Source: Leptolyngbyaceae cyanobacterium
GTDB lineage: Bacteria; Cyanobacteriota; Cyanobacteriia; Phormidesmidales; Phormidesmidaceae
NCBI GenBank assembly: GCA_965263355.1
Contig: CBDHHL010000025.1
Coordinates: forward strand, 64,001 to 128,000
Reading direction: 5' to 3'
DNA: 64,000 nt
Made by a program: the position numbers and the translations under genes. A model generated the notes under the pieces. It was not told the DNA's origin, made no database searches, and saw only the letters and a list, made by a program, of their open reading frames with translations. The stretch's first letter is position 1; every line of letters begins with the position of its first letter. Below are positions 1 through 64,000 of the stretch, piece by piece.

Positions 1-3000
1 GAGGCTGATGCACCATTGTACTGACCTGAACCGTTATGGCTGCTGGCATGAAGATTTGCAAAGGCTTGAGCGCCTTGGGTCACTAACCAGAGATGGGGCA
101 ATTTGCCATCACGACCAATCAAGCTCTGAATTAAATGTAATGTGCTAGCACAGCTTATCTGTGCCGCCGCTTCCAAATCCTGAGTCGTTAGCTCTACCCC
201 AGCTGTAGGCGCTTTCAAACTCCACAGATGAACAATACCCTGACACTCAGGTACTGTTTCCAAAAGCTGCTTAAAATGCTCCACATTAACTGGGTCGACT
301 TGGAAGACCTGCTCACTGATTTGCCCATAGGTTTTGCCAGGGTAGACGAGGATGGTGCGATCACCTTGAGCTTGCAAAGCATTAACCAGTTGCGGTCCAA
401 CACCTTGGATATCCGCAAAAATCAGCCAATGACGGGATTGATAAGGACTGGGCTGACTGGGTTTAGGCTGCCACTCAACCTCATAGAGCCACTGATCAAA
501 CGCGTCAACAGATCTCTCCGATGTAGCAGGCTCTGGCGTAGAACTGAGTGCTCCATTCTGTTCTAGTAATCCACCATTGCGATACCAAGCCGGAGCCTCA
601 ACCCAATGGCGCTGTCGCTGGAATGGATAGGTGGGAATCGGCTGCCGACATCGACTGTAGTCCTGGTCAAATCTTTGCCAGTCAATGGTGACCCCCTGTT
701 GGTAGAGCGTCGCCAAACTGGTGAGCAATTGTGCCCAGTCTGTGCGCTCAGGGTGCAAACTGGGTAGCCACAACCCTGAATGCTCACTTAAACATTGGCG
801 ACCCATGCCTAACAAAACAGGCTTGGGACCTATCTCTACTAGGATTTGTACGTTTTCTTGAGCCAATACATCCATGCTGGTCCTAAATTGAACCGCTTGT
901 CGGATATGTTGACACCAGTAGTCGGGCTGGAGCACGGCATTGGTCACCAGCGTACCTGTGACATTGGACACTAGCGGAATCTGAGGGGGAGCAAAGGTGA
1001 CCTGTTCGACCACCTGAGCAAACTCGGCTAGCATTGGCTCCATCAGCGCTGAGTGAAAAGCATGGGACACCTGAAGCTTTCTATATTTAATGTTGGCCCG
1101 CTCACTCTGAACACAAATCGCATCTAGCTCCCGCTGATCACCAGAAATTACGATGCTCTCCGGACCATTGAACGCTGCTATGGACACATTGGGATAGTTT
1201 TGCAGAGCAGTCTTGGCCTGTTCTGCTGTTGCCAATAGCGACACCATACCGCCCCCAGCGGGTAACGCCTGCACCAATCGACCTCGCAGAGCGATCAGTT
1301 TTAGGCCATCTTCCAAGCTAAAGACACCCGCCACACAAGCAGCGACATATTCCCCCACGCTGTGCCCCATAAGGATATCAGGCGTAATACCCCAGGATTG
1401 CCACAGTTGATATAAGGCATATTCAATGGCAAAAAGCGCAGGCTGACTGTAAACAGTCTGATGCAGGAGAGCGTCTTTATCAGCTTCAGCCGCGTAGAGA
1501 ATATCAATTAGCGAGCGATCCAGGTAGTCTTGAAGAATATCGTCACAGCGATCAAGCGCAGCCCGAAATGTTGGTTGCGTGTCGTAAAGCTGCCGACCCA
1601 TGTCAACATACTGAGACCCCTGGCCTGTAAATAGAAACGCAAGCTTTCCTTGAGCTGAAATAGTTGGAGAGGTCATCCCACCAGTTTCCAACCAGTCCTG
1701 AAGCTGTTGACCCAAATTTGCTTTTGACTCCGTGACGAACGATAGCCGTTCTTGAAAATGCTGGCGACCGACATTGGCGGTAAAACAAATATCCGCAAGC
1801 TTTGATTCGGACTCTGACTCTGACTCTGTATCTAAATACTCCAGATAGCGCTGAGCTAATGACTGAAGGGCAGGGACCGTTTTAGCCGATAAGGTCAAAA
1901 GGTGGTGCGATCGCTCTCCCTCGACCATCCCGTCTGACACCTGACGTCTAACGTCTGACGTTGCGGGCGCTTCCTCCAACACCACATGACAATTGGTACC
2001 CCCCATGCCAAAGGAACTTACTCCGGCGCGACGAGGCGTGCCATTCCGGGTCCAGTCTGTCAGCTCGGTATTGACGTAAAAGGGACTATTGGCAAAATCA
2101 ATATTGGGGTTGGGTTGCTCAAAATGCAGGCTCGGAGGCAATTGCTGATGCTTCAAAGCCAATGCGGTTTTAATCAGCCCTACCACCCCTGCAGACTCAA
2201 TCAAGTGGCCAATATTGGTTTTGACCGAGCCAATGGCACAGAAACCCTTCTCAACCGTGCTTTGGCGAAATGCCTGGGTGAGCGCAGTGATTTCAATCGG
2301 ATCACCCAAGGCCGTCCCTGTGCCGTGGGCTTCTATATAGCTAACGGTGCTGGGGTCCACATCCCCGGCTGCCAGGGCGCTTGTAATTACCTCCGCCTGC
2401 CCCTCAACACTAGGAGCGGTATAACCCACCTTAGCTGCACCATCATTATTTATGGCCGACCCTTTGACCACAGCGTAGATGTGATCCCCATCGGCCATCG
2501 CCTGATCGAGAGCTTTGAGGAGAACCACACCGACGCCATTGCCAAAGACAGTCCCTTTCGCCTGGGCATCAAACGCACGACAATGGCCGTCCGGCGAGCA
2601 AATCATATCGTCCTGGTAGAAATACCCCACTTCCTGAGGAACAGAAATGGACACCCCACCTGCCAGGGCCATATCACACTCACCGCTGAGAATACTCTGA
2701 CAGGCCATATGGACAGAGACCAACGAGGTTGAACAGGCCGTTTGTACATTCACACTGGGGCCGGTCAAATTGAGTTTGTAAGACACCCGTGTGGGCAGAA
2801 AGTCCTTGCTATTGGCCAACCGCACTTGCAGATCAGAGGCCGACCCCAGGAAAGTCCGCTGGGCTGAAAAATTTCTCTGGGGATGCACATTATTAATCAA
2901 ATAAGTATTCATCCCAGACCCGGCATACACACCAATCAACCCGTCATAGGTCTCAGGGTTATAGCCTGCATGTTCAAGCGTTTCCCAAGCAGACTCTAAA

Positions 3001-6000
3001 AAGATCCGCTGCTGCGGGTCCATAATCTCTGCTTCTCGACGGCTATAGCCAAAAAAGGTGGCGTCAAACCGGTCAATATCAGGGAGAACCGCACCGACTT
3101 TCACGTAGTCAGGATGCTGCAGCAGTTCTGGCTCTAACCCCGCCAACTCCTGGGCGGTAAATGGGGTGATTGATTCTACCCCCTGCTGTAGGTTTTGCCA
3201 AAATTCATCCACATTGGCAGCCCCCGGCACACGGCAAGCAATACCAATAATGGCAATGTCAGTGGTGGATTGTTTTCTAGCGGACACTCGCCGCTTAGCG
3301 GACACTCGCCGCTTAGCGGACACTCGCCGCTTAGCGGACACTCGCCGCTTAGCGGACACTTGCCGCCCATTTACTTGAGCACTCGATGACTGAGATTGTG
3401 CCGCTGGGGCCTCAGTAAGATAGTCGGCCAGAGTTTGAATAGTAGGGTATTGAAACAGACTGACAATCGACAACCGAGACGTCAACTGTTCTAGATCCGA
3501 GATATCAGCGCCAGCCCCTAAAACACTCGGATCTGCTCTGAACTGATCTGCCAGCTGTTGATACACCTGGGTCAGCAAAAGGGAATTCCCCCCCAGCTCA
3601 AAAAAGTTGTCAAGGGTTCCTACCTTATCCAGTTGAAGCACTTCTTGCCACACCTGGGCCAGATATTGCTCCATCTCAGACTGGGGCTCCACCATAGCCG
3701 TTGCTAACTCTGGACGAGAACGATCCGGAGCAGGTAATGCCCGACGATTTACCTTACCGTTCTGGGTCAGCGGTAACTCTTCTAAGGTGACAAAGGTAGC
3801 TGGCACCATGTAGTCCGGTAGCTGCTCTTGCAAATACTGACGCACCTGGGGCTCTAGCTTAACCGCCACCTGTCCTTGCAGGGGATTATTGGCATAGGCA
3901 CTCCAAGGCAATGTTGTTTTAGGGGGCTCTTGAAAACAGGGCGGCGAAGATATCGCCACCTGGTCTGGATAAAGTAACACGTCGTAGCATGTCTTATCGG
4001 TGGACCAGGTGATAGCAGCGGCAAAGGACTGTTCTTTGGCAAGACTCCAAATATCTTCTGGCTCGATTCCAGCCTTGTCCACGTTCTCATCAGCTACTCC
4101 GAGACGATCTCGCATCTCGGCCACAGTAGCAGGTTGTTCCGTAGAGCCACCATTCTGACCACTGGCTGATTTACTCTCCATCCATTCCAGTACCTGCATC
4201 TCAGAGGTTAACCGGGCATTTGGAATCCCAGTAATGAGAAAATGCTCTGAGGAATTCTCCTGCAACCGTTGCTGAACTGCTTCCAGGGTTAAGCCATCTG
4301 CTTTCCAATTAAGCTGCTGGGTCTGAACAGGGGCAGTGGGTTCCGGGCCAATGTGGAGAATGGCGTCGTAGCGGAACTTACTCATCTCATTATGGGCACA
4401 GCCTCGTCTCAGTTGAATATCTACCTGAGAAATCGGCAGATGCCGTTGCAATGCAGTGAAAAACTCGGGGGCAATGGCCATTTGCCCTTCCTGCACCATC
4501 TGCTTTCGAATTCGCTGGTGCAGTTGTTGGGTCGATAGTCCAGGAGGAGCCTGATATAACTGAATCGACGCGTGAAACGCTTCTAGCAACGGCAGGCTAC
4601 GTACATCACCCAAGAACAACCGTCCGCCTGGCTTAATCGCCTTGACCACCTCGGTAATTACCTTGACGAGATAATCAATCCCAGGAAAGAGCTGGACAAC
4701 CGAGTTAATAATGACCGTATCTAGGGAATTGGGTGCTAGGTCCGTCACACTGTCAGCCGCCCCCTGACGTAGGGTGACATGGGACCAATCTCCATCCATT
4801 TTTTGCATCTGGGCATTGATATACCCCAGGGCTTTAGGCGCAATATCCACCCCACAGTAGGATTGACAATGGGGTGCCACACCAAACAGCAGCATGCCCG
4901 TGCCACAGCCAATTTCTAAAACGTCTTGGGGCTGCCCCATGAGAATACGTTCGAGCGTCCCATCTAACCACTCTCGCATCTCAGAGGCGGGAATCGGTGC
5001 GCCAGAATAGCTATCATTCCAGCCATTGATATTAAATGTGGGATCTTCCACCTCTAGGGTTTCTTGAGCGTAGGCTAAATCCCATAATTCTTGCCACTGT
5101 GAGACTTGTTCTGCCTGGACATCGGCCTGGGCATTTGTCTCGTCATCAGTGGTCTCTGCGGGGTCCTCTCCTTGATAATTGGCATCTGGCACCATGTAGG
5201 CCACAAGCCGTTTGCCACCCCCCCCATTGGCTTGCTCATCCCTGGCCACAACAACACTTTGGCGTACGCCTGGATGCCGATTCATGGTGGCTTCAATTTC
5301 ACCTAGCTCAATCCGAAAACCTCGGATTTTTACTTGATGGTCAATGCGACCTAAAAATTCAATGTTGCCGTCAGGGAGATACCGCGCTAAGTCACCTGTC
5401 TTATAAATTCGAGGGGAATAGACTATGTCCACGGTTGCCGCATCATTACTCTGTTTGGCAAACGGATTAGGAATAAATCTCTCTTGGGTTAAGTCAGGCC
5501 GATTCCGATAGCCCCGTGCTAAGCCATCTCCACCGATATATAATTCACCAACGTCACCCACCGACACTGGGCGCAGGTCTTCGTCCAAAATGTAAATTAA
5601 GGTATTTGCGATGGGACGACCAATGGAGGCAGGAGTATTGGGGCGAGACGGGTCAAAGGATGAATGCTGGATAGAATGCACCGTGGACCAAATTGTGGCT
5701 TCTGTGGGGCCATACATGTTCCAGACACTGTCCACGCAATCCAGCAATTGCTCCGCTAAATCCGCTGGAAAGGCTTCTCCACCACATAGTACTTTTAACC
5801 CGGACTGTCCCTGCCATCCCGCCGCCAAGAGCATGTACCAGGTTGCTGGAGTTGCCTGCATCATGGTTGCATTGGTTGTCCGCAACAATCGAGCCAAGTC
5901 TGGACCTGATGAAGCGACCTCTCGGCTGGCAATGACGACTTGGGCACCTACCACTAGAGGCAAATGCAGCTCTAGCCCAGCAATGTCAAAACAAACTGTT

Positions 6001-6656
6001 GTTACGGCAACCAGTACGTCCTGATCTGTTATGCCAGGACGCTGGGCCATGGACGTGAGGAAGTTAACAACGGCTCGATGCTCGATTTGAACACCCTTTG
6101 GTTTGCCAGTTGATCCGGAAGTATAGATTGTGTAGGCTAAGTGAGTGGCCGTAACGTTACTCGTGGGATTTTCTTGACTACCCTGAGAAATGTCACCCCA
6201 ATCGGCATCTAAACAAATAACTGTGAGATCGTCTAAGGCGAGTCCTGTGGATAAATGCCCTGTAGCTAGGGACGATTGAGTGAGGAGAATCTTAGCTTGA
6301 GCGTCCTCCAACATATAGGACAGGCGCTCCAACGGATAGGCGGGATCCAAAGGAACGTATGCTCCACCAGCCTTAAGAATTCCTAAAATGGCCACGACCA
6401 TAGTAATCGAACGGTCCACACAGACACCCGTCAATGTATCTGGGCCAACATTTAAACTCTGGAGATAGTGGGCAAGTTGGTTAGCTTTTTGATTAAGTTC
6501 TCTGTAGGTAACCTGTGTTTGATTGAATCTGATTGCGATCGCATCTGGTGTACGCTCTACCTGCTCCTCGAACAGCTGATGCAAGCAACTATCAAACGGA
6601 TATTCTTTAGCCGTTTGATTCCACTCAATCGGTACAATATTGCGATCCTTTACCAT
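1..6656 (-). CDS. Hybrid NRPS-PKS, 3'-partial (A[Gly]-N-MT-T-KS-AT-start of KR), >2200 aa
   Basis: Manual translation of segments from ATG at 6656; frame checked as consistent at A, KS, AT and the window edge. A cores [44 protein letters not shown]; embedded [11 protein letters not shown] (~4900); [10 protein letters not shown] (~3600); [11 protein letters not shown] and [32 protein letters not shown] structural part [22 protein letters not shown]. Confidence 0.95.
3278..3366. repeat. 18-bp tandem repeat (TAGCGGACACTCGCCGCT) x~4.8, encoding (VSAKRR)n in the T-KS linker
   Basis: Four perfect units plus a partial unit, in frame with the NRPS-PKS. Confidence 0.95.
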
Positions 6657-7280
6657 AAACACAGGCAACATCTCCTACAGTTACTACAGATTGTTGAATA
6701 CTTAGCGATTGAAATTGCCAATACACCTTTTTGGATTTATCATTCCTAAAACTACTGTTTAGGGCGCTGAATGATGACCATAGGCAGCTAGTTGACAACT
6801 TTGAAACTTACAAATGCCTGACCAAAGCTGTGAATGAGGGCTCAGGAATACAGCAATTCTTAGTCTTACAATTTTTTAGAGTTGCCGTTTTCTCCAAATC
6901 CATATTTTCAATAGCTATTGTACTGACTTAAAAGTATTCAGGTTGGTTTTTGTGATATTTCTAAGGTACTTAATGACGATAATTAAGGTGAATTTTAATC
7001 ATATACCTTGCTAACCTCCTAAAGATTTGTTCAACCGGTGTCCCAATTTCAATGGACACACTTTTAATAAGACATTTCAAAAGTTCGTTAATCAAGTGAC
7101 AATTTTTGCACCATAGCCTAGTCATAAATTTGAATCGCAACTGCCACTGTAAATGGAGTGAGTATCATGGGATGCAATCAAACTATTACCAAAACTATTC
7201 AAAAGAGCCTTTTGCAAAGCAGACAAATTAATATCTGACTATGCTCCCATATCGTCAATTTCCCAAGCTATAACAAAGGA

Positions 7281-7652
7281 CTAAGTTCCATTATAGAAAA
7301 AAGCAATATCATCATATTGTTCTACTAGAAATAAGTTGATGACATTTTGCAAAGATAAATTTGAGCTGGAAAACCCTTGCAATCGCTTAAGAACGACTGC
7401 CAGCATCTTCTGCATTATTAAATTAATGTCCGTAATCAGAGCAATTTTTTGTTTGTTAGTTAAACCTTCTATAACTACATCTGTCACGTATTCTATCTCA
7501 AGAACTTTTTGTGCGGACAGATTATCTAAAACACTATTGCTCATGATACCATGCTGATAGCAGCTAGATGGCATTATTGTGTCATAATGATGAGATAAAT
7601 CCGTGTAATTACTGATCTTTGCTGCTCTACCCTTAAGTATTTCCATTTTCAC
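7281..7652 (-). pseudogene. Degenerate class I SAM-dependent methyltransferase relic
   Basis: Aligns by eye to the 15810 ORF (NYTDLSHHYD vs KYAGIASYYD), but motif I is decayed (VLEIEYVTD vs ILELGVGTG); short and AT-rich. Confidence 0.5.
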
Positions 7653-8147
7653 TTTTCCTTTGGGTTACTTTGCTCTCCACTTGTATTAAAGAGCCATTAC
7701 AAAGGACTTTTTAAAGTGTTCTCTTAGGCAACTTAGCATATTACTAGCACCGTATAAAGCCTTATTTTGATGTCATTGTTACTTAATAGCTAGGCAAAGC
7801 AGCCAAACATTTCATCGCTTACCCTAGAAAAAATAGTCTTTTAGCTAGACAAGATTCAGTACAGTCAACAGATAGTCGATGTCGATAGCTTGAAGAGCAT
7901 TTTTTCAAAAGCAACAAAAAGTAGATCCCCAGTGAAAACCGACCGTCGATTACAGGCTTTACAAAACTTTACTTCCTGGCTTGAAAAGCACTACAAGTTG
8001 TTGAATTTAGACAATTAGAGCGTATTACAATACGCTGATTTTTTATCGTTTATTGCTTAGTCAGCTTTTCAGATCGCCAAAAACCAGATATTACTAAATG
8101 TAACGGAGAGATGACGTGTTCATTAATACGTTCGTCGCAAGTCCTGG

Positions 8148-8169
8148 ATTTTACCAGGATTTTACATTT
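8148..8169 (+). promoter_or_regulatory. Conserved motif ATTTTACCAGGATTTTACATTT upstream of metK
   Basis: Identical 22-mer at 19153-19174 and a 20/22 match at 15716-15737; ATTTTAC direct repeat with 11-bp period. Confidence 0.6.
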
Positions 8170-8244
8170 TTTTGCTTAACTCTTGGTCACTGGACGTTAG
8201 TAGTCAGTGGCCTGTTCTACGGTGCCTAGTCAAGTGATTGCATA

Positions 8245-9399
8245 ATGAGTATATACAATACGTTTACGTCAGAGTCAGTATCAGCAGGTCATCCTGACAA
8301 AATGGCTGACCAAATTTCGGATGCCATTTTGGATGCCATGCTCAAGGATGATCCCCACTCGCGGGTGGCGGTGGAAACCCTAGTCAAAACTGGCATGGCG
8401 ATTGTTGCTGGAGAGGTTCGCACCAACACCTATGTGGATTTGGAAGATATTGTTCGCGACGTCATTTTAGGTATTGGCTACGACAGTTCCGATGTGGGGT
8501 TTGATGGAGCCTCCTGTGCCATTGTCAACGCTATTGGTAAACAGTCCAGTGACATTGCCATGGGGGTGGACGAGGCTGAAAACAAAGATTTGGGTGCTGG
8601 TGACCAAGGCCTTATGTTTGGCTATGCCACCAACGAAACTGATGTGCTGATGCCCGCTCCGATTTACTATGCCCACCGCCTAGTGGAGCGCCAGGCAGAG
8701 TTGCGTAAAACCGGAAAACTCTCTTGGCTACGACCAGACGCTAAAAGTCAGGTGACCTTGAGATACGAAAACGGCAAACCTGTTGCTATTGATGCCATTG
8801 TGCTATCCACTCAACATGATCCCGATGTCACCCTGGGTGACATTCGTGAAGCTGTCATGGAGGAGATCATTAAGCCTGTGCTTCCCCATGACTGGTTGCA
8901 TGTGGGTACTCAGTACCACATCAACCCCACCGGGCAATTTATCATTGGTGGACCGGTGGGAGACTGTGGGTTAACTGGACGCAAGATTATCGTCGATACC
9001 TACGGTGGTATGGCACGTCACGGTGGTGGTGCATTCTCAGGCAAGGACCCCTCTAAAGTGGATCGATCAGCAGCCTATGCAGGTCGCTATGTGGCTAAAA
9101 ACATTGTTGCTGCGGGACTGGCTGATTTGTGCGAAATTCAAGTGTCCTATGCCATTGGTGTAGCTGAGCCTACATCTATCTCCGTCAATACTTTTGGCAC
9201 TGGTAAGCTTGAAGATGACAAAATTGCCACGTTGGTGCGAGAACACTTTGACCTGCGTCCCCAAGGTCTGATTGATATGCTGAATTTACGTCGCCCTATT
9301 TATCAGCAAACGGCGGCCTATGGTCACTTTGGTCGGGAACTGTCTGATTTTACTTGGGAACAAACTGACAAGGCCGAGCCGTTAAAAGCAGCACTGTAA
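8245..9399 (+). CDS. metK: S-adenosylmethionine synthetase
   Basis: [49 protein letters not shown]. Confidence 0.98.
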
Positions 9400-9429
9400 T
9401 TTTTGAGAAAACCTAAGAAAACGAAACCT

Positions 9430-10812
9430 ATGAGCACTTCAACACTCACCCGCGACTATAAAGTTGCCGATATTAGTCTGGCTAGCTGGGGACGCAAGGA
9501 AATTGCCATTGCAGAAGGTGAAATGCCGGCTCTCATGGCCATTCGCAAAAAATATAGCGATAGCAAGCCTCTGGCTGGAGCCAAGATTATCGGCTGTATC
9601 CACATGACCATTCAAACCGCTGTCCTAATCGAGACCCTAATCGAGCTGGGTGCAGAGGTGCGCTGGTCCTCCTGCAATATCTTTTCTACCCAAGACCATG
9701 CTGCTGCTGCGATCGCAGAAGTCGGTGTGCCCGTCTTTGCCTGGAAGGGAGAAACCGAAGACGAATATATGTGGTGCATTGAACAAACCTGCCGAGCTAC
9801 CGATGGCAAGCTGTGGGATGCCAACATGATTTTGGATGATGGCGGTGACCTAACAGGCTACATTCACGAAACCTATCCCGATATGCTCACCCATATCCAT
9901 GGTGTTACCGAAGAGACTACCACCGGAGTACATCGCCTGTACGAAATGCTAGAAAAGGGTGAACTCAAAATTCCTGCCATCAACGTCAATGACTCGGTCA
10001 CTAAAGCTAAAAATGACAATAAATATGGCTGTCGTCATAGCTTGAATGATGCCATTAAGCGCGGTACCGATCACCTGATGGCAGGTAAAAAGGCCTTAGT
10101 GATTGGCTATGGTGATGTTGGTAAAGGCTCAGTGGCCTCTCTTCGCCAGGAAGGCATGATTGTTAAGGTGGCTGAGGTAGATCCCATCTGTGCTATGCAA
10201 GCCTGTATGGATGGCTATGAGGTGGTATCTCCCTATGTCGATGGTGTAAATAATGGCGTTGCTAGTCTTAACAAGACACTTTTGGCCAACATTGATTTGT
10301 TGGTTACTGCTACGGGAAATGTGAATGTCTGTGATGCCCCTATGCTGACAGCCTTAAAGCCTGGAGCAGTCGTTTGTAATATCGGTCATTTTGACAATGA
10401 GATTGATACGGCTTACATGCGTCAGACCTGGCGCTGGGAAGAGGTCAAACCGCAGGTACATCAGGTTTACCGCAGCGATGATCCCCAAGACTTTCTGATT
10501 TTGTTAGCAGAAGGTCGTTTAGTAAATTTAGGGAATGCTACTGGCCATCCGTCTCGAATTATGGACGGGTCATTTGCCAATCAGGTGTTGGCTCAGATGT
10601 TCTTATTTGAGCGGAAATTTGCCGATAAGTCTGATCTGGAAAAGGCTGCAGAAATTACTGTGGACGTGTTGCCCAAGCAATTGGATGAGGAAGTTGCTCG
10701 CTATATGGTTGAAGGGTTTGGTGGTGTGATTACTCAGCTAACATCCACCCAGGCTGACTATATCAATGTGCCAATGTCTGGTCCTTTCAAGCAAGATAGC
10801 TACAAGTACTAA
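9430..10812 (+). CDS. ahcY: S-adenosylhomocysteine hydrolase
   Basis: [52 protein letters not shown] at 9430 preferred over TTG at 9403. Confidence 0.97.
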
Positions 10813-10916
10813 CCGAAGTCCTCAGGACGGCTTTATAAAGGTCTATCTTTTGTCAAGTCGTCCTATTTTTCTCCTAGCATTAAAGTCTCTACAGTTCTTC
10901 AAAAAAGGCTATACCA

Positions 10917-11804
10917 ATGACGTCACTCCCCATTAGTTTTGAATTCTTTCCACCGAAAACGGCAGAGGGAGGGGCTCAGCTAATGGAACAGTATGCTATT
11001 TTAGCGGCCTGTCAGCCTGAGTTTTTTTCGATTACCTATGGAGCGGGGGGGACGACGCGCGATCGCACCAAACAACTTGTCCTAGATATTAATGCCAAAG
11101 AGATTCCCGCCGTTCCACACCTATCGTGCATTGGTGATACTCGGGCATCCTTGCGAACAATATTGGATACTTATAAGGGCGCAGGTATTCAAAATATTGT
11201 CACCTTGAGAGGCGATCTGCCTAACGATATGGATGATGTGGCCAATGAGTTTCACTACGCTGATGAGTTGGTCACATTTATTTGTCAAGAGTACAAAGAT
11301 ACATTTAATTTAATTGTGGCGGCCTACCCTGAGGTTCATCCTGAAGCTAAAAATGCTCAGCAGGACTTAGTCAACTTTAAACGCAAGGTTGACGCTGGAG
11401 CCGTCGCTGCCATTACTCAATATTTCTACAATCCAGACGCCTACGAAGACTTTGTGAATCGCTGTCATCAGGCAGGAATCACTATCCCCATTTATCCAGG
11501 GATTATGCCGATCACCAATTATGAACGGTTAGCTCGATTTAGCCGCATGTGTGGGGCACAAATTCCCCAATGGATTGAAAATCGCCTGCTTGATTATCAA
11601 GATGATCCGTCAGGGTTACAGGCCTTTGGGTTAGATGTGGTTACCCAGCTATGTGAAAAGTTAATAGCGCTGGGTGCACCTGGATTTCATTTTTATACGT
11701 TGAATCAGGCAACGCCTACCCTAAAAATTCTAAAAAATCTAGGACCTACAGTGGCCTATGAATCTACCTTAAACCTAGCGTCAGAAAAACTTTTAGCTCA
11801 TTAA
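10917..11804 (+). CDS. metF: 5,10-methylenetetrahydrofolate reductase
   Basis: SFEFFPPK, TYGAGG, LRGD, AAYPEVHP, ITQYF, HFYTLN. Confidence 0.97.
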   Translation: MTSLPISFEFFPPKTAEGGAQLMEQYAILAACQPEFFSITYGAGGTTRDRTKQLVLDINAKEIPAVPHLSCIGDTRASLRTILDTYKGAGIQNIVTLRGDLPNDMDDVANEFHYADELVTFICQEYKDTFNLIVAAYPEVHPEAKNAQQDLVNFKRKVDAGAVAAITQYFYNPDAYEDFVNRCHQAGITIPIYPGIMPITNYERLARFSRMCGAQIPQWIENRLLDYQDDPSGLQAFGLDVVTQLCEKLIALGAPGFHFYTLNQATPTLKILKNLGPTVAYESTLNLASEKLLAH

Positions 11805-11903
11805 AAAGTAATTTTAGAAACCAGAAAAATAAACTTCTAAGGTTGTCTTCCATGCTGTTGGCTAAACGCAGCCATAGACAACAAAAGTTTTTTACCAGGT
11901 CTT

Positions 11904-13454
11904 CTATCCTCGAATCACCGTAATCTGTCGTCCATTCGCTGTTGTAGCAGCGTCTGTTTTGGTACGTTCCGCCATCGGGGGTAACCCCTCCCGTCGATCA
12001 AAAATCATCAACCAACCAGTCTCTAACCCCAATCCTGCCAAATACTTATCCAACTGAACCAGGCCAGCCTTCAGCGGGTCCGGTCGTCCCGGTCGCCATA
12101 CCTTTAGCTCAATGCCCAGGGTGACTGCACCATAGCGCAAACACAGATCCATCCGATCTGTACCAATGGCATATTCTCTCTCTAACGTCCCGCCCCCGTT
12201 CACCACCCGGTGCAAAAAGGCCATCATCACTAAATGGGGCGCAATTTCATGGTATGGCGCGCTCTTCAACAACGGTTGCCCATGCTGTCGCCAAAATGAG
12301 AGAAATGCTTCTAACAGTTTATCCACATCCAACTGACCATCAGCCTGCAACCAGGTAGGGCTAATCTGCGGCAAACTATCCTGGGGACCGCTCGCCAGCA
12401 TCCGGGGCAACACCTCCTGATAAATTCGGTTGGCCACCACAATGCCCCCTTGAGACGAGCGACGCAGCAATCCCAAATCCACTAAATAGTCGCGATCATC
12501 TATAGGAACTTTGTTTAACTCCTGCCCTGCCATTAGGGGTTCAATCACCGCTCGAATCCGAGATTCTTCTAAGCGCTTGCTTAAGCTATCCAGATGAGTA
12601 TCTCGACGTTGAATCAACACTTCCTTCGCTTGATGAATATGCTCCAGTGTAATTGTCGTCTGTTCATCGGGGACTATCACTTCCACCACCTGACGCGCTA
12701 GGGCATTCACCAGCCAAGGTTGACCATGGGTTAGCTCAAATGCCAAAGCAAGGGCCTCTGGGGTAAACTGTTGGCCTGTTTCAGCAGTATGTTGACGATA
12801 CAGCTGTGCGACGTCCTCTGCACTGAAGTTACCTAGGGTAAATGACTCTACTTTTACATTAAACGGACTGGCCGTTTGCAAGCGCGTACTGCCGCCAGAC
12901 GTTACTTTATAATCCCGCACATCTCGCATACCAATTAAGGCGAGGGAGTGGGGAAAATTTTCAGGTCGTTGAGGATAGCCATCGCGCAGCTGTCGCAGCA
13001 CTGCAATTAGGGCATCATCCATCAGGGAATCGATTTCGTCAATTAGGACCACCAGCGGACGGGCACAGCTCCTCGCCCAGACCTGTAGGGCCGTACCGAT
13101 GCGGCGTCCATCTGCCACGTCAGGCCAGGGTGGGGGCTGTAATTCATCTGATAAATAACTCTGAGCCGCCCCGCGCCAGGCCTCTAAGATCGCTCGTTCG
13201 GCTTTGCCAGGATCATGACTAAAGGGTTGACCCACTTCAGCAGATACCATGATGGCACAATAGTCCCCGCTATCGGTTAGCTGTTGAGCCAGGGCTAACA
13301 TGGCCGTGGTTTTACCGGTTTGACGGGGTGCATGGACCACAAAATAGCTTTCCTGAGCAATCAGGCGATCTAAGGGGGGCAGCCGTTCGATTGCCGGTAG
13401 CATATAGTTTTTGTCTGGGCGGCAGGGTCCAGCGGTGTTAAACCATTTGGGCAT
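11904..13454 (-). CDS. AAA-like ATPase with C-terminal PD-(D/E)XK nuclease-like domain (copy 1)
   Basis: Walker A APRQTGKTT, Walker B LIDEID, C-terminal EREY..GRMD-like DRMDL..IELK. Confidence 0.85.
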   Translation of the reverse strand: MPKWFNTAGPCRPDKNYMLPAIERLPPLDRLIAQESYFVVHAPRQTGKTTAMLALAQQLTDSGDYCAIMVSAEVGQPFSHDPGKAERAILEAWRGAAQSYLSDELQPPPWPDVADGRRIGTALQVWARSCARPLVVLIDEIDSLMDDALIAVLRQLRDGYPQRPENFPHSLALIGMRDVRDYKVTSGGSTRLQTASPFNVKVESFTLGNFSAEDVAQLYRQHTAETGQQFTPEALALAFELTHGQPWLVNALARQVVEVIVPDEQTTITLEHIHQAKEVLIQRRDTHLDSLSKRLEESRIRAVIEPLMAGQELNKVPIDDRDYLVDLGLLRRSSQGGIVVANRIYQEVLPRMLASGPQDSLPQISPTWLQADGQLDVDKLLEAFLSFWRQHGQPLLKSAPYHEIAPHLVMMAFLHRVVNGGGTLEREYAIGTDRMDLCLRYGAVTLGIELKVWRPGRPDPLKAGLVQLDKYLAGLGLETGWLMIFDRREGLPPMAERTKTDAATTANGRQITVIRG

Positions 13455-13512
13455 GGGGCTTACGAACGAATGGCACAGTGCAGTATAGCAACTATATCAA
13501 TGATTACTTAGG

Positions 13513-13983
13513 GATTCCCGCCGTTCCACACCTATCGTGCATTGGTGATACTCGGGCATCCTTGCGAACAATATTGGATACTTATAAGGGCGCAGGTATT
13601 CAAAATATTGTCACCTTGAGAGGCGATCTGCCTAACGATATGGATGATGTGGCTAATGAGTTTCACTACGCCGATGAGTTGGTCACGTTTATTTGTCATA
13701 TGAACGGCTAGCTCGATTTAGCCGCATGTGTGGGGCACAAATTCCCCAATGGATTGAAAATCGCCTGCTTGATTATCAAGATGATCCGTCAGGGTTACAG
13801 GCCTTTGGGTTAGATGTGGTTACCCAGCTATGTGAAAAGTTAATAGCGCTGAGTGCACCTGGATTTCATTTTTATACGTTGAATCAGGCAACGCCTACCC
13901 TAAAAATTCTAAAAAATCTGGGGTCTACGGCATCCCATAAACCTGACTCAAACATAGCGTCAGAAAAGCTTTTAGCTTATTAA
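13513..13983 (+). pseudogene. metF: metF duplicate fragment with a 232-bp internal deletion
   Basis: 13513-13698 matches 11102-11287 and 13699-13983 matches 11520-11804 (near-identical, last ~60 nt diverged). Confidence 0.95.
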
Positions 13984-14096
13984 GAAGTATTTTAAGAACC
14001 AGGAAAAATAACGCTCAACTTCAGTCTGCGTTGAGAATAGGCATACAGTATCTAAAATTTGACCAAACGGAGCCTGGTACTTCATCACGTATAGTT

Positions 14097-15578
14097 TCAA
14101 TTGAGCGTTTTTAATTTCTGTACACCCAGTAGGCAACTTAACCCATAGACTAGAAAGCCCGCGAGCATTCCTGGTAAAACCTCATAAATTGCTGCTGATA
14201 AGTTAAACCAGCTCCACAATGCCGCTGCAACAATCCCCATAGCCATCATGCTGACCCCGACTAGCGGCTGAACGGGCAATTTCCAGACCCGCAGCATTAA
14301 TATAGGCCCTAAGCCAGACCCCAGGGCCGACCAGGCAAAAAAGCCCAGGGCAATCAAATTTTTATCACTGGCTAGTGCGATCGCAAGAACAATTGCTGTG
14401 ACAATTAGCGTTCCAACTTTCACTAACCGGTAAGATTTGCCCATCGCAGGGAACAGATCTTGAGTCAGGGCTGCCGAGCAAGATAGAATCTGCGAATCCG
14501 CCGTTGAGATTACCGCTGAGAATATTCCTGCCAAAATAACTCCGATCAGCAGCGCAGGCAGTAAATCAATGGCCAGCTGTGGAAATGCTAGAGTTGGGTC
14601 ACCATTAGCCTTAATGAGATCAGGAAGTAAAACTCGAGCCGCTAGACCAACAACTAGTGCAGACGCAGAAAAGAATACATAGGAGATAGCATAGATATTA
14701 CGAACCAGTCCGATATGGTCAGGAGCATCGACAACCATTGCCCTCACCATAATATGCGGTTGACCAACGACACCAACCCCAGCAACAATCCAGCTGAGCA
14801 AAAATAATCCAAATCCATACTTAAGGTCTTGTGGAATAACATCAATTAAGATGGGGTCAATAGCGCCTAACTGTTGCCACATGCCGCTAAAACCACCACA
14901 GGTATGTAAGGCAACGCCCGTTAAGAGAAACATAGCTACTACCATCACAATTGACTGTACGGCATCGGTCCAAATAGAAGCACGGATGCCACCAGCAAAG
15001 CAGTAAGAAACAACAATGACTGTGCCGATAAGAACACCTAAATTATCGTTAAACCCAAAAATAGCGTGTAATGCTTTGCTTCCTGCTAACAGTTGTGTAG
15101 CAGCGTAGGTGCCCAAAAACGCAATTGTAATTACGGCAGCAAGCATTGCCACAGGGTTCTGCTCTTTACTATTTTGGGATAGAAAACTACCAATAGTTGT
15201 AGAGTCAGTTTCTTCTGAGACAATCCGTAAGGGTTATAGAAAGCTACCAATAGTTGTAGAGTCAGTTTCTTCTGAGACAATCCGTAAGGGTTTGTGAATA
15301 AAAAACCAAGTTATATAGTCTCCAAAAAACCAACCAAACAGCAACCAAAGACTTGAAATACCAAACTGATATGTGTACCCAATAACACCGATAAACATGG
15401 CACCGCTATGGGCAGTTGAGAACGTGGAAAGAGCCGTCATCCATGGGCTGACATCGCGACTGGCCAGTAAGTAATCTACTGTCGTATTCTGTCTATTAAC
15501 TGAAGAATACAGACCAACGCCAATAAATAATAAAAGAAAAATAGCAAAGCTTAGGGCAATGGCAAGTTGGTTTGGCAT
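14097..15578 (-). pseudogene. Sodium:solute symporter (SSS/PutP-like) interrupted by a premature TAA
   Basis: DYLLASR, GGIRASIWTDAVQ, GQPHIMVRAM, ISTADSQ; the two ORFs are in the same frame, split by a stop at 15234-15236. Confidence 0.9.
15179..15292. repeat. 57-bp tandem duplication (one mismatch) inside the symporter gene
   Basis: Units start at 15179 and 15236. Confidence 0.95.
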
Positions 15579-15715
15579 GACAAAACTTGTATTTAAAGAG
15601 CAAAAACTCGAACTGAACTAGTAAAATGAATATGATTTTTAACGCAAATTCGAATGATAGAATGCACTATCATCACAATTAGCGCAAGCAAAAAAAATAT
15701 TACTTAGAAATGTAA

Positions 15716-15737
15716 ATTTTACCAGGATTCTACTTTT
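15716..15737 (+). promoter_or_regulatory. Variant of the shared motif (ATTTTACCAGGATTCTACTTTT) between the divergent symporter and methyltransferase genes
   Basis: 20/22 match to 8148-8169; similar distance (~75 nt) to the downstream ATG. Confidence 0.55.
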
Positions 15738-15809
15738 TGTTGGTTAAGTGCCTAGTAATAGATAGGCAAAAGTGATGCAAAGATTTGAGTTTTCCTTACT
15801 ACTTAACAA

Positions 15810-16091
15810 ATGACTGACAACAAATACGCGGGTATTGCCAGCTATTACGATTTGTGGGTGACGTCTGGTTACTATGATTACCAAAGCTTGGCTCAGGAAA
15901 TTCATTCATATATTGGCAATGGTCACAATATTCTTGAACTGGGAGTCGGCACAGGACTATTGGTTGAAAAGTTCCTAGAAATTGACACCAGTTGCACATT
16001 CACAGGAGTCGATTTTGCTCCGTTAAAAAAAATGAGCGAACCACAAACTAATTTACAGGTTTTACCGAGATTTTACTTTTTTTTGCTCTAA
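15810..16091 (+). pseudogene. Truncated class I SAM-dependent methyltransferase
   Basis: Motif I ILELGVGTG and TGVDFAP, after which similarity to the fold ends; only 93 aa. Confidence 0.75.
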
Positions 16092-16180
16092 TGATTGATG
16101 TTAAAGATCAATCAAGTTGCTAATAACTGCGAAAACTAGGTAACGATTAGGAGGTTTTAGATCGTCGCAAATTATTAGAC

Positions 16181-17128
16181 ATGAATGTGATTGAGGAAGG
16201 CCAAGAACCAGTTCATCGAGTGGGTGCCACTAACGGTCTTGGTCAACAGCTTCCTTTCACACGACTGTTTTTGCCAATTGCCCGTATCGGTATACTTGTG
16301 CCGAAAAAAGCTGTTGATAAGACCCATTGCGCCATCCAAATTTTATTGCCCGGTACTGGTACTACATTTTCTGTAGCTGAGACCCTCTGTGATGTTGCTG
16401 GCACTTTCCATGGGCGCAAAAGCAAAAATCGGGGTGGCGGACGCAAGAGTAACCAAAGTTTAATCACCCAGGCTTTGCCAGATGGCCAAACATTTCGTGT
16501 CGCGTCTTTCCCCACCGATCTTCCCCTAAATGGCATGGGATCAGACGCTCCATTCGAATTTGCCAGTGAAGCAGGTTTAATGGCTGTATTACGCCATGTA
16601 CATTTGGTATTATCCCATCTCTATCCTGAACGCCCTGTGTTTATAGCAGGACGTAGCCAGGGGGGCATCGCTGCTATCTTATATGCCCAACATTATGATG
16701 ACTTGACTGGAGCGATCGCAGTCAATCCACCTCACCCCGACCCCGAGTTATTCAAGTTTACGGTTCAATATTTGGAAGATAAGGCCAAAGTGCTGGCCGA
16801 CTTGCTCCATGCCCCAGGAGTAACCCTACACAATCAGAGCTGGGAAGCATACAAAACGTTTACGCCGTCCTTTGACTATCCATCTAGGCCGTCACTTTCG
16901 TCTATTTTAACCCTAGTAAGTTTGGGCGATCCGTTTAACTTATTCCCCGAGTATGAATACGCCCAGAAGGAATTTGCGGATAAAGATGAAAAAAACCATT
17001 TGCACATCCTTGATGCGGGTCACAACCTTTGGGACAGGAAAGCAGAAGAGATGTATCAAAAAGTGATTAATTTACAAGCTGATTTCATGCTGGAGCAGAT
17101 CAGGGGACAAAAAGTATCTGATGATTAA
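16181..17128 (+). CDS. Alpha/beta-fold hydrolase
   Basis: Nucleophile elbow AGRSQGG, candidate Asp (GDPF) and His (AGHN). Confidence 0.75.
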   Translation: MNVIEEGQEPVHRVGATNGLGQQLPFTRLFLPIARIGILVPKKAVDKTHCAIQILLPGTGTTFSVAETLCDVAGTFHGRKSKNRGGGRKSNQSLITQALPDGQTFRVASFPTDLPLNGMGSDAPFEFASEAGLMAVLRHVHLVLSHLYPERPVFIAGRSQGGIAAILYAQHYDDLTGAIAVNPPHPDPELFKFTVQYLEDKAKVLADLLHAPGVTLHNQSWEAYKTFTPSFDYPSRPSLSSILTLVSLGDPFNLFPEYEYAQKEFADKDEKNHLHILDAGHNLWDRKAEEMYQKVINLQADFMLEQIRGQKVSDD

Positions 17129-17183
17129 TACTGTTGTCAGTGTTGTTTAAATACAGTTGTAATCCAAATTTCATAACAGAATA

Positions 17184-18731
17184 TCATCCTCGAATCACCA
17201 TAATTTGCCGTCCATTGGCTGTTTCGGTAATTTCTGTTGTGGTACGTTCTGCCAGCGGTGACAATCTTTCCCGTCGATCAAAAATCATCAACCAACCAGA
17301 CGACAATCCTAACCCCGCCAAATACTTATCCAACTGAACCAGGCCAGCCTTCAGCGGGTCCGGTCGTCCCGGTCGCCATACCTTTAGCTCAATACCCAGG
17401 GTGACTGCACCATAGCGCAAACACAGATCCATCCGATCTGTACCAATGGCATATTCTCTCTCTAGAGTCCCCTCACCATTGACCACCCTATGCAAAAAGG
17501 CCATCATCACCAAATGGGGCGCAATCTCATGGTACGGTGCACTCTTTAACAATGGTTGTCCATGCTGTCGCCAAAATGAAAGAAAGGCCGCCAACAATTT
17601 ATCCACATCCAACTGACCATCAGCCTGCAACCAGGTAGGGCTAATCTGCGGCAAACTATCCTGGGGACCGCTCGCCAGCATCCGGGGCAACACCTCCTGA
17701 TAAATTCGGTTGGCCACCACAATGCCCCCTTGAGACGAGCGACGCAGCAATCCCAAATCCACTAAATAGTCGCGATCATCTATAGGAACTTTGTTTAACT
17801 CCTGCCCTGCCATTAGGGGTTCAATCACCGCTCGAATCCGAGATTCTTCTAAGCGCTTGCTTAAGCTATCGAGATGAGTATCTCGTCGTTGAATCAACAC
17901 TTCCTTCGCTTGATGAATATGTTCCAGCGTGATGGTCGTCCGTTCATCGGGGACTATCACTTCCACCACCTGACGCGCCAGGGCATTCACCAGCCAAGGT
18001 TGACCATGGGTTAGCTCAAATGCCAAAGCAAGGGCCTCTGGAGTAAACTGTTGGCCTGTTTCAGCAGTATGTTGACGATACAGCTGTGCGACGTCCTCTG
18101 CACTGAAGTTACCCAAGGTAAATGACTCTACTTTTACATTAAACGGACTGGCCGTTTGCAAGCGCGTACTGCCGCCAGACGTTACTTTATAATCCCGCAC
18201 ATCGCGCATACCAATTAAGGCGAGGGAATGGGGGAAATTCCTGGGTCGTCGGGGATAGCCATCGCGTAATTGCCGCAATATCGAAATCAAGGCATCATCG
18301 GTCAGGGAATCGATTTCGTCAATAAAGAGGACTAGTGGCTTTGGACATGCCTGACACCAGGCTTGCAAAGCCGCGCCAATTTTGCTGCCTTCTACTTTAG
18401 GCCAGGGAGGCGGTTGCAGTTCTGGCGGTAACCATGCCCTGGCTGCCTGCCGCCAGGATTCTAAAATATACACCTCGGCCTTGTCTGGATTATGGCTAAA
18501 GGGTTGCCCCACTTCAGCCGAAACCATAATGGCTGCATAGTCACCTTGGGCGGTTAGCCGCTGCGCCAGGGCTAACATGGTGGTGGTTTTACCGGTCTGA
18601 CGGGGCGCATGGATAACGAAATAGCTTTCTTGGGCAATTAAACGATCTAAGGGGGGCAGCCGTTCGATTGCCGGTAGCATATAGTTTTTGTCTGGGCGGC
18701 AGGGTCCAGCGGTGTTAAACCATTTGGGCAT
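17184..18731 (-). CDS. AAA-like ATPase with PD-(D/E)XK domain (copy 2)
   Basis: Paralog of 11904-13454, with a near-identical central region. Confidence 0.85.
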   Translation of the reverse strand: MPKWFNTAGPCRPDKNYMLPAIERLPPLDRLIAQESYFVIHAPRQTGKTTTMLALAQRLTAQGDYAAIMVSAEVGQPFSHNPDKAEVYILESWRQAARAWLPPELQPPPWPKVEGSKIGAALQAWCQACPKPLVLFIDEIDSLTDDALISILRQLRDGYPRRPRNFPHSLALIGMRDVRDYKVTSGGSTRLQTASPFNVKVESFTLGNFSAEDVAQLYRQHTAETGQQFTPEALALAFELTHGQPWLVNALARQVVEVIVPDERTTITLEHIHQAKEVLIQRRDTHLDSLSKRLEESRIRAVIEPLMAGQELNKVPIDDRDYLVDLGLLRRSSQGGIVVANRIYQEVLPRMLASGPQDSLPQISPTWLQADGQLDVDKLLAAFLSFWRQHGQPLLKSAPYHEIAPHLVMMAFLHRVVNGEGTLEREYAIGTDRMDLCLRYGAVTLGIELKVWRPGRPDPLKAGLVQLDKYLAGLGLSSGWLMIFDRRERLSPLAERTTTEITETANGRQIMVIRG

Positions 18732-18778
18732 GGGGCTTACGAACGAATGACACGGTGCAGTGTAGCAACTATATCAAT

Positions 18779-18896
18779 GATTACTTAGGAGCGGGGGAAC
18801 GACTCGCGATCGCACCCGACAACTTACCCTAAACATCAATGCCAAAAGGATTCCTACCGTTATCCCCCTAGTCGGCATTAACGATACTTATACATC
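18779..18896 (+). pseudogene. Decayed metF fragment
   Basis: GGAGCGGGGGAACGACTCGCGATCGCACC..AATGCCAAA resembles metF ~11030-11150. Confidence 0.7.
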
Positions 18897-18984
18897 GCTA
18901 GTTAGCAGAGGTTTGAGCCTTACCACCGAGTCAGGGCAAGATTATGAGTAAAACGTATATTGAGCTGTTAAAGACTATTAATAA

Positions 18985-19128
18985 TACGACTTGGAAGGTT
19001 ACGAGTAGAGAAAAATAAAAGCCTTTATTTTCAAGGGTTTTGAAAGTCCGAAATTATCAGATTTTTGCTACTGCAGAACGTAATTGCGTCGTTTCAAATT
19101 TTCTTTCATGATAACCTTCCAAGTCGTG
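18985..19128. mobile_element. 144-bp MITE
   Basis: 16-bp perfect inverted repeats ACGACTTGGAAGGTTA (18986-19001 and 19112-19127), flanked by the 6-bp direct repeat TAATAA. Confidence 0.8.
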
Positions 19129-19152
19129 TAATAATCTGAGGATAGGCCACAC

Positions 19153-19174
19153 ATTTTACCAGGATTTTACATTT
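19153..19174 (+). promoter_or_regulatory. Shared motif ATTTTACCAGGATTTTACATTT upstream of mscS
   Basis: Identical to 8148-8169. Confidence 0.6.
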
Positions 19175-19359
19175 GTCTGCTTCAATGACTACCACCTGGG
19201 GGAAGTTAACCCAGTTTCCTCATTGAATCCAGTGAGGATCTGCCTGTTCTAAGTAATTTAAGCAGCGTTTTTGTCTCTCATTTGTGGCTGAGATAGTCAC
19301 CGGAGAGTACAGTTTTCTCGTAATTCGATTTAGCCACCATCTAAGAGACCTTTGGAGCA

Positions 19360-21249
19360 ATGCGTAAGTTCGTTATTCTAATTAAATTTCAAGCACTTGC
19401 GATCACAGGATGCCTTGCTTTGTTTGCGATCGCAGGCCCCCCTGCCCTATCCCAGGAAGGCGAAGCAGACGCAGACGCAGCAGTTGAAACTACTGTTGTG
19501 GAAGAAGTTGACCTAGAGGAAGAACCAACTGAACCCGCTTATGTAGCCGTCAGTGCTGATAATCCCGAAATTGCCACCCTGCAGCTGGAGCTACTGCTTA
19601 ATCCCCTAACAACTGACGAGCTTACCGTAGAGGCAGATGCATGGCTGCTGTTACTGCGACAGCGAGTGCAGTCCATTAGTGAATTAGAACTTTCGATTGA
19701 ACAGGAAAATGACATTATCAAGGTCAGACAAGAGGCTCTGGAACAGCTGGAAAAGGCTAAGGCTTCTAATGCACCCAAGTCTGAACTGGATGCCATTGAA
19801 CGTGAATTAAACAAGTTGAAAGCCCAGGCAACGGCTGCCCAGGCCGATCCGCGCTTTAAAGAGATTTTTACTGAAGCTAAGACAAATTATGCGATTGTTA
19901 CCGGGGACGATTTAGTTGCTCAGGCACGTAGTCAACTATCCTCAATTGAAGCGGATGAAGCAAGAGATAAGGCTACTTTCTTAATCACAGACCTGGAAAC
20001 AGCTCTTGGTAGTTACGAATTAGCCGAGTCTAAGCTAAACGAGCCTTTCTTTAGCGATCTCAGGTATGAAAAAGCTAGTGAGCTAGTTGAAGATCGAAAA
20101 GACAGAGTGACCAGGGCCTATAAAACTTTAGAAAACTCCCCCTTATTTACTCCCAGCTTAGCTAATGAGAATGTCCAAGAACAAATACGTGATCAGCTAA
20201 TTGCTCAAGCCACCGTTCTCGAAACTAGTCGCTCAAATCTGGTTACCAGAGTCCAACTGGTGCTCGATGAACTTGAGAAAAAAGGCGGAGATATTGAAGC
20301 CTATGACCGCTACATCAAGGCAATTAGCGGTCTAGATTTCGATGTCACTGATGCCCAAGGCGTCAGAATCAGGTTTATGACCTGGTTACAATCAGAAGAT
20401 GGGGGGGTTAGGCTAGGTCTTGGCTTATTAAAATTTGGCGGTATCCTTCTCGCCGCCTTTATTGTTGCTCCACGGGTTGGAAAGATATCAGATAAGCTGT
20501 TGAGTAAGGTTCAGGGGATATCTACACTCTTCCGTGAGTTTGCTGTCACGATGATCAAACGCAGCGTACTGGTCCTTGGTGGTTTTTTGGCGCTAGCTGC
20601 TCTAGGGGTAAACCTAGGCCCAATTTTAGCCGTTGTTGGTGGTGCCAGTTTTGTTTTAGCCTTTGCATTGCAGAGCAATCTGGGTAACTTTGCCAGTGGT
20701 TTAATGCTGTTGATTAGTAAGCCCTTTGACGTCGGTGATGAAGTTAAAGTGGCGGGCTACTGGGCCTATGTGGACTCTATTTCTTTGGCCAATACCAAAC
20801 TGAAAGACTTCGCTGGCAATATTATTACCCTCCCCAACAACACCGTATGGGGCGGTGATATCATCAACCATACTCACTCTGATATTCGCAAAGTGGGTCT
20901 TGGCATAAATGTCAAATTTACCCAGGACGTAGATCAACTGCAAGATATTTGGATGGCCATTACAAGTGCTCATCCCAAGGTCTTAAAGGATCCAGCACCT
21001 GGTATTTTTCCCTACAGTTCAACCTATGATTACAAAATGTGGGTTGGCTTAAATGCCTGGTCAAAAACAACTGACTTTTGGGGAGTTTATGTTGATTTGC
21101 TTAAAGCCTTGCAACGTAAATTAGACGAGAACAATATTGATCTGGCTGCTCCTGTACAGGAAATTAAGGTCGATGGTTCATCTGACGAGGCTGCAATAGC
21201 TGAGCTACCTATCCTAACTGAGGCATCTTCGGAAGTCATCATGAGCTAG
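19360..21249 (+). CDS. MscS-family mechanosensitive channel with a large N-terminal periplasmic coiled domain
   Basis: Signal-like N-terminus; LAFALQSNLGNFASG..KPFDVGDEV..LPN channel motif. Confidence 0.92.
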   Translation: MRKFVILIKFQALAITGCLALFAIAGPPALSQEGEADADAAVETTVVEEVDLEEEPTEPAYVAVSADNPEIATLQLELLLNPLTTDELTVEADAWLLLLRQRVQSISELELSIEQENDIIKVRQEALEQLEKAKASNAPKSELDAIERELNKLKAQATAAQADPRFKEIFTEAKTNYAIVTGDDLVAQARSQLSSIEADEARDKATFLITDLETALGSYELAESKLNEPFFSDLRYEKASELVEDRKDRVTRAYKTLENSPLFTPSLANENVQEQIRDQLIAQATVLETSRSNLVTRVQLVLDELEKKGGDIEAYDRYIKAISGLDFDVTDAQGVRIRFMTWLQSEDGGVRLGLGLLKFGGILLAAFIVAPRVGKISDKLLSKVQGISTLFREFAVTMIKRSVLVLGGFLALAALGVNLGPILAVVGGASFVLAFALQSNLGNFASGLMLLISKPFDVGDEVKVAGYWAYVDSISLANTKLKDFAGNIITLPNNTVWGGDIINHTHSDIRKVGLGINVKFTQDVDQLQDIWMAITSAHPKVLKDPAPGIFPYSSTYDYKMWVGLNAWSKTTDFWGVYVDLLKALQRKLDENNIDLAAPVQEIKVDGSSDEAAIAELPILTEASSEVIMS

Positions 21250-21381
21250 CTACAATTTGTAGTTTGTAAGTCCATTGGTTTACTATAAGTAGAGAACACT
21301 TTAGCTTCGTTTTTGAAAACCTCAAGCTAGAGAAGTCTTTAGAGTAACCCTTCAGGTAGACCATCTATATGCGTTTGCCAA

Positions 21382-21430
21382 TCTGAAAGTTCCCTGTTGC
21401 TATTATGTTTGGTTCTAGGGAACTTTCAGA
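21382..21430. terminator. 14-bp perfect inverted repeat (hairpin, possible terminator or operator)
   Basis: TCTGAAAGTTCCCT...AGGGAACTTTCAGA. Confidence 0.4.
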
Positions 21431-21494
21431 AATGAGGATCTTCTTAAAGCGCCGACGATAATACCGACAGCTTATATATTTTCAATGGCCCATC

Positions 21495-22613
21495 ATGAAT
21501 GTATTGCCGTCCTGCGCTTACTATCTCCGGCGAGTTCTCAAGCGCACTAATGACTCCCAAAATATTCCTGATCTCCTTCAGACTGTAAAGAATCGCCAGT
21601 ATGATCTAGAGGGGAGATTACATTTTCTTTATCCTAGCGAATACAGCTATGACAAGGTTATACTACATTTGGAGCAACTAATTTACTCTCATCAACATGC
21701 TCAGACTCATCGCGATCAAATAGCACTGCAAGATATTACCAGTCAAATTCTTTGGTGGCTAGGGTATGGTATGACCATTTATCCTGCTAATGCCAAGGTG
21801 TTTGTTGTTGATGACACAATAGAGACGCTTAAACTAGTCACTACACTGCTTGCCAAGGCTGGTTATAACACTGACAGTGCCCTCAATGGACAGCTGGCTT
21901 TGGCAAAGATACCGTCTCTTAATCCAAATCTAATTCTGTTGGATGTTAATTTGCCAGATATAGATGGCTATCAGGTTTACCAAAAACTACAGGAATCCTC
22001 AAAAACTGCCAATATTCCAGTTATTTTTCTCAGCGGTTTAGACAACATAGATACTGTTCCAAGCCATAGTCAACGTCAGGTAGGCTACTTGTCTAAACCC
22101 TTTAAACCCCATAGTCTGCTTAAATATGTAAACCGTTATCTTGAGGTATGTTCACCCAGTGAAACATTGACTGATGAGACACTTACCAATGAATTGAGAA
22201 GTCGGCAACACTATGCTCAGAAATTGATCTACTTGTCTGACGATCACCTCTTTAAAGATACAGAATTCTATAGCAGCGCTATAGAACCTACTTATTTCTT
22301 TCGGACAACGCTAGATGGTCGCTACTTAAGAGTGAGCCAAGCGTTTGCCCAACTATGTGGTTATGATTCTGCTGAAGATATGATCTCCAATGTGACCAAT
22401 GTATGGGAGCAGATTTATGATGGTGCAACGCATCAAAAGCAATGGAGTATATGTCTTCAATATCCTAATGAGCGCAAGACATTATCGGCAAAAATCAAAA
22501 CAAAGCAAAATCAGAACTTGAACATTACAGAAAGAATTTCTCTCTTCCAAGACAGTTATAATCGGAATCTCTTTTATGAGGGCTACATTTATTTAGAACG
22601 AGAGAATAGCTAA
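21495..22613 (+). CDS. Response regulator (REC plus PAS-like domain, no output domain)
   Basis: VVDD, LLDVNLP, SKPF; FRTTLDGRYLRVSQAFAQLCGY PAS-like segment. Confidence 0.85.
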   Translation: MNVLPSCAYYLRRVLKRTNDSQNIPDLLQTVKNRQYDLEGRLHFLYPSEYSYDKVILHLEQLIYSHQHAQTHRDQIALQDITSQILWWLGYGMTIYPANAKVFVVDDTIETLKLVTTLLAKAGYNTDSALNGQLALAKIPSLNPNLILLDVNLPDIDGYQVYQKLQESSKTANIPVIFLSGLDNIDTVPSHSQRQVGYLSKPFKPHSLLKYVNRYLEVCSPSETLTDETLTNELRSRQHYAQKLIYLSDDHLFKDTEFYSSAIEPTYFFRTTLDGRYLRVSQAFAQLCGYDSAEDMISNVTNVWEQIYDGATHQKQWSICLQYPNERKTLSAKIKTKQNQNLNITERISLFQDSYNRNLFYEGYIYLERENS

Positions 22614-22712
22614 GAAGATTAACTTCACGTGGTGTGATTCTTGAAATAGAAATGCACTTACCAATAGCAAAATCCTGTTCCCCCAATTTGATTCGGAAGC
22701 CTCGAATCTTCA

Positions 22713-25205
22713 CTACTTTGCATTAAGCATCACATACTCTGAAATCTTAGTAAATAATGTTTCAGCCTTAATCGGTTTCCAGAGCACATCATCACAACCA
22801 GCTGCTAAAAGGTCAGCATAGTTGTCCTGTAGTATACCTGCTGTGATTGCTAAAATTACCGGCTCTTCTTCATCCAACCAATTACTAAAACTCCCTTGAG
22901 GAGAATATTCAGTCCACTGTCCGCGCATACGGCGAGCCACCTCATAGCCATCAAAATCGGGTAAGTGAACATCTAGCAAGATTAAATGGGGTTGCCACTG
23001 TTTAAATACTTGCAATGCCGTGGTACCGCTAGCAGCCGTTTTGATTTTAAATTGAGCGTCTGTTAACCATTGGGCCAATAAGCGTTGATTATCCATTTCG
23101 TCATCAACAATTAGAATGCGATAATCTGTGGAGATATTAGGAATAGGACAGTGTTCTTCTGGTGATGATAAGTTTGGGTTAAGCGTAGATAGAGCGGTGG
23201 GCCGCAGTGGAATCTTAAAGAAGAACCGACTTCCTTGGCCATAAACGCTAGATACACCGATGGTGCCACCCATTAATTCAACACATTGGCGGCTCAGCGC
23301 TAACCCCAACCCTGTTCCTTTACCGATTTTTTTTCCTGATGTGGTTTGGACAAATGGCTTAAAGAGTAGCTCTATTTCATCTGAGGCCATGCCAGGACCT
23401 GTGTCTTCTACGACAAATTCTAAAAAGTCTTGGGTATCAGCATCAATTTGGCATTGGAGAGTGATATGACCGTTCTCTGTAAATTTGATCGCATTGCCGA
23501 CAAGATTAATAATGATCTGGCGTAGCTTTCCGCCATCAATCTCTATCCAGTGGGGAACAGTATCTGCCAATTTTATCTGTAGCTTTAAGTTTTTGGCAGT
23601 CACCTGAGCCTGAAACATTTGTTGGACATCGCTTAAAAGCTTAGGTAAATTAACTGATTCAATCGTTACTGTTGTTGAACCTGTCTCGATTTTGGAGAGT
23701 TCTAACACATTATTGATCAGGGCCAGGAGATGTTCTCCACAGCGGTTAATGGTCTCTACATAGTCTTTCTCATCAGCTAGCAAATTAGGAGAATTTTCCA
23801 GTAAATCTCCAAATCCTAAAATGGCTGTGAGGGGGGTGCGTAGCTCATGGCTAATATGGGCCAAAAACTTACTTTTGGCTTGATTTGCTAAATCAGCTTG
23901 TACCCGAGCTTGTTCCAGGGCTTGGTTTTGTTGTCGTAACTCTTGGGTGCGCGCCTGGACAGTTTGTTCTAGAATTTGTTTCTCCTGGCGGAGACGGTGC
24001 CAGACTAAGTAACCCTGGGCTACAACCCATGACCCACTGACTCCGACTAACGCTGGAATTAGCGGTAGCCAGTAGTTGCCCAAAAAGATTAAATACGTTG
24101 TGCCGACAAGTATGGTAACTAACCCAGGTAAGTGTAACCAGTATCGCCAGTTCAGCGATAACGCTCGATTACTAGCCACACCTAAGCTTGCCCAGAGTAA
24201 AACCCAGCCCCATTCTATTGACTCGGGTAATGGGTATAGAGGCGGTCGCCCTTCTAAAGCACTGGCAATGAGCTGAGCTGTGAGATTGGCATGGATTTCC
24301 ACTCCAGACCAGCTTTGAGCACTATTTAGCGAATAGGACGTATAGAAGCGATCGCCCCAATTGCTGTCTGCTTTTAGACCAATTAAGACAACCTTTTGCT
24401 CTAGTAAACCTGCGGGTATATTGTTGTCGAATACCGCCTGCATAGAGACTGTGGGCATTCCTTGGGCTGGTCGTAAATAGTTTGCCAGGATTTGGTACCC
24501 ACCAGCATCGACCTGGTAGTAAGCGCCAGCATTACTATGCAAGGGGATAAACTCAGTTAGACCAAGACGTATTCGTTCGCCGTCTAATGACTCAGGGACA
24601 ACCCCCGCTTGCTGTTTCAAGTACAGTAGGGCCAATGTTGTTCCCAGGGCAAACTTGGTTTGTTCGTTATGACGCAGTGATAGTAAATGACGTCGTACAT
24701 TACCATCACCATCTAGCACCAGGTCATTAAAGGCTACTTGGTCTAAGGCGGCTAGAGTGGGTGACGGTGCGATCGCAGTACTAGCACCCTCCCCCACTAC
24801 TTTTTCAATCCCAATTAGATTTGGCGTCGTGCGAAAAACCTGCTCCAGTTGGTCATGCCCTGGCTCAATCGGTAGGTCACGGTATAGATCTAACCCAATT
24901 GCCGCAGGCTGATGGGATTTGATTTGGGTCAATAGCTGCGCCAGTTTTTCATCCGTCAGGGGCCATGAGCCATTGACGGCAATATCATGGTCGTCAATGC
25001 TAACAATCACCACAGGTGGGGTGTATTGCTCTACTGGACGACTGCGAAACCACTGATCCAAGATGGCCCATTCTAAGATCTGTAATATCCCCAGACAATG
25101 AACGCCCCAGGTTAATGTAGTCACCCCCAAAGCAATGCCAATTAAGGCAAGTAGCGGAGATGAATTTTGCACGCCATCTCTATTGTTTGGAGATACGGAC
25201 CACAT
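22713..25205 (-). CDS. CHASE2 hybrid sensor histidine kinase (CHASE2-TM-HisKA-HATPase-REC)
   Basis: AIGLDLYRD, GVEIHA, SHELRTPL, NLVGNAIKFT, GTGLGL, C-terminal REC. Confidence 0.95.
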   Translation of the reverse strand: MWSVSPNNRDGVQNSSPLLALIGIALGVTTLTWGVHCLGILQILEWAILDQWFRSRPVEQYTPPVVIVSIDDHDIAVNGSWPLTDEKLAQLLTQIKSHQPAAIGLDLYRDLPIEPGHDQLEQVFRTTPNLIGIEKVVGEGASTAIAPSPTLAALDQVAFNDLVLDGDGNVRRHLLSLRHNEQTKFALGTTLALLYLKQQAGVVPESLDGERIRLGLTEFIPLHSNAGAYYQVDAGGYQILANYLRPAQGMPTVSMQAVFDNNIPAGLLEQKVVLIGLKADSNWGDRFYTSYSLNSAQSWSGVEIHANLTAQLIASALEGRPPLYPLPESIEWGWVLLWASLGVASNRALSLNWRYWLHLPGLVTILVGTTYLIFLGNYWLPLIPALVGVSGSWVVAQGYLVWHRLRQEKQILEQTVQARTQELRQQNQALEQARVQADLANQAKSKFLAHISHELRTPLTAILGFGDLLENSPNLLADEKDYVETINRCGEHLLALINNVLELSKIETGSTTVTIESVNLPKLLSDVQQMFQAQVTAKNLKLQIKLADTVPHWIEIDGGKLRQIIINLVGNAIKFTENGHITLQCQIDADTQDFLEFVVEDTGPGMASDEIELLFKPFVQTTSGKKIGKGTGLGLALSRQCVELMGGTIGVSSVYGQGSRFFFKIPLRPTALSTLNPNLSSPEEHCPIPNISTDYRILIVDDEMDNQRLLAQWLTDAQFKIKTAASGTTALQVFKQWQPHLILLDVHLPDFDGYEVARRMRGQWTEYSPQGSFSNWLDEEEPVILAITAGILQDNYADLLAAGCDDVLWKPIKAETLFTKISEYVMLNAK

Positions 25206-25902
25206 TTCCTACATCAACCCATGTCAGTTCCAGATCCGCCTGTTGAATCAGACGATCCCAGACCGCTTCAAACTCAGACGATAACGGATCAGTCTGAACT
25301 AATGGCAGCAGTGCTGTGAAGGCATCGTACCAATATCCAGTCCCCATGTATCGATTGACTTGGTCCAGGGGAGAAAGTGCCTGCAGCGCTTGTTGTTCCA
25401 TGGTGGATAAAGGCTGATGTTTGATCCACCCACCCACTACCCAGTCTTCGGTGCGACGGTTAGGGGTGCAAATAAATGCAGCTGTCCAGTAATAAGGCAC
25501 CCCGACTGACAGGGTAATGTACTCCGATAGATCAATCGTCGTAAAACTGTGGGCATCTGGACTGGGAATTTCAAACTGGGTGAGACCAGTTAGCTGTTGG
25601 TCAAACACACTAATCTCAATGGACTGTGCCTCATTAGTTGGTAGATAGAGCCATAGGTTAGGAGAGGCTTGACGCGTGAGGCCAATAAAGGGTTGAGGTG
25701 CTAGAGCAGTTGCCTTCAGTCCAGATGCCTCATCTAAGGTACAACTAGACCCGGTAGTCGGTCGGGAGCCTCCCCCCGCAGTAGAATGAGGTGCATTGCG
25801 TTCCGGCGGCGGTTCAAAGGGATTGGCCAGACTGGGTGATCTTTCACCCCCTAGACCGAGGAAACAGGCAAGGGCTACAGTAGCAAATTGCCGCATGCTC
25901 AT
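25180..25902 (-). CDS. DUF928 family protein
   Basis: Signal peptide, GGGSR, PNLWLYLP, YYWT..C, GYWYDA; overlaps the CHASE2 kinase start. Confidence 0.85.
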   Translation of the reverse strand: MSMRQFATVALACFLGLGGERSPSLANPFEPPPERNAPHSTAGGGSRPTTGSSCTLDEASGLKATALAPQPFIGLTRQASPNLWLYLPTNEAQSIEISVFDQQLTGLTQFEIPSPDAHSFTTIDLSEYITLSVGVPYYWTAAFICTPNRRTEDWVVGGWIKHQPLSTMEQQALQALSPLDQVNRYMGTGYWYDAFTALLPLVQTDPLSSEFEAVWDRLIQQADLELTWVDVGNVVRISKQ

Positions 25903-26013
25903 AAACTAAGTTCGCTATATTGCAAACTCAGTATACTCAGCAAAATTGACTAGAAATTCAGCCATCTAGCCCATTGGAGTCAGGGTTAACTCTGAGGTTT
26001 GAAAGGACTATGG

Positions 26014-27525
26014 CTACAATTTAGACGCGTGGGTGGTGTATTCAGCAATGATGGTTAGTAGGGTTTTGATGGACCAGGTTTTTAATGCGATCGCACGGGC
26101 TCCACGGTGAATCGCCACCAATTGTTCATCGGGCTGCTGAGACTCAATTACCATCAAGATAGGGACCTGATCGCCATAGTTACTCACCAATGCATCCAGC
26201 AAACTTAAATCCACATGCCGGTCAGCCTGAGACAGCTCTAGCAAAATAGCGGTCGGTGTTTCCTCTAGTAAATGGTTACTGATATCCAAGGGTGAACAAA
26301 TCTCAATTTGAAAGGGACCGTCTTGTCCCTGTTGCTGCAGGTCTTGGGCCCAAGCATGATCGCGGGTAGCGACCAAAACCTGAGGCAGTTTCATGGAGGG
26401 CAGACCAACCTGACATGATACTTTTGGAGAATCGATCATGTGCTGTCGCAGCAGATATTGCAATTTACTCACCTGGTCTTGCAATAGGTCCACCTCAGTA
26501 TTGCTCTCTACACAGCTGGCAGACAGTAACTCCTCGATATGTTTTGCTTGCAATGACGCTGCCTGAAACCTAAAACTACCCAGGGTTCCTTTGAGTTGAT
26601 GTGCGATCGCAATGGCCGCTTTGTAGTCAGGTCGCTGGCAAACTGACTGAGTTTGCTGCAAGCCATCGTCAGGAACAGATTGACTACAGGCATTTACCAA
26701 TGCTTCCAACCGAGACAACCGATGCCAGCTCATCATCTGAACCTGCTCCCAGGTTTCGTCGATAATGTCCTGGTTGGAATCTTCCAGAGCGTTATCCTCT
26801 ATCTCCAGAAGAGAATTGGGGGCATCACCAGCATTGTGACTGAATTCTGCCAAAAATGCTTGGTTAAGACGATAACCTTGACCGTAGACGGTTTCAATTA
26901 CATTATTCGCTCCAACCGCCTCTAAATGCTTACGCAGCGATCGGATATGGGATTTTACCGTTGCTTTTCCAGGGCAGTCAGACAGGTCCCATAGCTGATC
27001 CAAAATGCTATTGGGGGCAAACACTTGAGTCGGATAGCGCAGCATCAACTCCAAAATCGCTAGCTCTTTAGGTCGCAGCGATACAGGCCTTTCCAGAAAA
27101 GTCACTATCTGCGTACAGGTGTCAAACTGCAGCGCACCATAGCTGATAACGGCAGCGGTCACCTCAGAATTACGACGCAGCAAGGCGCGTACCCGTGCCG
27201 TCAGTTCATCCAGTTCAAACGGTTTGACCAAATAGTCATCTGCCCCCGCGTCTAATCCAGACACCTTATCACGCGTATCATCCTGTCCCGTCAGCATCAG
27301 GACGGGAGTTTGATTACCTTGCTTTCGCAAGGCTTGACAGACTTCAATCCCACTGAGTTTAGGCAGCATTAAGTCCAGCAAAATTAAGCTATAGGGACTT
27401 GCCTGGAGCAAATCCACCGCACATTCACCATCTGTAGCAATTTCAACGACATAGTTGTCCCGTTTGAGTCTACGACTGATCAGCTGGGTGATCTCCGTAT
27501 CATCATCAACAAGCAAGATTTTCAT
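26014..27525 (-). CDS. OmpR-type response regulator REC-wHTH-Hpt-pseudoREC
   Basis: LLDLMLP, GADDYLVKPF, IETVYGQGYRL, AHQLKGTLGSF; the last receiver lacks the phospho-Asp. Confidence 0.9.
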   Translation of the reverse strand: MKILLVDDDTEITQLISRRLKRDNYVVEIATDGECAVDLLQASPYSLILLDLMLPKLSGIEVCQALRKQGNQTPVLMLTGQDDTRDKVSGLDAGADDYLVKPFELDELTARVRALLRRNSEVTAAVISYGALQFDTCTQIVTFLERPVSLRPKELAILELMLRYPTQVFAPNSILDQLWDLSDCPGKATVKSHIRSLRKHLEAVGANNVIETVYGQGYRLNQAFLAEFSHNAGDAPNSLLEIEDNALEDSNQDIIDETWEQVQMMSWHRLSRLEALVNACSQSVPDDGLQQTQSVCQRPDYKAAIAIAHQLKGTLGSFRFQAASLQAKHIEELLSASCVESNTEVDLLQDQVSKLQYLLRQHMIDSPKVSCQVGLPSMKLPQVLVATRDHAWAQDLQQQGQDGPFQIEICSPLDISNHLLEETPTAILLELSQADRHVDLSLLDALVSNYGDQVPILMVIESQQPDEQLVAIHRGARAIALKTWSIKTLLTIIAEYTTHASKL

Positions 27526-28582
27526 ACGTTATGAACTCACTGATCGTTAATTGGGAACCGCTACTTTGTAGCAACCGACACCAAATCATTGCGTGCTACA
27601 GTCATCTTATCAGGGCAAATAATTTTTATTTAAAGACTTTGGTCTAAGTTTGACGAAATTCAGTAAATGTACTAGTGCCTTTCAGGCTTAAAAATCAAAA
27701 TATAAGACTGTAGAGAGTAAGGAGTGACGCCAAAATTAAGGCAATGCTCGCCTAAGGAAGGTAACCAACCTATTCTTGCTCCCACTTACTCACAACAAAT
27801 AACAACACTTTCTTACAGTTGGTTCTTGCAGCTTTTAAACGCTATGACTGTAATAGGTCTAAATGATCCGAGTCGGGATAATCCCAATGAGTCCATCCAA
27901 GCAACCATCGGCAAGGTAAATTTTTTATTTGATCATGACAACAATGACAATACTGCAATGACAATACTGCAGCATTGTTGAGAACACCTATAAGGGATGT
28001 GTTGGATATAGCTTATACGTATAAAAGCAACTTTTCTTCATAGCTAAATCCTTTATAAGCAAGGACTCTAGCCCATCCAAACTTCATGGTGCAAAAATTT
28101 TGTCGCGGAAATCGGTGTGATTTCTCTGACAGAGGTGAAAATTTTTGGCACGCCTGTCTAAAATCTGGACGATTTAAACGTTGTTGAGAAACGCGATCGC
28201 AACTTCTTCTTTTTAGATAGGTTGCGATCGCTTTTCCCTATCCTCACAAACACCTCATACTTATGAAAGTCATATAAATCAGTCTCATTACATATCAAGT
28301 TATCTTGTTTTCTTTACAAGAATCCTATCAATATATGAGATTTTGCAAAAAGAGCCTTTGTATCGCTAGTTACTATTGCGTAGAGATTCTAAGCTCTACT
28401 CAGGGACATACGACTAGATAATTAGCGATCTAGAATCTCATCTAACCATAGCCGCATCTTTAGCCGCTCTACCTTGTCGAGAATAGTCATTCAGTCGAGT
28501 CAAGCTAATGGATTTGGGCAAGTTTGCCATGCGCTATCAGGTTGTTGCTTGAGTCATTTAACAGTTATTCACTTAACACTTC

Positions 28583-31500
28583 ATGTCAGCCGATAATACT
28601 GTTCCTCAAGAGGGTCTGACTTCCCGTAGTATTGCATTTGTCGATAGTCATGTGGCTCAGGCAGATGGACTACTCCAAACGTTACAGGTAGACAATGTCT
28701 TCTTGCTCAATGACCAGTCCAATGGCATCGAGCAGATCACCCAGGTCCTGAGTCAATATACGGATCTGGAAAGTGTTCATATTTTTTCCCATGGTAGTCA
28801 AGGGGCACTCCAGTTAGGTAACACCCTCTTTAGCCAGACCAACCTCAATGACTATCAAGCCGAGTTAGAAAGTTGGCAAAATGCCTTTTCCAAAAACGGC
28901 GATCTCTTATTTTATGGCTGTAATCTTGCCGCCGCTGCTGATGGATTTGCGTTTGTGCAACAAATTAGTCAGCTGACCGAGGCCGATGTGGCGGCCTCTA
29001 ATGATGTTACTGGTCACACCAGCCTGGGGGGAGATTGGACGCTGGAGAGAACCATCGGTACTATTGAGGCTGCGATCGCAATAGACCAAGCCACCCAAGC
29101 AGCTTATCTGGGGCAGTTAGCTTTGATTGTGGGCACGGCAGGGGCTGACGGCCTGCTGGAAGGCACGGCAGGGAGTGACACCATAAATGGTCTGGGGGGT
29201 ATTGATGCCCTCGCAGGCAATGGTGGCGCAGATGTCTTTGTGCTGGGTGATGAAACCGGCGGTTTCTATGACCAGGCCCAGTTTAGTGACTATGCCGATA
29301 TCGTTGACTTTACCCTGGGAGAAGATATTATCCAGCTGAACGGTGTGCTAGGTGACTATACCTTCCAGACCGTTGGTAACAACACCTGGATCTACAAGGG
29401 ACCCGCCAGTGCTGGCGAACTGGTGGCAGATATCTTTAATACCAATGGTGCCGATATCACTGGCAGCATTGACTTTTTGGATGATGGTACGCCGCCACCG
29501 CCGCCGCCACCGCCACCACCACCACCGCCACCGCCGCCACCGCCGCCACCGCCGCCGCCAGGGAATACTATTCTGGGTACAGCAGGGTCTGACGGCTTGC
29601 TGGAGGGCACAGCTGGTGATGACACCATAAATGGTCTAGGGGGCATTGATGCCCTTGCGGGTAATGGCGGTGCAGATGTCTTTGTGCTAGGTAATGAAAC
29701 CGGCGGCTTCTATGACCAGGCCCAGTTTAGTGACTATGCCGATATCATTGACTTTGTGATAGGAGAAGATCGCATTTGGCTCAATGGAGTTATTGCGGAC
29801 TATACCTTCCAGACCGTTGGTAACAACACCTGGATTTATAGGGGACCCACTGGTGCCGGTGAACTGGTGGCGGATATCTTTAATACCAATGGTGCCGATA
29901 TCACTGGCAGCATCGACTTTTTAGGTGATGGTCCGCCGCCACCGCCCCCTGAGGACTCTACCTTTGCGTTACAAGATAGTAATACTGTCTTTGTCAATGA
30001 GGCAGCCGGTGTTGCCACTGTCACCGTTGTGCGTACAGGCGGAGTTCAGACACAGGCCACCGTGGAATATACCCTCAATGAACTGGGTGAAGATTCTGCC
30101 ACCGGTGATGTCGACTTTATCAGACCTACCTTTGACGGGCGGCCCAACACCGGTCAAATTGTTTTTGCACCGGGTGTAACTGAGGCATCATTTACTATTC
30201 CTATTGTGAATGACACCCTGATCGAAGCCAATGAGACCTTTGCCGTTGGTCTCCAGAACCCCACTGACGGAACCCTGGGGGCACCCCGCACAAAGCTGGT
30301 CACTATCGTAGATGACGATATTGCCCCAACCATCTCTCTGAGTCAGGCCAATCTCAATGTGGCAGAGTCTGATGGCACAGCAACAGTCACCGTCCAGCGG
30401 AGCGGCAATACGGATGTAACCGCGTCTGTTACCTACAGCACTGGTGGTGGCACCGCTACCTTTGGTCAAGATTACAGCGGCGCAACAACTGGTACCGTTA
30501 ATTTTGCAGTGGGTCAAACCTCCCAGACAATTGACATTCCTATTCTGGAGGATACCGTTGTCGAGGGGAATGAAACCTTTACTATTACCTTGGATGGTGC
30601 CACCAATGCCAATTTAGGTGAACAACTGACTACCACGGTGTCCATTCTCGATAACGATCTAGATCTGGGTAACTTAACGCGTACAACCGCTATCACTGGA
30701 TTTATTCAGCCCACCACACTGGATTGGTCATCGGACGGTCGCTATATGCTAGTGGCTGAAAAAGGTGGTGTAGTAAAGGTGGTAGACAATGGTGTCCTAC
30801 AGTCAACACCGTTGATTGATCTTTCGGATCAGGTCAATGGCACTCGCGATCGCGGCCTACTGGGACTGGCCATTCACCCCGAATTTCCCAGCAATCCCTA
30901 CGTTTACCTACTCTACACCTATGATCCACCGGAAACAGCCGGTAGAACTGGTCTGGGTGGCCCTGACGGCAATGGCAATCGGCCATCGCGCATGGTTCGC
31001 GTCACCGTTAATCCCAATACCATGGTGGCGGATCCCAACAGTTTAGTCGTATTAGCTGGCACCAACAGTACCTGGGAGTATACCAGCAGCCCCACTGGCA
31101 ATAGTACGGGGGACAATTCCATTGCTCCCTCTGGTATCGTCAATGGTACAACGATTACCGCACCGGCCAGTGAAATCGAGGCCGGGACTCAAGATAACGA
31201 TCCCAATCGCCCTGGTATTCAAAACCTAAATCTTCGAGACTACCTGGCCACAGACAGTGAATCTCACTCCATTGGGGATTTGGAATTTGGTGCCGACGGC
31301 TACCTGTACCTGACCAATGGTGATGGCACATCCTATAACTTTGTGGACCCTCGCACCGTCAGGGTTCAGGATAACAATAACCTGTCAGGTAAGCTGCTCC
31401 GCATTGACCCCATTACCGGTGAAGGGGTAGCCACTAACCCGTTCTATAATGGCGATGGTAACAGTAACCAGTCCAAGGTCTTTTACTCTGGGCTGCGTAA

Positions 31501-32737
31501 CCCGTTCCGGTTTGCCTTTGATCCGGTTACTAACTTACCTGTAATTGGAGATGTGGGTTGGAACTCCTTTGAGGAAGTCAACACTGGCCCCGCCGGTTCT
31601 AACTTTGGCTGGCCCTACATAGAAGGCCCTAATCCCACGGGTGGTTATAGAGATTTAGCGCAAGCGATCGCATTCTATAACAATGGCAATCGCAACAACC
31701 CAGGGGATGCGGCAGCCATAGTGCCGCTCCTGCCCCGTACCCATGGCGCGCCTGACAATGCCAATGCCATTGTGGTCGGTGACTTTTACAACAGCAACAC
31801 CCTTATGTTTGGGGATGTGAACAATGGCACGTTATATGCGGCGACGTTAGATAACAATCGCCAGGTCACCAATGTCCAGGTGTTTGATACCGGTGCCAAC
31901 TTTGTTGTGGATATGAAAATGGGGCCAGATGGCAAGCTTTATGGTGTGAATCTGGTGTCTGGTAGCATTTTGCGCTGGGAGCCCGACAATACCCCACCCC
32001 CCACAAATACCTATAACGGCAACACCTATGTGCTAACCAATGGCATCAAGGGTTGGGAACAGGCCCAGGCAGAAGCTGAGAGTTTGGGCGGTAATTTGGT
32101 GACCATCAATGATGCGGCAGAAGAAACCTGGCTAAAGCAAACCTTTGGGGATAGCGAAAAGTTCTGGATAGGGTTTAATGATCGACAAACCGAAGGTCAG
32201 TTTCAATGGGTGAGCGGTGAAGCGGTGACCTATACCAACTGGGCACCCAATGAACCCAATAACTTTGGCGGCGATCAAGACTTTGGCGTAATGAACTTTG
32301 CAGCATCACGTCAGTGGGATGATGAGAGTATAGGCGCTAACTTCCGAGGCATCATTGAGATTCCTAACTTTACCTACAATGGCAAGACCTACCGTTTAAC
32401 CAATGGTGCTAAGAGTTGGGAACAGGCTCAGGCAGAAGCTGAGAGTTTGGGCGGTAATTTGGTGACCATCAATGATGCGGCAGAAGAAACCTGGTTGCAG
32501 CAAACCTTTGGCAATACTGAACGCCTATGGATTGGCATTACCGATCGTCAAACTGAGGGGCAGTATAGATGGGTCAGTGGTGAAGCGGTGACCTATACCA
32601 ACTGGGCACCTAATGAACCCAATAACTTTGGAGGTGACCAAGACTTTGGCGTGATGAACTTCGGGTCGACTCGTCAATGGGATGATGATTCCACCAGTAC
32701 AACAGGAAATATCTTTAGGGGCATCATTGAGATCTAG
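28583..32737 (+). CDS. Large surface protein: DUF4347, 2x RTX-like modules with poly-Pro linker, 2x Calx-beta, PQQ glucose/sorbosone dehydrogenase-like propeller, 2x C-type lectin
   Basis: HIFSHG..YGCNLA..GGDWTLE; EANETFAV/EGNETFTI; GLLGLAIHP, GKLLRIDP, GLRNPFR, DVGWNSFEEVN; WIG..WAPNEPNN..WDD twice. Confidence 0.9.
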   Translation: MSADNTVPQEGLTSRSIAFVDSHVAQADGLLQTLQVDNVFLLNDQSNGIEQITQVLSQYTDLESVHIFSHGSQGALQLGNTLFSQTNLNDYQAELESWQNAFSKNGDLLFYGCNLAAAADGFAFVQQISQLTEADVAASNDVTGHTSLGGDWTLERTIGTIEAAIAIDQATQAAYLGQLALIVGTAGADGLLEGTAGSDTINGLGGIDALAGNGGADVFVLGDETGGFYDQAQFSDYADIVDFTLGEDIIQLNGVLGDYTFQTVGNNTWIYKGPASAGELVADIFNTNGADITGSIDFLDDGTPPPPPPPPPPPPPPPPPPPPPPPGNTILGTAGSDGLLEGTAGDDTINGLGGIDALAGNGGADVFVLGNETGGFYDQAQFSDYADIIDFVIGEDRIWLNGVIADYTFQTVGNNTWIYRGPTGAGELVADIFNTNGADITGSIDFLGDGPPPPPPEDSTFALQDSNTVFVNEAAGVATVTVVRTGGVQTQATVEYTLNELGEDSATGDVDFIRPTFDGRPNTGQIVFAPGVTEASFTIPIVNDTLIEANETFAVGLQNPTDGTLGAPRTKLVTIVDDDIAPTISLSQANLNVAESDGTATVTVQRSGNTDVTASVTYSTGGGTATFGQDYSGATTGTVNFAVGQTSQTIDIPILEDTVVEGNETFTITLDGATNANLGEQLTTTVSILDNDLDLGNLTRTTAITGFIQPTTLDWSSDGRYMLVAEKGGVVKVVDNGVLQSTPLIDLSDQVNGTRDRGLLGLAIHPEFPSNPYVYLLYTYDPPETAGRTGLGGPDGNGNRPSRMVRVTVNPNTMVADPNSLVVLAGTNSTWEYTSSPTGNSTGDNSIAPSGIVNGTTITAPASEIEAGTQDNDPNRPGIQNLNLRDYLATDSESHSIGDLEFGADGYLYLTNGDGTSYNFVDPRTVRVQDNNNLSGKLLRIDPITGEGVATNPFYNGDGNSNQSKVFYSGLRNPFRFAFDPVTNLPVIGDVGWNSFEEVNTGPAGSNFGWPYIEGPNPTGGYRDLAQAIAFYNNGNRNNPGDAAAIVPLLPRTHGAPDNANAIVVGDFYNSNTLMFGDVNNGTLYAATLDNNRQVTNVQVFDTGANFVVDMKMGPDGKLYGVNLVSGSILRWEPDNTPPPTNTYNGNTYVLTNGIKGWEQAQAEAESLGGNLVTINDAAEETWLKQTFGDSEKFWIGFNDRQTEGQFQWVSGEAVTYTNWAPNEPNNFGGDQDFGVMNFAASRQWDDESIGANFRGIIEIPNFTYNGKTYRLTNGAKSWEQAQAEAESLGGNLVTINDAAEETWLQQTFGNTERLWIGITDRQTEGQYRWVSGEAVTYTNWAPNEPNNFGGDQDFGVMNFGSTRQWDDDSTSTTGNIFRGIIEI

Positions 32738-32863
32738 GAAGTCCCTGTTTGATTTCCAATCATAAGTCTCCCATGGAGAAAACAAATATGGAAACTACTG
32801 CAACCTGCACTTGTGTGTACACAGTAGCCCTAATGGTACCAAGTTATTAAGTTCTAGTAAAAT

Positions 32864-32907
32864 TGCCATCTGTAGGGGTGTTGTATGCAAGCCTCCTACA
32901 GATGGCA
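32864..32907. repeat. REP-like hairpin / possible bidirectional terminator
   Basis: TGCCATCTGTAGG...CCTACAGATGGCA between convergent genes. Confidence 0.55.
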
Positions 32908-32997
32908 TTAAGTCACTTTAGAACGGTAACCAGGCTTTTCGTCAGTGAGTATTAAAAAGTACTACAGTGTGCCTCGTAGAATTTTCGAATTCTGTTA

Positions 32998-33126
32998 TCA
33001 TTTTTCACAGTCAGCTTTTCTCAAACCAACATCTTGAACTCGAAGTAAGTCAAGGTTTGGTTGACAAAGTCGCAAACCTCGAACAATGTCGCCATTAAAG
33101 TTTTCATCACTCAATAAACTCAACAT
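32998..33126 (-). pseudogene. Truncated DUF5615 PIN-like toxin
   Basis: MLSLLSDENFNGDIVRGLRLCQPNLDLLRVQDVGL then stop at 42 aa; directly downstream of DUF433. Confidence 0.75.
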
Positions 33127-33134
33127 ATTCGCTA

Positions 33135-33464
33135 TTAGGAATTCTGTTGAGATAGCAAACGTGAGCGAATGAGACTCAAATCGGGTTGAATAGCTGATAA
33201 GCGTTGCTGTACCAACTCAGCTAACTGCGCTCTTCGAGCCAGATAAGCTTCAACAGCATCTATATGCCGAAGGTAGTAGCCGATAGTATTGTAAACATCT
33301 GATAAAGATAACGCATCGTAATGATTGACAATGGATTCAGGGGAAGCGCCATCCTGGAATGCCCTGATTACAATTTCCAGTAAGACTCTTGAATTGCCAA
33401 CTCGAATTGCTCCAGTTTCATCCTCGTGAAGAGGAGGTGCCTCACGCTCTAAAACAAGACTCAT
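33135..33464 (-). CDS. DUF433 antitoxin-like protein
   Basis: IRVGNSRVLLE..GASPESI..LSLSDVY..YYL. Confidence 0.88.
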   Translation of the reverse strand: MSLVLEREAPPLHEDETGAIRVGNSRVLLEIVIRAFQDGASPESIVNHYDALSLSDVYNTIGYYLRHIDAVEAYLARRAQLAELVQQRLSAIQPDLSLIRSRLLSQQNS

Positions 33465-33829
33465 CGGCTAGATTCCATTCATCGCTTACATCATGATCGT
33501 AACTTAAACTTAGAAGTCTAGCCCTTTTTTCAAGAACCTTAAAATAAATAACAGCCCCACGATGGCTACCGAAGGTAAACGGGGAGTCTGCTCAAGGCAT
33601 GAGTAGACTCACGCCCTCTCTAGGCAATAGGCAGTTCGCTACGCTGGGCAGTGGAGGATGGCGTCTAGCTCGCATCTGCACTGAGGGGTTTTATGTGCAT
33701 GGGGTGGTGGTTGATCCGGTTCCCTGGCGCTTTGATGGTGTGGAATAGTGTTTTATAGTTCTAACGCTAAAATTTTGGGTCAAGCAGAGGTCTCTTCTTA
33801 GAAGAGGGCTCTGCTTAGAAGAGCTGCCG

Positions 33830-34027
33830 TTAACGATGTGTAATTTTTGTCTTAATTGTCTCAAACAGCGTAGAAAACCAAACTCTAAGTCGACTCACGA
33901 TAGTTTTTTTTGCATTAAGCTTTCTAGCTTCACGATCTGCATCGATCTGCCGCATGCGCACAGTCCAGGCCTCCCGATCCAGACGCATCGCGTCAATTTT
34001 CTGACGCATATCACTAAGATTAGTCAT
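33830..34027 (-). CDS. Small hypothetical protein
   Basis: AGGAGG RBS upstream; 65 aa. Confidence 0.45.
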   Translation of the reverse strand: MTNLSDMRQKIDAMRLDREAWTVRMRQIDADREARKLNAKKTIVSRLRVWFSTLFETIKTKITHR

Positions 34028-34083
34028 CGAGCCTCCTAAGAGTGAGTCTTAAAAAGAGAATTTTATGTTAGTCTGTGCTGTTA

Positions 34084-34428
34084 TTACGACGCGACAGCAA
34101 ACTCTGTATATTGCCTCATCTTAGGCTCATGGAATGCTAGTACGATATCCTCTTTGGGAACCCCTTCACGAATTAGATCAGTTGCAATACCGTTTTCTGT
34201 CCAGTCTTCTTCGATCCAAAATTTATCCCTCTGAATTCGGACATAGACTGTCATCCCACTAACACGTTCTTTGTTCTGCCATCCAAGATTCATCCAAATA
34301 TAGTGAGATTTTTCCTCATCTACAACCAAAAATGTTTCAATATCTAGGTTAGAATTACGATTACTCAGCTCTACGTATTCAGTCAAAATACGCTTAATTA
34401 ACTTTGGATACTCAGTTAGTTTATCCAT
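34084..34428 (-). CDS. xisI: XisI family protein
   Basis: MDKL..GW..KFWIEEDWTENGIA..GVPKEDIVLAFH. Confidence 0.92.
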   Translation of the reverse strand: MDKLTEYPKLIKRILTEYVELSNRNSNLDIETFLVVDEEKSHYIWMNLGWQNKERVSGMTVYVRIQRDKFWIEEDWTENGIATDLIREGVPKEDIVLAFHEPKMRQYTEFAVAS

Positions 34429-34832
34429 TGCAAAATCTCCTCTGTCTCTATGTCTACAACAATAATTGGAAGTTGATGTTTATTGAGAATGAGTTGAGCC
34501 ACATCCTGAGTAAAAAAGGTATTGTACACAACATTACTGATAGCGACGTATAACTTACGGTCTGGCGCTACTTCCTCTAGCAAATAGCGATAGATGTCAT
34601 ACTGGCCAAGAGCTTCTTTAAAGTCTTGAATCTTGGATGCTCCAATAAAGCTTTTTACCTCCACAACTAGCTTCTGTCCATTTCGCTCAACCGCAATCGG
34701 ACGTTCAGCACCAAGATCAGCGTATAGCACCGTTTTTCGATACTGAATGACGTAGGGGTCATCTGTAATTAACCAGCCATCCTTAATCAAGGCATTTTTT
34801 ACAGAATTGTGAATAATGTCTAACCTAGGCAT
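34416..34832 (-). CDS. xisH: XisH family (PD-(D/E)XK) protein
   Basis: HNSVKNALIKDGWLITDDP..DLGAE..VEVKSF..ALGQY. Confidence 0.93.
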   Translation of the reverse strand: MPRLDIIHNSVKNALIKDGWLITDDPYVIQYRKTVLYADLGAERPIAVERNGQKLVVEVKSFIGASKIQDFKEALGQYDIYRYLLEEVAPDRKLYVAISNVVYNTFFTQDVAQLILNKHQLPIIVVDIETEEILQWIN

Positions 34833-35307
34833 AGGTCAATTATAGGTCATCTAACTATTGACCAGACTATAACTCCTCGCTAGTTTGCAAAGCATCATGT
34901 CTAGCAATACTTTTAAGCTCACTTTGTTCTAACTGCTAGTGGATGGGGGCAGGTTATTATGCTCTGCCAATAACCGAGCGGGCTAACGTAGAGCTGAGCA
35001 GTAGCCAATATTTTATATCGATGCCTGGATTGTAAATTCCATCCGATCCTGCATAGGGTTAGATGGAAGGGTATTTGCCGTGCCCGCATCAGGGCCTATA
35101 GTTAGGCTGAGATCGCCTGTTTTAAGAACTTATAAGCATGGTGCGGACCCTAAAATTTGTCGGTGGCAGATTAGAAGTTGCGGCAGGGGCCGAAACCTAC
35201 AGCCTGCTTTTATCTGTCCGCTGCCGTGTGAGGCGTGTTAGCTGGCGCGGTAATATGCAAGCCTAAATACTTCTGCACTAAATACTGAATGGAGTACGCA
35301 GGAAGAT

Positions 35308-35616
35308 CTACCTCATCAAAGTCTTGGCCATGTGATAGTTTGTCTCGCATTTTTTTTGCCTCTTCAAACGAGAAAATATCTTGATCTGCTTTTTCATTTG
35401 GTCATCTAGTACACGAAGTGAGATAGCTATTTCCAATAGCAGTCGGCTTATTTCACGGAAAAAATAGTTATCCTTAAGCCTCGCAATAGCGTCATCTCTT
35501 GTGTCAGGATCGGTGTGCCTTGCTATTTCCTTATTTGCATAAAAATGGCAGATAAGCCTATAGGTATTGAGCTTGATGGCTTCCCTGTCTAATACGTAAC
35601 TTGAAGGTAGTCGCAT
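35308..35616 (-). CDS. Hypothetical protein, possibly truncated cassette gene
   Basis: ORF track; GTTAGCT core-like site ~20 nt upstream. Confidence 0.4.
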   Translation of the reverse strand: MRLPSSYVLDREAIKLNTYRLICHFYANKEIARHTDPDTRDDAIARLKDNYFFREISRLLLEIAISLRVLDDQMKKQIKIFSRLKRQKKCETNYHMAKTLMR

Positions 35617-35786
35617 AACTTCTCTTCTGAAAGCTAACTCTTATTAGTTCGATACTGTCAGTCTATCTGCCTGAAACAGGGTGAATATGTTGATTATTCG
35701 CGGTATATTTGCCAAATTTAGCAATTTATACTGCAATTTATCCATATATCCCGCTCATATTGGGTAAATGTATTACAACTTTTACT

Positions 35787-36140
35787 ATAGCTACCGAATT
35801 TTCTCAGTAAGTTTTTCTGATTGCAGGTCAAGATAAACACATTTGTCCTGTGCCTCCTCTACCCAACCGCGAAAGTTACTAGCACATCACCTTTTTGCAT
35901 AATCCAGTCTCCAGCAATAGCCCTCAAGCAACTATGCACCATTGCTAAACATCCACATCCAACTTAGTCATCAAAATCCAACCACAACCTTGACATTGAT
36001 ATCAATGTTAAGGTTTTAAACTAGCAAATAGTATCCCATGTAACAGTTCGGACTATGACTGCCAACACCCTTGCATCGCCGCGTTTCCCCACCTCATTCA
36101 AAGATTTATTCAAACACCATCCCGAAGCAATCACCGCGTC
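35787..36140 (+). pseudogene. Decayed copy A of coaT upstream region, operator and first codons
   Basis: Similar to ~39497-39845; operator at 35986-36015. Confidence 0.9.
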
Positions 36141-36208
36141 ACCGTCTGCTTTCAGCTCTACCCCAAATAACCGCACCCCATGCTTGTAACAAGAACGGTG
36201 TGATTGCT

Positions 36209-36624
36209 CTAAGGCAGACTGGCGATAGAAATCACTTTGATACTGGGGGTACGGTGAATAGATCGCGTCTGTTTTTCAGTGGTAATGAATTCTTGAGAAT
36301 CTGTTGCTACGGCTGCGACAATGTGTAAAGCGTCCATAGCAACCAGACCGAATTGGGAAGCTTCACGATATCCGGCTTCAAGGATTGGCTAATATCAGTC
36401 CCCCAATAACGAACTGCCTGAAAATATGTTTCGTAGAAAGTTACCTCTAAAGTGATCTGATTAAAAATCGCTTTTGGTAATACTTCTAATTTTAGAAACT
36501 GACTAGCAGCAAACTCTCGACTTGTATCTTTAAGAATTTCTAAAGCACTTGTTGCCTCGTCACCAACTCCACGAGCTGCGGCAATTAGAATACCAGTATC
36601 GACAAAAGTACGAATCAGGGGCAT
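36209..36624 (-). pseudogene. PIN-domain toxin, frameshifted
   Basis: FVDTGILIAAARG; the C-terminal half (AMDALHIVAA..FITTEK) is in another frame after ~36385. Confidence 0.8.
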
Positions 36625-36890
36625 TCTTGATATCCACCACGTCGTTCTAAGATGTCTTGTTCGATTTCTTGCTGTGTTAGCAGCGGTGTATCTGACTGGA
36701 CAATTTGATCACGAATAGCCTGTAATTTGGCACCGAGCTCTGTAGGTGGGGGTTGAACTGCCGAAATCGGGGCAGCGCTACGACGCTCCAACAAAAACTG
36801 CATAAAGTCTAGGACTTGCTGCTGAAGGATCTTAGGAAGTTTGCGCCAGGTTTCGAGTAGGTATTGTTCGGTAATCATGGGTTTGGCCAC
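36615..36890 (-). CDS. Probable antitoxin (DUF2281-like)
   Basis: LP..QQQVLDFMQFL; overlaps the PIN start. Confidence 0.65.
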   Translation of the reverse strand: MAKPMITEQYLLETWRKLPKILQQQVLDFMQFLLERRSAAPISAVQPPPTELGAKLQAIRDQIVQSDTPLLTQQEIEQDILERRGGYQECP

Positions 36891-36933
36891 TTGGCTAAGT
36901 CTTAATTATAACGGTAGTTTTATAGAGCATCTT

Positions 36934-37054
36934 TTGATTGAGATTTCCCAAAGGCTAGCGATGCTGAAGTAGAGATTTTGGTTAGGATCTTCCAGAATGT
37001 CTGCGGCCTTTGGGCTAAGCTGATCGCTCGCCTGAATGTACCAAAGAAACGCGA
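36934..37054 (-). pseudogene. VapC/PIN internal fragment
   Basis: AFLWYIQASDQLSPKAADILEDPNQNLYFSIASLWEISIK without start or end. Confidence 0.7.
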
Positions 37055-37069
37055 GGAAGAGGTCATTGG

Positions 37070-37402
37070 TTAGGCAGCCGCAAATTCAGAATTTTCTCGC
37101 ATCAAAGGATGGTGGAAACCCACCACCATTTCTTTTTTAGAGATGCCCATTTCTTCAAAGTTCTTGTCAATTTCAACATCTGTATTATTTTCTTGAACCC
37201 AAATTTTGCCGTCCTTAATGTCAAAATGAAAGACAAAGTGGTTAATGCGGGTTTCTCCATCCCAACCAACTCTCAAAAGCAAGTAGTGATCCCGTTCTGA
37301 GTCAATGACAAGCTGAGTCTCAACCCCTTCTTCTTGCCAGAAATCAACATATTGCTGCAAAAAAATGCGAATACTCTGGCGGTAGTGTTCTAATCTATCC
37401 AT
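37070..37402 (-). CDS. xisI: XisI family protein (second); only the last codons of xisH remain upstream
   Basis: MDRLEHYR..HFDIKDGKIWVQENNT..GFHHP; overlapping KKIQSWID* remnant. Confidence 0.9.
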   Translation of the reverse strand: MDRLEHYRQSIRIFLQQYVDFWQEEGVETQLVIDSERDHYLLLRVGWDGETRINHFVFHFDIKDGKIWVQENNTDVEIDKNFEEMGISKKEMVVGFHHPLMRENSEFAAA

Positions 37403-37714
37403 GATTGAATCTTCTTAGAAGATGGGGACCATAAACGGGCTGCTGAGCCATAAAAAATTAGGGAATCAAAGGACCGCCATTAATTATAGTCATTGCCTCA
37501 AATTCTCCCCAAAATTAAGCGGGCGTTCAAAAATAACATGCCTCTAGCTGGATGATTCGTGTGGATGAGTGGATGGGTGAATGCGCCTTTCCCATCTACC
37601 CATCTACCTCAACCCAATCAAAAATGGCCCATTCTGTAGGGGCACTCCCTTGTGGATGCCCCTCGATACCGAGTTCTATCAGCCAGGATTTTCTATTCTG
37701 AGCCAGTTGTCCCA

Positions 37715-38163
37715 ATCCAACTTAGTCATCAAAATCTAACAGCAACCTTGACATTGACATCAATGTTAAGGTTTTAGGCTGGAATAAGTATCCTATTTTA
37801 CAGATCAGATTATGGCTGCCAACACCCTTGCATCGCCGCGTTTCTCCGCTCCATTCAAGGATTTATTCAAACACCATCCCGAAGCAGTCGCCGCGATCTC
37901 TACTCCATCCTGGTATTGCTAGGCTGGCAGTCCCTCAACCTTGGCTGGGTCGGCGGGGCCTTTTTATCCTGACCGCCGCTTACGTCATTGGCGGATTCGA
38001 CAGCACCGTGACGGACTCACAACGGAAGGCTACGCCATGCAGCACACCGAGCGCAGCATCCAGGGGTTGTGATGGGCTTAGCGGCAGATACCGCCCGACG
38101 CCTGAACCACTGGCAGGAGCGCACTATCCCCATTGCTCGTCTTAAAGTGGGCGATCTCATCTT
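37715..38163 (+). pseudogene. Decayed copy B of coaT promoter and 5' coding region with internal deletions
   Basis: Matches ~39666-39975 and ~40125-40260; operator at 37744-37773. Confidence 0.92.
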
Positions 38164-38177
38164 TTACAGTCAGCTGT

Positions 38178-38260
38178 CGCTAACGGTTTGCTTGTGCTGC
38201 TGCAAATATCCTACGCGATGTACCAAAGTTTCAGGCAGTCCGATCCAAGCAATGTTAGTC
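38178..38260 (-). other. attC-like recombination site downstream of the EAL gene
   Basis: Minus strand GACTAAC-ATTGCTTG...CAAGCAAACC-GTTAGCG imperfect hairpin, 83 bp. Confidence 0.5.
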
Positions 38261-38306
38261 TATGCATTCTCATAGCCAAATCAAATCACCATAGCAAAAT
38301 GATTTT

Positions 38307-39359
38307 CTATTTTGCCCGACCTGTCGCTGACGGTCGGGCAAAATAGAAACCCTGTACATAATCAGCACCGTTTGCTCGGAGCCACTGATATTCACCATCA
38401 GTCTCCACTCCTTCACAGACCACTTGGACGCCAACACGTTTAGCAGCGTCAATAAGTGCTTTGGTATATGAAGCTTTGAAGGAATCAGTGTCAACGTCGC
38501 GTATTAATTCCATATCAATTTTTACGTAGCTTGGCTTTAGTTGAGTGATCAAAGTCAAACTTGAATATCCTGCGCCAAGATCATCCAAAACGATATTAAA
38601 CCCACGCATTTTATAGAAATTGCACAATGTGACTAAATCTGCAACGTCGGCGATCTTTTCTGTTTCCACAATTTCGAAGCACACTCGCTCTGGTTGAATC
38701 TGATTCTTTTCGAGTAGAGCAATAGTTGTCGCTAAGCAGTTTACTGGATCGTAGATTGCTGTCGGCGCAAAATTGATGAATAGTTTTCCTCTAATATGAG
38801 ATCGCACTGCACACTCAATTGCTGATTGCCGGGCAGCTAGATCGATTTTTGGGGTGATTTCAGCAGATTTTGCAGTCTCAAATATATCACCAGGGGGAAT
38901 CAAACTCTTGCCACGAAGCCCACGAAATAAACATTCGTGTCCAAGAACATCATCCGGACGCATACAGTCAACTATTGGCTGAAAATAGGTGGTGTAAGAT
39001 TTCGACTCGATCAATTCATAGAGCCATTGCGACTGAATGAGAGCGACAAATGTACTCAGTGGCCGAACTTCAAAAACATCCGCGAATACTGACTCTCGAT
39101 CTTTTTCTTCAAAATATGCCTTAATGCCATTAGCTTCGATTCTTGTAAAAGGACTGTCAAGTAAATCCACTATCGAGAGTAGGCCATCTTCTTGTACCTC
39201 TATCGCGATTAAATCGCTTTTTTCGGCAAGTTCTATGTTTGCAGAGTTTAGGAAAGATAATGCCTTTGCTTTTGTGTGCAACGTGGGAAATTTGAGGTGT
39301 AGCGTGCCAGAACCTTTCGGGATTTGTATACTATCGCCGCAACCAGAACAATTGCTCAT
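38307..39359 (-). CDS. EAL-domain c-di-GMP phosphodiesterase
   Basis: FQPIV, ECL, LFINF, FEIVETE, DDLGAGYSSL, VKID, EGVET, VQGFYF; start taken at MSNCSGC. Confidence 0.92.
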   Translation of the reverse strand: MSNCSGCGDSIQIPKGSGTLHLKFPTLHTKAKALSFLNSANIELAEKSDLIAIEVQEDGLLSIVDLLDSPFTRIEANGIKAYFEEKDRESVFADVFEVRPLSTFVALIQSQWLYELIESKSYTTYFQPIVDCMRPDDVLGHECLFRGLRGKSLIPPGDIFETAKSAEITPKIDLAARQSAIECAVRSHIRGKLFINFAPTAIYDPVNCLATTIALLEKNQIQPERVCFEIVETEKIADVADLVTLCNFYKMRGFNIVLDDLGAGYSSLTLITQLKPSYVKIDMELIRDVDTDSFKASYTKALIDAAKRVGVQVVCEGVETDGEYQWLRANGADYVQGFYFARPSATGRAK

Positions 39360-39694
39360 CGCTTCTTCACTCAATAACTTCCTCGTCGTAATGGAACATA
39401 GCCATAGGTTCCACACCTCTACTACCGTAAATTACTAGTAACCACCAAATGCTCCAGCTTAAAGCTATATCACTTTGCGATACTGGTAAATACGACATAG
39501 CTGCCGAATTTTCTCAGTAAGTTTTTCTGATTGCAGGTCAAGATAAACACATTTGTCCTGCGCCTACTCTACCCAACCGCGAAAATTACTAGCGCGTCAC
39601 TTCTTACATAATCCAGTCTCCAGCAATGGCCCTCAGGTAATTATGGGCGATTGTTGAGCATCGACATCCAGCTTAGTCATCAAAATCCAACAGC

Positions 39695-39731
39695 AACCTT
39701 GACATTGACATCAATGTTAAGGTTTTAGGCT
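39695..39731 (+). promoter_or_regulatory. MerR/CoaR-type operator-promoter
   Basis: 12-6-12 inverted repeat AACCTTGACATT-N6-AATGTTAAGGTT overlapping TTGACA, with an over-long (~21 bp) spacer to TAGGCT. Confidence 0.85.
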
Positions 39732-39762
39732 GGAATAAGTATCCTATTTTACAGATCAGATT

Positions 39763-41706
39763 ATGGCTGCCAACACCCTTGCATCGCCGCGATTCTCCGC
39801 TCCATTCAAGGATTTATTCAAGCACCATCCCGAGGCAGTCGCTGCGATCGCATGTGCAATCCTGGTCTTACTCGGTTGGCAGTCCCTCAACTTTGGCTGG
39901 GTGGGCGGGGGCCTTTTTATTCTGACCGCAGCCTACGTCATTGGCGGATTCGACAGCGCCCGTGACGGACTCACCACCCTGCTACAAGAAAAAGAGCTGG
40001 ACGTTGATTTGCTCATGATCGTAGCCGCTCTAGGCGCTGCCAGTTTGGGGCTATGGCGGCAAGAATACTACCTGATCGTCGATGGCGCGGTCCTGATCTT
40101 GATCTTTGCCATCAGTGGCGCGTTAGAAGGCTATGCAATGCAGCGCACCGAGCGTAGTATCCAGGGGCTGATGGGCTTAACGGCAGATACCGCCCGACTG
40201 CTTCACCACGGGCAAGAGCGCACTGTCCCCATTGCCCGTCTTAAAGTGGGCGATCTCATTTTGGTTAAACCGGGAGAACTGGTGCCCACCGATGGCATCG
40301 TGGTAGACGGCGTGAGTATCCTCAACCAGGCCTCGATTACGGGAGAATCTGTGCCCGTGGAGAAAACCATTGGGGATGAAGTCTTTGCGGGTACGCTAAA
40401 TGGCCACGGAGTCCTGCAGATCAAGCTGCATCAACCACCAGAAAGTAGCTTAATTCAGCGGGTAATCCGGCTGGTGCAACAGGCCCAGACAGAAGCACCG
40501 CCCTCCCAACAATTTATCGAACGGTTTGAGCGGGGCTACGCCAAAGTAATTGTCATCGGCGGAATGCTACTGGGCATACTACCGCCTTTCCTCCTGGGCT
40601 GGACCTGGGAAGCAACAATTTATCGAGCCCTGATTTTTCTGGTGGTGGCCTCCCCCTGCGCTCTGATGGCCTCGATTATGCCCACACTGTTATCGGGCAT
40701 TGCCAACGGAGCCCGCCGAGGCATATTGTTCAAAAACGGGGCACAGTTAGAACAGATTGGACGTGTGCGTGCGATCGCATTTGATAAAACCGGCACCCTG
40801 ACCACAGGTAACCTTCAGCTTGTGAACCTGCTGGCAGCTCAGCCCGACTCCACCCCACTCCTACAGGTAGCCGCCGCGCTGGAGAGTCTATCGGAACATC
40901 CCATCGGAGAAGCCATTGTGCAGGCAGCTCGCCAGCAAAACCTAACCTGGACAACGGCCACCAACGGCCAGGCCCAGGCCGGACAGGGCATCACCGCCGA
41001 TCTGGAGGGGCAGAGCGCCGTCGTGGGTAAAGCGGACTTTGTTCGCACCCAGGTAAAGAACATCTCTCCCCATTGGCAAGAACAAAGCCAGCAGTGGGAA
41101 TCGGAGGGCAAAACGGTGGTCTGGGTCGCCCTGGCGGGACACATGTTGGGACTGATTGCCGTAGCTGACATGGTTCGACCTGCTGCTGCTCAGGCTGTGG
41201 CCCGACTCAAACAGTTGGGTGTAGAGCATGTGGTCATGCTAACGGGGGACAATCTCCGCACCGCCAACAGCATCGCTGAGCATGTGGGTGTAGATCAAGT
41301 TTATGCAGAACTGTTACCCGAAGATAAAGTTGACGTGATTCGTAAACTTCAGCAGCAGTATCAGACCGTTGCCATGGTTGGAGATGGCATCAATGATGCC
41401 CCAGCCCTGGCCCAGGCCACCGTTGGCATTGCCATGGGGGCAGCGGGTAGCGATGTAGCGCTAGAAACCGCTGATATTGTATTGATGGGCGATCGTCTGG
41501 AGCGGTTAGAACACGCGATCCGTTTAGGTCGTCGCGCTCAGAGCATCGTGAAGCAAAATATTGTCGTTGCCCTGAGTTTTGTAATGGTGTTGTTAATCCT
41601 AAATTTTGCAGGCAATATCACACTGCCGTTTGGTGTGCTAGGGCATGAAGGCTCCACAGTACTCGTCACCCTGAGTGGATTGCGGTTGTTGATAGGTGAT
41701 AAATAG
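39763..41706 (+). CDS. coaT: P1B-4 heavy-metal (Co2+) exporting ATPase
   Basis: SPC motif (VASPCAL), DKTGT, TGES, SEHP, GDGIND, HEGST; no N-terminal CxxC domain. Confidence 0.88.
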   Translation: MAANTLASPRFSAPFKDLFKHHPEAVAAIACAILVLLGWQSLNFGWVGGGLFILTAAYVIGGFDSARDGLTTLLQEKELDVDLLMIVAALGAASLGLWRQEYYLIVDGAVLILIFAISGALEGYAMQRTERSIQGLMGLTADTARLLHHGQERTVPIARLKVGDLILVKPGELVPTDGIVVDGVSILNQASITGESVPVEKTIGDEVFAGTLNGHGVLQIKLHQPPESSLIQRVIRLVQQAQTEAPPSQQFIERFERGYAKVIVIGGMLLGILPPFLLGWTWEATIYRALIFLVVASPCALMASIMPTLLSGIANGARRGILFKNGAQLEQIGRVRAIAFDKTGTLTTGNLQLVNLLAAQPDSTPLLQVAAALESLSEHPIGEAIVQAARQQNLTWTTATNGQAQAGQGITADLEGQSAVVGKADFVRTQVKNISPHWQEQSQQWESEGKTVVWVALAGHMLGLIAVADMVRPAAAQAVARLKQLGVEHVVMLTGDNLRTANSIAEHVGVDQVYAELLPEDKVDVIRKLQQQYQTVAMVGDGINDAPALAQATVGIAMGAAGSDVALETADIVLMGDRLERLEHAIRLGRRAQSIVKQNIVVALSFVMVLLILNFAGNITLPFGVLGHEGSTVLVTLSGLRLLIGDK

Positions 41707-42013
41707 GTTGGCCCAAGCATTTATAAGATGGAGTAATTCTCCAACAACGTTGTGCCAAACAACAACGCGATAACCTGATTAATCGACCCCGCCGTAACCT
41801 CTATATAATGCAATTGAGGACAACCCAGTAGGCTGGGTTCTAGGGTGGCCTTCCGGCCCTAGCCATGGGGAAACCCCAGTTTGCCTAATTGGGATAACGC
41901 GAATACTTCCGGAAAGGGAACTCGGAGGGACCCCAAGCAACCGGTTTTAGTTCCCTTCCAATCATACCAAGCTGGTACTTTCCCACAACACAAGATCATC
42001 GGCAAATACCGCA

Positions 42014-43738
42014 TCAAGACGAACAACTATAATACGACACACCACCAACGTCAGAAAACGCGCTAGGTCTTAGACGATAGTATTTATCTTCTACGTCTTG
42101 TGATTGCTCATCATAGGGATAACTAAATACTGCTTGCAACTCTTTAACTAACCTGTAGTCACCCTGCATGGCTTGTTCATAGGCAGGGACAATCAACCAC
42201 TCTCGCCATGTGTACTTTGGATTGGTCTGTTTCATATTGGTTGATATCTCAGCCAGTGATATCTCAATTGGGCCGTCGTTAATAAGGCCGCGCCAGCTTT
42301 TTAGCCAAGTTTGCCATTGCTCATCAAATTGTTGTGACGTTTTACCATAGAAGCTCTTTTTCAATGGTGAGATATCGTCTGGTATGTGGGATAACTCGCG
42401 GAAGAAAATGGTGTAATCCACATCTGAGTGGGTCATTAACTGCATTAATGTCTTAAACAGCTCCGGGTTAAATTCAGTCAAGCCAAGTTTGGCCGCCCAC
42501 ATTTTTTGGACTTGTTGTTGCATGGCGTCTGCAAAGCCACGGCCTACTTGGTCAAACTGTTCTAACGCAACTGCATCATCTGCCAGTAATGGCCTCACAG
42601 TTTTCCAAAACATATAATAATTCGCGTCTGCTGCAACGGGCTGATTGATGAATGCAAAGTGATGGCCGCCGCCAGTCCAGGGTTGAAACCAAGGGTCAAA
42701 AATTTCACAAAACCCAAAGGGGCCATAGTCGAGGGTAAAGCCACCAGCGGCACAGTTGTCACTATTAAAATTACCCTGGCAATAACCCACACGTAGCCAA
42801 TTGGCCACTAGTGAAATAAGCCGCTGGCGAAAGTGCTTAGCCAACTCAACCAATTGATCTGCAAAACCAAGGGTTTGATCAATGTCGCTTTTGTATTCTC
42901 GCTCAATTAAATGGGACACGATCATGCGCAACTCTTCTGATGCGTTTGGATGAGCATTGTTGCGATCGCGACGGGCAAATAACTCTAGCTGACCAACCCG
43001 CAAAAAGGATGGGGCAACGCGCGTTGAAATGGCCACAGGATTGTCCACCAAAATATCAGGCTCGGTGGAGCAGGAATCTTGAGAATACCAAGGCCGGGTA
43101 ACGGTCTCAGATTTAGACACATACAGTGTCAAGGAGCGCGATGTGGGCACACCTAACGCGTGCATATAGTCTTGCGCTAGAAACTCACGCACACTTGAAC
43201 GGAGTACTGCGCGCCCGTCGGCACCACGGCAATAGGGCGTTGGACCACCCCCTTTCAATTGCATTTCCCAGCGCTGGCCATTGATGATTCCTTCAAATAT
43301 GGATATCGCCCGACCATCGCCATAACCATTGCCCGTACCGAATGGACAATTTTGGATATATTCGGTGCCATAAATCGACAGGGCATACCCCGTCGCCCAG
43401 CCAACCTGACGCATGGGCGCATGGGCGACAGAGAGATCACCAGAAAATAATTGCCGAAATTTTTCATCCAGCGCCAGCTCATCGCTCAACCCAAGTTCCT
43501 TAAAAAAGGTGCTGCTATGGGCTACATAGTCTGGTTCTGGAAGCGGCGTGGGTGTCACAGGTACAAAATGACCGGAAAAAACCTGGCGGGCACGGTGATC
43601 ATCACCATCGACCGTGGCATCAGGATCGGCATTTAAGGTATCCATCAGGGAATAATCCGCCAATCGCACAAACTCATCGAATGTGGTTACGCAGGGCTCA
43701 GCAGATGCCTCTGCTAAGGGTTTAGATGGATATGACAT
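42014..43738 (-). CDS. selO: Protein adenylyltransferase SelO/YdiU family
   Basis: [42 protein letters not shown]-terminal SCSS. Confidence 0.93.
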
Positions 43739-43863
43739 TGTTGCGAATGCCCGTATTTCGGGAAAGATGCATGCTTAATTGAGGATCATGTAGAGGCTAA
43801 CATATTCAATGTGGAGCTTTCTAGACTAACAGACTTGTTAGTTCGCTCAATGATGCAGACCTA

Positions 43864-44399
43864 TTACCGTTTGGCTTCCTCAATCAGCTGTGCTACTGCT
43901 TCCAAGGCACTAAATAGTCTGGCTAAATTATCAATTGTTCAATTGTGTAGTTACCGGTGCTTCTGGTGAATGTGTCCATCACCAATCGACCAAACTGCCA
44001 AAGGTTACCATTGGTGACAATACCATAGACTGGGAATGTGGCATCCTCGTTTATTTTCTGGGAAGCTACTAACTCGGCTAAACATTGTCCCCATCCATAC
44101 TCAAAGTCGTTTTTCTTGGCTTCTACGACGACTACAATCGGCGTTTCTAGGACTGTTTTTCCAAGGTTTGAGCGCTTTGAAAAGATGTAATCTGGCGTCC
44201 CTGAAAGTGCGGAATCATAAGAGATACTCTTTTGAATCCAGAAAGAATAATCTTGAGCGTGTTTTTTATACAGCTCGCGCAGTAACGGGTATATAATCAG
44301 CTCGCTGCGCGATGCCTCCGATGTGAAAATATCAATATTCTCTTGGCTAAATCGAAAATCGCTTAGAAAAGCTTCAGAGGGTGATATTTCCGTCACCAC
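43864..44399 (-). pseudogene. Restriction-endonuclease-like (PD..EAKK..QCLAE) protein, frameshifted near the 3' end
   Basis: GTPDY..VEAKK..GWGQCLAE..YGIVTNG; 8-bp duplication ACAATTGA at ~43931-43946. Confidence 0.7.
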
Positions 44400-44692
44400 G
44401 GATTTTCATGTTAGGTAATCCACCCTAAATCTACCCAGGATGTAAAAATAGTTAATGGGTAAAAAGTTTAGCTAGCTTGGGCTTGACTGCCTTCAAGAAA
44501 GTTTACACAGGTCAATTTTTAGGGAATATTGCTGAAAAGTGCAACGTTCTATGAACCCCTATTTGAGCATCAAGTGGTGAGCTACCCCTCCAAATCCCTG
44601 ATTTAATGGTCGTTTTCAGCATCGGTTCCCTGACGAGGGTGCAAATAAGCAGATTTTAGAATTACTTTAATTATGAAAATGCCCCCTAATCC

Positions 44693-45499
44693 ATGGAAAC
44701 GATAGACTTCTTTACAAAGCCTCAGTCGACCACGCATCGTCAGTATGAGGCCCTCCGTGCGTTCTATGTCGAGGGCCAATCAGCCGCAGAGGTGGCAGCG
44801 GCATTTGGCTATACGGTTTCATCGTTTTATTCGCTCAATCGAGACTTTAAACAACGACTGGAGACGTCTGAGGCGAGTGAACAATTCTTCGCAAATCCCG
44901 TAAAAGGGCGCAAACCAAAGGACGTCACCGGTACGGTTGAGGCACTCATTATCCAGTTACGTCAACAATCTCTGTCAGTGTCTGATATCAAGGCAACCTT
45001 GGATGCGCAATCCTATCGTGTTTCTGAGAGCACTATTTACACAGTACTCAAACAAGCCGGATTTGAACGATTGCCTCGACGCTCCCGTAACCAAAGCCGT
45101 GCAGCGTTATCATCGCTAGAACTGAGTGCACCGACCAGCAAACCGCTGATGTACCTCAATGAGACATTTAGTACGCAACACAGTATCGGGTTATTAGGAT
45201 TGTTACCCTATTTGCAACAGTATGGAATTGACCAAGTGATTGTCAATTCTGATTACCCTGAAACCCAAGCCGTGAATCGATTAAGCTCTATCTTGAGTTT
45301 TGTTGCCTTGAAACTATCCAATATTCGACGCTACGGGGCCGATGATCTGTGGTGTATGGATCGGGGATTAGGGTTGTTTGCGGGGCTCAATGTACTGCCC
45401 AAAACCGCCTGGTTTTCCGCCTATTCGTATCGGGTTAGTCGGGCGATGAATCACACCTTTCTCAAAGCCTTAAACGGCATTTGGCACGTTTATGGGTAG
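44693..45499 (+). mobile_element. Truncated transposase (N-terminal HTH part)
   Basis: RQYEALRAFYVEG..AAEVAAAFGY and VSESTIYTVLKQAGFERLPRR HTH segments; no DDE domain seen. Confidence 0.6.
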
Positions 45500-45753
45500 C
45501 AGGACCTTTTGAAGGCATTGGGTCAGTTAGGCAAAGTGACTAAACAGGATAACTTATGACTGGTTATAGCCCTAACCTAACCGGTAGTTATAAGTTTGAA
45601 ACGATAATCAACAAAGGCTTTAGACCTGATCCCTACCTACAGGTATAGATTTACAGGTGGTCATAAGTCTGAAACCTTTGTAAATCAAGGGCTACAAAAA
45701 TACCAATAAGGGCTTTACAGCAACGACCTGGTCTCAAGGAACATAGGGACAAG

Positions 45754-45996
45754 TTGAATTCTGGAGCTATTCCAATGTCCCATCGCCGTCGTCGTCACCA
45801 TCATCGTGAAATCCGCACCGAGCTGATATTGATCATGCTGCTCTTACTGCGCCTTAGCCTTCAGGGAATGTGTTTTGCCCTAGAGTTTATTGACCTACAA
45901 CCCACTGCTCCATCTGCAACCGATTCTGCTCCTGAAGAAATCACCATTGAGCAATGTCCGTTTCAGGTTGTTATTCCCTTACCTCCAAACAAATAA
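45754..45996 (+). CDS. Small hypothetical protein (Arg/His-rich N-terminus, hydrophobic stretch)
   Basis: GGAG upstream of internal ATG (MSHRRRRHHH). Confidence 0.35.
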   Translation: MNSGAIPMSHRRRRHHHREIRTELILIMLLLLRLSLQGMCFALEFIDLQPTAPSATDSAPEEITIEQCPFQVVIPLPPNK

Positions 45997-46086
45997 CCCT
46001 TTGTAATTGTTTCTCGTGAATCTGTGTAGGTGCAATCCTACTTTGATTTAGCTAGAATGCTACAATAACAAAACTGTAAAACTGCA

Positions 46087-48927
46087 TCATAACCAATTAC
46101 CAACTAGGACAAACGCGGACCAGTAATAGGGATGTTTGTATTGAGGATCTTCAATTAAACTAAGCTGAGCTTGCTGCAAAATTTTAGCTTTAGTATCACT
46201 GGTATCTCTCAACTGTTTGTAAAATTGTTGCATTAACAGCGATGTTCCTTCATCATCCACCTTCCAAAGACTAGCTAGTGTACTACGAGCACCGGAACGA
46301 ACGGCAATTCCTGCTAATCCTAGGGCAGCCCGATTATCACCCACTGCGGTTTCACAGGCACTGAGGACTAAAAGTTCCACAGCTTGTTGCTTACCAATTT
46401 CACTAACCTGTAATAATTCACTGAGTTGGTTTGCATTAATACGATCATCCCAGGTAACTACAAATGTCTCATCCAAATCAGAACTAAATTCACCGTGGGT
46501 AGCCAGATGGACAACAGGAAAGGAATTACGGGTCAACTTTTGCTCAAATGAGGTATTTAGAAAGTTATCATTGAGTAGTACGCTGCTGCCGGGAACGGTG
46601 TCGCGGATCGTTTCAACTTCTGTCTCTACATTGGGTAGAGAGTTATAATTTTGACTTAATTCAGAGTCTGGATTTAATTCAGATAAGCCTGCCACCAAGG
46701 CTTTCACATTTTGCCGTTGAAGTGGTTCAGAATCGAGTAGTTGTAATCCAGGAGTTAGGGCAATTGGATAGTTTTCAATCAGGTATTTTCCTGTTTGCTT
46801 GTTCTGTAATGCTGCCATCGGCACATTGCGCAGAGCACCGTCGAGGACAAACACTAAGACATCTGGTTGAGTCTCTTCAAGCTTAGTTTCTAGGGGACGA
46901 ATTAACCAGTCATACAGTTGTTGAGATGGTTCCAAAAAACTGTCTGCTTGCGCCTGAAGGGCAGCTATCTCATCAGGATCAGCGGGAACTACATCAATAG
47001 TAGCACGGCGGGAGGCTTGAGCAGCAAAGACGTCGGCCAGGGCCTTTCGTAGCTCGTCTAAGGTGTCATTAACGGTGGCTTTATCGATGGTTGTGGTATA
47101 GCGAAGATTGCCTTGTTCGTCGGGTAGGCTCAGGAGAATTTCGAGTCGTTGATCTAAAATAATGGGATAAATAACGGCAGCCCTCTGGTCGATTTCGTTG
47201 ATTTTAATCGGGTCAGTAATCACACAGTCAGCCCGGAAGAAGTCTACCAACTCAGCGACTTGTAGGGACTCAATGGTCTCTTGGGCTTGCAGAATGTTTG
47301 TTTCTGGTAGTTCGTCATTACCTTCTTCTAGCAACAGTTCCACCAGTTGCCGATAGAGGGGTTCGACTTCGTCACGAAATGAGAATCTAAGATCTGGATT
47401 CGCGGCAATCAAATCCCGTCTGATCAAGTCCAGGGTGTCTTTAGCTTGTTGGTAGATTTCGATCGCATCCCCCGTCCGTCCTTGCTTAACCAAAATCCCC
47501 CCTAACTGAGCCTGTAGGCGATAGCGGGCCACATCAGCACGGGACTCTTCAGCAATGGTTAATGCTCGTTGAGTTGCTGTTTCTGCTTGGTCCAGTAAAT
47601 CTTGTTCTTTTTCAGGATTTACTGAGGACTGAGGACAGGTCTCTTGGGACATTGTCGGCACAGTGTCGCTGTAACATTGAGCCTGCTGCCCATAGACGTT
47701 TCCTAAGGCCCCCAACACATAGGCCTGACTTTGGTAATCGTCAAGGCTTTGGGCAAGCGCCAGGGTCTCTCCTAAAAACTCAGCCGTTTCCTTGGCCGAT
47801 AGTAAGCGAAAATCAGACTGCAAGATACTATCGACTAAATTAAGCCGCATAAAAATAGAGGCACGACTAGGGGGTAACTCTGCTAGTTCCGTTTGTATCG
47901 TTAAAACATCCTGACGTATTGTGGCCAGACCTGAGCTATCAGTTGTGTTCAGGCTTTTTGCCTTGAGAGTTAACCAGTTGATCTTGGCTTGCGATCGCTG
48001 CACCTTATCTAAGGCCAATGTAGCCGCTTCTTGATAGCTCTTAGCCGCCAATGTCGGCTGATCCTGGGCCAGATATAAATCGCCCAGGCTGATAGTAATT
48101 GCTGCTAGTAAAGAAGGGTCAGCCAACGGACGAGCAATTTCCCGACTTTCAGTAATGTATTTTTGAGCGTTTGAGGTATCGCCATTCAGTCGATAGGCCT
48201 CTCCTAGCTGTCGTAACCCTTCTGCCTTAAGGGAATCGTCCGACAACGTCTCTAAAGTTTGATATATGATTTCCAACTGCTCCAGCGTCTCACCATATTG
48301 CCCTTGTACCCGCAGTAATTTGGCCCGGTTGAGCTGTGTTTTTAATTCCCCGGCGGTGTCGTTGCTGGCCTGATACGCTACGATGGCCTGCTGCAGCCAG
48401 CTTAATGCAGTCGATAGGTCTCCCTGGGCGGTCGCTAGCTGACCATAGGTGCTCAAAATTTGGGCCTGAATGCGAGAATTCGATTGAGTTTGAATCAGGT
48501 CGTAAGCGGTTGCGATCGCATTCTCTGCCGCCGTATAATCGCCTAGTTTAATGTAAGCCAGAGCTAAGTTGCTTAAAGCACTGGCTTGTTGGGTCGGTTG
48601 TTGTCGGGTTTTATAGGTGTTAGCGGCTTGTTGCCAGGCTTGGGCAGCAGAAGCATATTGACCCAGCTGATACAGTTCTTGACCCAGCTGCATGGGTGCT
48701 CGTTGGGCTTGGGCAATGGTTTGGACAGAGGCTAAACCGTAGGTTGTTAGGGGGGGAACACTAATGAAAAATAATGCACCTAGCAGCACAATCAGCCAGA
48801 ATCGCAAAAAAGTAGGCATTCTAGGTACTTTAAAGCGTAAGAACGTTCTCCAGCTATCGTTAGAAAATTGCATAAATCCCCACCCAAAAATCACAATAAA
48901 AATGCCATGCTTGCCTAAACGAGTCAA
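46087..48927 (-). CDS. TPR-CHAT (caspase-like) domain protein
   Basis: TPR repeats; HLATHGEF and LSACETA dyad; HPYYWSAFVLVGNW; start uncertain. Confidence 0.92.
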   Translation of the reverse strand: MTRLGKHGIFIVIFGWGFMQFSNDSWRTFLRFKVPRMPTFLRFWLIVLLGALFFISVPPLTTYGLASVQTIAQAQRAPMQLGQELYQLGQYASAAQAWQQAANTYKTRQQPTQQASALSNLALAYIKLGDYTAAENAIATAYDLIQTQSNSRIQAQILSTYGQLATAQGDLSTALSWLQQAIVAYQASNDTAGELKTQLNRAKLLRVQGQYGETLEQLEIIYQTLETLSDDSLKAEGLRQLGEAYRLNGDTSNAQKYITESREIARPLADPSLLAAITISLGDLYLAQDQPTLAAKSYQEAATLALDKVQRSQAKINWLTLKAKSLNTTDSSGLATIRQDVLTIQTELAELPPSRASIFMRLNLVDSILQSDFRLLSAKETAEFLGETLALAQSLDDYQSQAYVLGALGNVYGQQAQCYSDTVPTMSQETCPQSSVNPEKEQDLLDQAETATQRALTIAEESRADVARYRLQAQLGGILVKQGRTGDAIEIYQQAKDTLDLIRRDLIAANPDLRFSFRDEVEPLYRQLVELLLEEGNDELPETNILQAQETIESLQVAELVDFFRADCVITDPIKINEIDQRAAVIYPIILDQRLEILLSLPDEQGNLRYTTTIDKATVNDTLDELRKALADVFAAQASRRATIDVVPADPDEIAALQAQADSFLEPSQQLYDWLIRPLETKLEETQPDVLVFVLDGALRNVPMAALQNKQTGKYLIENYPIALTPGLQLLDSEPLQRQNVKALVAGLSELNPDSELSQNYNSLPNVETEVETIRDTVPGSSVLLNDNFLNTSFEQKLTRNSFPVVHLATHGEFSSDLDETFVVTWDDRINANQLSELLQVSEIGKQQAVELLVLSACETAVGDNRAALGLAGIAVRSGARSTLASLWKVDDEGTSLLMQQFYKQLRDTSDTKAKILQQAQLSLIEDPQYKHPYYWSAFVLVGNWL

Positions 48928-48957
48928 AGAGATTGCTAAAGCATACTAACAACGTAC

Positions 48958-51900
48958 CTAAGTCGATTCTGAGTCATAACAGCGGGTGTCAAACAAGTCT
49001 GGTGGTGTTGTCGTTGCACCACGTAGATATATCCCTCCATCAGCGGTTCTCTCCCAACCAATGGGTTCTATGATATGTTCTGGTGATTTGTTGGTTTCCA
49101 CACTATTTTCTACAAGAGGTGTTGTTTCTGAAGAACTACTCTGAACATTGGACGCGTCGGGACCAAAGTCTTCTAACAAGTTTAAATCTGTGGTTGATTC
49201 GTCGGGACTTAAGGGTAGTCCTCCTCGACCTTCAATGATAAATTCGCTATCGCTACGGCGGGCTAGTAAACTACAGCGGCGGTCAATCAGCCCGCTAGGA
49301 TCGGTAAGGTCGATAGGTAAATCAGTAGCGCCTTGATCAGTGGCTAAATCAGTAAGGTCAAGACCACCAGGGTTACCAAAGGCAGAATCCGCTGAAATAT
49401 CTACTCGGTCATTGGTGCGAAAGGGTTCAAAACTACCAGGATTGCGCCCCACTGGGGTGGCTTGGCCACTGGCAAAAATCCCGGCAAGAAATGCGGGGGT
49501 ATTGATAACAATATCTCCACCGGGACCAAATTCAGCATTGGCAAGAATATCACTGTTTTCAATGGCGACAAAGGCACCCCCAGCTTGAATTTCAATGTTA
49601 CCACCACCACCTGTGCTATCAAAAACACTAGTACTGAGGAGGCTACCATTGCGGAGAAATACCACACCCTGACGGGGAACAGGCGCGTTAATGGTAATGT
49701 TGCCACCACCTGAAAGGTCCGAGTTTGCAGATACTTCACCCGCATCTACATAAAAACGATCACTGACATTGACATCAATATCGCCTGCGAAGCCAGTTCC
49801 CAAGGCTTGGCTGACAATCTGAGCCTGATTATTGAGATCTAGCTGCTGGGTAGATAGTTCTATATCACCACCATTCCCGGTACTGTCGATAGTACTGATT
49901 GATGTAAGGCCGCTAAATATTCTAGTAACCTCATCAGGATTGTCAACAACACTTCTAAAATCATCCACTTCAGGAAAGATGGAGGCTAACTGATCAAAAA
50001 GTTCAGGGTTCTCGATAAATGCTCTAAATACAGGATTTACAGCCCAAATTTCGAGTATTTCTTCATTGGTAATATCGATGAAACCACTAATAGTAATAGA
50101 TTCTCCCGAATTAATTTGAATATCTCCTCCATTACCAGCCGCCGCTGTACTTGCTGAGATTCGACTACCGGTCTCTACTAACAATCGCAGTGTATCAATA
50201 AAAATATCACCGGATGCGGAGTTACCCTCATTGGCAACAGTTTGTATGGCACTAAAATTTCTTAACTCCACTGCATCTGACGCATTAATGCGTATGGTGC
50301 CACCCTGGCCATTCGGGCCAAGTGCACTAGTACTAATCTCTCCCACATTGTCCAACTGTATAAGCCTAGCCGTCAACGTTAAGTCACCTGCTAGAGACCG
50401 TTCTGAAGCCTCAGAACTAAAGCTATCAGAACCAATTTGGGCACGATTCGCTATGCGAATGATATTGTTTGCTTGAATATTAAGGTTACTGCCACGGGCT
50501 AAAGATGTACTGTTACCAGTGATTGCTGAACCATTACTGACAATAATATCATTTGCCCTAATGGCTGCTACCCCTCCATCTCCCTCGGCTTCACCAACAG
50601 CAATTATGGCAATACCACCACTGTCATTAACCATTAACTGATCATCAACTTGTAGATTGAGGTTACCAATACGACCTACGGTAATAGAGCCTGCAATTTC
50701 TTCACTCTGACTTCGCGTTATATTGATCTCAGCGTTGTCTTGAATAGTCACGTTTCCAGCTGAGATAGAGACATTCCCCCCCGCACCCTCTGCAGCATTA
50801 ATAGAGAAAAGACGACTTTCGTTCTGTAGGGTTAACCCATCATCAACCTGAATATTGATATCTCCTCCATCTCCGCTACCAGCAACCAGATTAGTAAGCC
50901 GAGCCCCATTTGCTATGGTCATTTGGTTAGCTGTTATGTTGAGCTGGCTACCGGAACCTGAAGACTCTAATGCACTACCTGTATAAATGCCACTGGGATC
51001 ATCGCCATCAGATTGTACCTGGGGAGTGCTAATGGGATTGTAACGAGGATAGAGTGCCTCATCTACAGCAGTCAGAATAGTATCCGCTACCGGACCAGAA
51101 CGAATATAGTGGGTTATGCTGCCGCCTGTTTGATCGACAATTTCGGTCGCTTCACTGTTACGGTCAATCCCACCCCCAGGTCCATGAACATTTACCGCTG
51201 CAACGGTAATATTGTTATCGATCAGCGCATCAATTGCTTCTGCTCGATCAACTCGCGACTCCCGTGAGGGTTCATCCCCTAGCCAAACAATGATACGTTC
51301 TGCTTGTGGACGCCATTCAGTATCTTGGTCAGTACCAATTCCTTGATCAATATCTCCAATACCAATACCATCAGTCGGACCACCTGATGTGGCTATTTGG
51401 TGTAATGCAAAAAAGTTTGCTTCATTGGGTTCCCCAGCCCTAGATAAACAACTGTCTTCTGAGCAAGTAATAATATTACCTGAAACCCATCCGTTAATAG
51501 CCGTTCGAACAGTTTCAATATCAGCTGAAATAGGAGTTTGCTGCTGGTAGGCTCCCTCTTGCGTATCGTTGTAATGGAATAAGTAATAACCAACACCGTA
51601 GTTAACATCGGCATTGGCAAAGCGAGGGTCCCCCCCTGACAATGCATCTAAAATCAAACCTGCATTTTGTTGTACCGCTCTGATGGCCCCTCCCATACTG
51701 GCTGTGTTATCGGCTACGAAAAAAACGTCAATTTCGCCAACAACTGATGTGACTGGAATATCGGCATCAGGCAGGGGATCACCGGCTGCCTGTCCCTGAA
51801 TCAAAATCTCATCTTGAATATCCAGATTAATATCGCCTGCATCTCCTTCGGATCCAACACCTAGGCGGTTATATAGAAGCCCTCCATCTAATAAACGCAG

Positions 51901-53835
51901 ATTGCGGGCAGATACGTTAATATCTCCACCATCACCATTAGCTTCAGCAAAAACGCCATTGGTAATCGCACTATTAATTCTCACATCAGTTTCAACTAAT
52001 GGCGCATCTCGGACAACTAAGTCATTTTCTATAGTGAGGTTAATGTTGCCACTATTTCCTTCACCCAGAACGCCCGCATAAATGCCTGCACCATGGGAAA
52101 TAGTAAGATTTTCGGCATTGATATTGATATCACCACTATTTGCGATCGCACTCGATTCAACAACATTAACAATACGAGTATCATCCCCTCGCATAATCAT
52201 GTCATTGCTCAAATTAATCGTAATGTCGCCACTATCTTTAGTCCCACTCGTACTCCCATCGATCTGGGTGTGATTGTCTAACAATAGGCTACGACCGATA
52301 ATATCAATATTGCCACCAGTTCCATCACCATCCCCTAACGCTTGGATAACAGAACGCTCTTTGAGAACTATATCCCCGTCAGCCAGCAGCACTACGTTAC
52401 CGCTATCGCCACTATCGTCAGTCGATAAAGCACTCGTTCGCAATGAGCCATAGTGGTCGATAGCAATATTGTTTTGAGAGTCTAGGAAAATATCACCGCC
52501 ACCCTCGCGATTACGGGTATCAATCACCCGCACATTAATATCTCCAGACAAGGCTGAATTGGGCTGATACTGATTGGTCAAAAGCACCAATCCATCGGTC
52601 TCATCAATGTTGACCCGATCAATAGAAATATCAGCAGACGTCGCCGTATTCGCAACCGTCAAATCGTTGGGGGCAGGCGTTCCTACAATGCCTACGGCAC
52701 CCACATCGGTAGTTCCCGCCCGCACATCCAATGTAGGCTGCTGTTGCCCATTTATTGCAACACTGGTCGTCCCATCTGCCAGAGCCTGAGACAGATTAAC
52801 CGTTTCCACCAATCCGTTAGTGACATCAGCTCCCGTAATCGTAATGTTATTAGCAGTAACCGAGCCCCCAGCCAGAATATGCAATGAAGCCCCCTCGTAG
52901 TCTTCAAAGGAGACATTCCCAACACTCCGAATAATCGGATCGTTAGGACTGAGAAAACTACCGGGACTACCGTCTAACTTTTGAATCTGAAAGCTGCCCC
53001 CACTCTGGAAATGACCATCACCCACAATGGTGCCATCGGACCGTAGCGTGAGATTACCATTACTAGCCAACAGACTATTGGGCTGAGCCAGAGCATCAAC
53101 CACAATTTCATCCGTTGCTTGCACCAGCAGATCGCCCCCCGCTACCACTAACAATGGCAGCAACGTATCGTCCGTCAGGGCTGCCGTATCAGTGGCCCGG
53201 AGAACAATATCCCCATCAGCCGTCAGTGAACCAGCAATGTCAATATTCGCTGTATCTAACAGCAAATTGTCCCCCACTGCCAAGTCAGCCTGACTAGTGA
53301 TCTGACTGCGTTGGGCCGCACTATATTGCAGCCCTGGGGTGAGCCCAACGGTTAGTAACGGGGGCGTTTCAGGGGTAACAGCACTGTAGACATCACTCCC
53401 AAAATCAAATTCATCCGCCGTACTGATTACCAAAGACCCCTCAATATCTAAGGTGGCATTGGCCCCAAATACTACACCGTGAGGATTAAGAAAAAATAAA
53501 TTGGCAGGGCCATCCACACCCAATATTCCAAGAATTTCAGACGATTGGGTCCCAGTCACCCGACTCAAAATCGTGTTGATATCGGCAGGGTTAGCAAAGT
53601 AGACCCGCTGCAATTCACCAATATTAAAATCTTCAAAGCTATGGAATAGGTTTTCACCCCGCTGGGCTCCGCCTTCGATCAGATCAGCGGGGGCTCCCCG
53701 AACAATGGCAGAATTAACCTGGCTAGACTCAGCCCCAAGTGTGGTGTCTGGGGTAACTTGTGCGATCGCAACCTGCCCTATGCCCAAACTACTTGCTAAA
53801 ACGTAAGCATAAGGCACCAGAGACCATCGCATCAT
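48958..53835 (-). CDS. TpsA / filamentous-haemagglutinin-type secreted protein with an inserted vWA-like domain
   Basis: Signal peptide, NLFHSF..NPHGVVFG TPS domain, GGDINI repeats, FIIEGRGGLP C-terminus. Confidence 0.92.
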   Translation of the reverse strand: MMRWSLVPYAYVLASSLGIGQVAIAQVTPDTTLGAESSQVNSAIVRGAPADLIEGGAQRGENLFHSFEDFNIGELQRVYFANPADINTILSRVTGTQSSEILGILGVDGPANLFFLNPHGVVFGANATLDIEGSLVISTADEFDFGSDVYSAVTPETPPLLTVGLTPGLQYSAAQRSQITSQADLAVGDNLLLDTANIDIAGSLTADGDIVLRATDTAALTDDTLLPLLVVAGGDLLVQATDEIVVDALAQPNSLLASNGNLTLRSDGTIVGDGHFQSGGSFQIQKLDGSPGSFLSPNDPIIRSVGNVSFEDYEGASLHILAGGSVTANNITITGADVTNGLVETVNLSQALADGTTSVAINGQQQPTLDVRAGTTDVGAVGIVGTPAPNDLTVANTATSADISIDRVNIDETDGLVLLTNQYQPNSALSGDINVRVIDTRNREGGGDIFLDSQNNIAIDHYGSLRTSALSTDDSGDSGNVVLLADGDIVLKERSVIQALGDGDGTGGNIDIIGRSLLLDNHTQIDGSTSGTKDSGDITINLSNDMIMRGDDTRIVNVVESSAIANSGDININAENLTISHGAGIYAGVLGEGNSGNINLTIENDLVVRDAPLVETDVRINSAITNGVFAEANGDGGDINVSARNLRLLDGGLLYNRLGVGSEGDAGDINLDIQDEILIQGQAAGDPLPDADIPVTSVVGEIDVFFVADNTASMGGAIRAVQQNAGLILDALSGGDPRFANADVNYGVGYYLFHYNDTQEGAYQQQTPISADIETVRTAINGWVSGNIITCSEDSCLSRAGEPNEANFFALHQIATSGGPTDGIGIGDIDQGIGTDQDTEWRPQAERIIVWLGDEPSRESRVDRAEAIDALIDNNITVAAVNVHGPGGGIDRNSEATEIVDQTGGSITHYIRSGPVADTILTAVDEALYPRYNPISTPQVQSDGDDPSGIYTGSALESSGSGSQLNITANQMTIANGARLTNLVAGSGDGGDINIQVDDGLTLQNESRLFSINAAEGAGGNVSISAGNVTIQDNAEINITRSQSEEIAGSITVGRIGNLNLQVDDQLMVNDSGGIAIIAVGEAEGDGGVAAIRANDIIVSNGSAITGNSTSLARGSNLNIQANNIIRIANRAQIGSDSFSSEASERSLAGDLTLTARLIQLDNVGEISTSALGPNGQGGTIRINASDAVELRNFSAIQTVANEGNSASGDIFIDTLRLLVETGSRISASTAAAGNGGDIQINSGESITISGFIDITNEEILEIWAVNPVFRAFIENPELFDQLASIFPEVDDFRSVVDNPDEVTRIFSGLTSISTIDSTGNGGDIELSTQQLDLNNQAQIVSQALGTGFAGDIDVNVSDRFYVDAGEVSANSDLSGGGNITINAPVPRQGVVFLRNGSLLSTSVFDSTGGGGNIEIQAGGAFVAIENSDILANAEFGPGGDIVINTPAFLAGIFASGQATPVGRNPGSFEPFRTNDRVDISADSAFGNPGGLDLTDLATDQGATDLPIDLTDPSGLIDRRCSLLARRSDSEFIIEGRGGLPLSPDESTTDLNLLEDFGPDASNVQSSSSETTPLVENSVETNKSPEHIIEPIGWERTADGGIYLRGATTTPPDLFDTRCYDSEST

Positions 53836-54087
53836 GGGTATAACACTCCTGAAAAATTAGGGAAAATGGGTCGTTAACTCAACATCGTTACCAGGTTTAA
53901 GCAAGACGTCCTAGCATCTTCGCTCTCCATGTATATGGGGAATTCTCTTGAAATATGCGTAACTGGACAATGCGTAATTTTCCGGATAGTATCATCCTTT
54001 TTTGAAGAGGCCAAAGCTTAAAACTATGGAGCCTGTTCTTTACGGAAGCTTCATAGTTCTGAACGTATATCTACTTATTCAAGTGGC

Positions 54088-55815
54088 TCAGAAAATCTCA
54101 CCAGAAATCGTAAATAGCACCCCACTTTCCTGTAGAGAACTGCCCTCAGATGTATTGTTCAGCAATGGAAAGCCAACATCAACCCGAGCATTGATACGGT
54201 CGCCGATTTGCCACAATAGGCCAGTCCCAACGCTCAGTAAATCGTCAGGGTCTTCCCGTAAACCCTGGTTCCAGCCAATGCCATAATCTACAAAGGGAGC
54301 CAGCTGCAAGGTACTATCCCAAGCGGCGATAGTCGCTAGCGGGAAACGATATTCTAGGGAGGCAAATAAACCACTATCTGCCGTTTCGCGGTCCTGGCGA
54401 TAGCCCCGTACGCTACCCTGTCCTCCTAAACGAAACTGTTCTAGGGAAGGCAGGGATTGATTGGCAACCTGTCCCCCCAAGCGGCTGACGAGCAAATGTT
54501 TGTTGTCAAAGATTTTGACCCACTGGGCCTGTCCCTGCCAGCTCAGAAATTCACTGTCGGGCAGGGGGGATGGATTTTGGGTGGCGTCGAATATGGGTAA
54601 GCCCAGGCTAAACTGCGATCGCAATGCCAATACTTCTGTGGGTTGCCGTCTGGTCCAGACTTGCTCAAACCGCAGTGCAGACACCCGAGTTTTGCCATCC
54701 TGTGCCCCCAACGATGGAAACGGTAGCTTTTCCGCATCCGGCAACTGAAACGTACTACTAGATGTGCGTCGATCAAATGACAGGGACAGGGCCAATTCTT
54801 CGGTTGGGCGCTGAATCAGCGGGTGACGCAGAGTAACAGTAAAATTGCTAGATTCTGACCGAATATCTAGAATTTCAAAGTCATCGCTGATAATTTTGCT
54901 GTTGGTAAAACCGCCATCGAGCCGCAGTGTCGTATTGTAGGGACTAAGCGGGAGTTCATAGCTGGTGTTGATAGTATAACTGCCCGCTGTCCGGCTAAAC
55001 CCAAGGGAGAGTTCATCGCCTATCCCCAAAAGGTTATTATCGGCAACGGTTAGCTGTTGTCGAAAACTACCAACGGAGGGAGACCGGCCATTATCTACTG
55101 TGATAATCCCCTGTCTCCGTTTAGCTTCGGTTACCTCTAATTCAAGAATGCTGCTCCCTGTCTGGGTGCCTTCGGTCAGATTAGCTGAAATACTTTCAAT
55201 TAACGGATCAATTTGAAGGAGCTGTAGGGCCGTGATTAAGCGATTTACGTTGAGGGGAGCGGGGGTTGCGATCTCAATCCGACTACGGACATAACCAGAA
55301 TTCAGATGTTTTAGCCCCTCTACCTCAATCGCTTCCAAATTACCCTCAATTACCTGAATCTCAACAATACCATCCCTAATATCTTGATCAACTGGCAGAA
55401 ATGCCCCCGATGACACATATCCAGCGTCTACATAAAGATCGGTAATGGCCGCTCGAGCCTTTAAGAGTTGAGAAAACTGTATTTCACCCAAGTAAGGACT
55501 TGTTGCTGCAGCCAGTTCGTCAGGGGTAAATACCGTACTACCCAGTACTTGATAGTCTCTTACGGTAACAGTATCGAGGGTATCTAATTCTGGTGGAGCA
55601 ATCTCCCCTGTTGGGATATCAGACGATGGCAGAAGTTCATCTAATGAGGGTAATGGCTCAGGAATAGGAATTGGTTCAGGCTCAGTGGGGGGTAATGGTA
55701 AAGAATCGAAAGAAGGGGATGGTTCAGATTGAGCGGTTTGTCCCTTGACTATTAATGGGTATATCAATACTAAGAAATTTATCAGCAGAAGAGTTAAACT
55801 CTGTCGGAAAACCAT
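54088..55815 (-). CDS. TpsB (ShlB/FhaC/HecB) outer-membrane transporter
   Basis: POTRA YVDAGYVSSGAFLP, LGGQGSVRGY, terminal Phe. Confidence 0.93.
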   Translation of the reverse strand: MVFRQSLTLLLINFLVLIYPLIVKGQTAQSEPSPSFDSLPLPPTEPEPIPIPEPLPSLDELLPSSDIPTGEIAPPELDTLDTVTVRDYQVLGSTVFTPDELAAATSPYLGEIQFSQLLKARAAITDLYVDAGYVSSGAFLPVDQDIRDGIVEIQVIEGNLEAIEVEGLKHLNSGYVRSRIEIATPAPLNVNRLITALQLLQIDPLIESISANLTEGTQTGSSILELEVTEAKRRQGIITVDNGRSPSVGSFRQQLTVADNNLLGIGDELSLGFSRTAGSYTINTSYELPLSPYNTTLRLDGGFTNSKIISDDFEILDIRSESSNFTVTLRHPLIQRPTEELALSLSFDRRTSSSTFQLPDAEKLPFPSLGAQDGKTRVSALRFEQVWTRRQPTEVLALRSQFSLGLPIFDATQNPSPLPDSEFLSWQGQAQWVKIFDNKHLLVSRLGGQVANQSLPSLEQFRLGGQGSVRGYRQDRETADSGLFASLEYRFPLATIAAWDSTLQLAPFVDYGIGWNQGLREDPDDLLSVGTGLLWQIGDRINARVDVGFPLLNNTSEGSSLQESGVLFTISGEIF

Positions 55816-56112
55816 AAGTACTTATGATTATAATTGGCTGTCCTTAATAGAGAAAACTTACCATGTTTACGCTTTGCATTCCTATCCCCTGATTTCTGCT
55901 CGAAAAGCAACCAAGATAGAGCGTAAACAATATCAAAGTTTTGTCCTATGAGAGACGACCATGATTTTTCATCATCAGTTCTTAATCCCTATCTGAGTAA
56001 ACTGGAAGAAAAGGTCGTTAATACCATTGCCTGTTCGTTAACGTGGTGCCATCTCCTCTACACAAATTGATTGTGGCTATAATTGAGGTAGGTTTACATA
56101 GGAGCAGGAGGC

Positions 56113-56454
56113 GTGACCAGTATCCAGGGGCGTCTTGGGTCAGAACGCTACATTAATTTACTGACTGATTTCGGCTTTAAGCGGGTATTTGGCACTGAAC
56201 CCAATAAAGCTTTGCTGATGGACTTTCTAAATACCGTTTTGCCCCAGCAGCATCGCATCCAAGACCTGAGCTTCCGCAATAATGAAAATGTGGGGAATAC
56301 TGAGAGCGATCGCAAAGCTATTTTTGATATCTATTGCGAAAGCGAACAGGGCGAACGCTTTATTGTAGAACTGCAAAAGGCCAAACAAAATTATTTTAAT
56401 GATTGCAGTGTTTATTACGCCACGTTTCCGATTTCTTCAATGTATTCTACCTGA
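56113..56454 (+). pseudogene. Truncated Rpn-family (PD-(D/E)XK_2) nuclease/putative transposase
   Basis: TDFGFKRVFG..IFDIYC..FIVELQ; ends at 113 aa. Confidence 0.8.
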
Positions 56455-56756
56455 GCAGTGGCAGGCGAAACTGCCAATCCCAATGTCAAAAATAATGTAA
56501 ATAGTATGGACTTCATAGACCTTCTTTTAGATGCTGTACTGAGCAAAACTCAATGCCGTATTGACAATGTTATCCATAAGATTACCCCAACCTTCCTGCA
56601 GGCTAAAGGAACAGTTGAGCTGATGAATATTGGATTTGCGATCCAGAAAGACATGCCGTAGAAATCTTTCAACGTTCTTTTGCTAGAAATATAACCAAGA
56701 ACTATGTTTTGCCGTAGAGGCATTCCATGGAGCGCCACTACAGAATTATCTTTGGG

Positions 56757-59645
56757 TTAAGCCAACTGCCGCTTAATTAGTTCAGCAAAGACGCCTGGTT
56801 GTTTCGCCAACTCATCAAAGTTACCCACCTGTACGACCTGGCCTGCCTTGATCACATAAATACGATCAGCATTGCGAATCGTACTCAATCTGTGTGCTAC
56901 AACCACACGGGTAACATTAAGCCGATCAAGACTTTCACTAACAATCGCCTGGGTTTTATTATCTAACGCGCTAGTCGCCTCATCCAACAGCAACAGTTTT
57001 GGATTAAGCGCCAATGCCCTCGCAATAATCAACCGCTGTCGCTGTCCCCCAGACAGATTCCCCCCGCCCTCACTAACTACCGTATGCAACTGCATCGGAA
57101 AATTCCGTACATCCTCAGCAAAGCCTGCCATCTCAGCCGCTCGCCAGGCATCATCCTGAGTAATCAGCGCCCCACCGGAAATATTTTCAAAAATAGACCC
57201 AGCGCTAATATGGCCATTCTGCAATACCACCCCCAACTGTCTACGGATAGCAGTTAAATTCAGACCACACATATCCCGACCGTCATAGTAAACCGTCCCT
57301 GAATGAGGATGCTCAAAGCCTAATAACAGTCGTAACACCGTCGACTTACCAGACCCAGATGGCCCTACTAAAGCAATAAATTCACCCGGCTTAGCCTCAA
57401 CCGTAACACCGTCTAAAATCAGCGGGCCATCATCCCGATAGCGAAACGTAACCCGGTCAACACAAAAAGCACCCGTTAACTGACCCGGATCCGTTTTTTC
57501 GGTAGTGACCTCAGGCGGTGCTTCCAAGATTGGCTGTGACCTCATCCACAACGGAATCACATCCATCACATCAATCATGGTCAAACTCAGATTGGTAACA
57601 CCGCCAATAAAAATGGCAAAGGCCGCGTTAAAGGCCAAAAATCGTCCCGTTGTCAAGTTTAATGGTCCCACCAGGGTACTCGCCATCCAAAATAGAGCAA
57701 TCGTCGTCACCGTAGGGATAATGCTATTAAACACATTGACTGAATCTTCCAGCCGCTGTGTGCTTAACTCTATTTGCAATAGTCGACGATACCGGTTACC
57801 CCACTGGGCAAAGGCCCTCGACTCTGCCCCTGCAATCCGTAGCTTAGATACTCCATTAATTAGCTGCACCATCAGACCATACAGTTCACCCCGTAGCTCC
57901 AACATCGGTCGCTGTTTCTTGAGTAACAACGCCCCAGAGGTCACCGTAACCACCATAATCAACAGTGCCACGGCTAAGGCGAGAACCGCTAACTTGGCAC
58001 TGTAATAAAACAACAGTCCCAAATTCAGCAGCGCAAATGTTCCTGACAAAATTGCATCTAACGCCGAACCACTGAGCAACCGCCGAATAGACGTAATACT
58101 CGATACCCGTGACAGTAAATCTCCCGTAGCATAGTCTCGGAAAAAGGATGTTTGTAATTTTAGTAACCGGTCCCAAACGGCGGCTTGCAGGGTTACATCA
58201 GAGCCAGTTTCCAGCCGCATGGTGGTAATCGCCTGCACCAACTGAAAACAGGCACGACCAATGGCTACAGCCACCAGTGCCAATCCAATTTGTAGTAGTA
58301 AACCCGCACTACCAAAGGGAATCGCATCGTCTACCAGCACCGCTGTCATCTGGGGCAGCACCATTCCCAATAGGGTGACAACCACACCTGCTAAACCCAT
58401 TACCATCAGGTCTCGTTGACGTCCCTGAAAGGCAAACTTTAGCAAATCCCACGCAGTTAAATGCCCTTCCGGTAAGGGCCGATAGAACATAAATGCCACT
58501 GGTTCCAATGTCCTGGCTATTGCTTCATTGACCGCCACTCGCTTACCGGACGCCTCTAACATCTCATAGTGGGTTTGACGCACGGGTAACAACGCCACCG
58601 GTCGTCGTCCATCCTGGGTATAGGCCACCAAAGGGCCAACATCCTGTTGCCACCAGCGTCCTCGCAGTAATACTTGTCGTAATCGTAGCTGAGAGGCTCT
58701 AGCAATAGCTTCTAGGGGTTCCTTAACCTGTTGTGATTGCTCAGATTCTGCTGGGGGTTCAATGGTTACCCTCAAGGCATGGCCCACCGCTCCCGCTACT
58801 CTCAACAACGGTGTTTCTGCTAGCAAATAATCACCTGAACCAGGCTGTAATACTGAAACTAACCCCTGCAAAGTGGTTTCCGTGGCGTCTTGATTTAGTT
58901 GTTGTCGAGCCGTAAACTGTTGTTCTCCACGTTGTCGATCTGATTTCCACCCTTCTTCAATTACCTCCAGCGCATACTGATGGAAGAGATTTAATCCTTG
59001 AAGAAATTCTCCATAGGAGACCCTGGAACAAAGCTGTTCAGAGGAAGATATCTCTAAGTCTGCTGGTTGTTCTTTTGTTTGCACCCATGTCATCCGTGAA
59101 ACTGGAAACAGAGGAGAAGATGGCTCCAGGACAAAGTTTTCTCCATCTAGCCAATACGCTGAATTATTCTTAAGTTTTACCCACATCATGGTTGCTTTAG
59201 GGCTATATCCATCAGCGGGGGCCAAACTCAAGGGTCCAACACTATTTGAAAATTCTACAATCGATCTCCCAGGAAATCCCTTTACCTGGGTTAGGGCTTC
59301 CACCCAGCGTTCAACCTGTCGCAGCAATGGCATGCCGACATGACCACAAATGTTGCCATTGCTATCTTCTGGCTTGGCTACCGGTTCGATTTCACTGGCT
59401 TCAAAGGCAACGGCGATAAAGGCTAGATTAAAGGGGTGAGCATCTGTGCCAACCATCACATCGCCCACATCCACCGTCCGTAGATAGCGCCGCTCACCCA
59501 CGGGCTCTCCCTCTTTCCAGCCCACGGCAAAAATGCCTAAGCGCCCAGACTTGACGCGCCACAGCCCAAACTCCACCAGCGGGAAGACACCGTTACTATC
59601 GATAGAATGAATGTTAGAGAGGTTTGGGGAATCTGCAAGAACCAT
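56757..59645 (-). CDS. NHLP bacteriocin-system ABC transporter, permease/ATP-binding
   Basis: Long N-terminal region, TMD, GPSGSGKST, LSGGQRQR, DEATSALD. Confidence 0.9.
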   Translation of the reverse strand: MVLADSPNLSNIHSIDSNGVFPLVEFGLWRVKSGRLGIFAVGWKEGEPVGERRYLRTVDVGDVMVGTDAHPFNLAFIAVAFEASEIEPVAKPEDSNGNICGHVGMPLLRQVERWVEALTQVKGFPGRSIVEFSNSVGPLSLAPADGYSPKATMMWVKLKNNSAYWLDGENFVLEPSSPLFPVSRMTWVQTKEQPADLEISSSEQLCSRVSYGEFLQGLNLFHQYALEVIEEGWKSDRQRGEQQFTARQQLNQDATETTLQGLVSVLQPGSGDYLLAETPLLRVAGAVGHALRVTIEPPAESEQSQQVKEPLEAIARASQLRLRQVLLRGRWWQQDVGPLVAYTQDGRRPVALLPVRQTHYEMLEASGKRVAVNEAIARTLEPVAFMFYRPLPEGHLTAWDLLKFAFQGRQRDLMVMGLAGVVVTLLGMVLPQMTAVLVDDAIPFGSAGLLLQIGLALVAVAIGRACFQLVQAITTMRLETGSDVTLQAAVWDRLLKLQTSFFRDYATGDLLSRVSSITSIRRLLSGSALDAILSGTFALLNLGLLFYYSAKLAVLALAVALLIMVVTVTSGALLLKKQRPMLELRGELYGLMVQLINGVSKLRIAGAESRAFAQWGNRYRRLLQIELSTQRLEDSVNVFNSIIPTVTTIALFWMASTLVGPLNLTTGRFLAFNAAFAIFIGGVTNLSLTMIDVMDVIPLWMRSQPILEAPPEVTTEKTDPGQLTGAFCVDRVTFRYRDDGPLILDGVTVEAKPGEFIALVGPSGSGKSTVLRLLLGFEHPHSGTVYYDGRDMCGLNLTAIRRQLGVVLQNGHISAGSIFENISGGALITQDDAWRAAEMAGFAEDVRNFPMQLHTVVSEGGGNLSGGQRQRLIIARALALNPKLLLLDEATSALDNKTQAIVSESLDRLNVTRVVVAHRLSTIRNADRIYVIKAGQVVQVGNFDELAKQPGVFAELIKRQLA

Positions 59646-59714
59646 AAGAATAACGGGTTTAACAGAGGAACAAGTGCGAATTAAATTTGAGAATTGACAA
59701 TTGAAGACTTAAAA

Positions 59715-61901
59715 CTAGGCAACGGCGAGTGCTGTTCCCGAACTGCGAATAAGATCCCCATAATGGCCAGCTGCTTGCCATAGATTCTCATGGGTTCCTC
59801 GCTGCACAACCTTGCCTCGTTCTAATACGATAATTTCATCGGCATCTCGTATAGTACTAAGTCGATGGGCAACAATAATGCAAGTGCAGCCCCGTCGCCG
59901 TAGATTTTGATCAATAATTTTCTCGGTCTCCGTATCGAGGGCACTGGTCGCTTCATCCATAATTAAAATCGATGGGTTGTTGACTAATGCTCGGGCAATT
60001 TCTAATCGCTGTCGCTGTCCCCCACTCAGGTTTTGGCCCCCTTCTAGTAGCTTGGCATCATAGCCATAGGGCATGGCTAAAATCACATCTTCAATGGCTG
60101 CATCTCGACAGGCTTGCTTTAAATCCTCATCGCTAACTGTGTCATCCCAAAGGGTGAGGTTATCACGTACGCTACCGGCAAATAACAGAATATCCTGCTC
60201 TACCATGGCAATGGAGTTTGTCAACGTGGCTTGGGAAATCTCTTGCCGAGGTCGACCGTCAAAACAAACATCCCCACTGCTCGGTTGATAAAGACCAGCA
60301 ATAACCTTAGCCAGTGTGGATTTACCTGAACCACTGCCCCCAACGAGCGCAATCCGCTGTCCTGGCTTAATGGTTAAATTAAAGTTTTCGATCAGGGGCG
60401 GATCTAACGGACTGTAGCCAAAGGAGAGATTGCGAATTTCCATTGCACCGGAAAGACGATGGTTACTAGCGGCTTCTTCGGCCTCAGATACATCGTGCTT
60501 ACAGTGCTGGCAGAAGGCGATATCGGTTTCATTTTCAAGGACGTCATCTAACCGGTCGAGATTACCCTGGAGTGTTTGTAATGTGCCGGCAAACTGGACC
60601 AAGGTGTTGACTGGCCCCTGGAAGCTTTGCATCAAAAGCTGAAACGCTATCAGCATACCAATGGTGAGTTCCCCACGGATAATCCTTAAGCCGCCAATAA
60701 TCAACAGTGACAGGGTGGCTAATGTGGATAGCAAGGATGGCAATAAACCAATCACACGGTTAGCGAGTCCCAGGCTTTGCTGAGCATTGACGGCCTTTGT
60801 TTGGTAGCCTGCCCAACGGGCAAAGAAGTCAGACTCTAATCCGCCTGCTTTAAGGGTTTCCATACCTTGTAAGCCAGCTACAGCTACACCCGAGGCTTTA
60901 CCATATTCCTGTACCAGGCGTAAGTTTGCATCCTTGCGCTGACGGGATACCCATTGTAAAACGCCAACATTAATGACGGCAAAGGCAATGACGATAAGGG
61001 TGAGGAGAATGTCGTATTGCAACATTGCGATCGCATAAAACACGATCATCACCGAACTAATCATCGTTGTCGTCAATCGTCCCGACAGTACCGCTGCCAC
61101 ACTGTCATTGAGACTAATGCGACTGCTGATCTCTCCAGCAAATCGCTGGGCATAGAACCCCACTGGTAGCTGCAGCACATGCCACACAAACCGACTGGCC
61201 ATCCCCACCGCCAGTTTCACCCTGAGTGCCCGCAGATAGCGTAGCTGCAGGGTGGTTAAGATACCCTGAACTACTACTATCAGAGCAATTCCTACCAGCA
61301 CATAGGGTAGCCAATCTAAACGTTTAGCCAGCAGAATATTATCAATATAAATACGGCTAAAGGCCGGTAGAGCCAATGTAGGTAACACCAATAAAAAACC
61401 GGCTATAGTGCAATAAATTAATGCACCGATTGATCCCGACAGGCGACGTACCAATGAGCCAATGACATTGGGTTTTTGCCCACCTGGTTCAAACTTATCT
61501 GTAGGCTCAAATGTGAGTGCGATCCCCGTATAGCCCTCATCAAATTCCTGACGCGTTATCCGCCGGGGACCTGTGGCCGGATCATTAAGACGCACATGCG
61601 TTGACTCAAACCCATCAACCACTAAAAAGTGGTTGAAGTGCCAGAACACAATAAACGGCGGCTTCAGTTGCTTAAGACTTTCCAAACTTTTCTTAAACCC
61701 TTTTGCCTCAAGACCATAGGTACGAGCTGCCTTGAGCACATTCGCTGCTGTCACACCATCCCGTGATACCCCACAGGCATGGCGTAGCTCTGCCAATGGT
61801 ACATAGCGACCGTAATAACCCAACACCATGCTGAGCGCTGCGGCACCACATTCCACTGCCTCCATCTGTAAAACCGTTGGCGAATTAACCTGACGCGCCA
61901 T
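59715..61901 (-). CDS. NHLP-family peptidase-containing (C39) ABC transporter
   Basis: QMEAVECGAAAL, CGVSRDG, HFLVV, LNDPA; GGSGSGKST, LSGGQ. Confidence 0.93.
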   Translation of the reverse strand: MARQVNSPTVLQMEAVECGAAALSMVLGYYGRYVPLAELRHACGVSRDGVTAANVLKAARTYGLEAKGFKKSLESLKQLKPPFIVFWHFNHFLVVDGFESTHVRLNDPATGPRRITRQEFDEGYTGIALTFEPTDKFEPGGQKPNVIGSLVRRLSGSIGALIYCTIAGFLLVLPTLALPAFSRIYIDNILLAKRLDWLPYVLVGIALIVVVQGILTTLQLRYLRALRVKLAVGMASRFVWHVLQLPVGFYAQRFAGEISSRISLNDSVAAVLSGRLTTTMISSVMIVFYAIAMLQYDILLTLIVIAFAVINVGVLQWVSRQRKDANLRLVQEYGKASGVAVAGLQGMETLKAGGLESDFFARWAGYQTKAVNAQQSLGLANRVIGLLPSLLSTLATLSLLIIGGLRIIRGELTIGMLIAFQLLMQSFQGPVNTLVQFAGTLQTLQGNLDRLDDVLENETDIAFCQHCKHDVSEAEEAASNHRLSGAMEIRNLSFGYSPLDPPLIENFNLTIKPGQRIALVGGSGSGKSTLAKVIAGLYQPSSGDVCFDGRPRQEISQATLTNSIAMVEQDILLFAGSVRDNLTLWDDTVSDEDLKQACRDAAIEDVILAMPYGYDAKLLEGGQNLSGGQRQRLEIARALVNNPSILIMDEATSALDTETEKIIDQNLRRRGCTCIIVAHRLSTIRDADEIIVLERGKVVQRGTHENLWQAAGHYGDLIRSSGTALAVA

Positions 61902-62071
61902 CCACGTAATCCTCTAAGTTGAATCACCTACAGCCAGTTTTAATTGTTTGGCCACAATCAAAACGCTACCTGAATAAGCATCCAAACAAATCATTAGAAA
62001 GTGTTGAGAAGGAAACACTTCTTAACTTGGTACAAAAAGTTCAGAAGGCAGAAAAAGACTTAATTCAGAAC

Positions 62072-63193
62072 TCAAGCCTCAGAACTGACCGTAGGCATAT
62101 TCATAAAGCTAAACAACTTGTAAAGGATTCGCGCACTTACATTGCCATCCCATTCATGGTTGCCCGTTTCACAAATATCGCAGCCAATAATGCGCCTGCC
62201 ACTACGAACCACCTCACGCCATAGACAATAGGCTTCTTCAAGATTTAGTCCCCCTGGAACCGGTGTGCCCGTATGGGGACATAGTTTTGGATCCAGGCCA
62301 TCCACATCGCAGCTGATGTAAACATGCTCCGGCAAATTACCTACTATATCCTGACACTGCTTTAGCCAGCTTTGTCCAGCATAGGCGGCCTGTTTAAGTT
62401 GAGTATCCAGGTAAGTTACAATCCGACCCTTAGACTGCCGAATCAAAGACATTTCCCCATGGGAAATGTCACGAATGCCCACCTGTACTAGCTTTGAAAT
62501 CTGAGGTAACTGTATCGCGTTAAACATAATCGATGCATGGGACTCCTGAAATCCTTCGTAGGCGTTACGCAAATCGCCGTGGGCATCTAAATGTAAAATA
62601 CCAAAACTGAGATATTCCTGAGACAGGGCTTCTAGAGCACCCAATGGAATACTATGATCACCGCCGATAATGATAATTTTTTTGTTTTGCTGTATTGCGA
62701 CACTGGTCTGATGGCTGACCCAGCGACTCATGGTGCGACAGCCCCGGTTGATCCGCTCCAGGGCGGCTGCTAAGTCTGGATTGTCATCAGGAGTAACGCC
62801 CTGTTCGGCTGCGCGAATAATTGCGATCGCATCTGGTCTCAACTGGTGATTCTTGGCCAGTAGCCATGCCGGAATCGGTAGCATATAAATACCGTGTCGC
62901 CATGCCTCTGGGTGATCAAAATCATAAAAGTCCAGCTGGGGTGACGCTCGTAAAATCACGTCAGGTCCCTGACAAGTACCATCTTGATAGGAGGTCGTCA
63001 CATCCCAGGGTACGCCGATCACAATTGTACTGGCGTGGGCATAATCATGGGGAAAGCCAAACACATTGCCATTAACTGCGCCGACACCCCCCGGATCAAA
63101 GTTAGCAATTTCATTGGCGATCCGTTGTTTTATATCAGTAGGCTTATTTTCAGACTGAGACTGTGTACCCATACTGTCTTTCAAAAGGTGCAA
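62072..63193 (-). CDS. speB: Agmatinase / ureohydrolase
   Basis: GGDHS, DAHGD, DVDGLDP, TGTPVPGG. Confidence 0.88.
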   Translation of the reverse strand: MHLLKDSMGTQSQSENKPTDIKQRIANEIANFDPGGVGAVNGNVFGFPHDYAHASTIVIGVPWDVTTSYQDGTCQGPDVILRASPQLDFYDFDHPEAWRHGIYMLPIPAWLLAKNHQLRPDAIAIIRAAEQGVTPDDNPDLAAALERINRGCRTMSRWVSHQTSVAIQQNKKIIIIGGDHSIPLGALEALSQEYLSFGILHLDAHGDLRNAYEGFQESHASIMFNAIQLPQISKLVQVGIRDISHGEMSLIRQSKGRIVTYLDTQLKQAAYAGQSWLKQCQDIVGNLPEHVYISCDVDGLDPKLCPHTGTPVPGGLNLEEAYCLWREVVRSGRRIIGCDICETGNHEWDGNVSARILYKLFSFMNMPTVSSEA

Positions 63194-63204
63194 ACGTAGA
63201 CCGA

Positions 63205-64000
63205 TTACCTTGTAAGCATATTGCTAATAAATGTAGGTAAACAGAACGCTGCTCCGTGAATGTCACTATTGTAGTATTGCAGATCAAATTTCTGTGCTAT
63301 CTGTTGGGCATGTTGCCGATTGAGATCGGTTATCGGATGGCGACCATCCTTAGTGCAGTAGCTAAAACTCCACATACCAGTGGGATAGGTGGGAATAAAT
63401 GCCAGATAGCAAAAGACACTTTCAGGATTAAAAATTTCTTTTAGGCAATGGTTTAACTCTACAAACGCCTTTTGGTTAAAGTGGGGCGACTCACTCTGGG
63501 CTGTCATTACCCCACCGGGTCGCAAACAGCGATAAACATCTTGATAAAACGACTTAGAAAATAACCCCTCTGCTGGCCCAACTGGATCAGAAGAATCCAC
63601 AACAATCATATCGAAGCTATTATCTGGAGACTGTTTAACATATTTAATGCCATCATCAATAATCAGATTTAGCTTCGGATGGTCAAAGGCAGATGACAAA
63701 CTAGGTAAAAACTCTTTAGACGCGCGGACAACAGCTTCATCAATTTCTACCATGGTGACGTTTTCTACATGGTCATAACGCAAAATTTCACGAATACTAC
63801 CACCATCACCACCACCAATCACGAGAATATCTTTCACGTCCGGTTGGATCACCATAGGGACATGGATGATCATTTCATGGTAGCCCTTCTCGTCTTTTTC
63901 GCTACACATGACCATTTTGTCAACAGCCAATAATTTGCCATATTCGAATGTGTCAAATACCTCTACGGTCTGATAAGGAGATTTTTCCCTAAACAGACAG
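63205..64000 (-). CDS. speE: Spermidine synthase (5'-partial)
   Basis: SPYQTVEVFD, YHEM, LVIGGGDGG, VEID, DSSDPVGP, IPTYPTG; frame open to the window edge. Confidence 0.93.
   Translation of the reverse strand, partial: CLFREKSPYQTVEVFDTFEYGKLLAVDKMVMCSEKDEKGYHEMIIHVPMVIQPDVKDILVIGGGDGGSIREILRYDHVENVTMVEIDEAVVRASKEFLPSLSSAFDHPKLNLIIDDGIKYVKQSPDNSFDMIVVDSSDPVGPAEGLFSKSFYQDVYRCLRPGGVMTAQSESPHFNQKAFVELNHCLKEIFNPESVFCYLAFIPTYPTGMWSFSYCTKDGRHPITDLNRQHAQQIAQKFDLQYYNSDIHGAAFCLPTFISNMLTR

Follow-up and report, generated by a model that had tools for sequence, protein, structure and literature searches.

The analysed window, a 64,000-nucleotide stretch of a Leptolyngbyaceae cyanobacterium contig (CBDHHL010000025.1, positions 64,001 to 128,000), begins inside an NRPS-PKS megasynthase gene on the reverse strand (3..6671), whose reading frame of 2223 amino acids is cut, still open, at the window edge. 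Pfam domains occur in the order AMP-binding, methyltransferase, AMP-binding_C, PP-binding, KS, AT and N-terminal part of KR, confirming an A(Gly)-N-MT-T-KS-AT-KR(structural part) anatomy. The A-domain core (5262..6572, reverse strand like all domains of this gene) occupies the starter position, and tblastn detected neither a C domain nor a C remnant upstream of it, in agreement with the original prediction. Alignment with LgrA, together with multiple and pairwise alignments, gave the specificity code DILQLGMIWK, which retains Asp235, is of the glycine type, as had been proposed, and resembles the Gly code of Bat2 (DILQLGLIWK; PMC4831472, Table 1). The N-methyltransferase (3897..5114; SAM motif LEIGCGTG) is inserted between A8 and A9, and was thus correctly placed inside the A domain. 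In a phylogenetic tree, from which eight rows were left out (six duplicates and two fragments), it falls within a clade of related megasynthase methyltransferases (UFBoot 100), and its AlphaFold model (pLDDT 66) gave no further information. It is of the TioS type, matching PDB 5wmm (E 1e-51), which we take to be TioS. There follow a T domain (3420..3668; GGNSL), a KS with Cys-His-His intact (2112..3263), an AT (693..1637) with GHSVG and HAFH motifs and, directly after the AT with no DH between, the KR structural subdomain (3..506). HAFH is the standard malonyl-type motif, and its presence with GHSVG upholds the suggested malonyl AT. The forecast T-KS-AT-KR module was recovered in its T, KS and AT motifs; of the KR, only the structural half lies in the window. 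The T-KS linker carries an 18-bp in-frame tandem repeat encoding VSAKRR units (3278..3367), where the unitigs of runs X1 and X3 break at 3307/3331; run X1 gave one 9335-nt contig, 3307 nt of it on the window.

Forty-five of 327 proteins align with the megasynthase over A-MT-T-KS at 49% or more. The nearest full-length homologue is 67% identical and ends in a TE, and all 23 complete KR-only homologues end KR-ACP-TE; judging from these, the window copy very probably continues with a catalytic KR, ACP and TE. The full Gly-type code is present in 40 of the 45 aligned proteins, and the HHxxxDG motif of an active C domain in none. No other NRPS or PKS gene was seen beside the Gly-type megasynthases of 13 loci, viewed over about 7.5 kb upstream and 3 kb downstream, which supports the single-pass logic originally envisaged. 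With KR-ACP-TE at the end of homologues and an active C domain in none of the 45, an N-methylated 4-amino-3-hydroxybutyrate is predicted as the product. Relatives differ in their amino acid (Gly, Ser or Pro) and in their reductive loop, and hosts are mostly marine cyanobacteria and sulfur bacteria. A 401-genome sample of the phylum gave a family-level score in the centre genome only, plasmid searches returned no family member (at most 46% for the best among the matches listed), and a metagenome scan returned nothing above 55% among the matches listed.

Divergent from the megasynthase, as predicted, lie intact forward-strand genes for metK (8245..9399), ahcY (9403..10812) and metF (MTHFR; 10917..11804; above the TIGR00676 cut-off), with a broken partial duplicate of metF further along (13510..13998, forward). 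Many genomes of the order carry just one metK, of the window's type, which was the ground for a plain housekeeping reading of the trio; that reading was dropped after a related island in genome G453 and the metK tree were considered. The G453 island (G453:C51) holds an MscS (65% identical), a regulator (74%), a Ser-type megasynthase, a BBOX/TmpA-like oxygenase, the same trio (95, 95 and 82% identical for metK, ahcY and metF) and a second MscS; the housekeeping metK-ahcY and metF of G453 sit apart from it. In the tree the window metK joins the additional copy on the G453 island (95% at the amino acid level, UFBoot 98), and the window ahcY is 95% identical to the island copy against 89% to the housekeeping copy. 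By these comparisons the trio is probably an extra, island-borne copy, and the dedicated SAM-recycling operon of the original prediction is supported as a second set. Contig depth was higher over ahcY in runs X1 and X3, which was not taken as copy number. None of seven genomes carrying the close ahcY type showed a megasynthase nearby, and the family methyltransferase was found in none of five.

The original prediction had overlooked a motif, ATTTTACCAGGATTTTAC..TGCTT, that recurs along the window island. Forward-strand copies lie upstream of metK (8148..8177), between the symporter start and a methyltransferase fragment (15716..15745), upstream of a hydrolase gene (16059..16088) and upstream of the MscS gene (19153..19182), four in the window against 0.08 expected by chance. 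Seven copies occur on G453:C51 and none in 22 other loci, and of 172 genomes G453 alone contained it. A weak reverse-strand copy (7909..7938) faces the megasynthase side, scoring 19 bits with the PWM versus 34-48 for the training sites. Rfam gave no hits, and a scan for sigma-70 promoters and terminators stayed at chance level.

The predicted SSS symporter is present as a PutP-like gene (14097..15578, reverse), but its reading frame is broken by a TAA stop that a 57-bp tandem duplication (15179-15292) has introduced. The duplication is real, and unitig breaks in X1 and X3 sit where a real repeat would give them. The expected conservation of homologues with the trio and an SSS gene was found for the trio in the G453 island, but the trio occurs in none of the 13 other Gly-type loci and an SSS gene in one; with the symporter broken here, the full system therefore appears to be lineage-specific, not family-wide. 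The proposed link to an MscS channel fared better. The large MscS-family gene (19360..21249, forward) is intact, belongs to a rare subtype (7 of 172 genomes) located at 8 places, 4 of them next to a starter A(N-MT) NRPS, and has its counterpart in the G453 island; MscS genes beside Gly-type loci (3 of 13) are of distant subtypes. A response regulator (21495..22613, forward) has a conserved counterpart in the G453 island (74%), again behind MscS. An alpha/beta hydrolase (16181..17128, forward) has copies, 81-82% identical, that close related A(N-MT) NRPS clusters in genomes G436 and G454. A truncated class I methyltransferase fragment (15810..16091, forward) has one additional T at 15928 in run X3; a small ORF without family (7281..7652, reverse) bears a faint, weak likeness to it (E 0.048) and is possibly another methyltransferase remnant. 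Two copies of an AAA-family ATPase (11904..13454 and 17184..18731, both reverse) complete the region, the first probably an unrelated insertion.

Around the related megasynthases, a METTL27-like methyltransferase gene follows in 11 of the 13 Gly-type loci and is found in Ser-type loci too, while SDR and sulfotransferase-like genes occur in 6 of 13; these suggest that the released acid is not always the final compound, and conserved tailoring of this kind may change what is finally made. Betaine-type neighbours include an OpuAC ABC transporter, SSS and MscS at one locus (L004) and a ProV-like ATPase at two (L006 and L222). BBOX/TmpA-like oxygenases also belong to these neighbours, although the BBOX-like genes reach only 222-310 bits where the cut-off is 415, and TmpA/TmpB-like pairs are present in L007 and L011.

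We interpret the window gene, with slightly more than an even chance of being right, as a one-pass thiotemplate enzyme for a small (near-)quaternary amino acid of the carnitine type, carried on an island with a SAM set, an MscS and a common motif. The starter A domain would load glycine onto T, and the embedded N-MT would methylate the T-bound glycine, probably repeatedly; the amine, which no C domain consumes, is its predicted target. KS and AT would then add one malonyl unit, the KR would reduce the 3-oxo group and the TE would free N-methylated 4-amino-3-hydroxybutyrate, or carnitine if trimethylated. The LDD motif is absent from the nearest homologues, and under the usual KR rule L-carnitine would be expected. 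The METTL27-like methyltransferase, encoded next in most relatives, possibly changes the acid further. On the acquired island, the second metK-ahcY-metF set would supply and recycle SAM and MscS would be the release channel; this second set, the MscS and the common motif point to a high-flux, co-regulated solute pathway. From sequence, a carnitine skeleton is the probable outcome, whereas trimethylation falls a little short of an even chance, as does, judged separately, an osmolyte role; for the predicted product, a compatible-solute function would be the simplest fit. Several points count against this interpretation, among them the absence of the trio from the 13 other Gly-type loci, the few MscS and SSS genes beside these, and the tailoring genes. 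TioS-type methyltransferases usually add one methyl group. The only sister island seen, that of G453, uses Ser (A(Ser)-MT-T-KS-AT-DH-cMT-ER-KR-ACP-TE), and BBOX-like genes adjoin KR-only Gly forms (L003, L007, L011) in which the hydroxyl would already have been made. Megasynthases are also slow, with a kcat of 2.4/min given for the BurA A domain in the available text of PMC7496086.

BurA, which makes gonyol in the malleicyprol pathway, is the closest assembly logic in the literature searched, as far as the available text describes it (PMC7496086): its starter A-T is followed by a single malonyl extension and a ketoreduction, and the outcome is a zwitterionic acid with a 3-hydroxy group. The window gene has the same starter A-T and single KS-AT-KR module, its catalytic KR being predicted from homologues. 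Gonyol is a known osmolyte, but an intermediate in the BurA pathway (PMC7496086). The BurA A domain lacks Asp235 and loads ready-made DMSP, whereas the window A domain keeps Asp235 (FDI motif) with its Gly code, and the embedded N-MT is predicted to form the onium group while the substrate is on the carrier. In Halorhodospira the same MAT-SAHase-MTHFR trio clusters with glycine betaine methyltransferases (GMT-DMT-MAT-SAHase-MTHFR; PMC7824335, as available), and here too it lies with a glycine-methylating step. There, however, free methyltransferases act on free glycine, whereas tethered glycine would be methylated and extended by two carbons here. Loci related to the window do have separate methyltransferases; the window enzyme is itself embedded in the A domain, and no intact free methyltransferase was present among ORFs scanned at 1-22 kb of the window. 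TioS-type interrupted A domains share the same-family N-MT between A8 and A9, but in an elongating peptide module, whereas here it sits in a starter module that passes its unit to a PKS module. The carnitine pathway of eukaryotes, which runs through trimethyllysine and BBOX, shares the predicted product skeleton but uses other precursors and chemistry in the portions of PMC8085414 and PMC4736438 available; the window has no TMLD or BBOX gene, though BBOX-like oxygenases stand beside some relatives. The fungal glycine betaine reductase ATRR likewise handles a betaine thioester on an NRPS-like enzyme, and sister A(Gly)-MT-T-R proteins among the relatives resemble it in logic. ATRR, as far as described in the available text of PMC9321204 and PMC7496086, loads and reduces betaine with no methyltransferase or PKS module, and the window gene lacks its A-T-R-R architecture.

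The same chemistry could instead end in a low-abundance cationic signal or deterrent, such as a methyl ester or a betaine carrying a sulfate or oxidised further, finished by the METTL27-like methyltransferase, SDR, sulfotransferase-like and oxygenase genes, with MscS and the SAM genes serving export and supply, not osmotic balance. The recurrence of these tailoring genes and of the TmpA/TmpB-like pairs favours this, as do the wide variation in substrate and reductive loop, typical of specialised metabolites, the rarity of the family in the phylum sample, and ggpS, a conventional osmolyte route, in two of five genomes (G453 and G004), which also counts against the osmolyte role. We nevertheless consider it unlikely: a second SAM cycle that has a motif to itself speaks for a high flux of methyl groups, and MscS and betaine ABC transporters recur next to family genes.

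That the methyltransferase adds a single methyl, and that N-methyl-4-amino-3-hydroxybutyryl is a building block of a larger product finished elsewhere, is improbable. The C-terminus and left flank do fall outside the window, many homologues have an N-terminal C-domain remnant and one (P0090) stops at the ACP with no TE; but every remnant lacks HHxxxDG, the nearest homologue and all complete KR-only forms carry a terminal TE, and a partner NRPS/PKS accompanies none of the 13 loci. We give similarly low credence to a decaying island whose pathway is no longer a working unit, the SAM genes and channel being retained passengers. Partial decay is visible in the broken symporter, the two methyltransferase remnants, the broken metF duplicate, the doubled AAA gene and the linker repeat expansion, and the motif is only weak on the megasynthase side; this counts against the carnitine-type solute pathway. 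Set against it, all visible codons and catalytic motifs of the megasynthase are intact, as are metK, ahcY, metF, the hydrolase and MscS.

No NRPS-PKS route to carnitine appeared in the literature searched, mostly main texts of open-access papers, which accords with the original view that none was known in cyanobacteria; an actinomycete precedent suggested at that stage was not found there either, Nonomuraea included, and the available part of PMC4247773 does not mention the cluster. De novo carnitine synthesis in prokaryotes was stated in 2021 as not observed (PMC8085414, available part), and the accessible text of PMC9321204 describes how carnitine and butyrobetaine are metabolised in the sea as unexplored. 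The betaine-to-carnitine labelling in the same text was not counted as support, because the window A domain should load glycine, not betaine. If the product were confirmed, it would reveal an undescribed bacterial way to carnitine by an antibiotic-style giant enzyme, name bacterial sources of marine carnitine and butyrobetaine, offer a one-enzyme fermentation route to carnitine and show that megasynthases serve physiology beyond specialised metabolism.

More tentatively, and on balance doubtfully, the window gene and its relatives could belong to a family of betaine synthases, so far undescribed, that work as assembly lines and make compatible solutes; prokaryotes would then form carnitine de novo on one polypeptide. 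In marine cyanobacteria and large sulfur bacteria, permethylation on the carrier and a single PKS module would turn glycine, malonyl-CoA and SAM into carnitine where a KR is present, gamma-butyrobetaine with DH-ER-KR, dehydrocarnitine when the KR is missing, or aminocarnitine through an aminotransferase; analogues built on Ser and Pro would exist as well. Some members come from named Moorena and Xenococcus strains, and with amino acids and reductive loops swapped naturally across the series, the question can already be put to the test.

The megasynthase gene (3..6671, reverse strand) runs off the window edge and encodes A-MT-A(sub)-T-KS-AT followed by the structural part of a KR domain. In alignments, the A-domain specificity code reads DILQLGMIWK, one residue different from the Bat2 glycine code listed in Table 1 of PMC4831472. 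The embedded MT best matches the N-MT of PDB 5wmm (E 1e-51), the KS, AT and T motifs are intact, and a search of the window sequence revealed nothing resembling a C domain upstream. Domain, code and motif analysis thus bore out the domain order, Gly-type code, embedded N-MT and absent C domain of the original prediction; the claimed KR is present in its structural part, and the rest would lie beyond the window edge.

The C-terminal end was judged from homologues. Alignment over A-MT-T-KS at ≥49% gave 45 of 327 stored proteins, 40 with the full Gly-type code; the HHxxxDG motif was missing from all 45. An inactive remnant of the C lobe persists in many of them but not in the window copy. Every one of the 23 complete KR-bearing forms without DH, the window's type, ends KR-ACP-TE, the nearest homologue (P0052, 67% over 2235 aa) included; the architectures of other members are DH-ER-KR (10 complete), no KR (4) and aminotransferase (1). 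In the MT tree, the window MT clusters with family enzymes (UFBoot 100), with one Pro-type member nested within the family and Ser-type and other PKS forms as the sister group. The family is rare, a family-level score being reached only in the centre genome among 401 genomes of the phylum. Named carriers (Moorena, Symploca, Crocosphaera, Xenococcus, Lyngbya, Rivularia, Ca. Thiomargarita and Ca. Kentrum) are mostly marine. KR fingerprints of KR-only members fall into non-LDD (P0052, P0085, P0091) and xDD (P0094, P0105, P0272) types, a split that predicts opposite C3 configuration. The Gly-type protein P0114 ends with an aminotransferase in place of KR-ACP-TE, which would yield an aminocarnitine skeleton.

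Ser-, Pro- and other-code variants with full reductive loops occur at L194 (G453), L216 (G454), L023 and L214; one has an extra C-methyltransferase, and BBOX/TmpA-like oxygenases adjoin three of the four. A large sister group comprises stand-alone A-MT-T-R proteins (L013, L014, L017, L018, L020, L021, L022; P0158-P0269), many from Nostoc, Scytonema and Microcoleus. The DILQ Gly-type code with W at position 9 is found in 44 of 53, and L014 and L020 have a common downstream SDR. These proteins could provide a carrier-bound route to betaine aldehyde or choline, a bacterial parallel of fungal ATRR.

The metK, ahcY and metF genes (8245-11804, forward strand) are intact. Many genomes of the order to which genome G269 belongs have this metK type as their only copy, in a housekeeping role, and there it is usually followed by ahcY but not by metF; taken alone, this counts against the dedicated SAM operon originally proposed. 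However, genome G453 has two metK copies, one in the counterpart island on contig C51 and a housekeeping metK-ahcY on another contig, with housekeeping metF likewise outside C51. Window and C51 metK, ahcY and metF are 95, 95 and 82% identical, and the metK tree joins the window and G453 island copies (UFBoot 98). The trio is thus an extra set, and in at least two genomes it accompanies an N-methylating megasynthase. None of the 13 other Gly-type loci shows it within the flanking sequence available, so it is no family-wide trait. For the metK-ahcY stretch (window 8245-10812), a metK of the window type occurs in about half the genomes of G269's order, and the ahcY is 74% identical to Acinetobacter versus 42-43% to four cyanobacteria tested; an old gene replacement is likely.

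A motif overlooked by the original prediction, ATTTTACCAGGATTTTAC..TGCTT, has four copies in the window against 0.08 expected, upstream of metK, an MT fragment, the hydrolase and MscS; a fifth, weak copy is oriented to the megasynthase side. Contig C51 has seven copies, some of them ahead of the megasynthase, metK and the two MscS genes. A PWM built from these 11 sites (four in the window, seven on C51) found the motif at none of 22 other loci, and a pattern search located it in one of 172 genomes. In structure the motif consists of direct repeats spaced at 11 bp before a -10-like element and resembles a response-regulator box; an Rfam search gave no match. Another copy lies at the end of a different G453 contig (L226, G453:C42:40449), and the island may continue on C42.

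The window MscS is intact. Contig C51 carries a counterpart (65%), the same response regulator (74%), a second MscS, two PhyH oxygenases, a METTL27-like MT, a BBOX/TmpA-like oxygenase and a megasynthase of the form A(Ser)-MT-T-KS-AT-DH-cMT-ER-KR-ACP-TE. The window MscS subtype, found in 7 of 172 genomes, stands immediately before a starter A(N-MT) NRPS at four of eight places; three lack a following A(N-MT) NRPS and one is interrupted by a transposase. At L262 (G446) and L263 (G444) the subtype lies within another cassette common to both genomes, without an NRPS. MscS followed by A(Pro)-MT-T-C-A(Gly)-T-TE occurs at L217/L233 (G436), L258/L259 (G454) and L222/L232 (G561), with added racemase-like, oxygenase, METTL27-like or ProVWX-type genes; these are candidate pathways to a proline-betaine-glycine dipeptide solute. 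Copies of the window hydrolase (81-82%) close such clusters in G436 and G454.

The starter A domain would load glycine, and the embedded MT would then methylate it on the carrier; a single malonyl extension, reduction and hydrolysis would follow, with N-methylated 4-amino-3-hydroxybutyrate as the predicted output. Because the starter module leaves the amine free, it may be methylated more than once. No second NRPS/PKS gene lies at any of the Gly-type genome loci (L001-L012 and L016, 13 in all). In 11 of them the megasynthase gene is followed by a METTL27-like MT, and six have an SDR together with a sulfotransferase-like gene, so the final product may be altered beyond this compound. In the G453 oxygenase, aromatic residues occupy four of five positions that correspond to the human BBOX cage; the L011 homologue retains fewer, and the G453 score falls under the BBOX cut-off. 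Read with the cage concept for BBOX (PMC4736438), the residues hint at a trimethylammonium substrate.

The extra SAM cycle, MscS and the transporters, betaine-type examples of which adjoin L004, L006 and L222, are consistent with an osmolyte role. Counting against it are slow megasynthase turnover, ggpS in two of five carriers tested and local decay of the window island. The observation itself was confirmed and its interpretation upheld in part, for the domain logic and extra SAM set; carnitine acting as a solute would, if true, raise the significance of the locus. The nearest assembly logic is that of BurA, which makes gonyol and, as described in PMC7496086, takes a ready-made sulfonium acid as starter, whereas the window A domain has a Gly-type code. 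In gene arrangement, the locus comes nearest to the Halorhodospira betaine cluster described in PMC7824335. It belongs to neither family, because it lacks a defining feature of each. In the literature searched, which included few subscription papers, we found no account of the megasynthase family or of the actinomycete route mentioned in the original prediction; a precedent may exist.

The predicted symporter is present as a PutP-like gene but is interrupted by a stop from a 57-bp duplication. Unitigs of two runs, one of which (X1) may come from the source itself, break at the positions expected for such a repeat, so the duplication is present in the reads. Two AAA ATPase gene copies, each adjoining metF fragments (11904-13998 and 17184-18888), are signs of repeated local recombination. 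Short near-identical pieces also occur in one macroalgal and one microbial-mat metagenome. Elsewhere in the window (28583-32737 and 46087-61901), a large DUF4347/Calx-beta/GSDH/lectin protein, a TPS-CHAT-ShlB secretion set and a C39-peptidase ABC exporter pair are ordinary in cyanobacteria.
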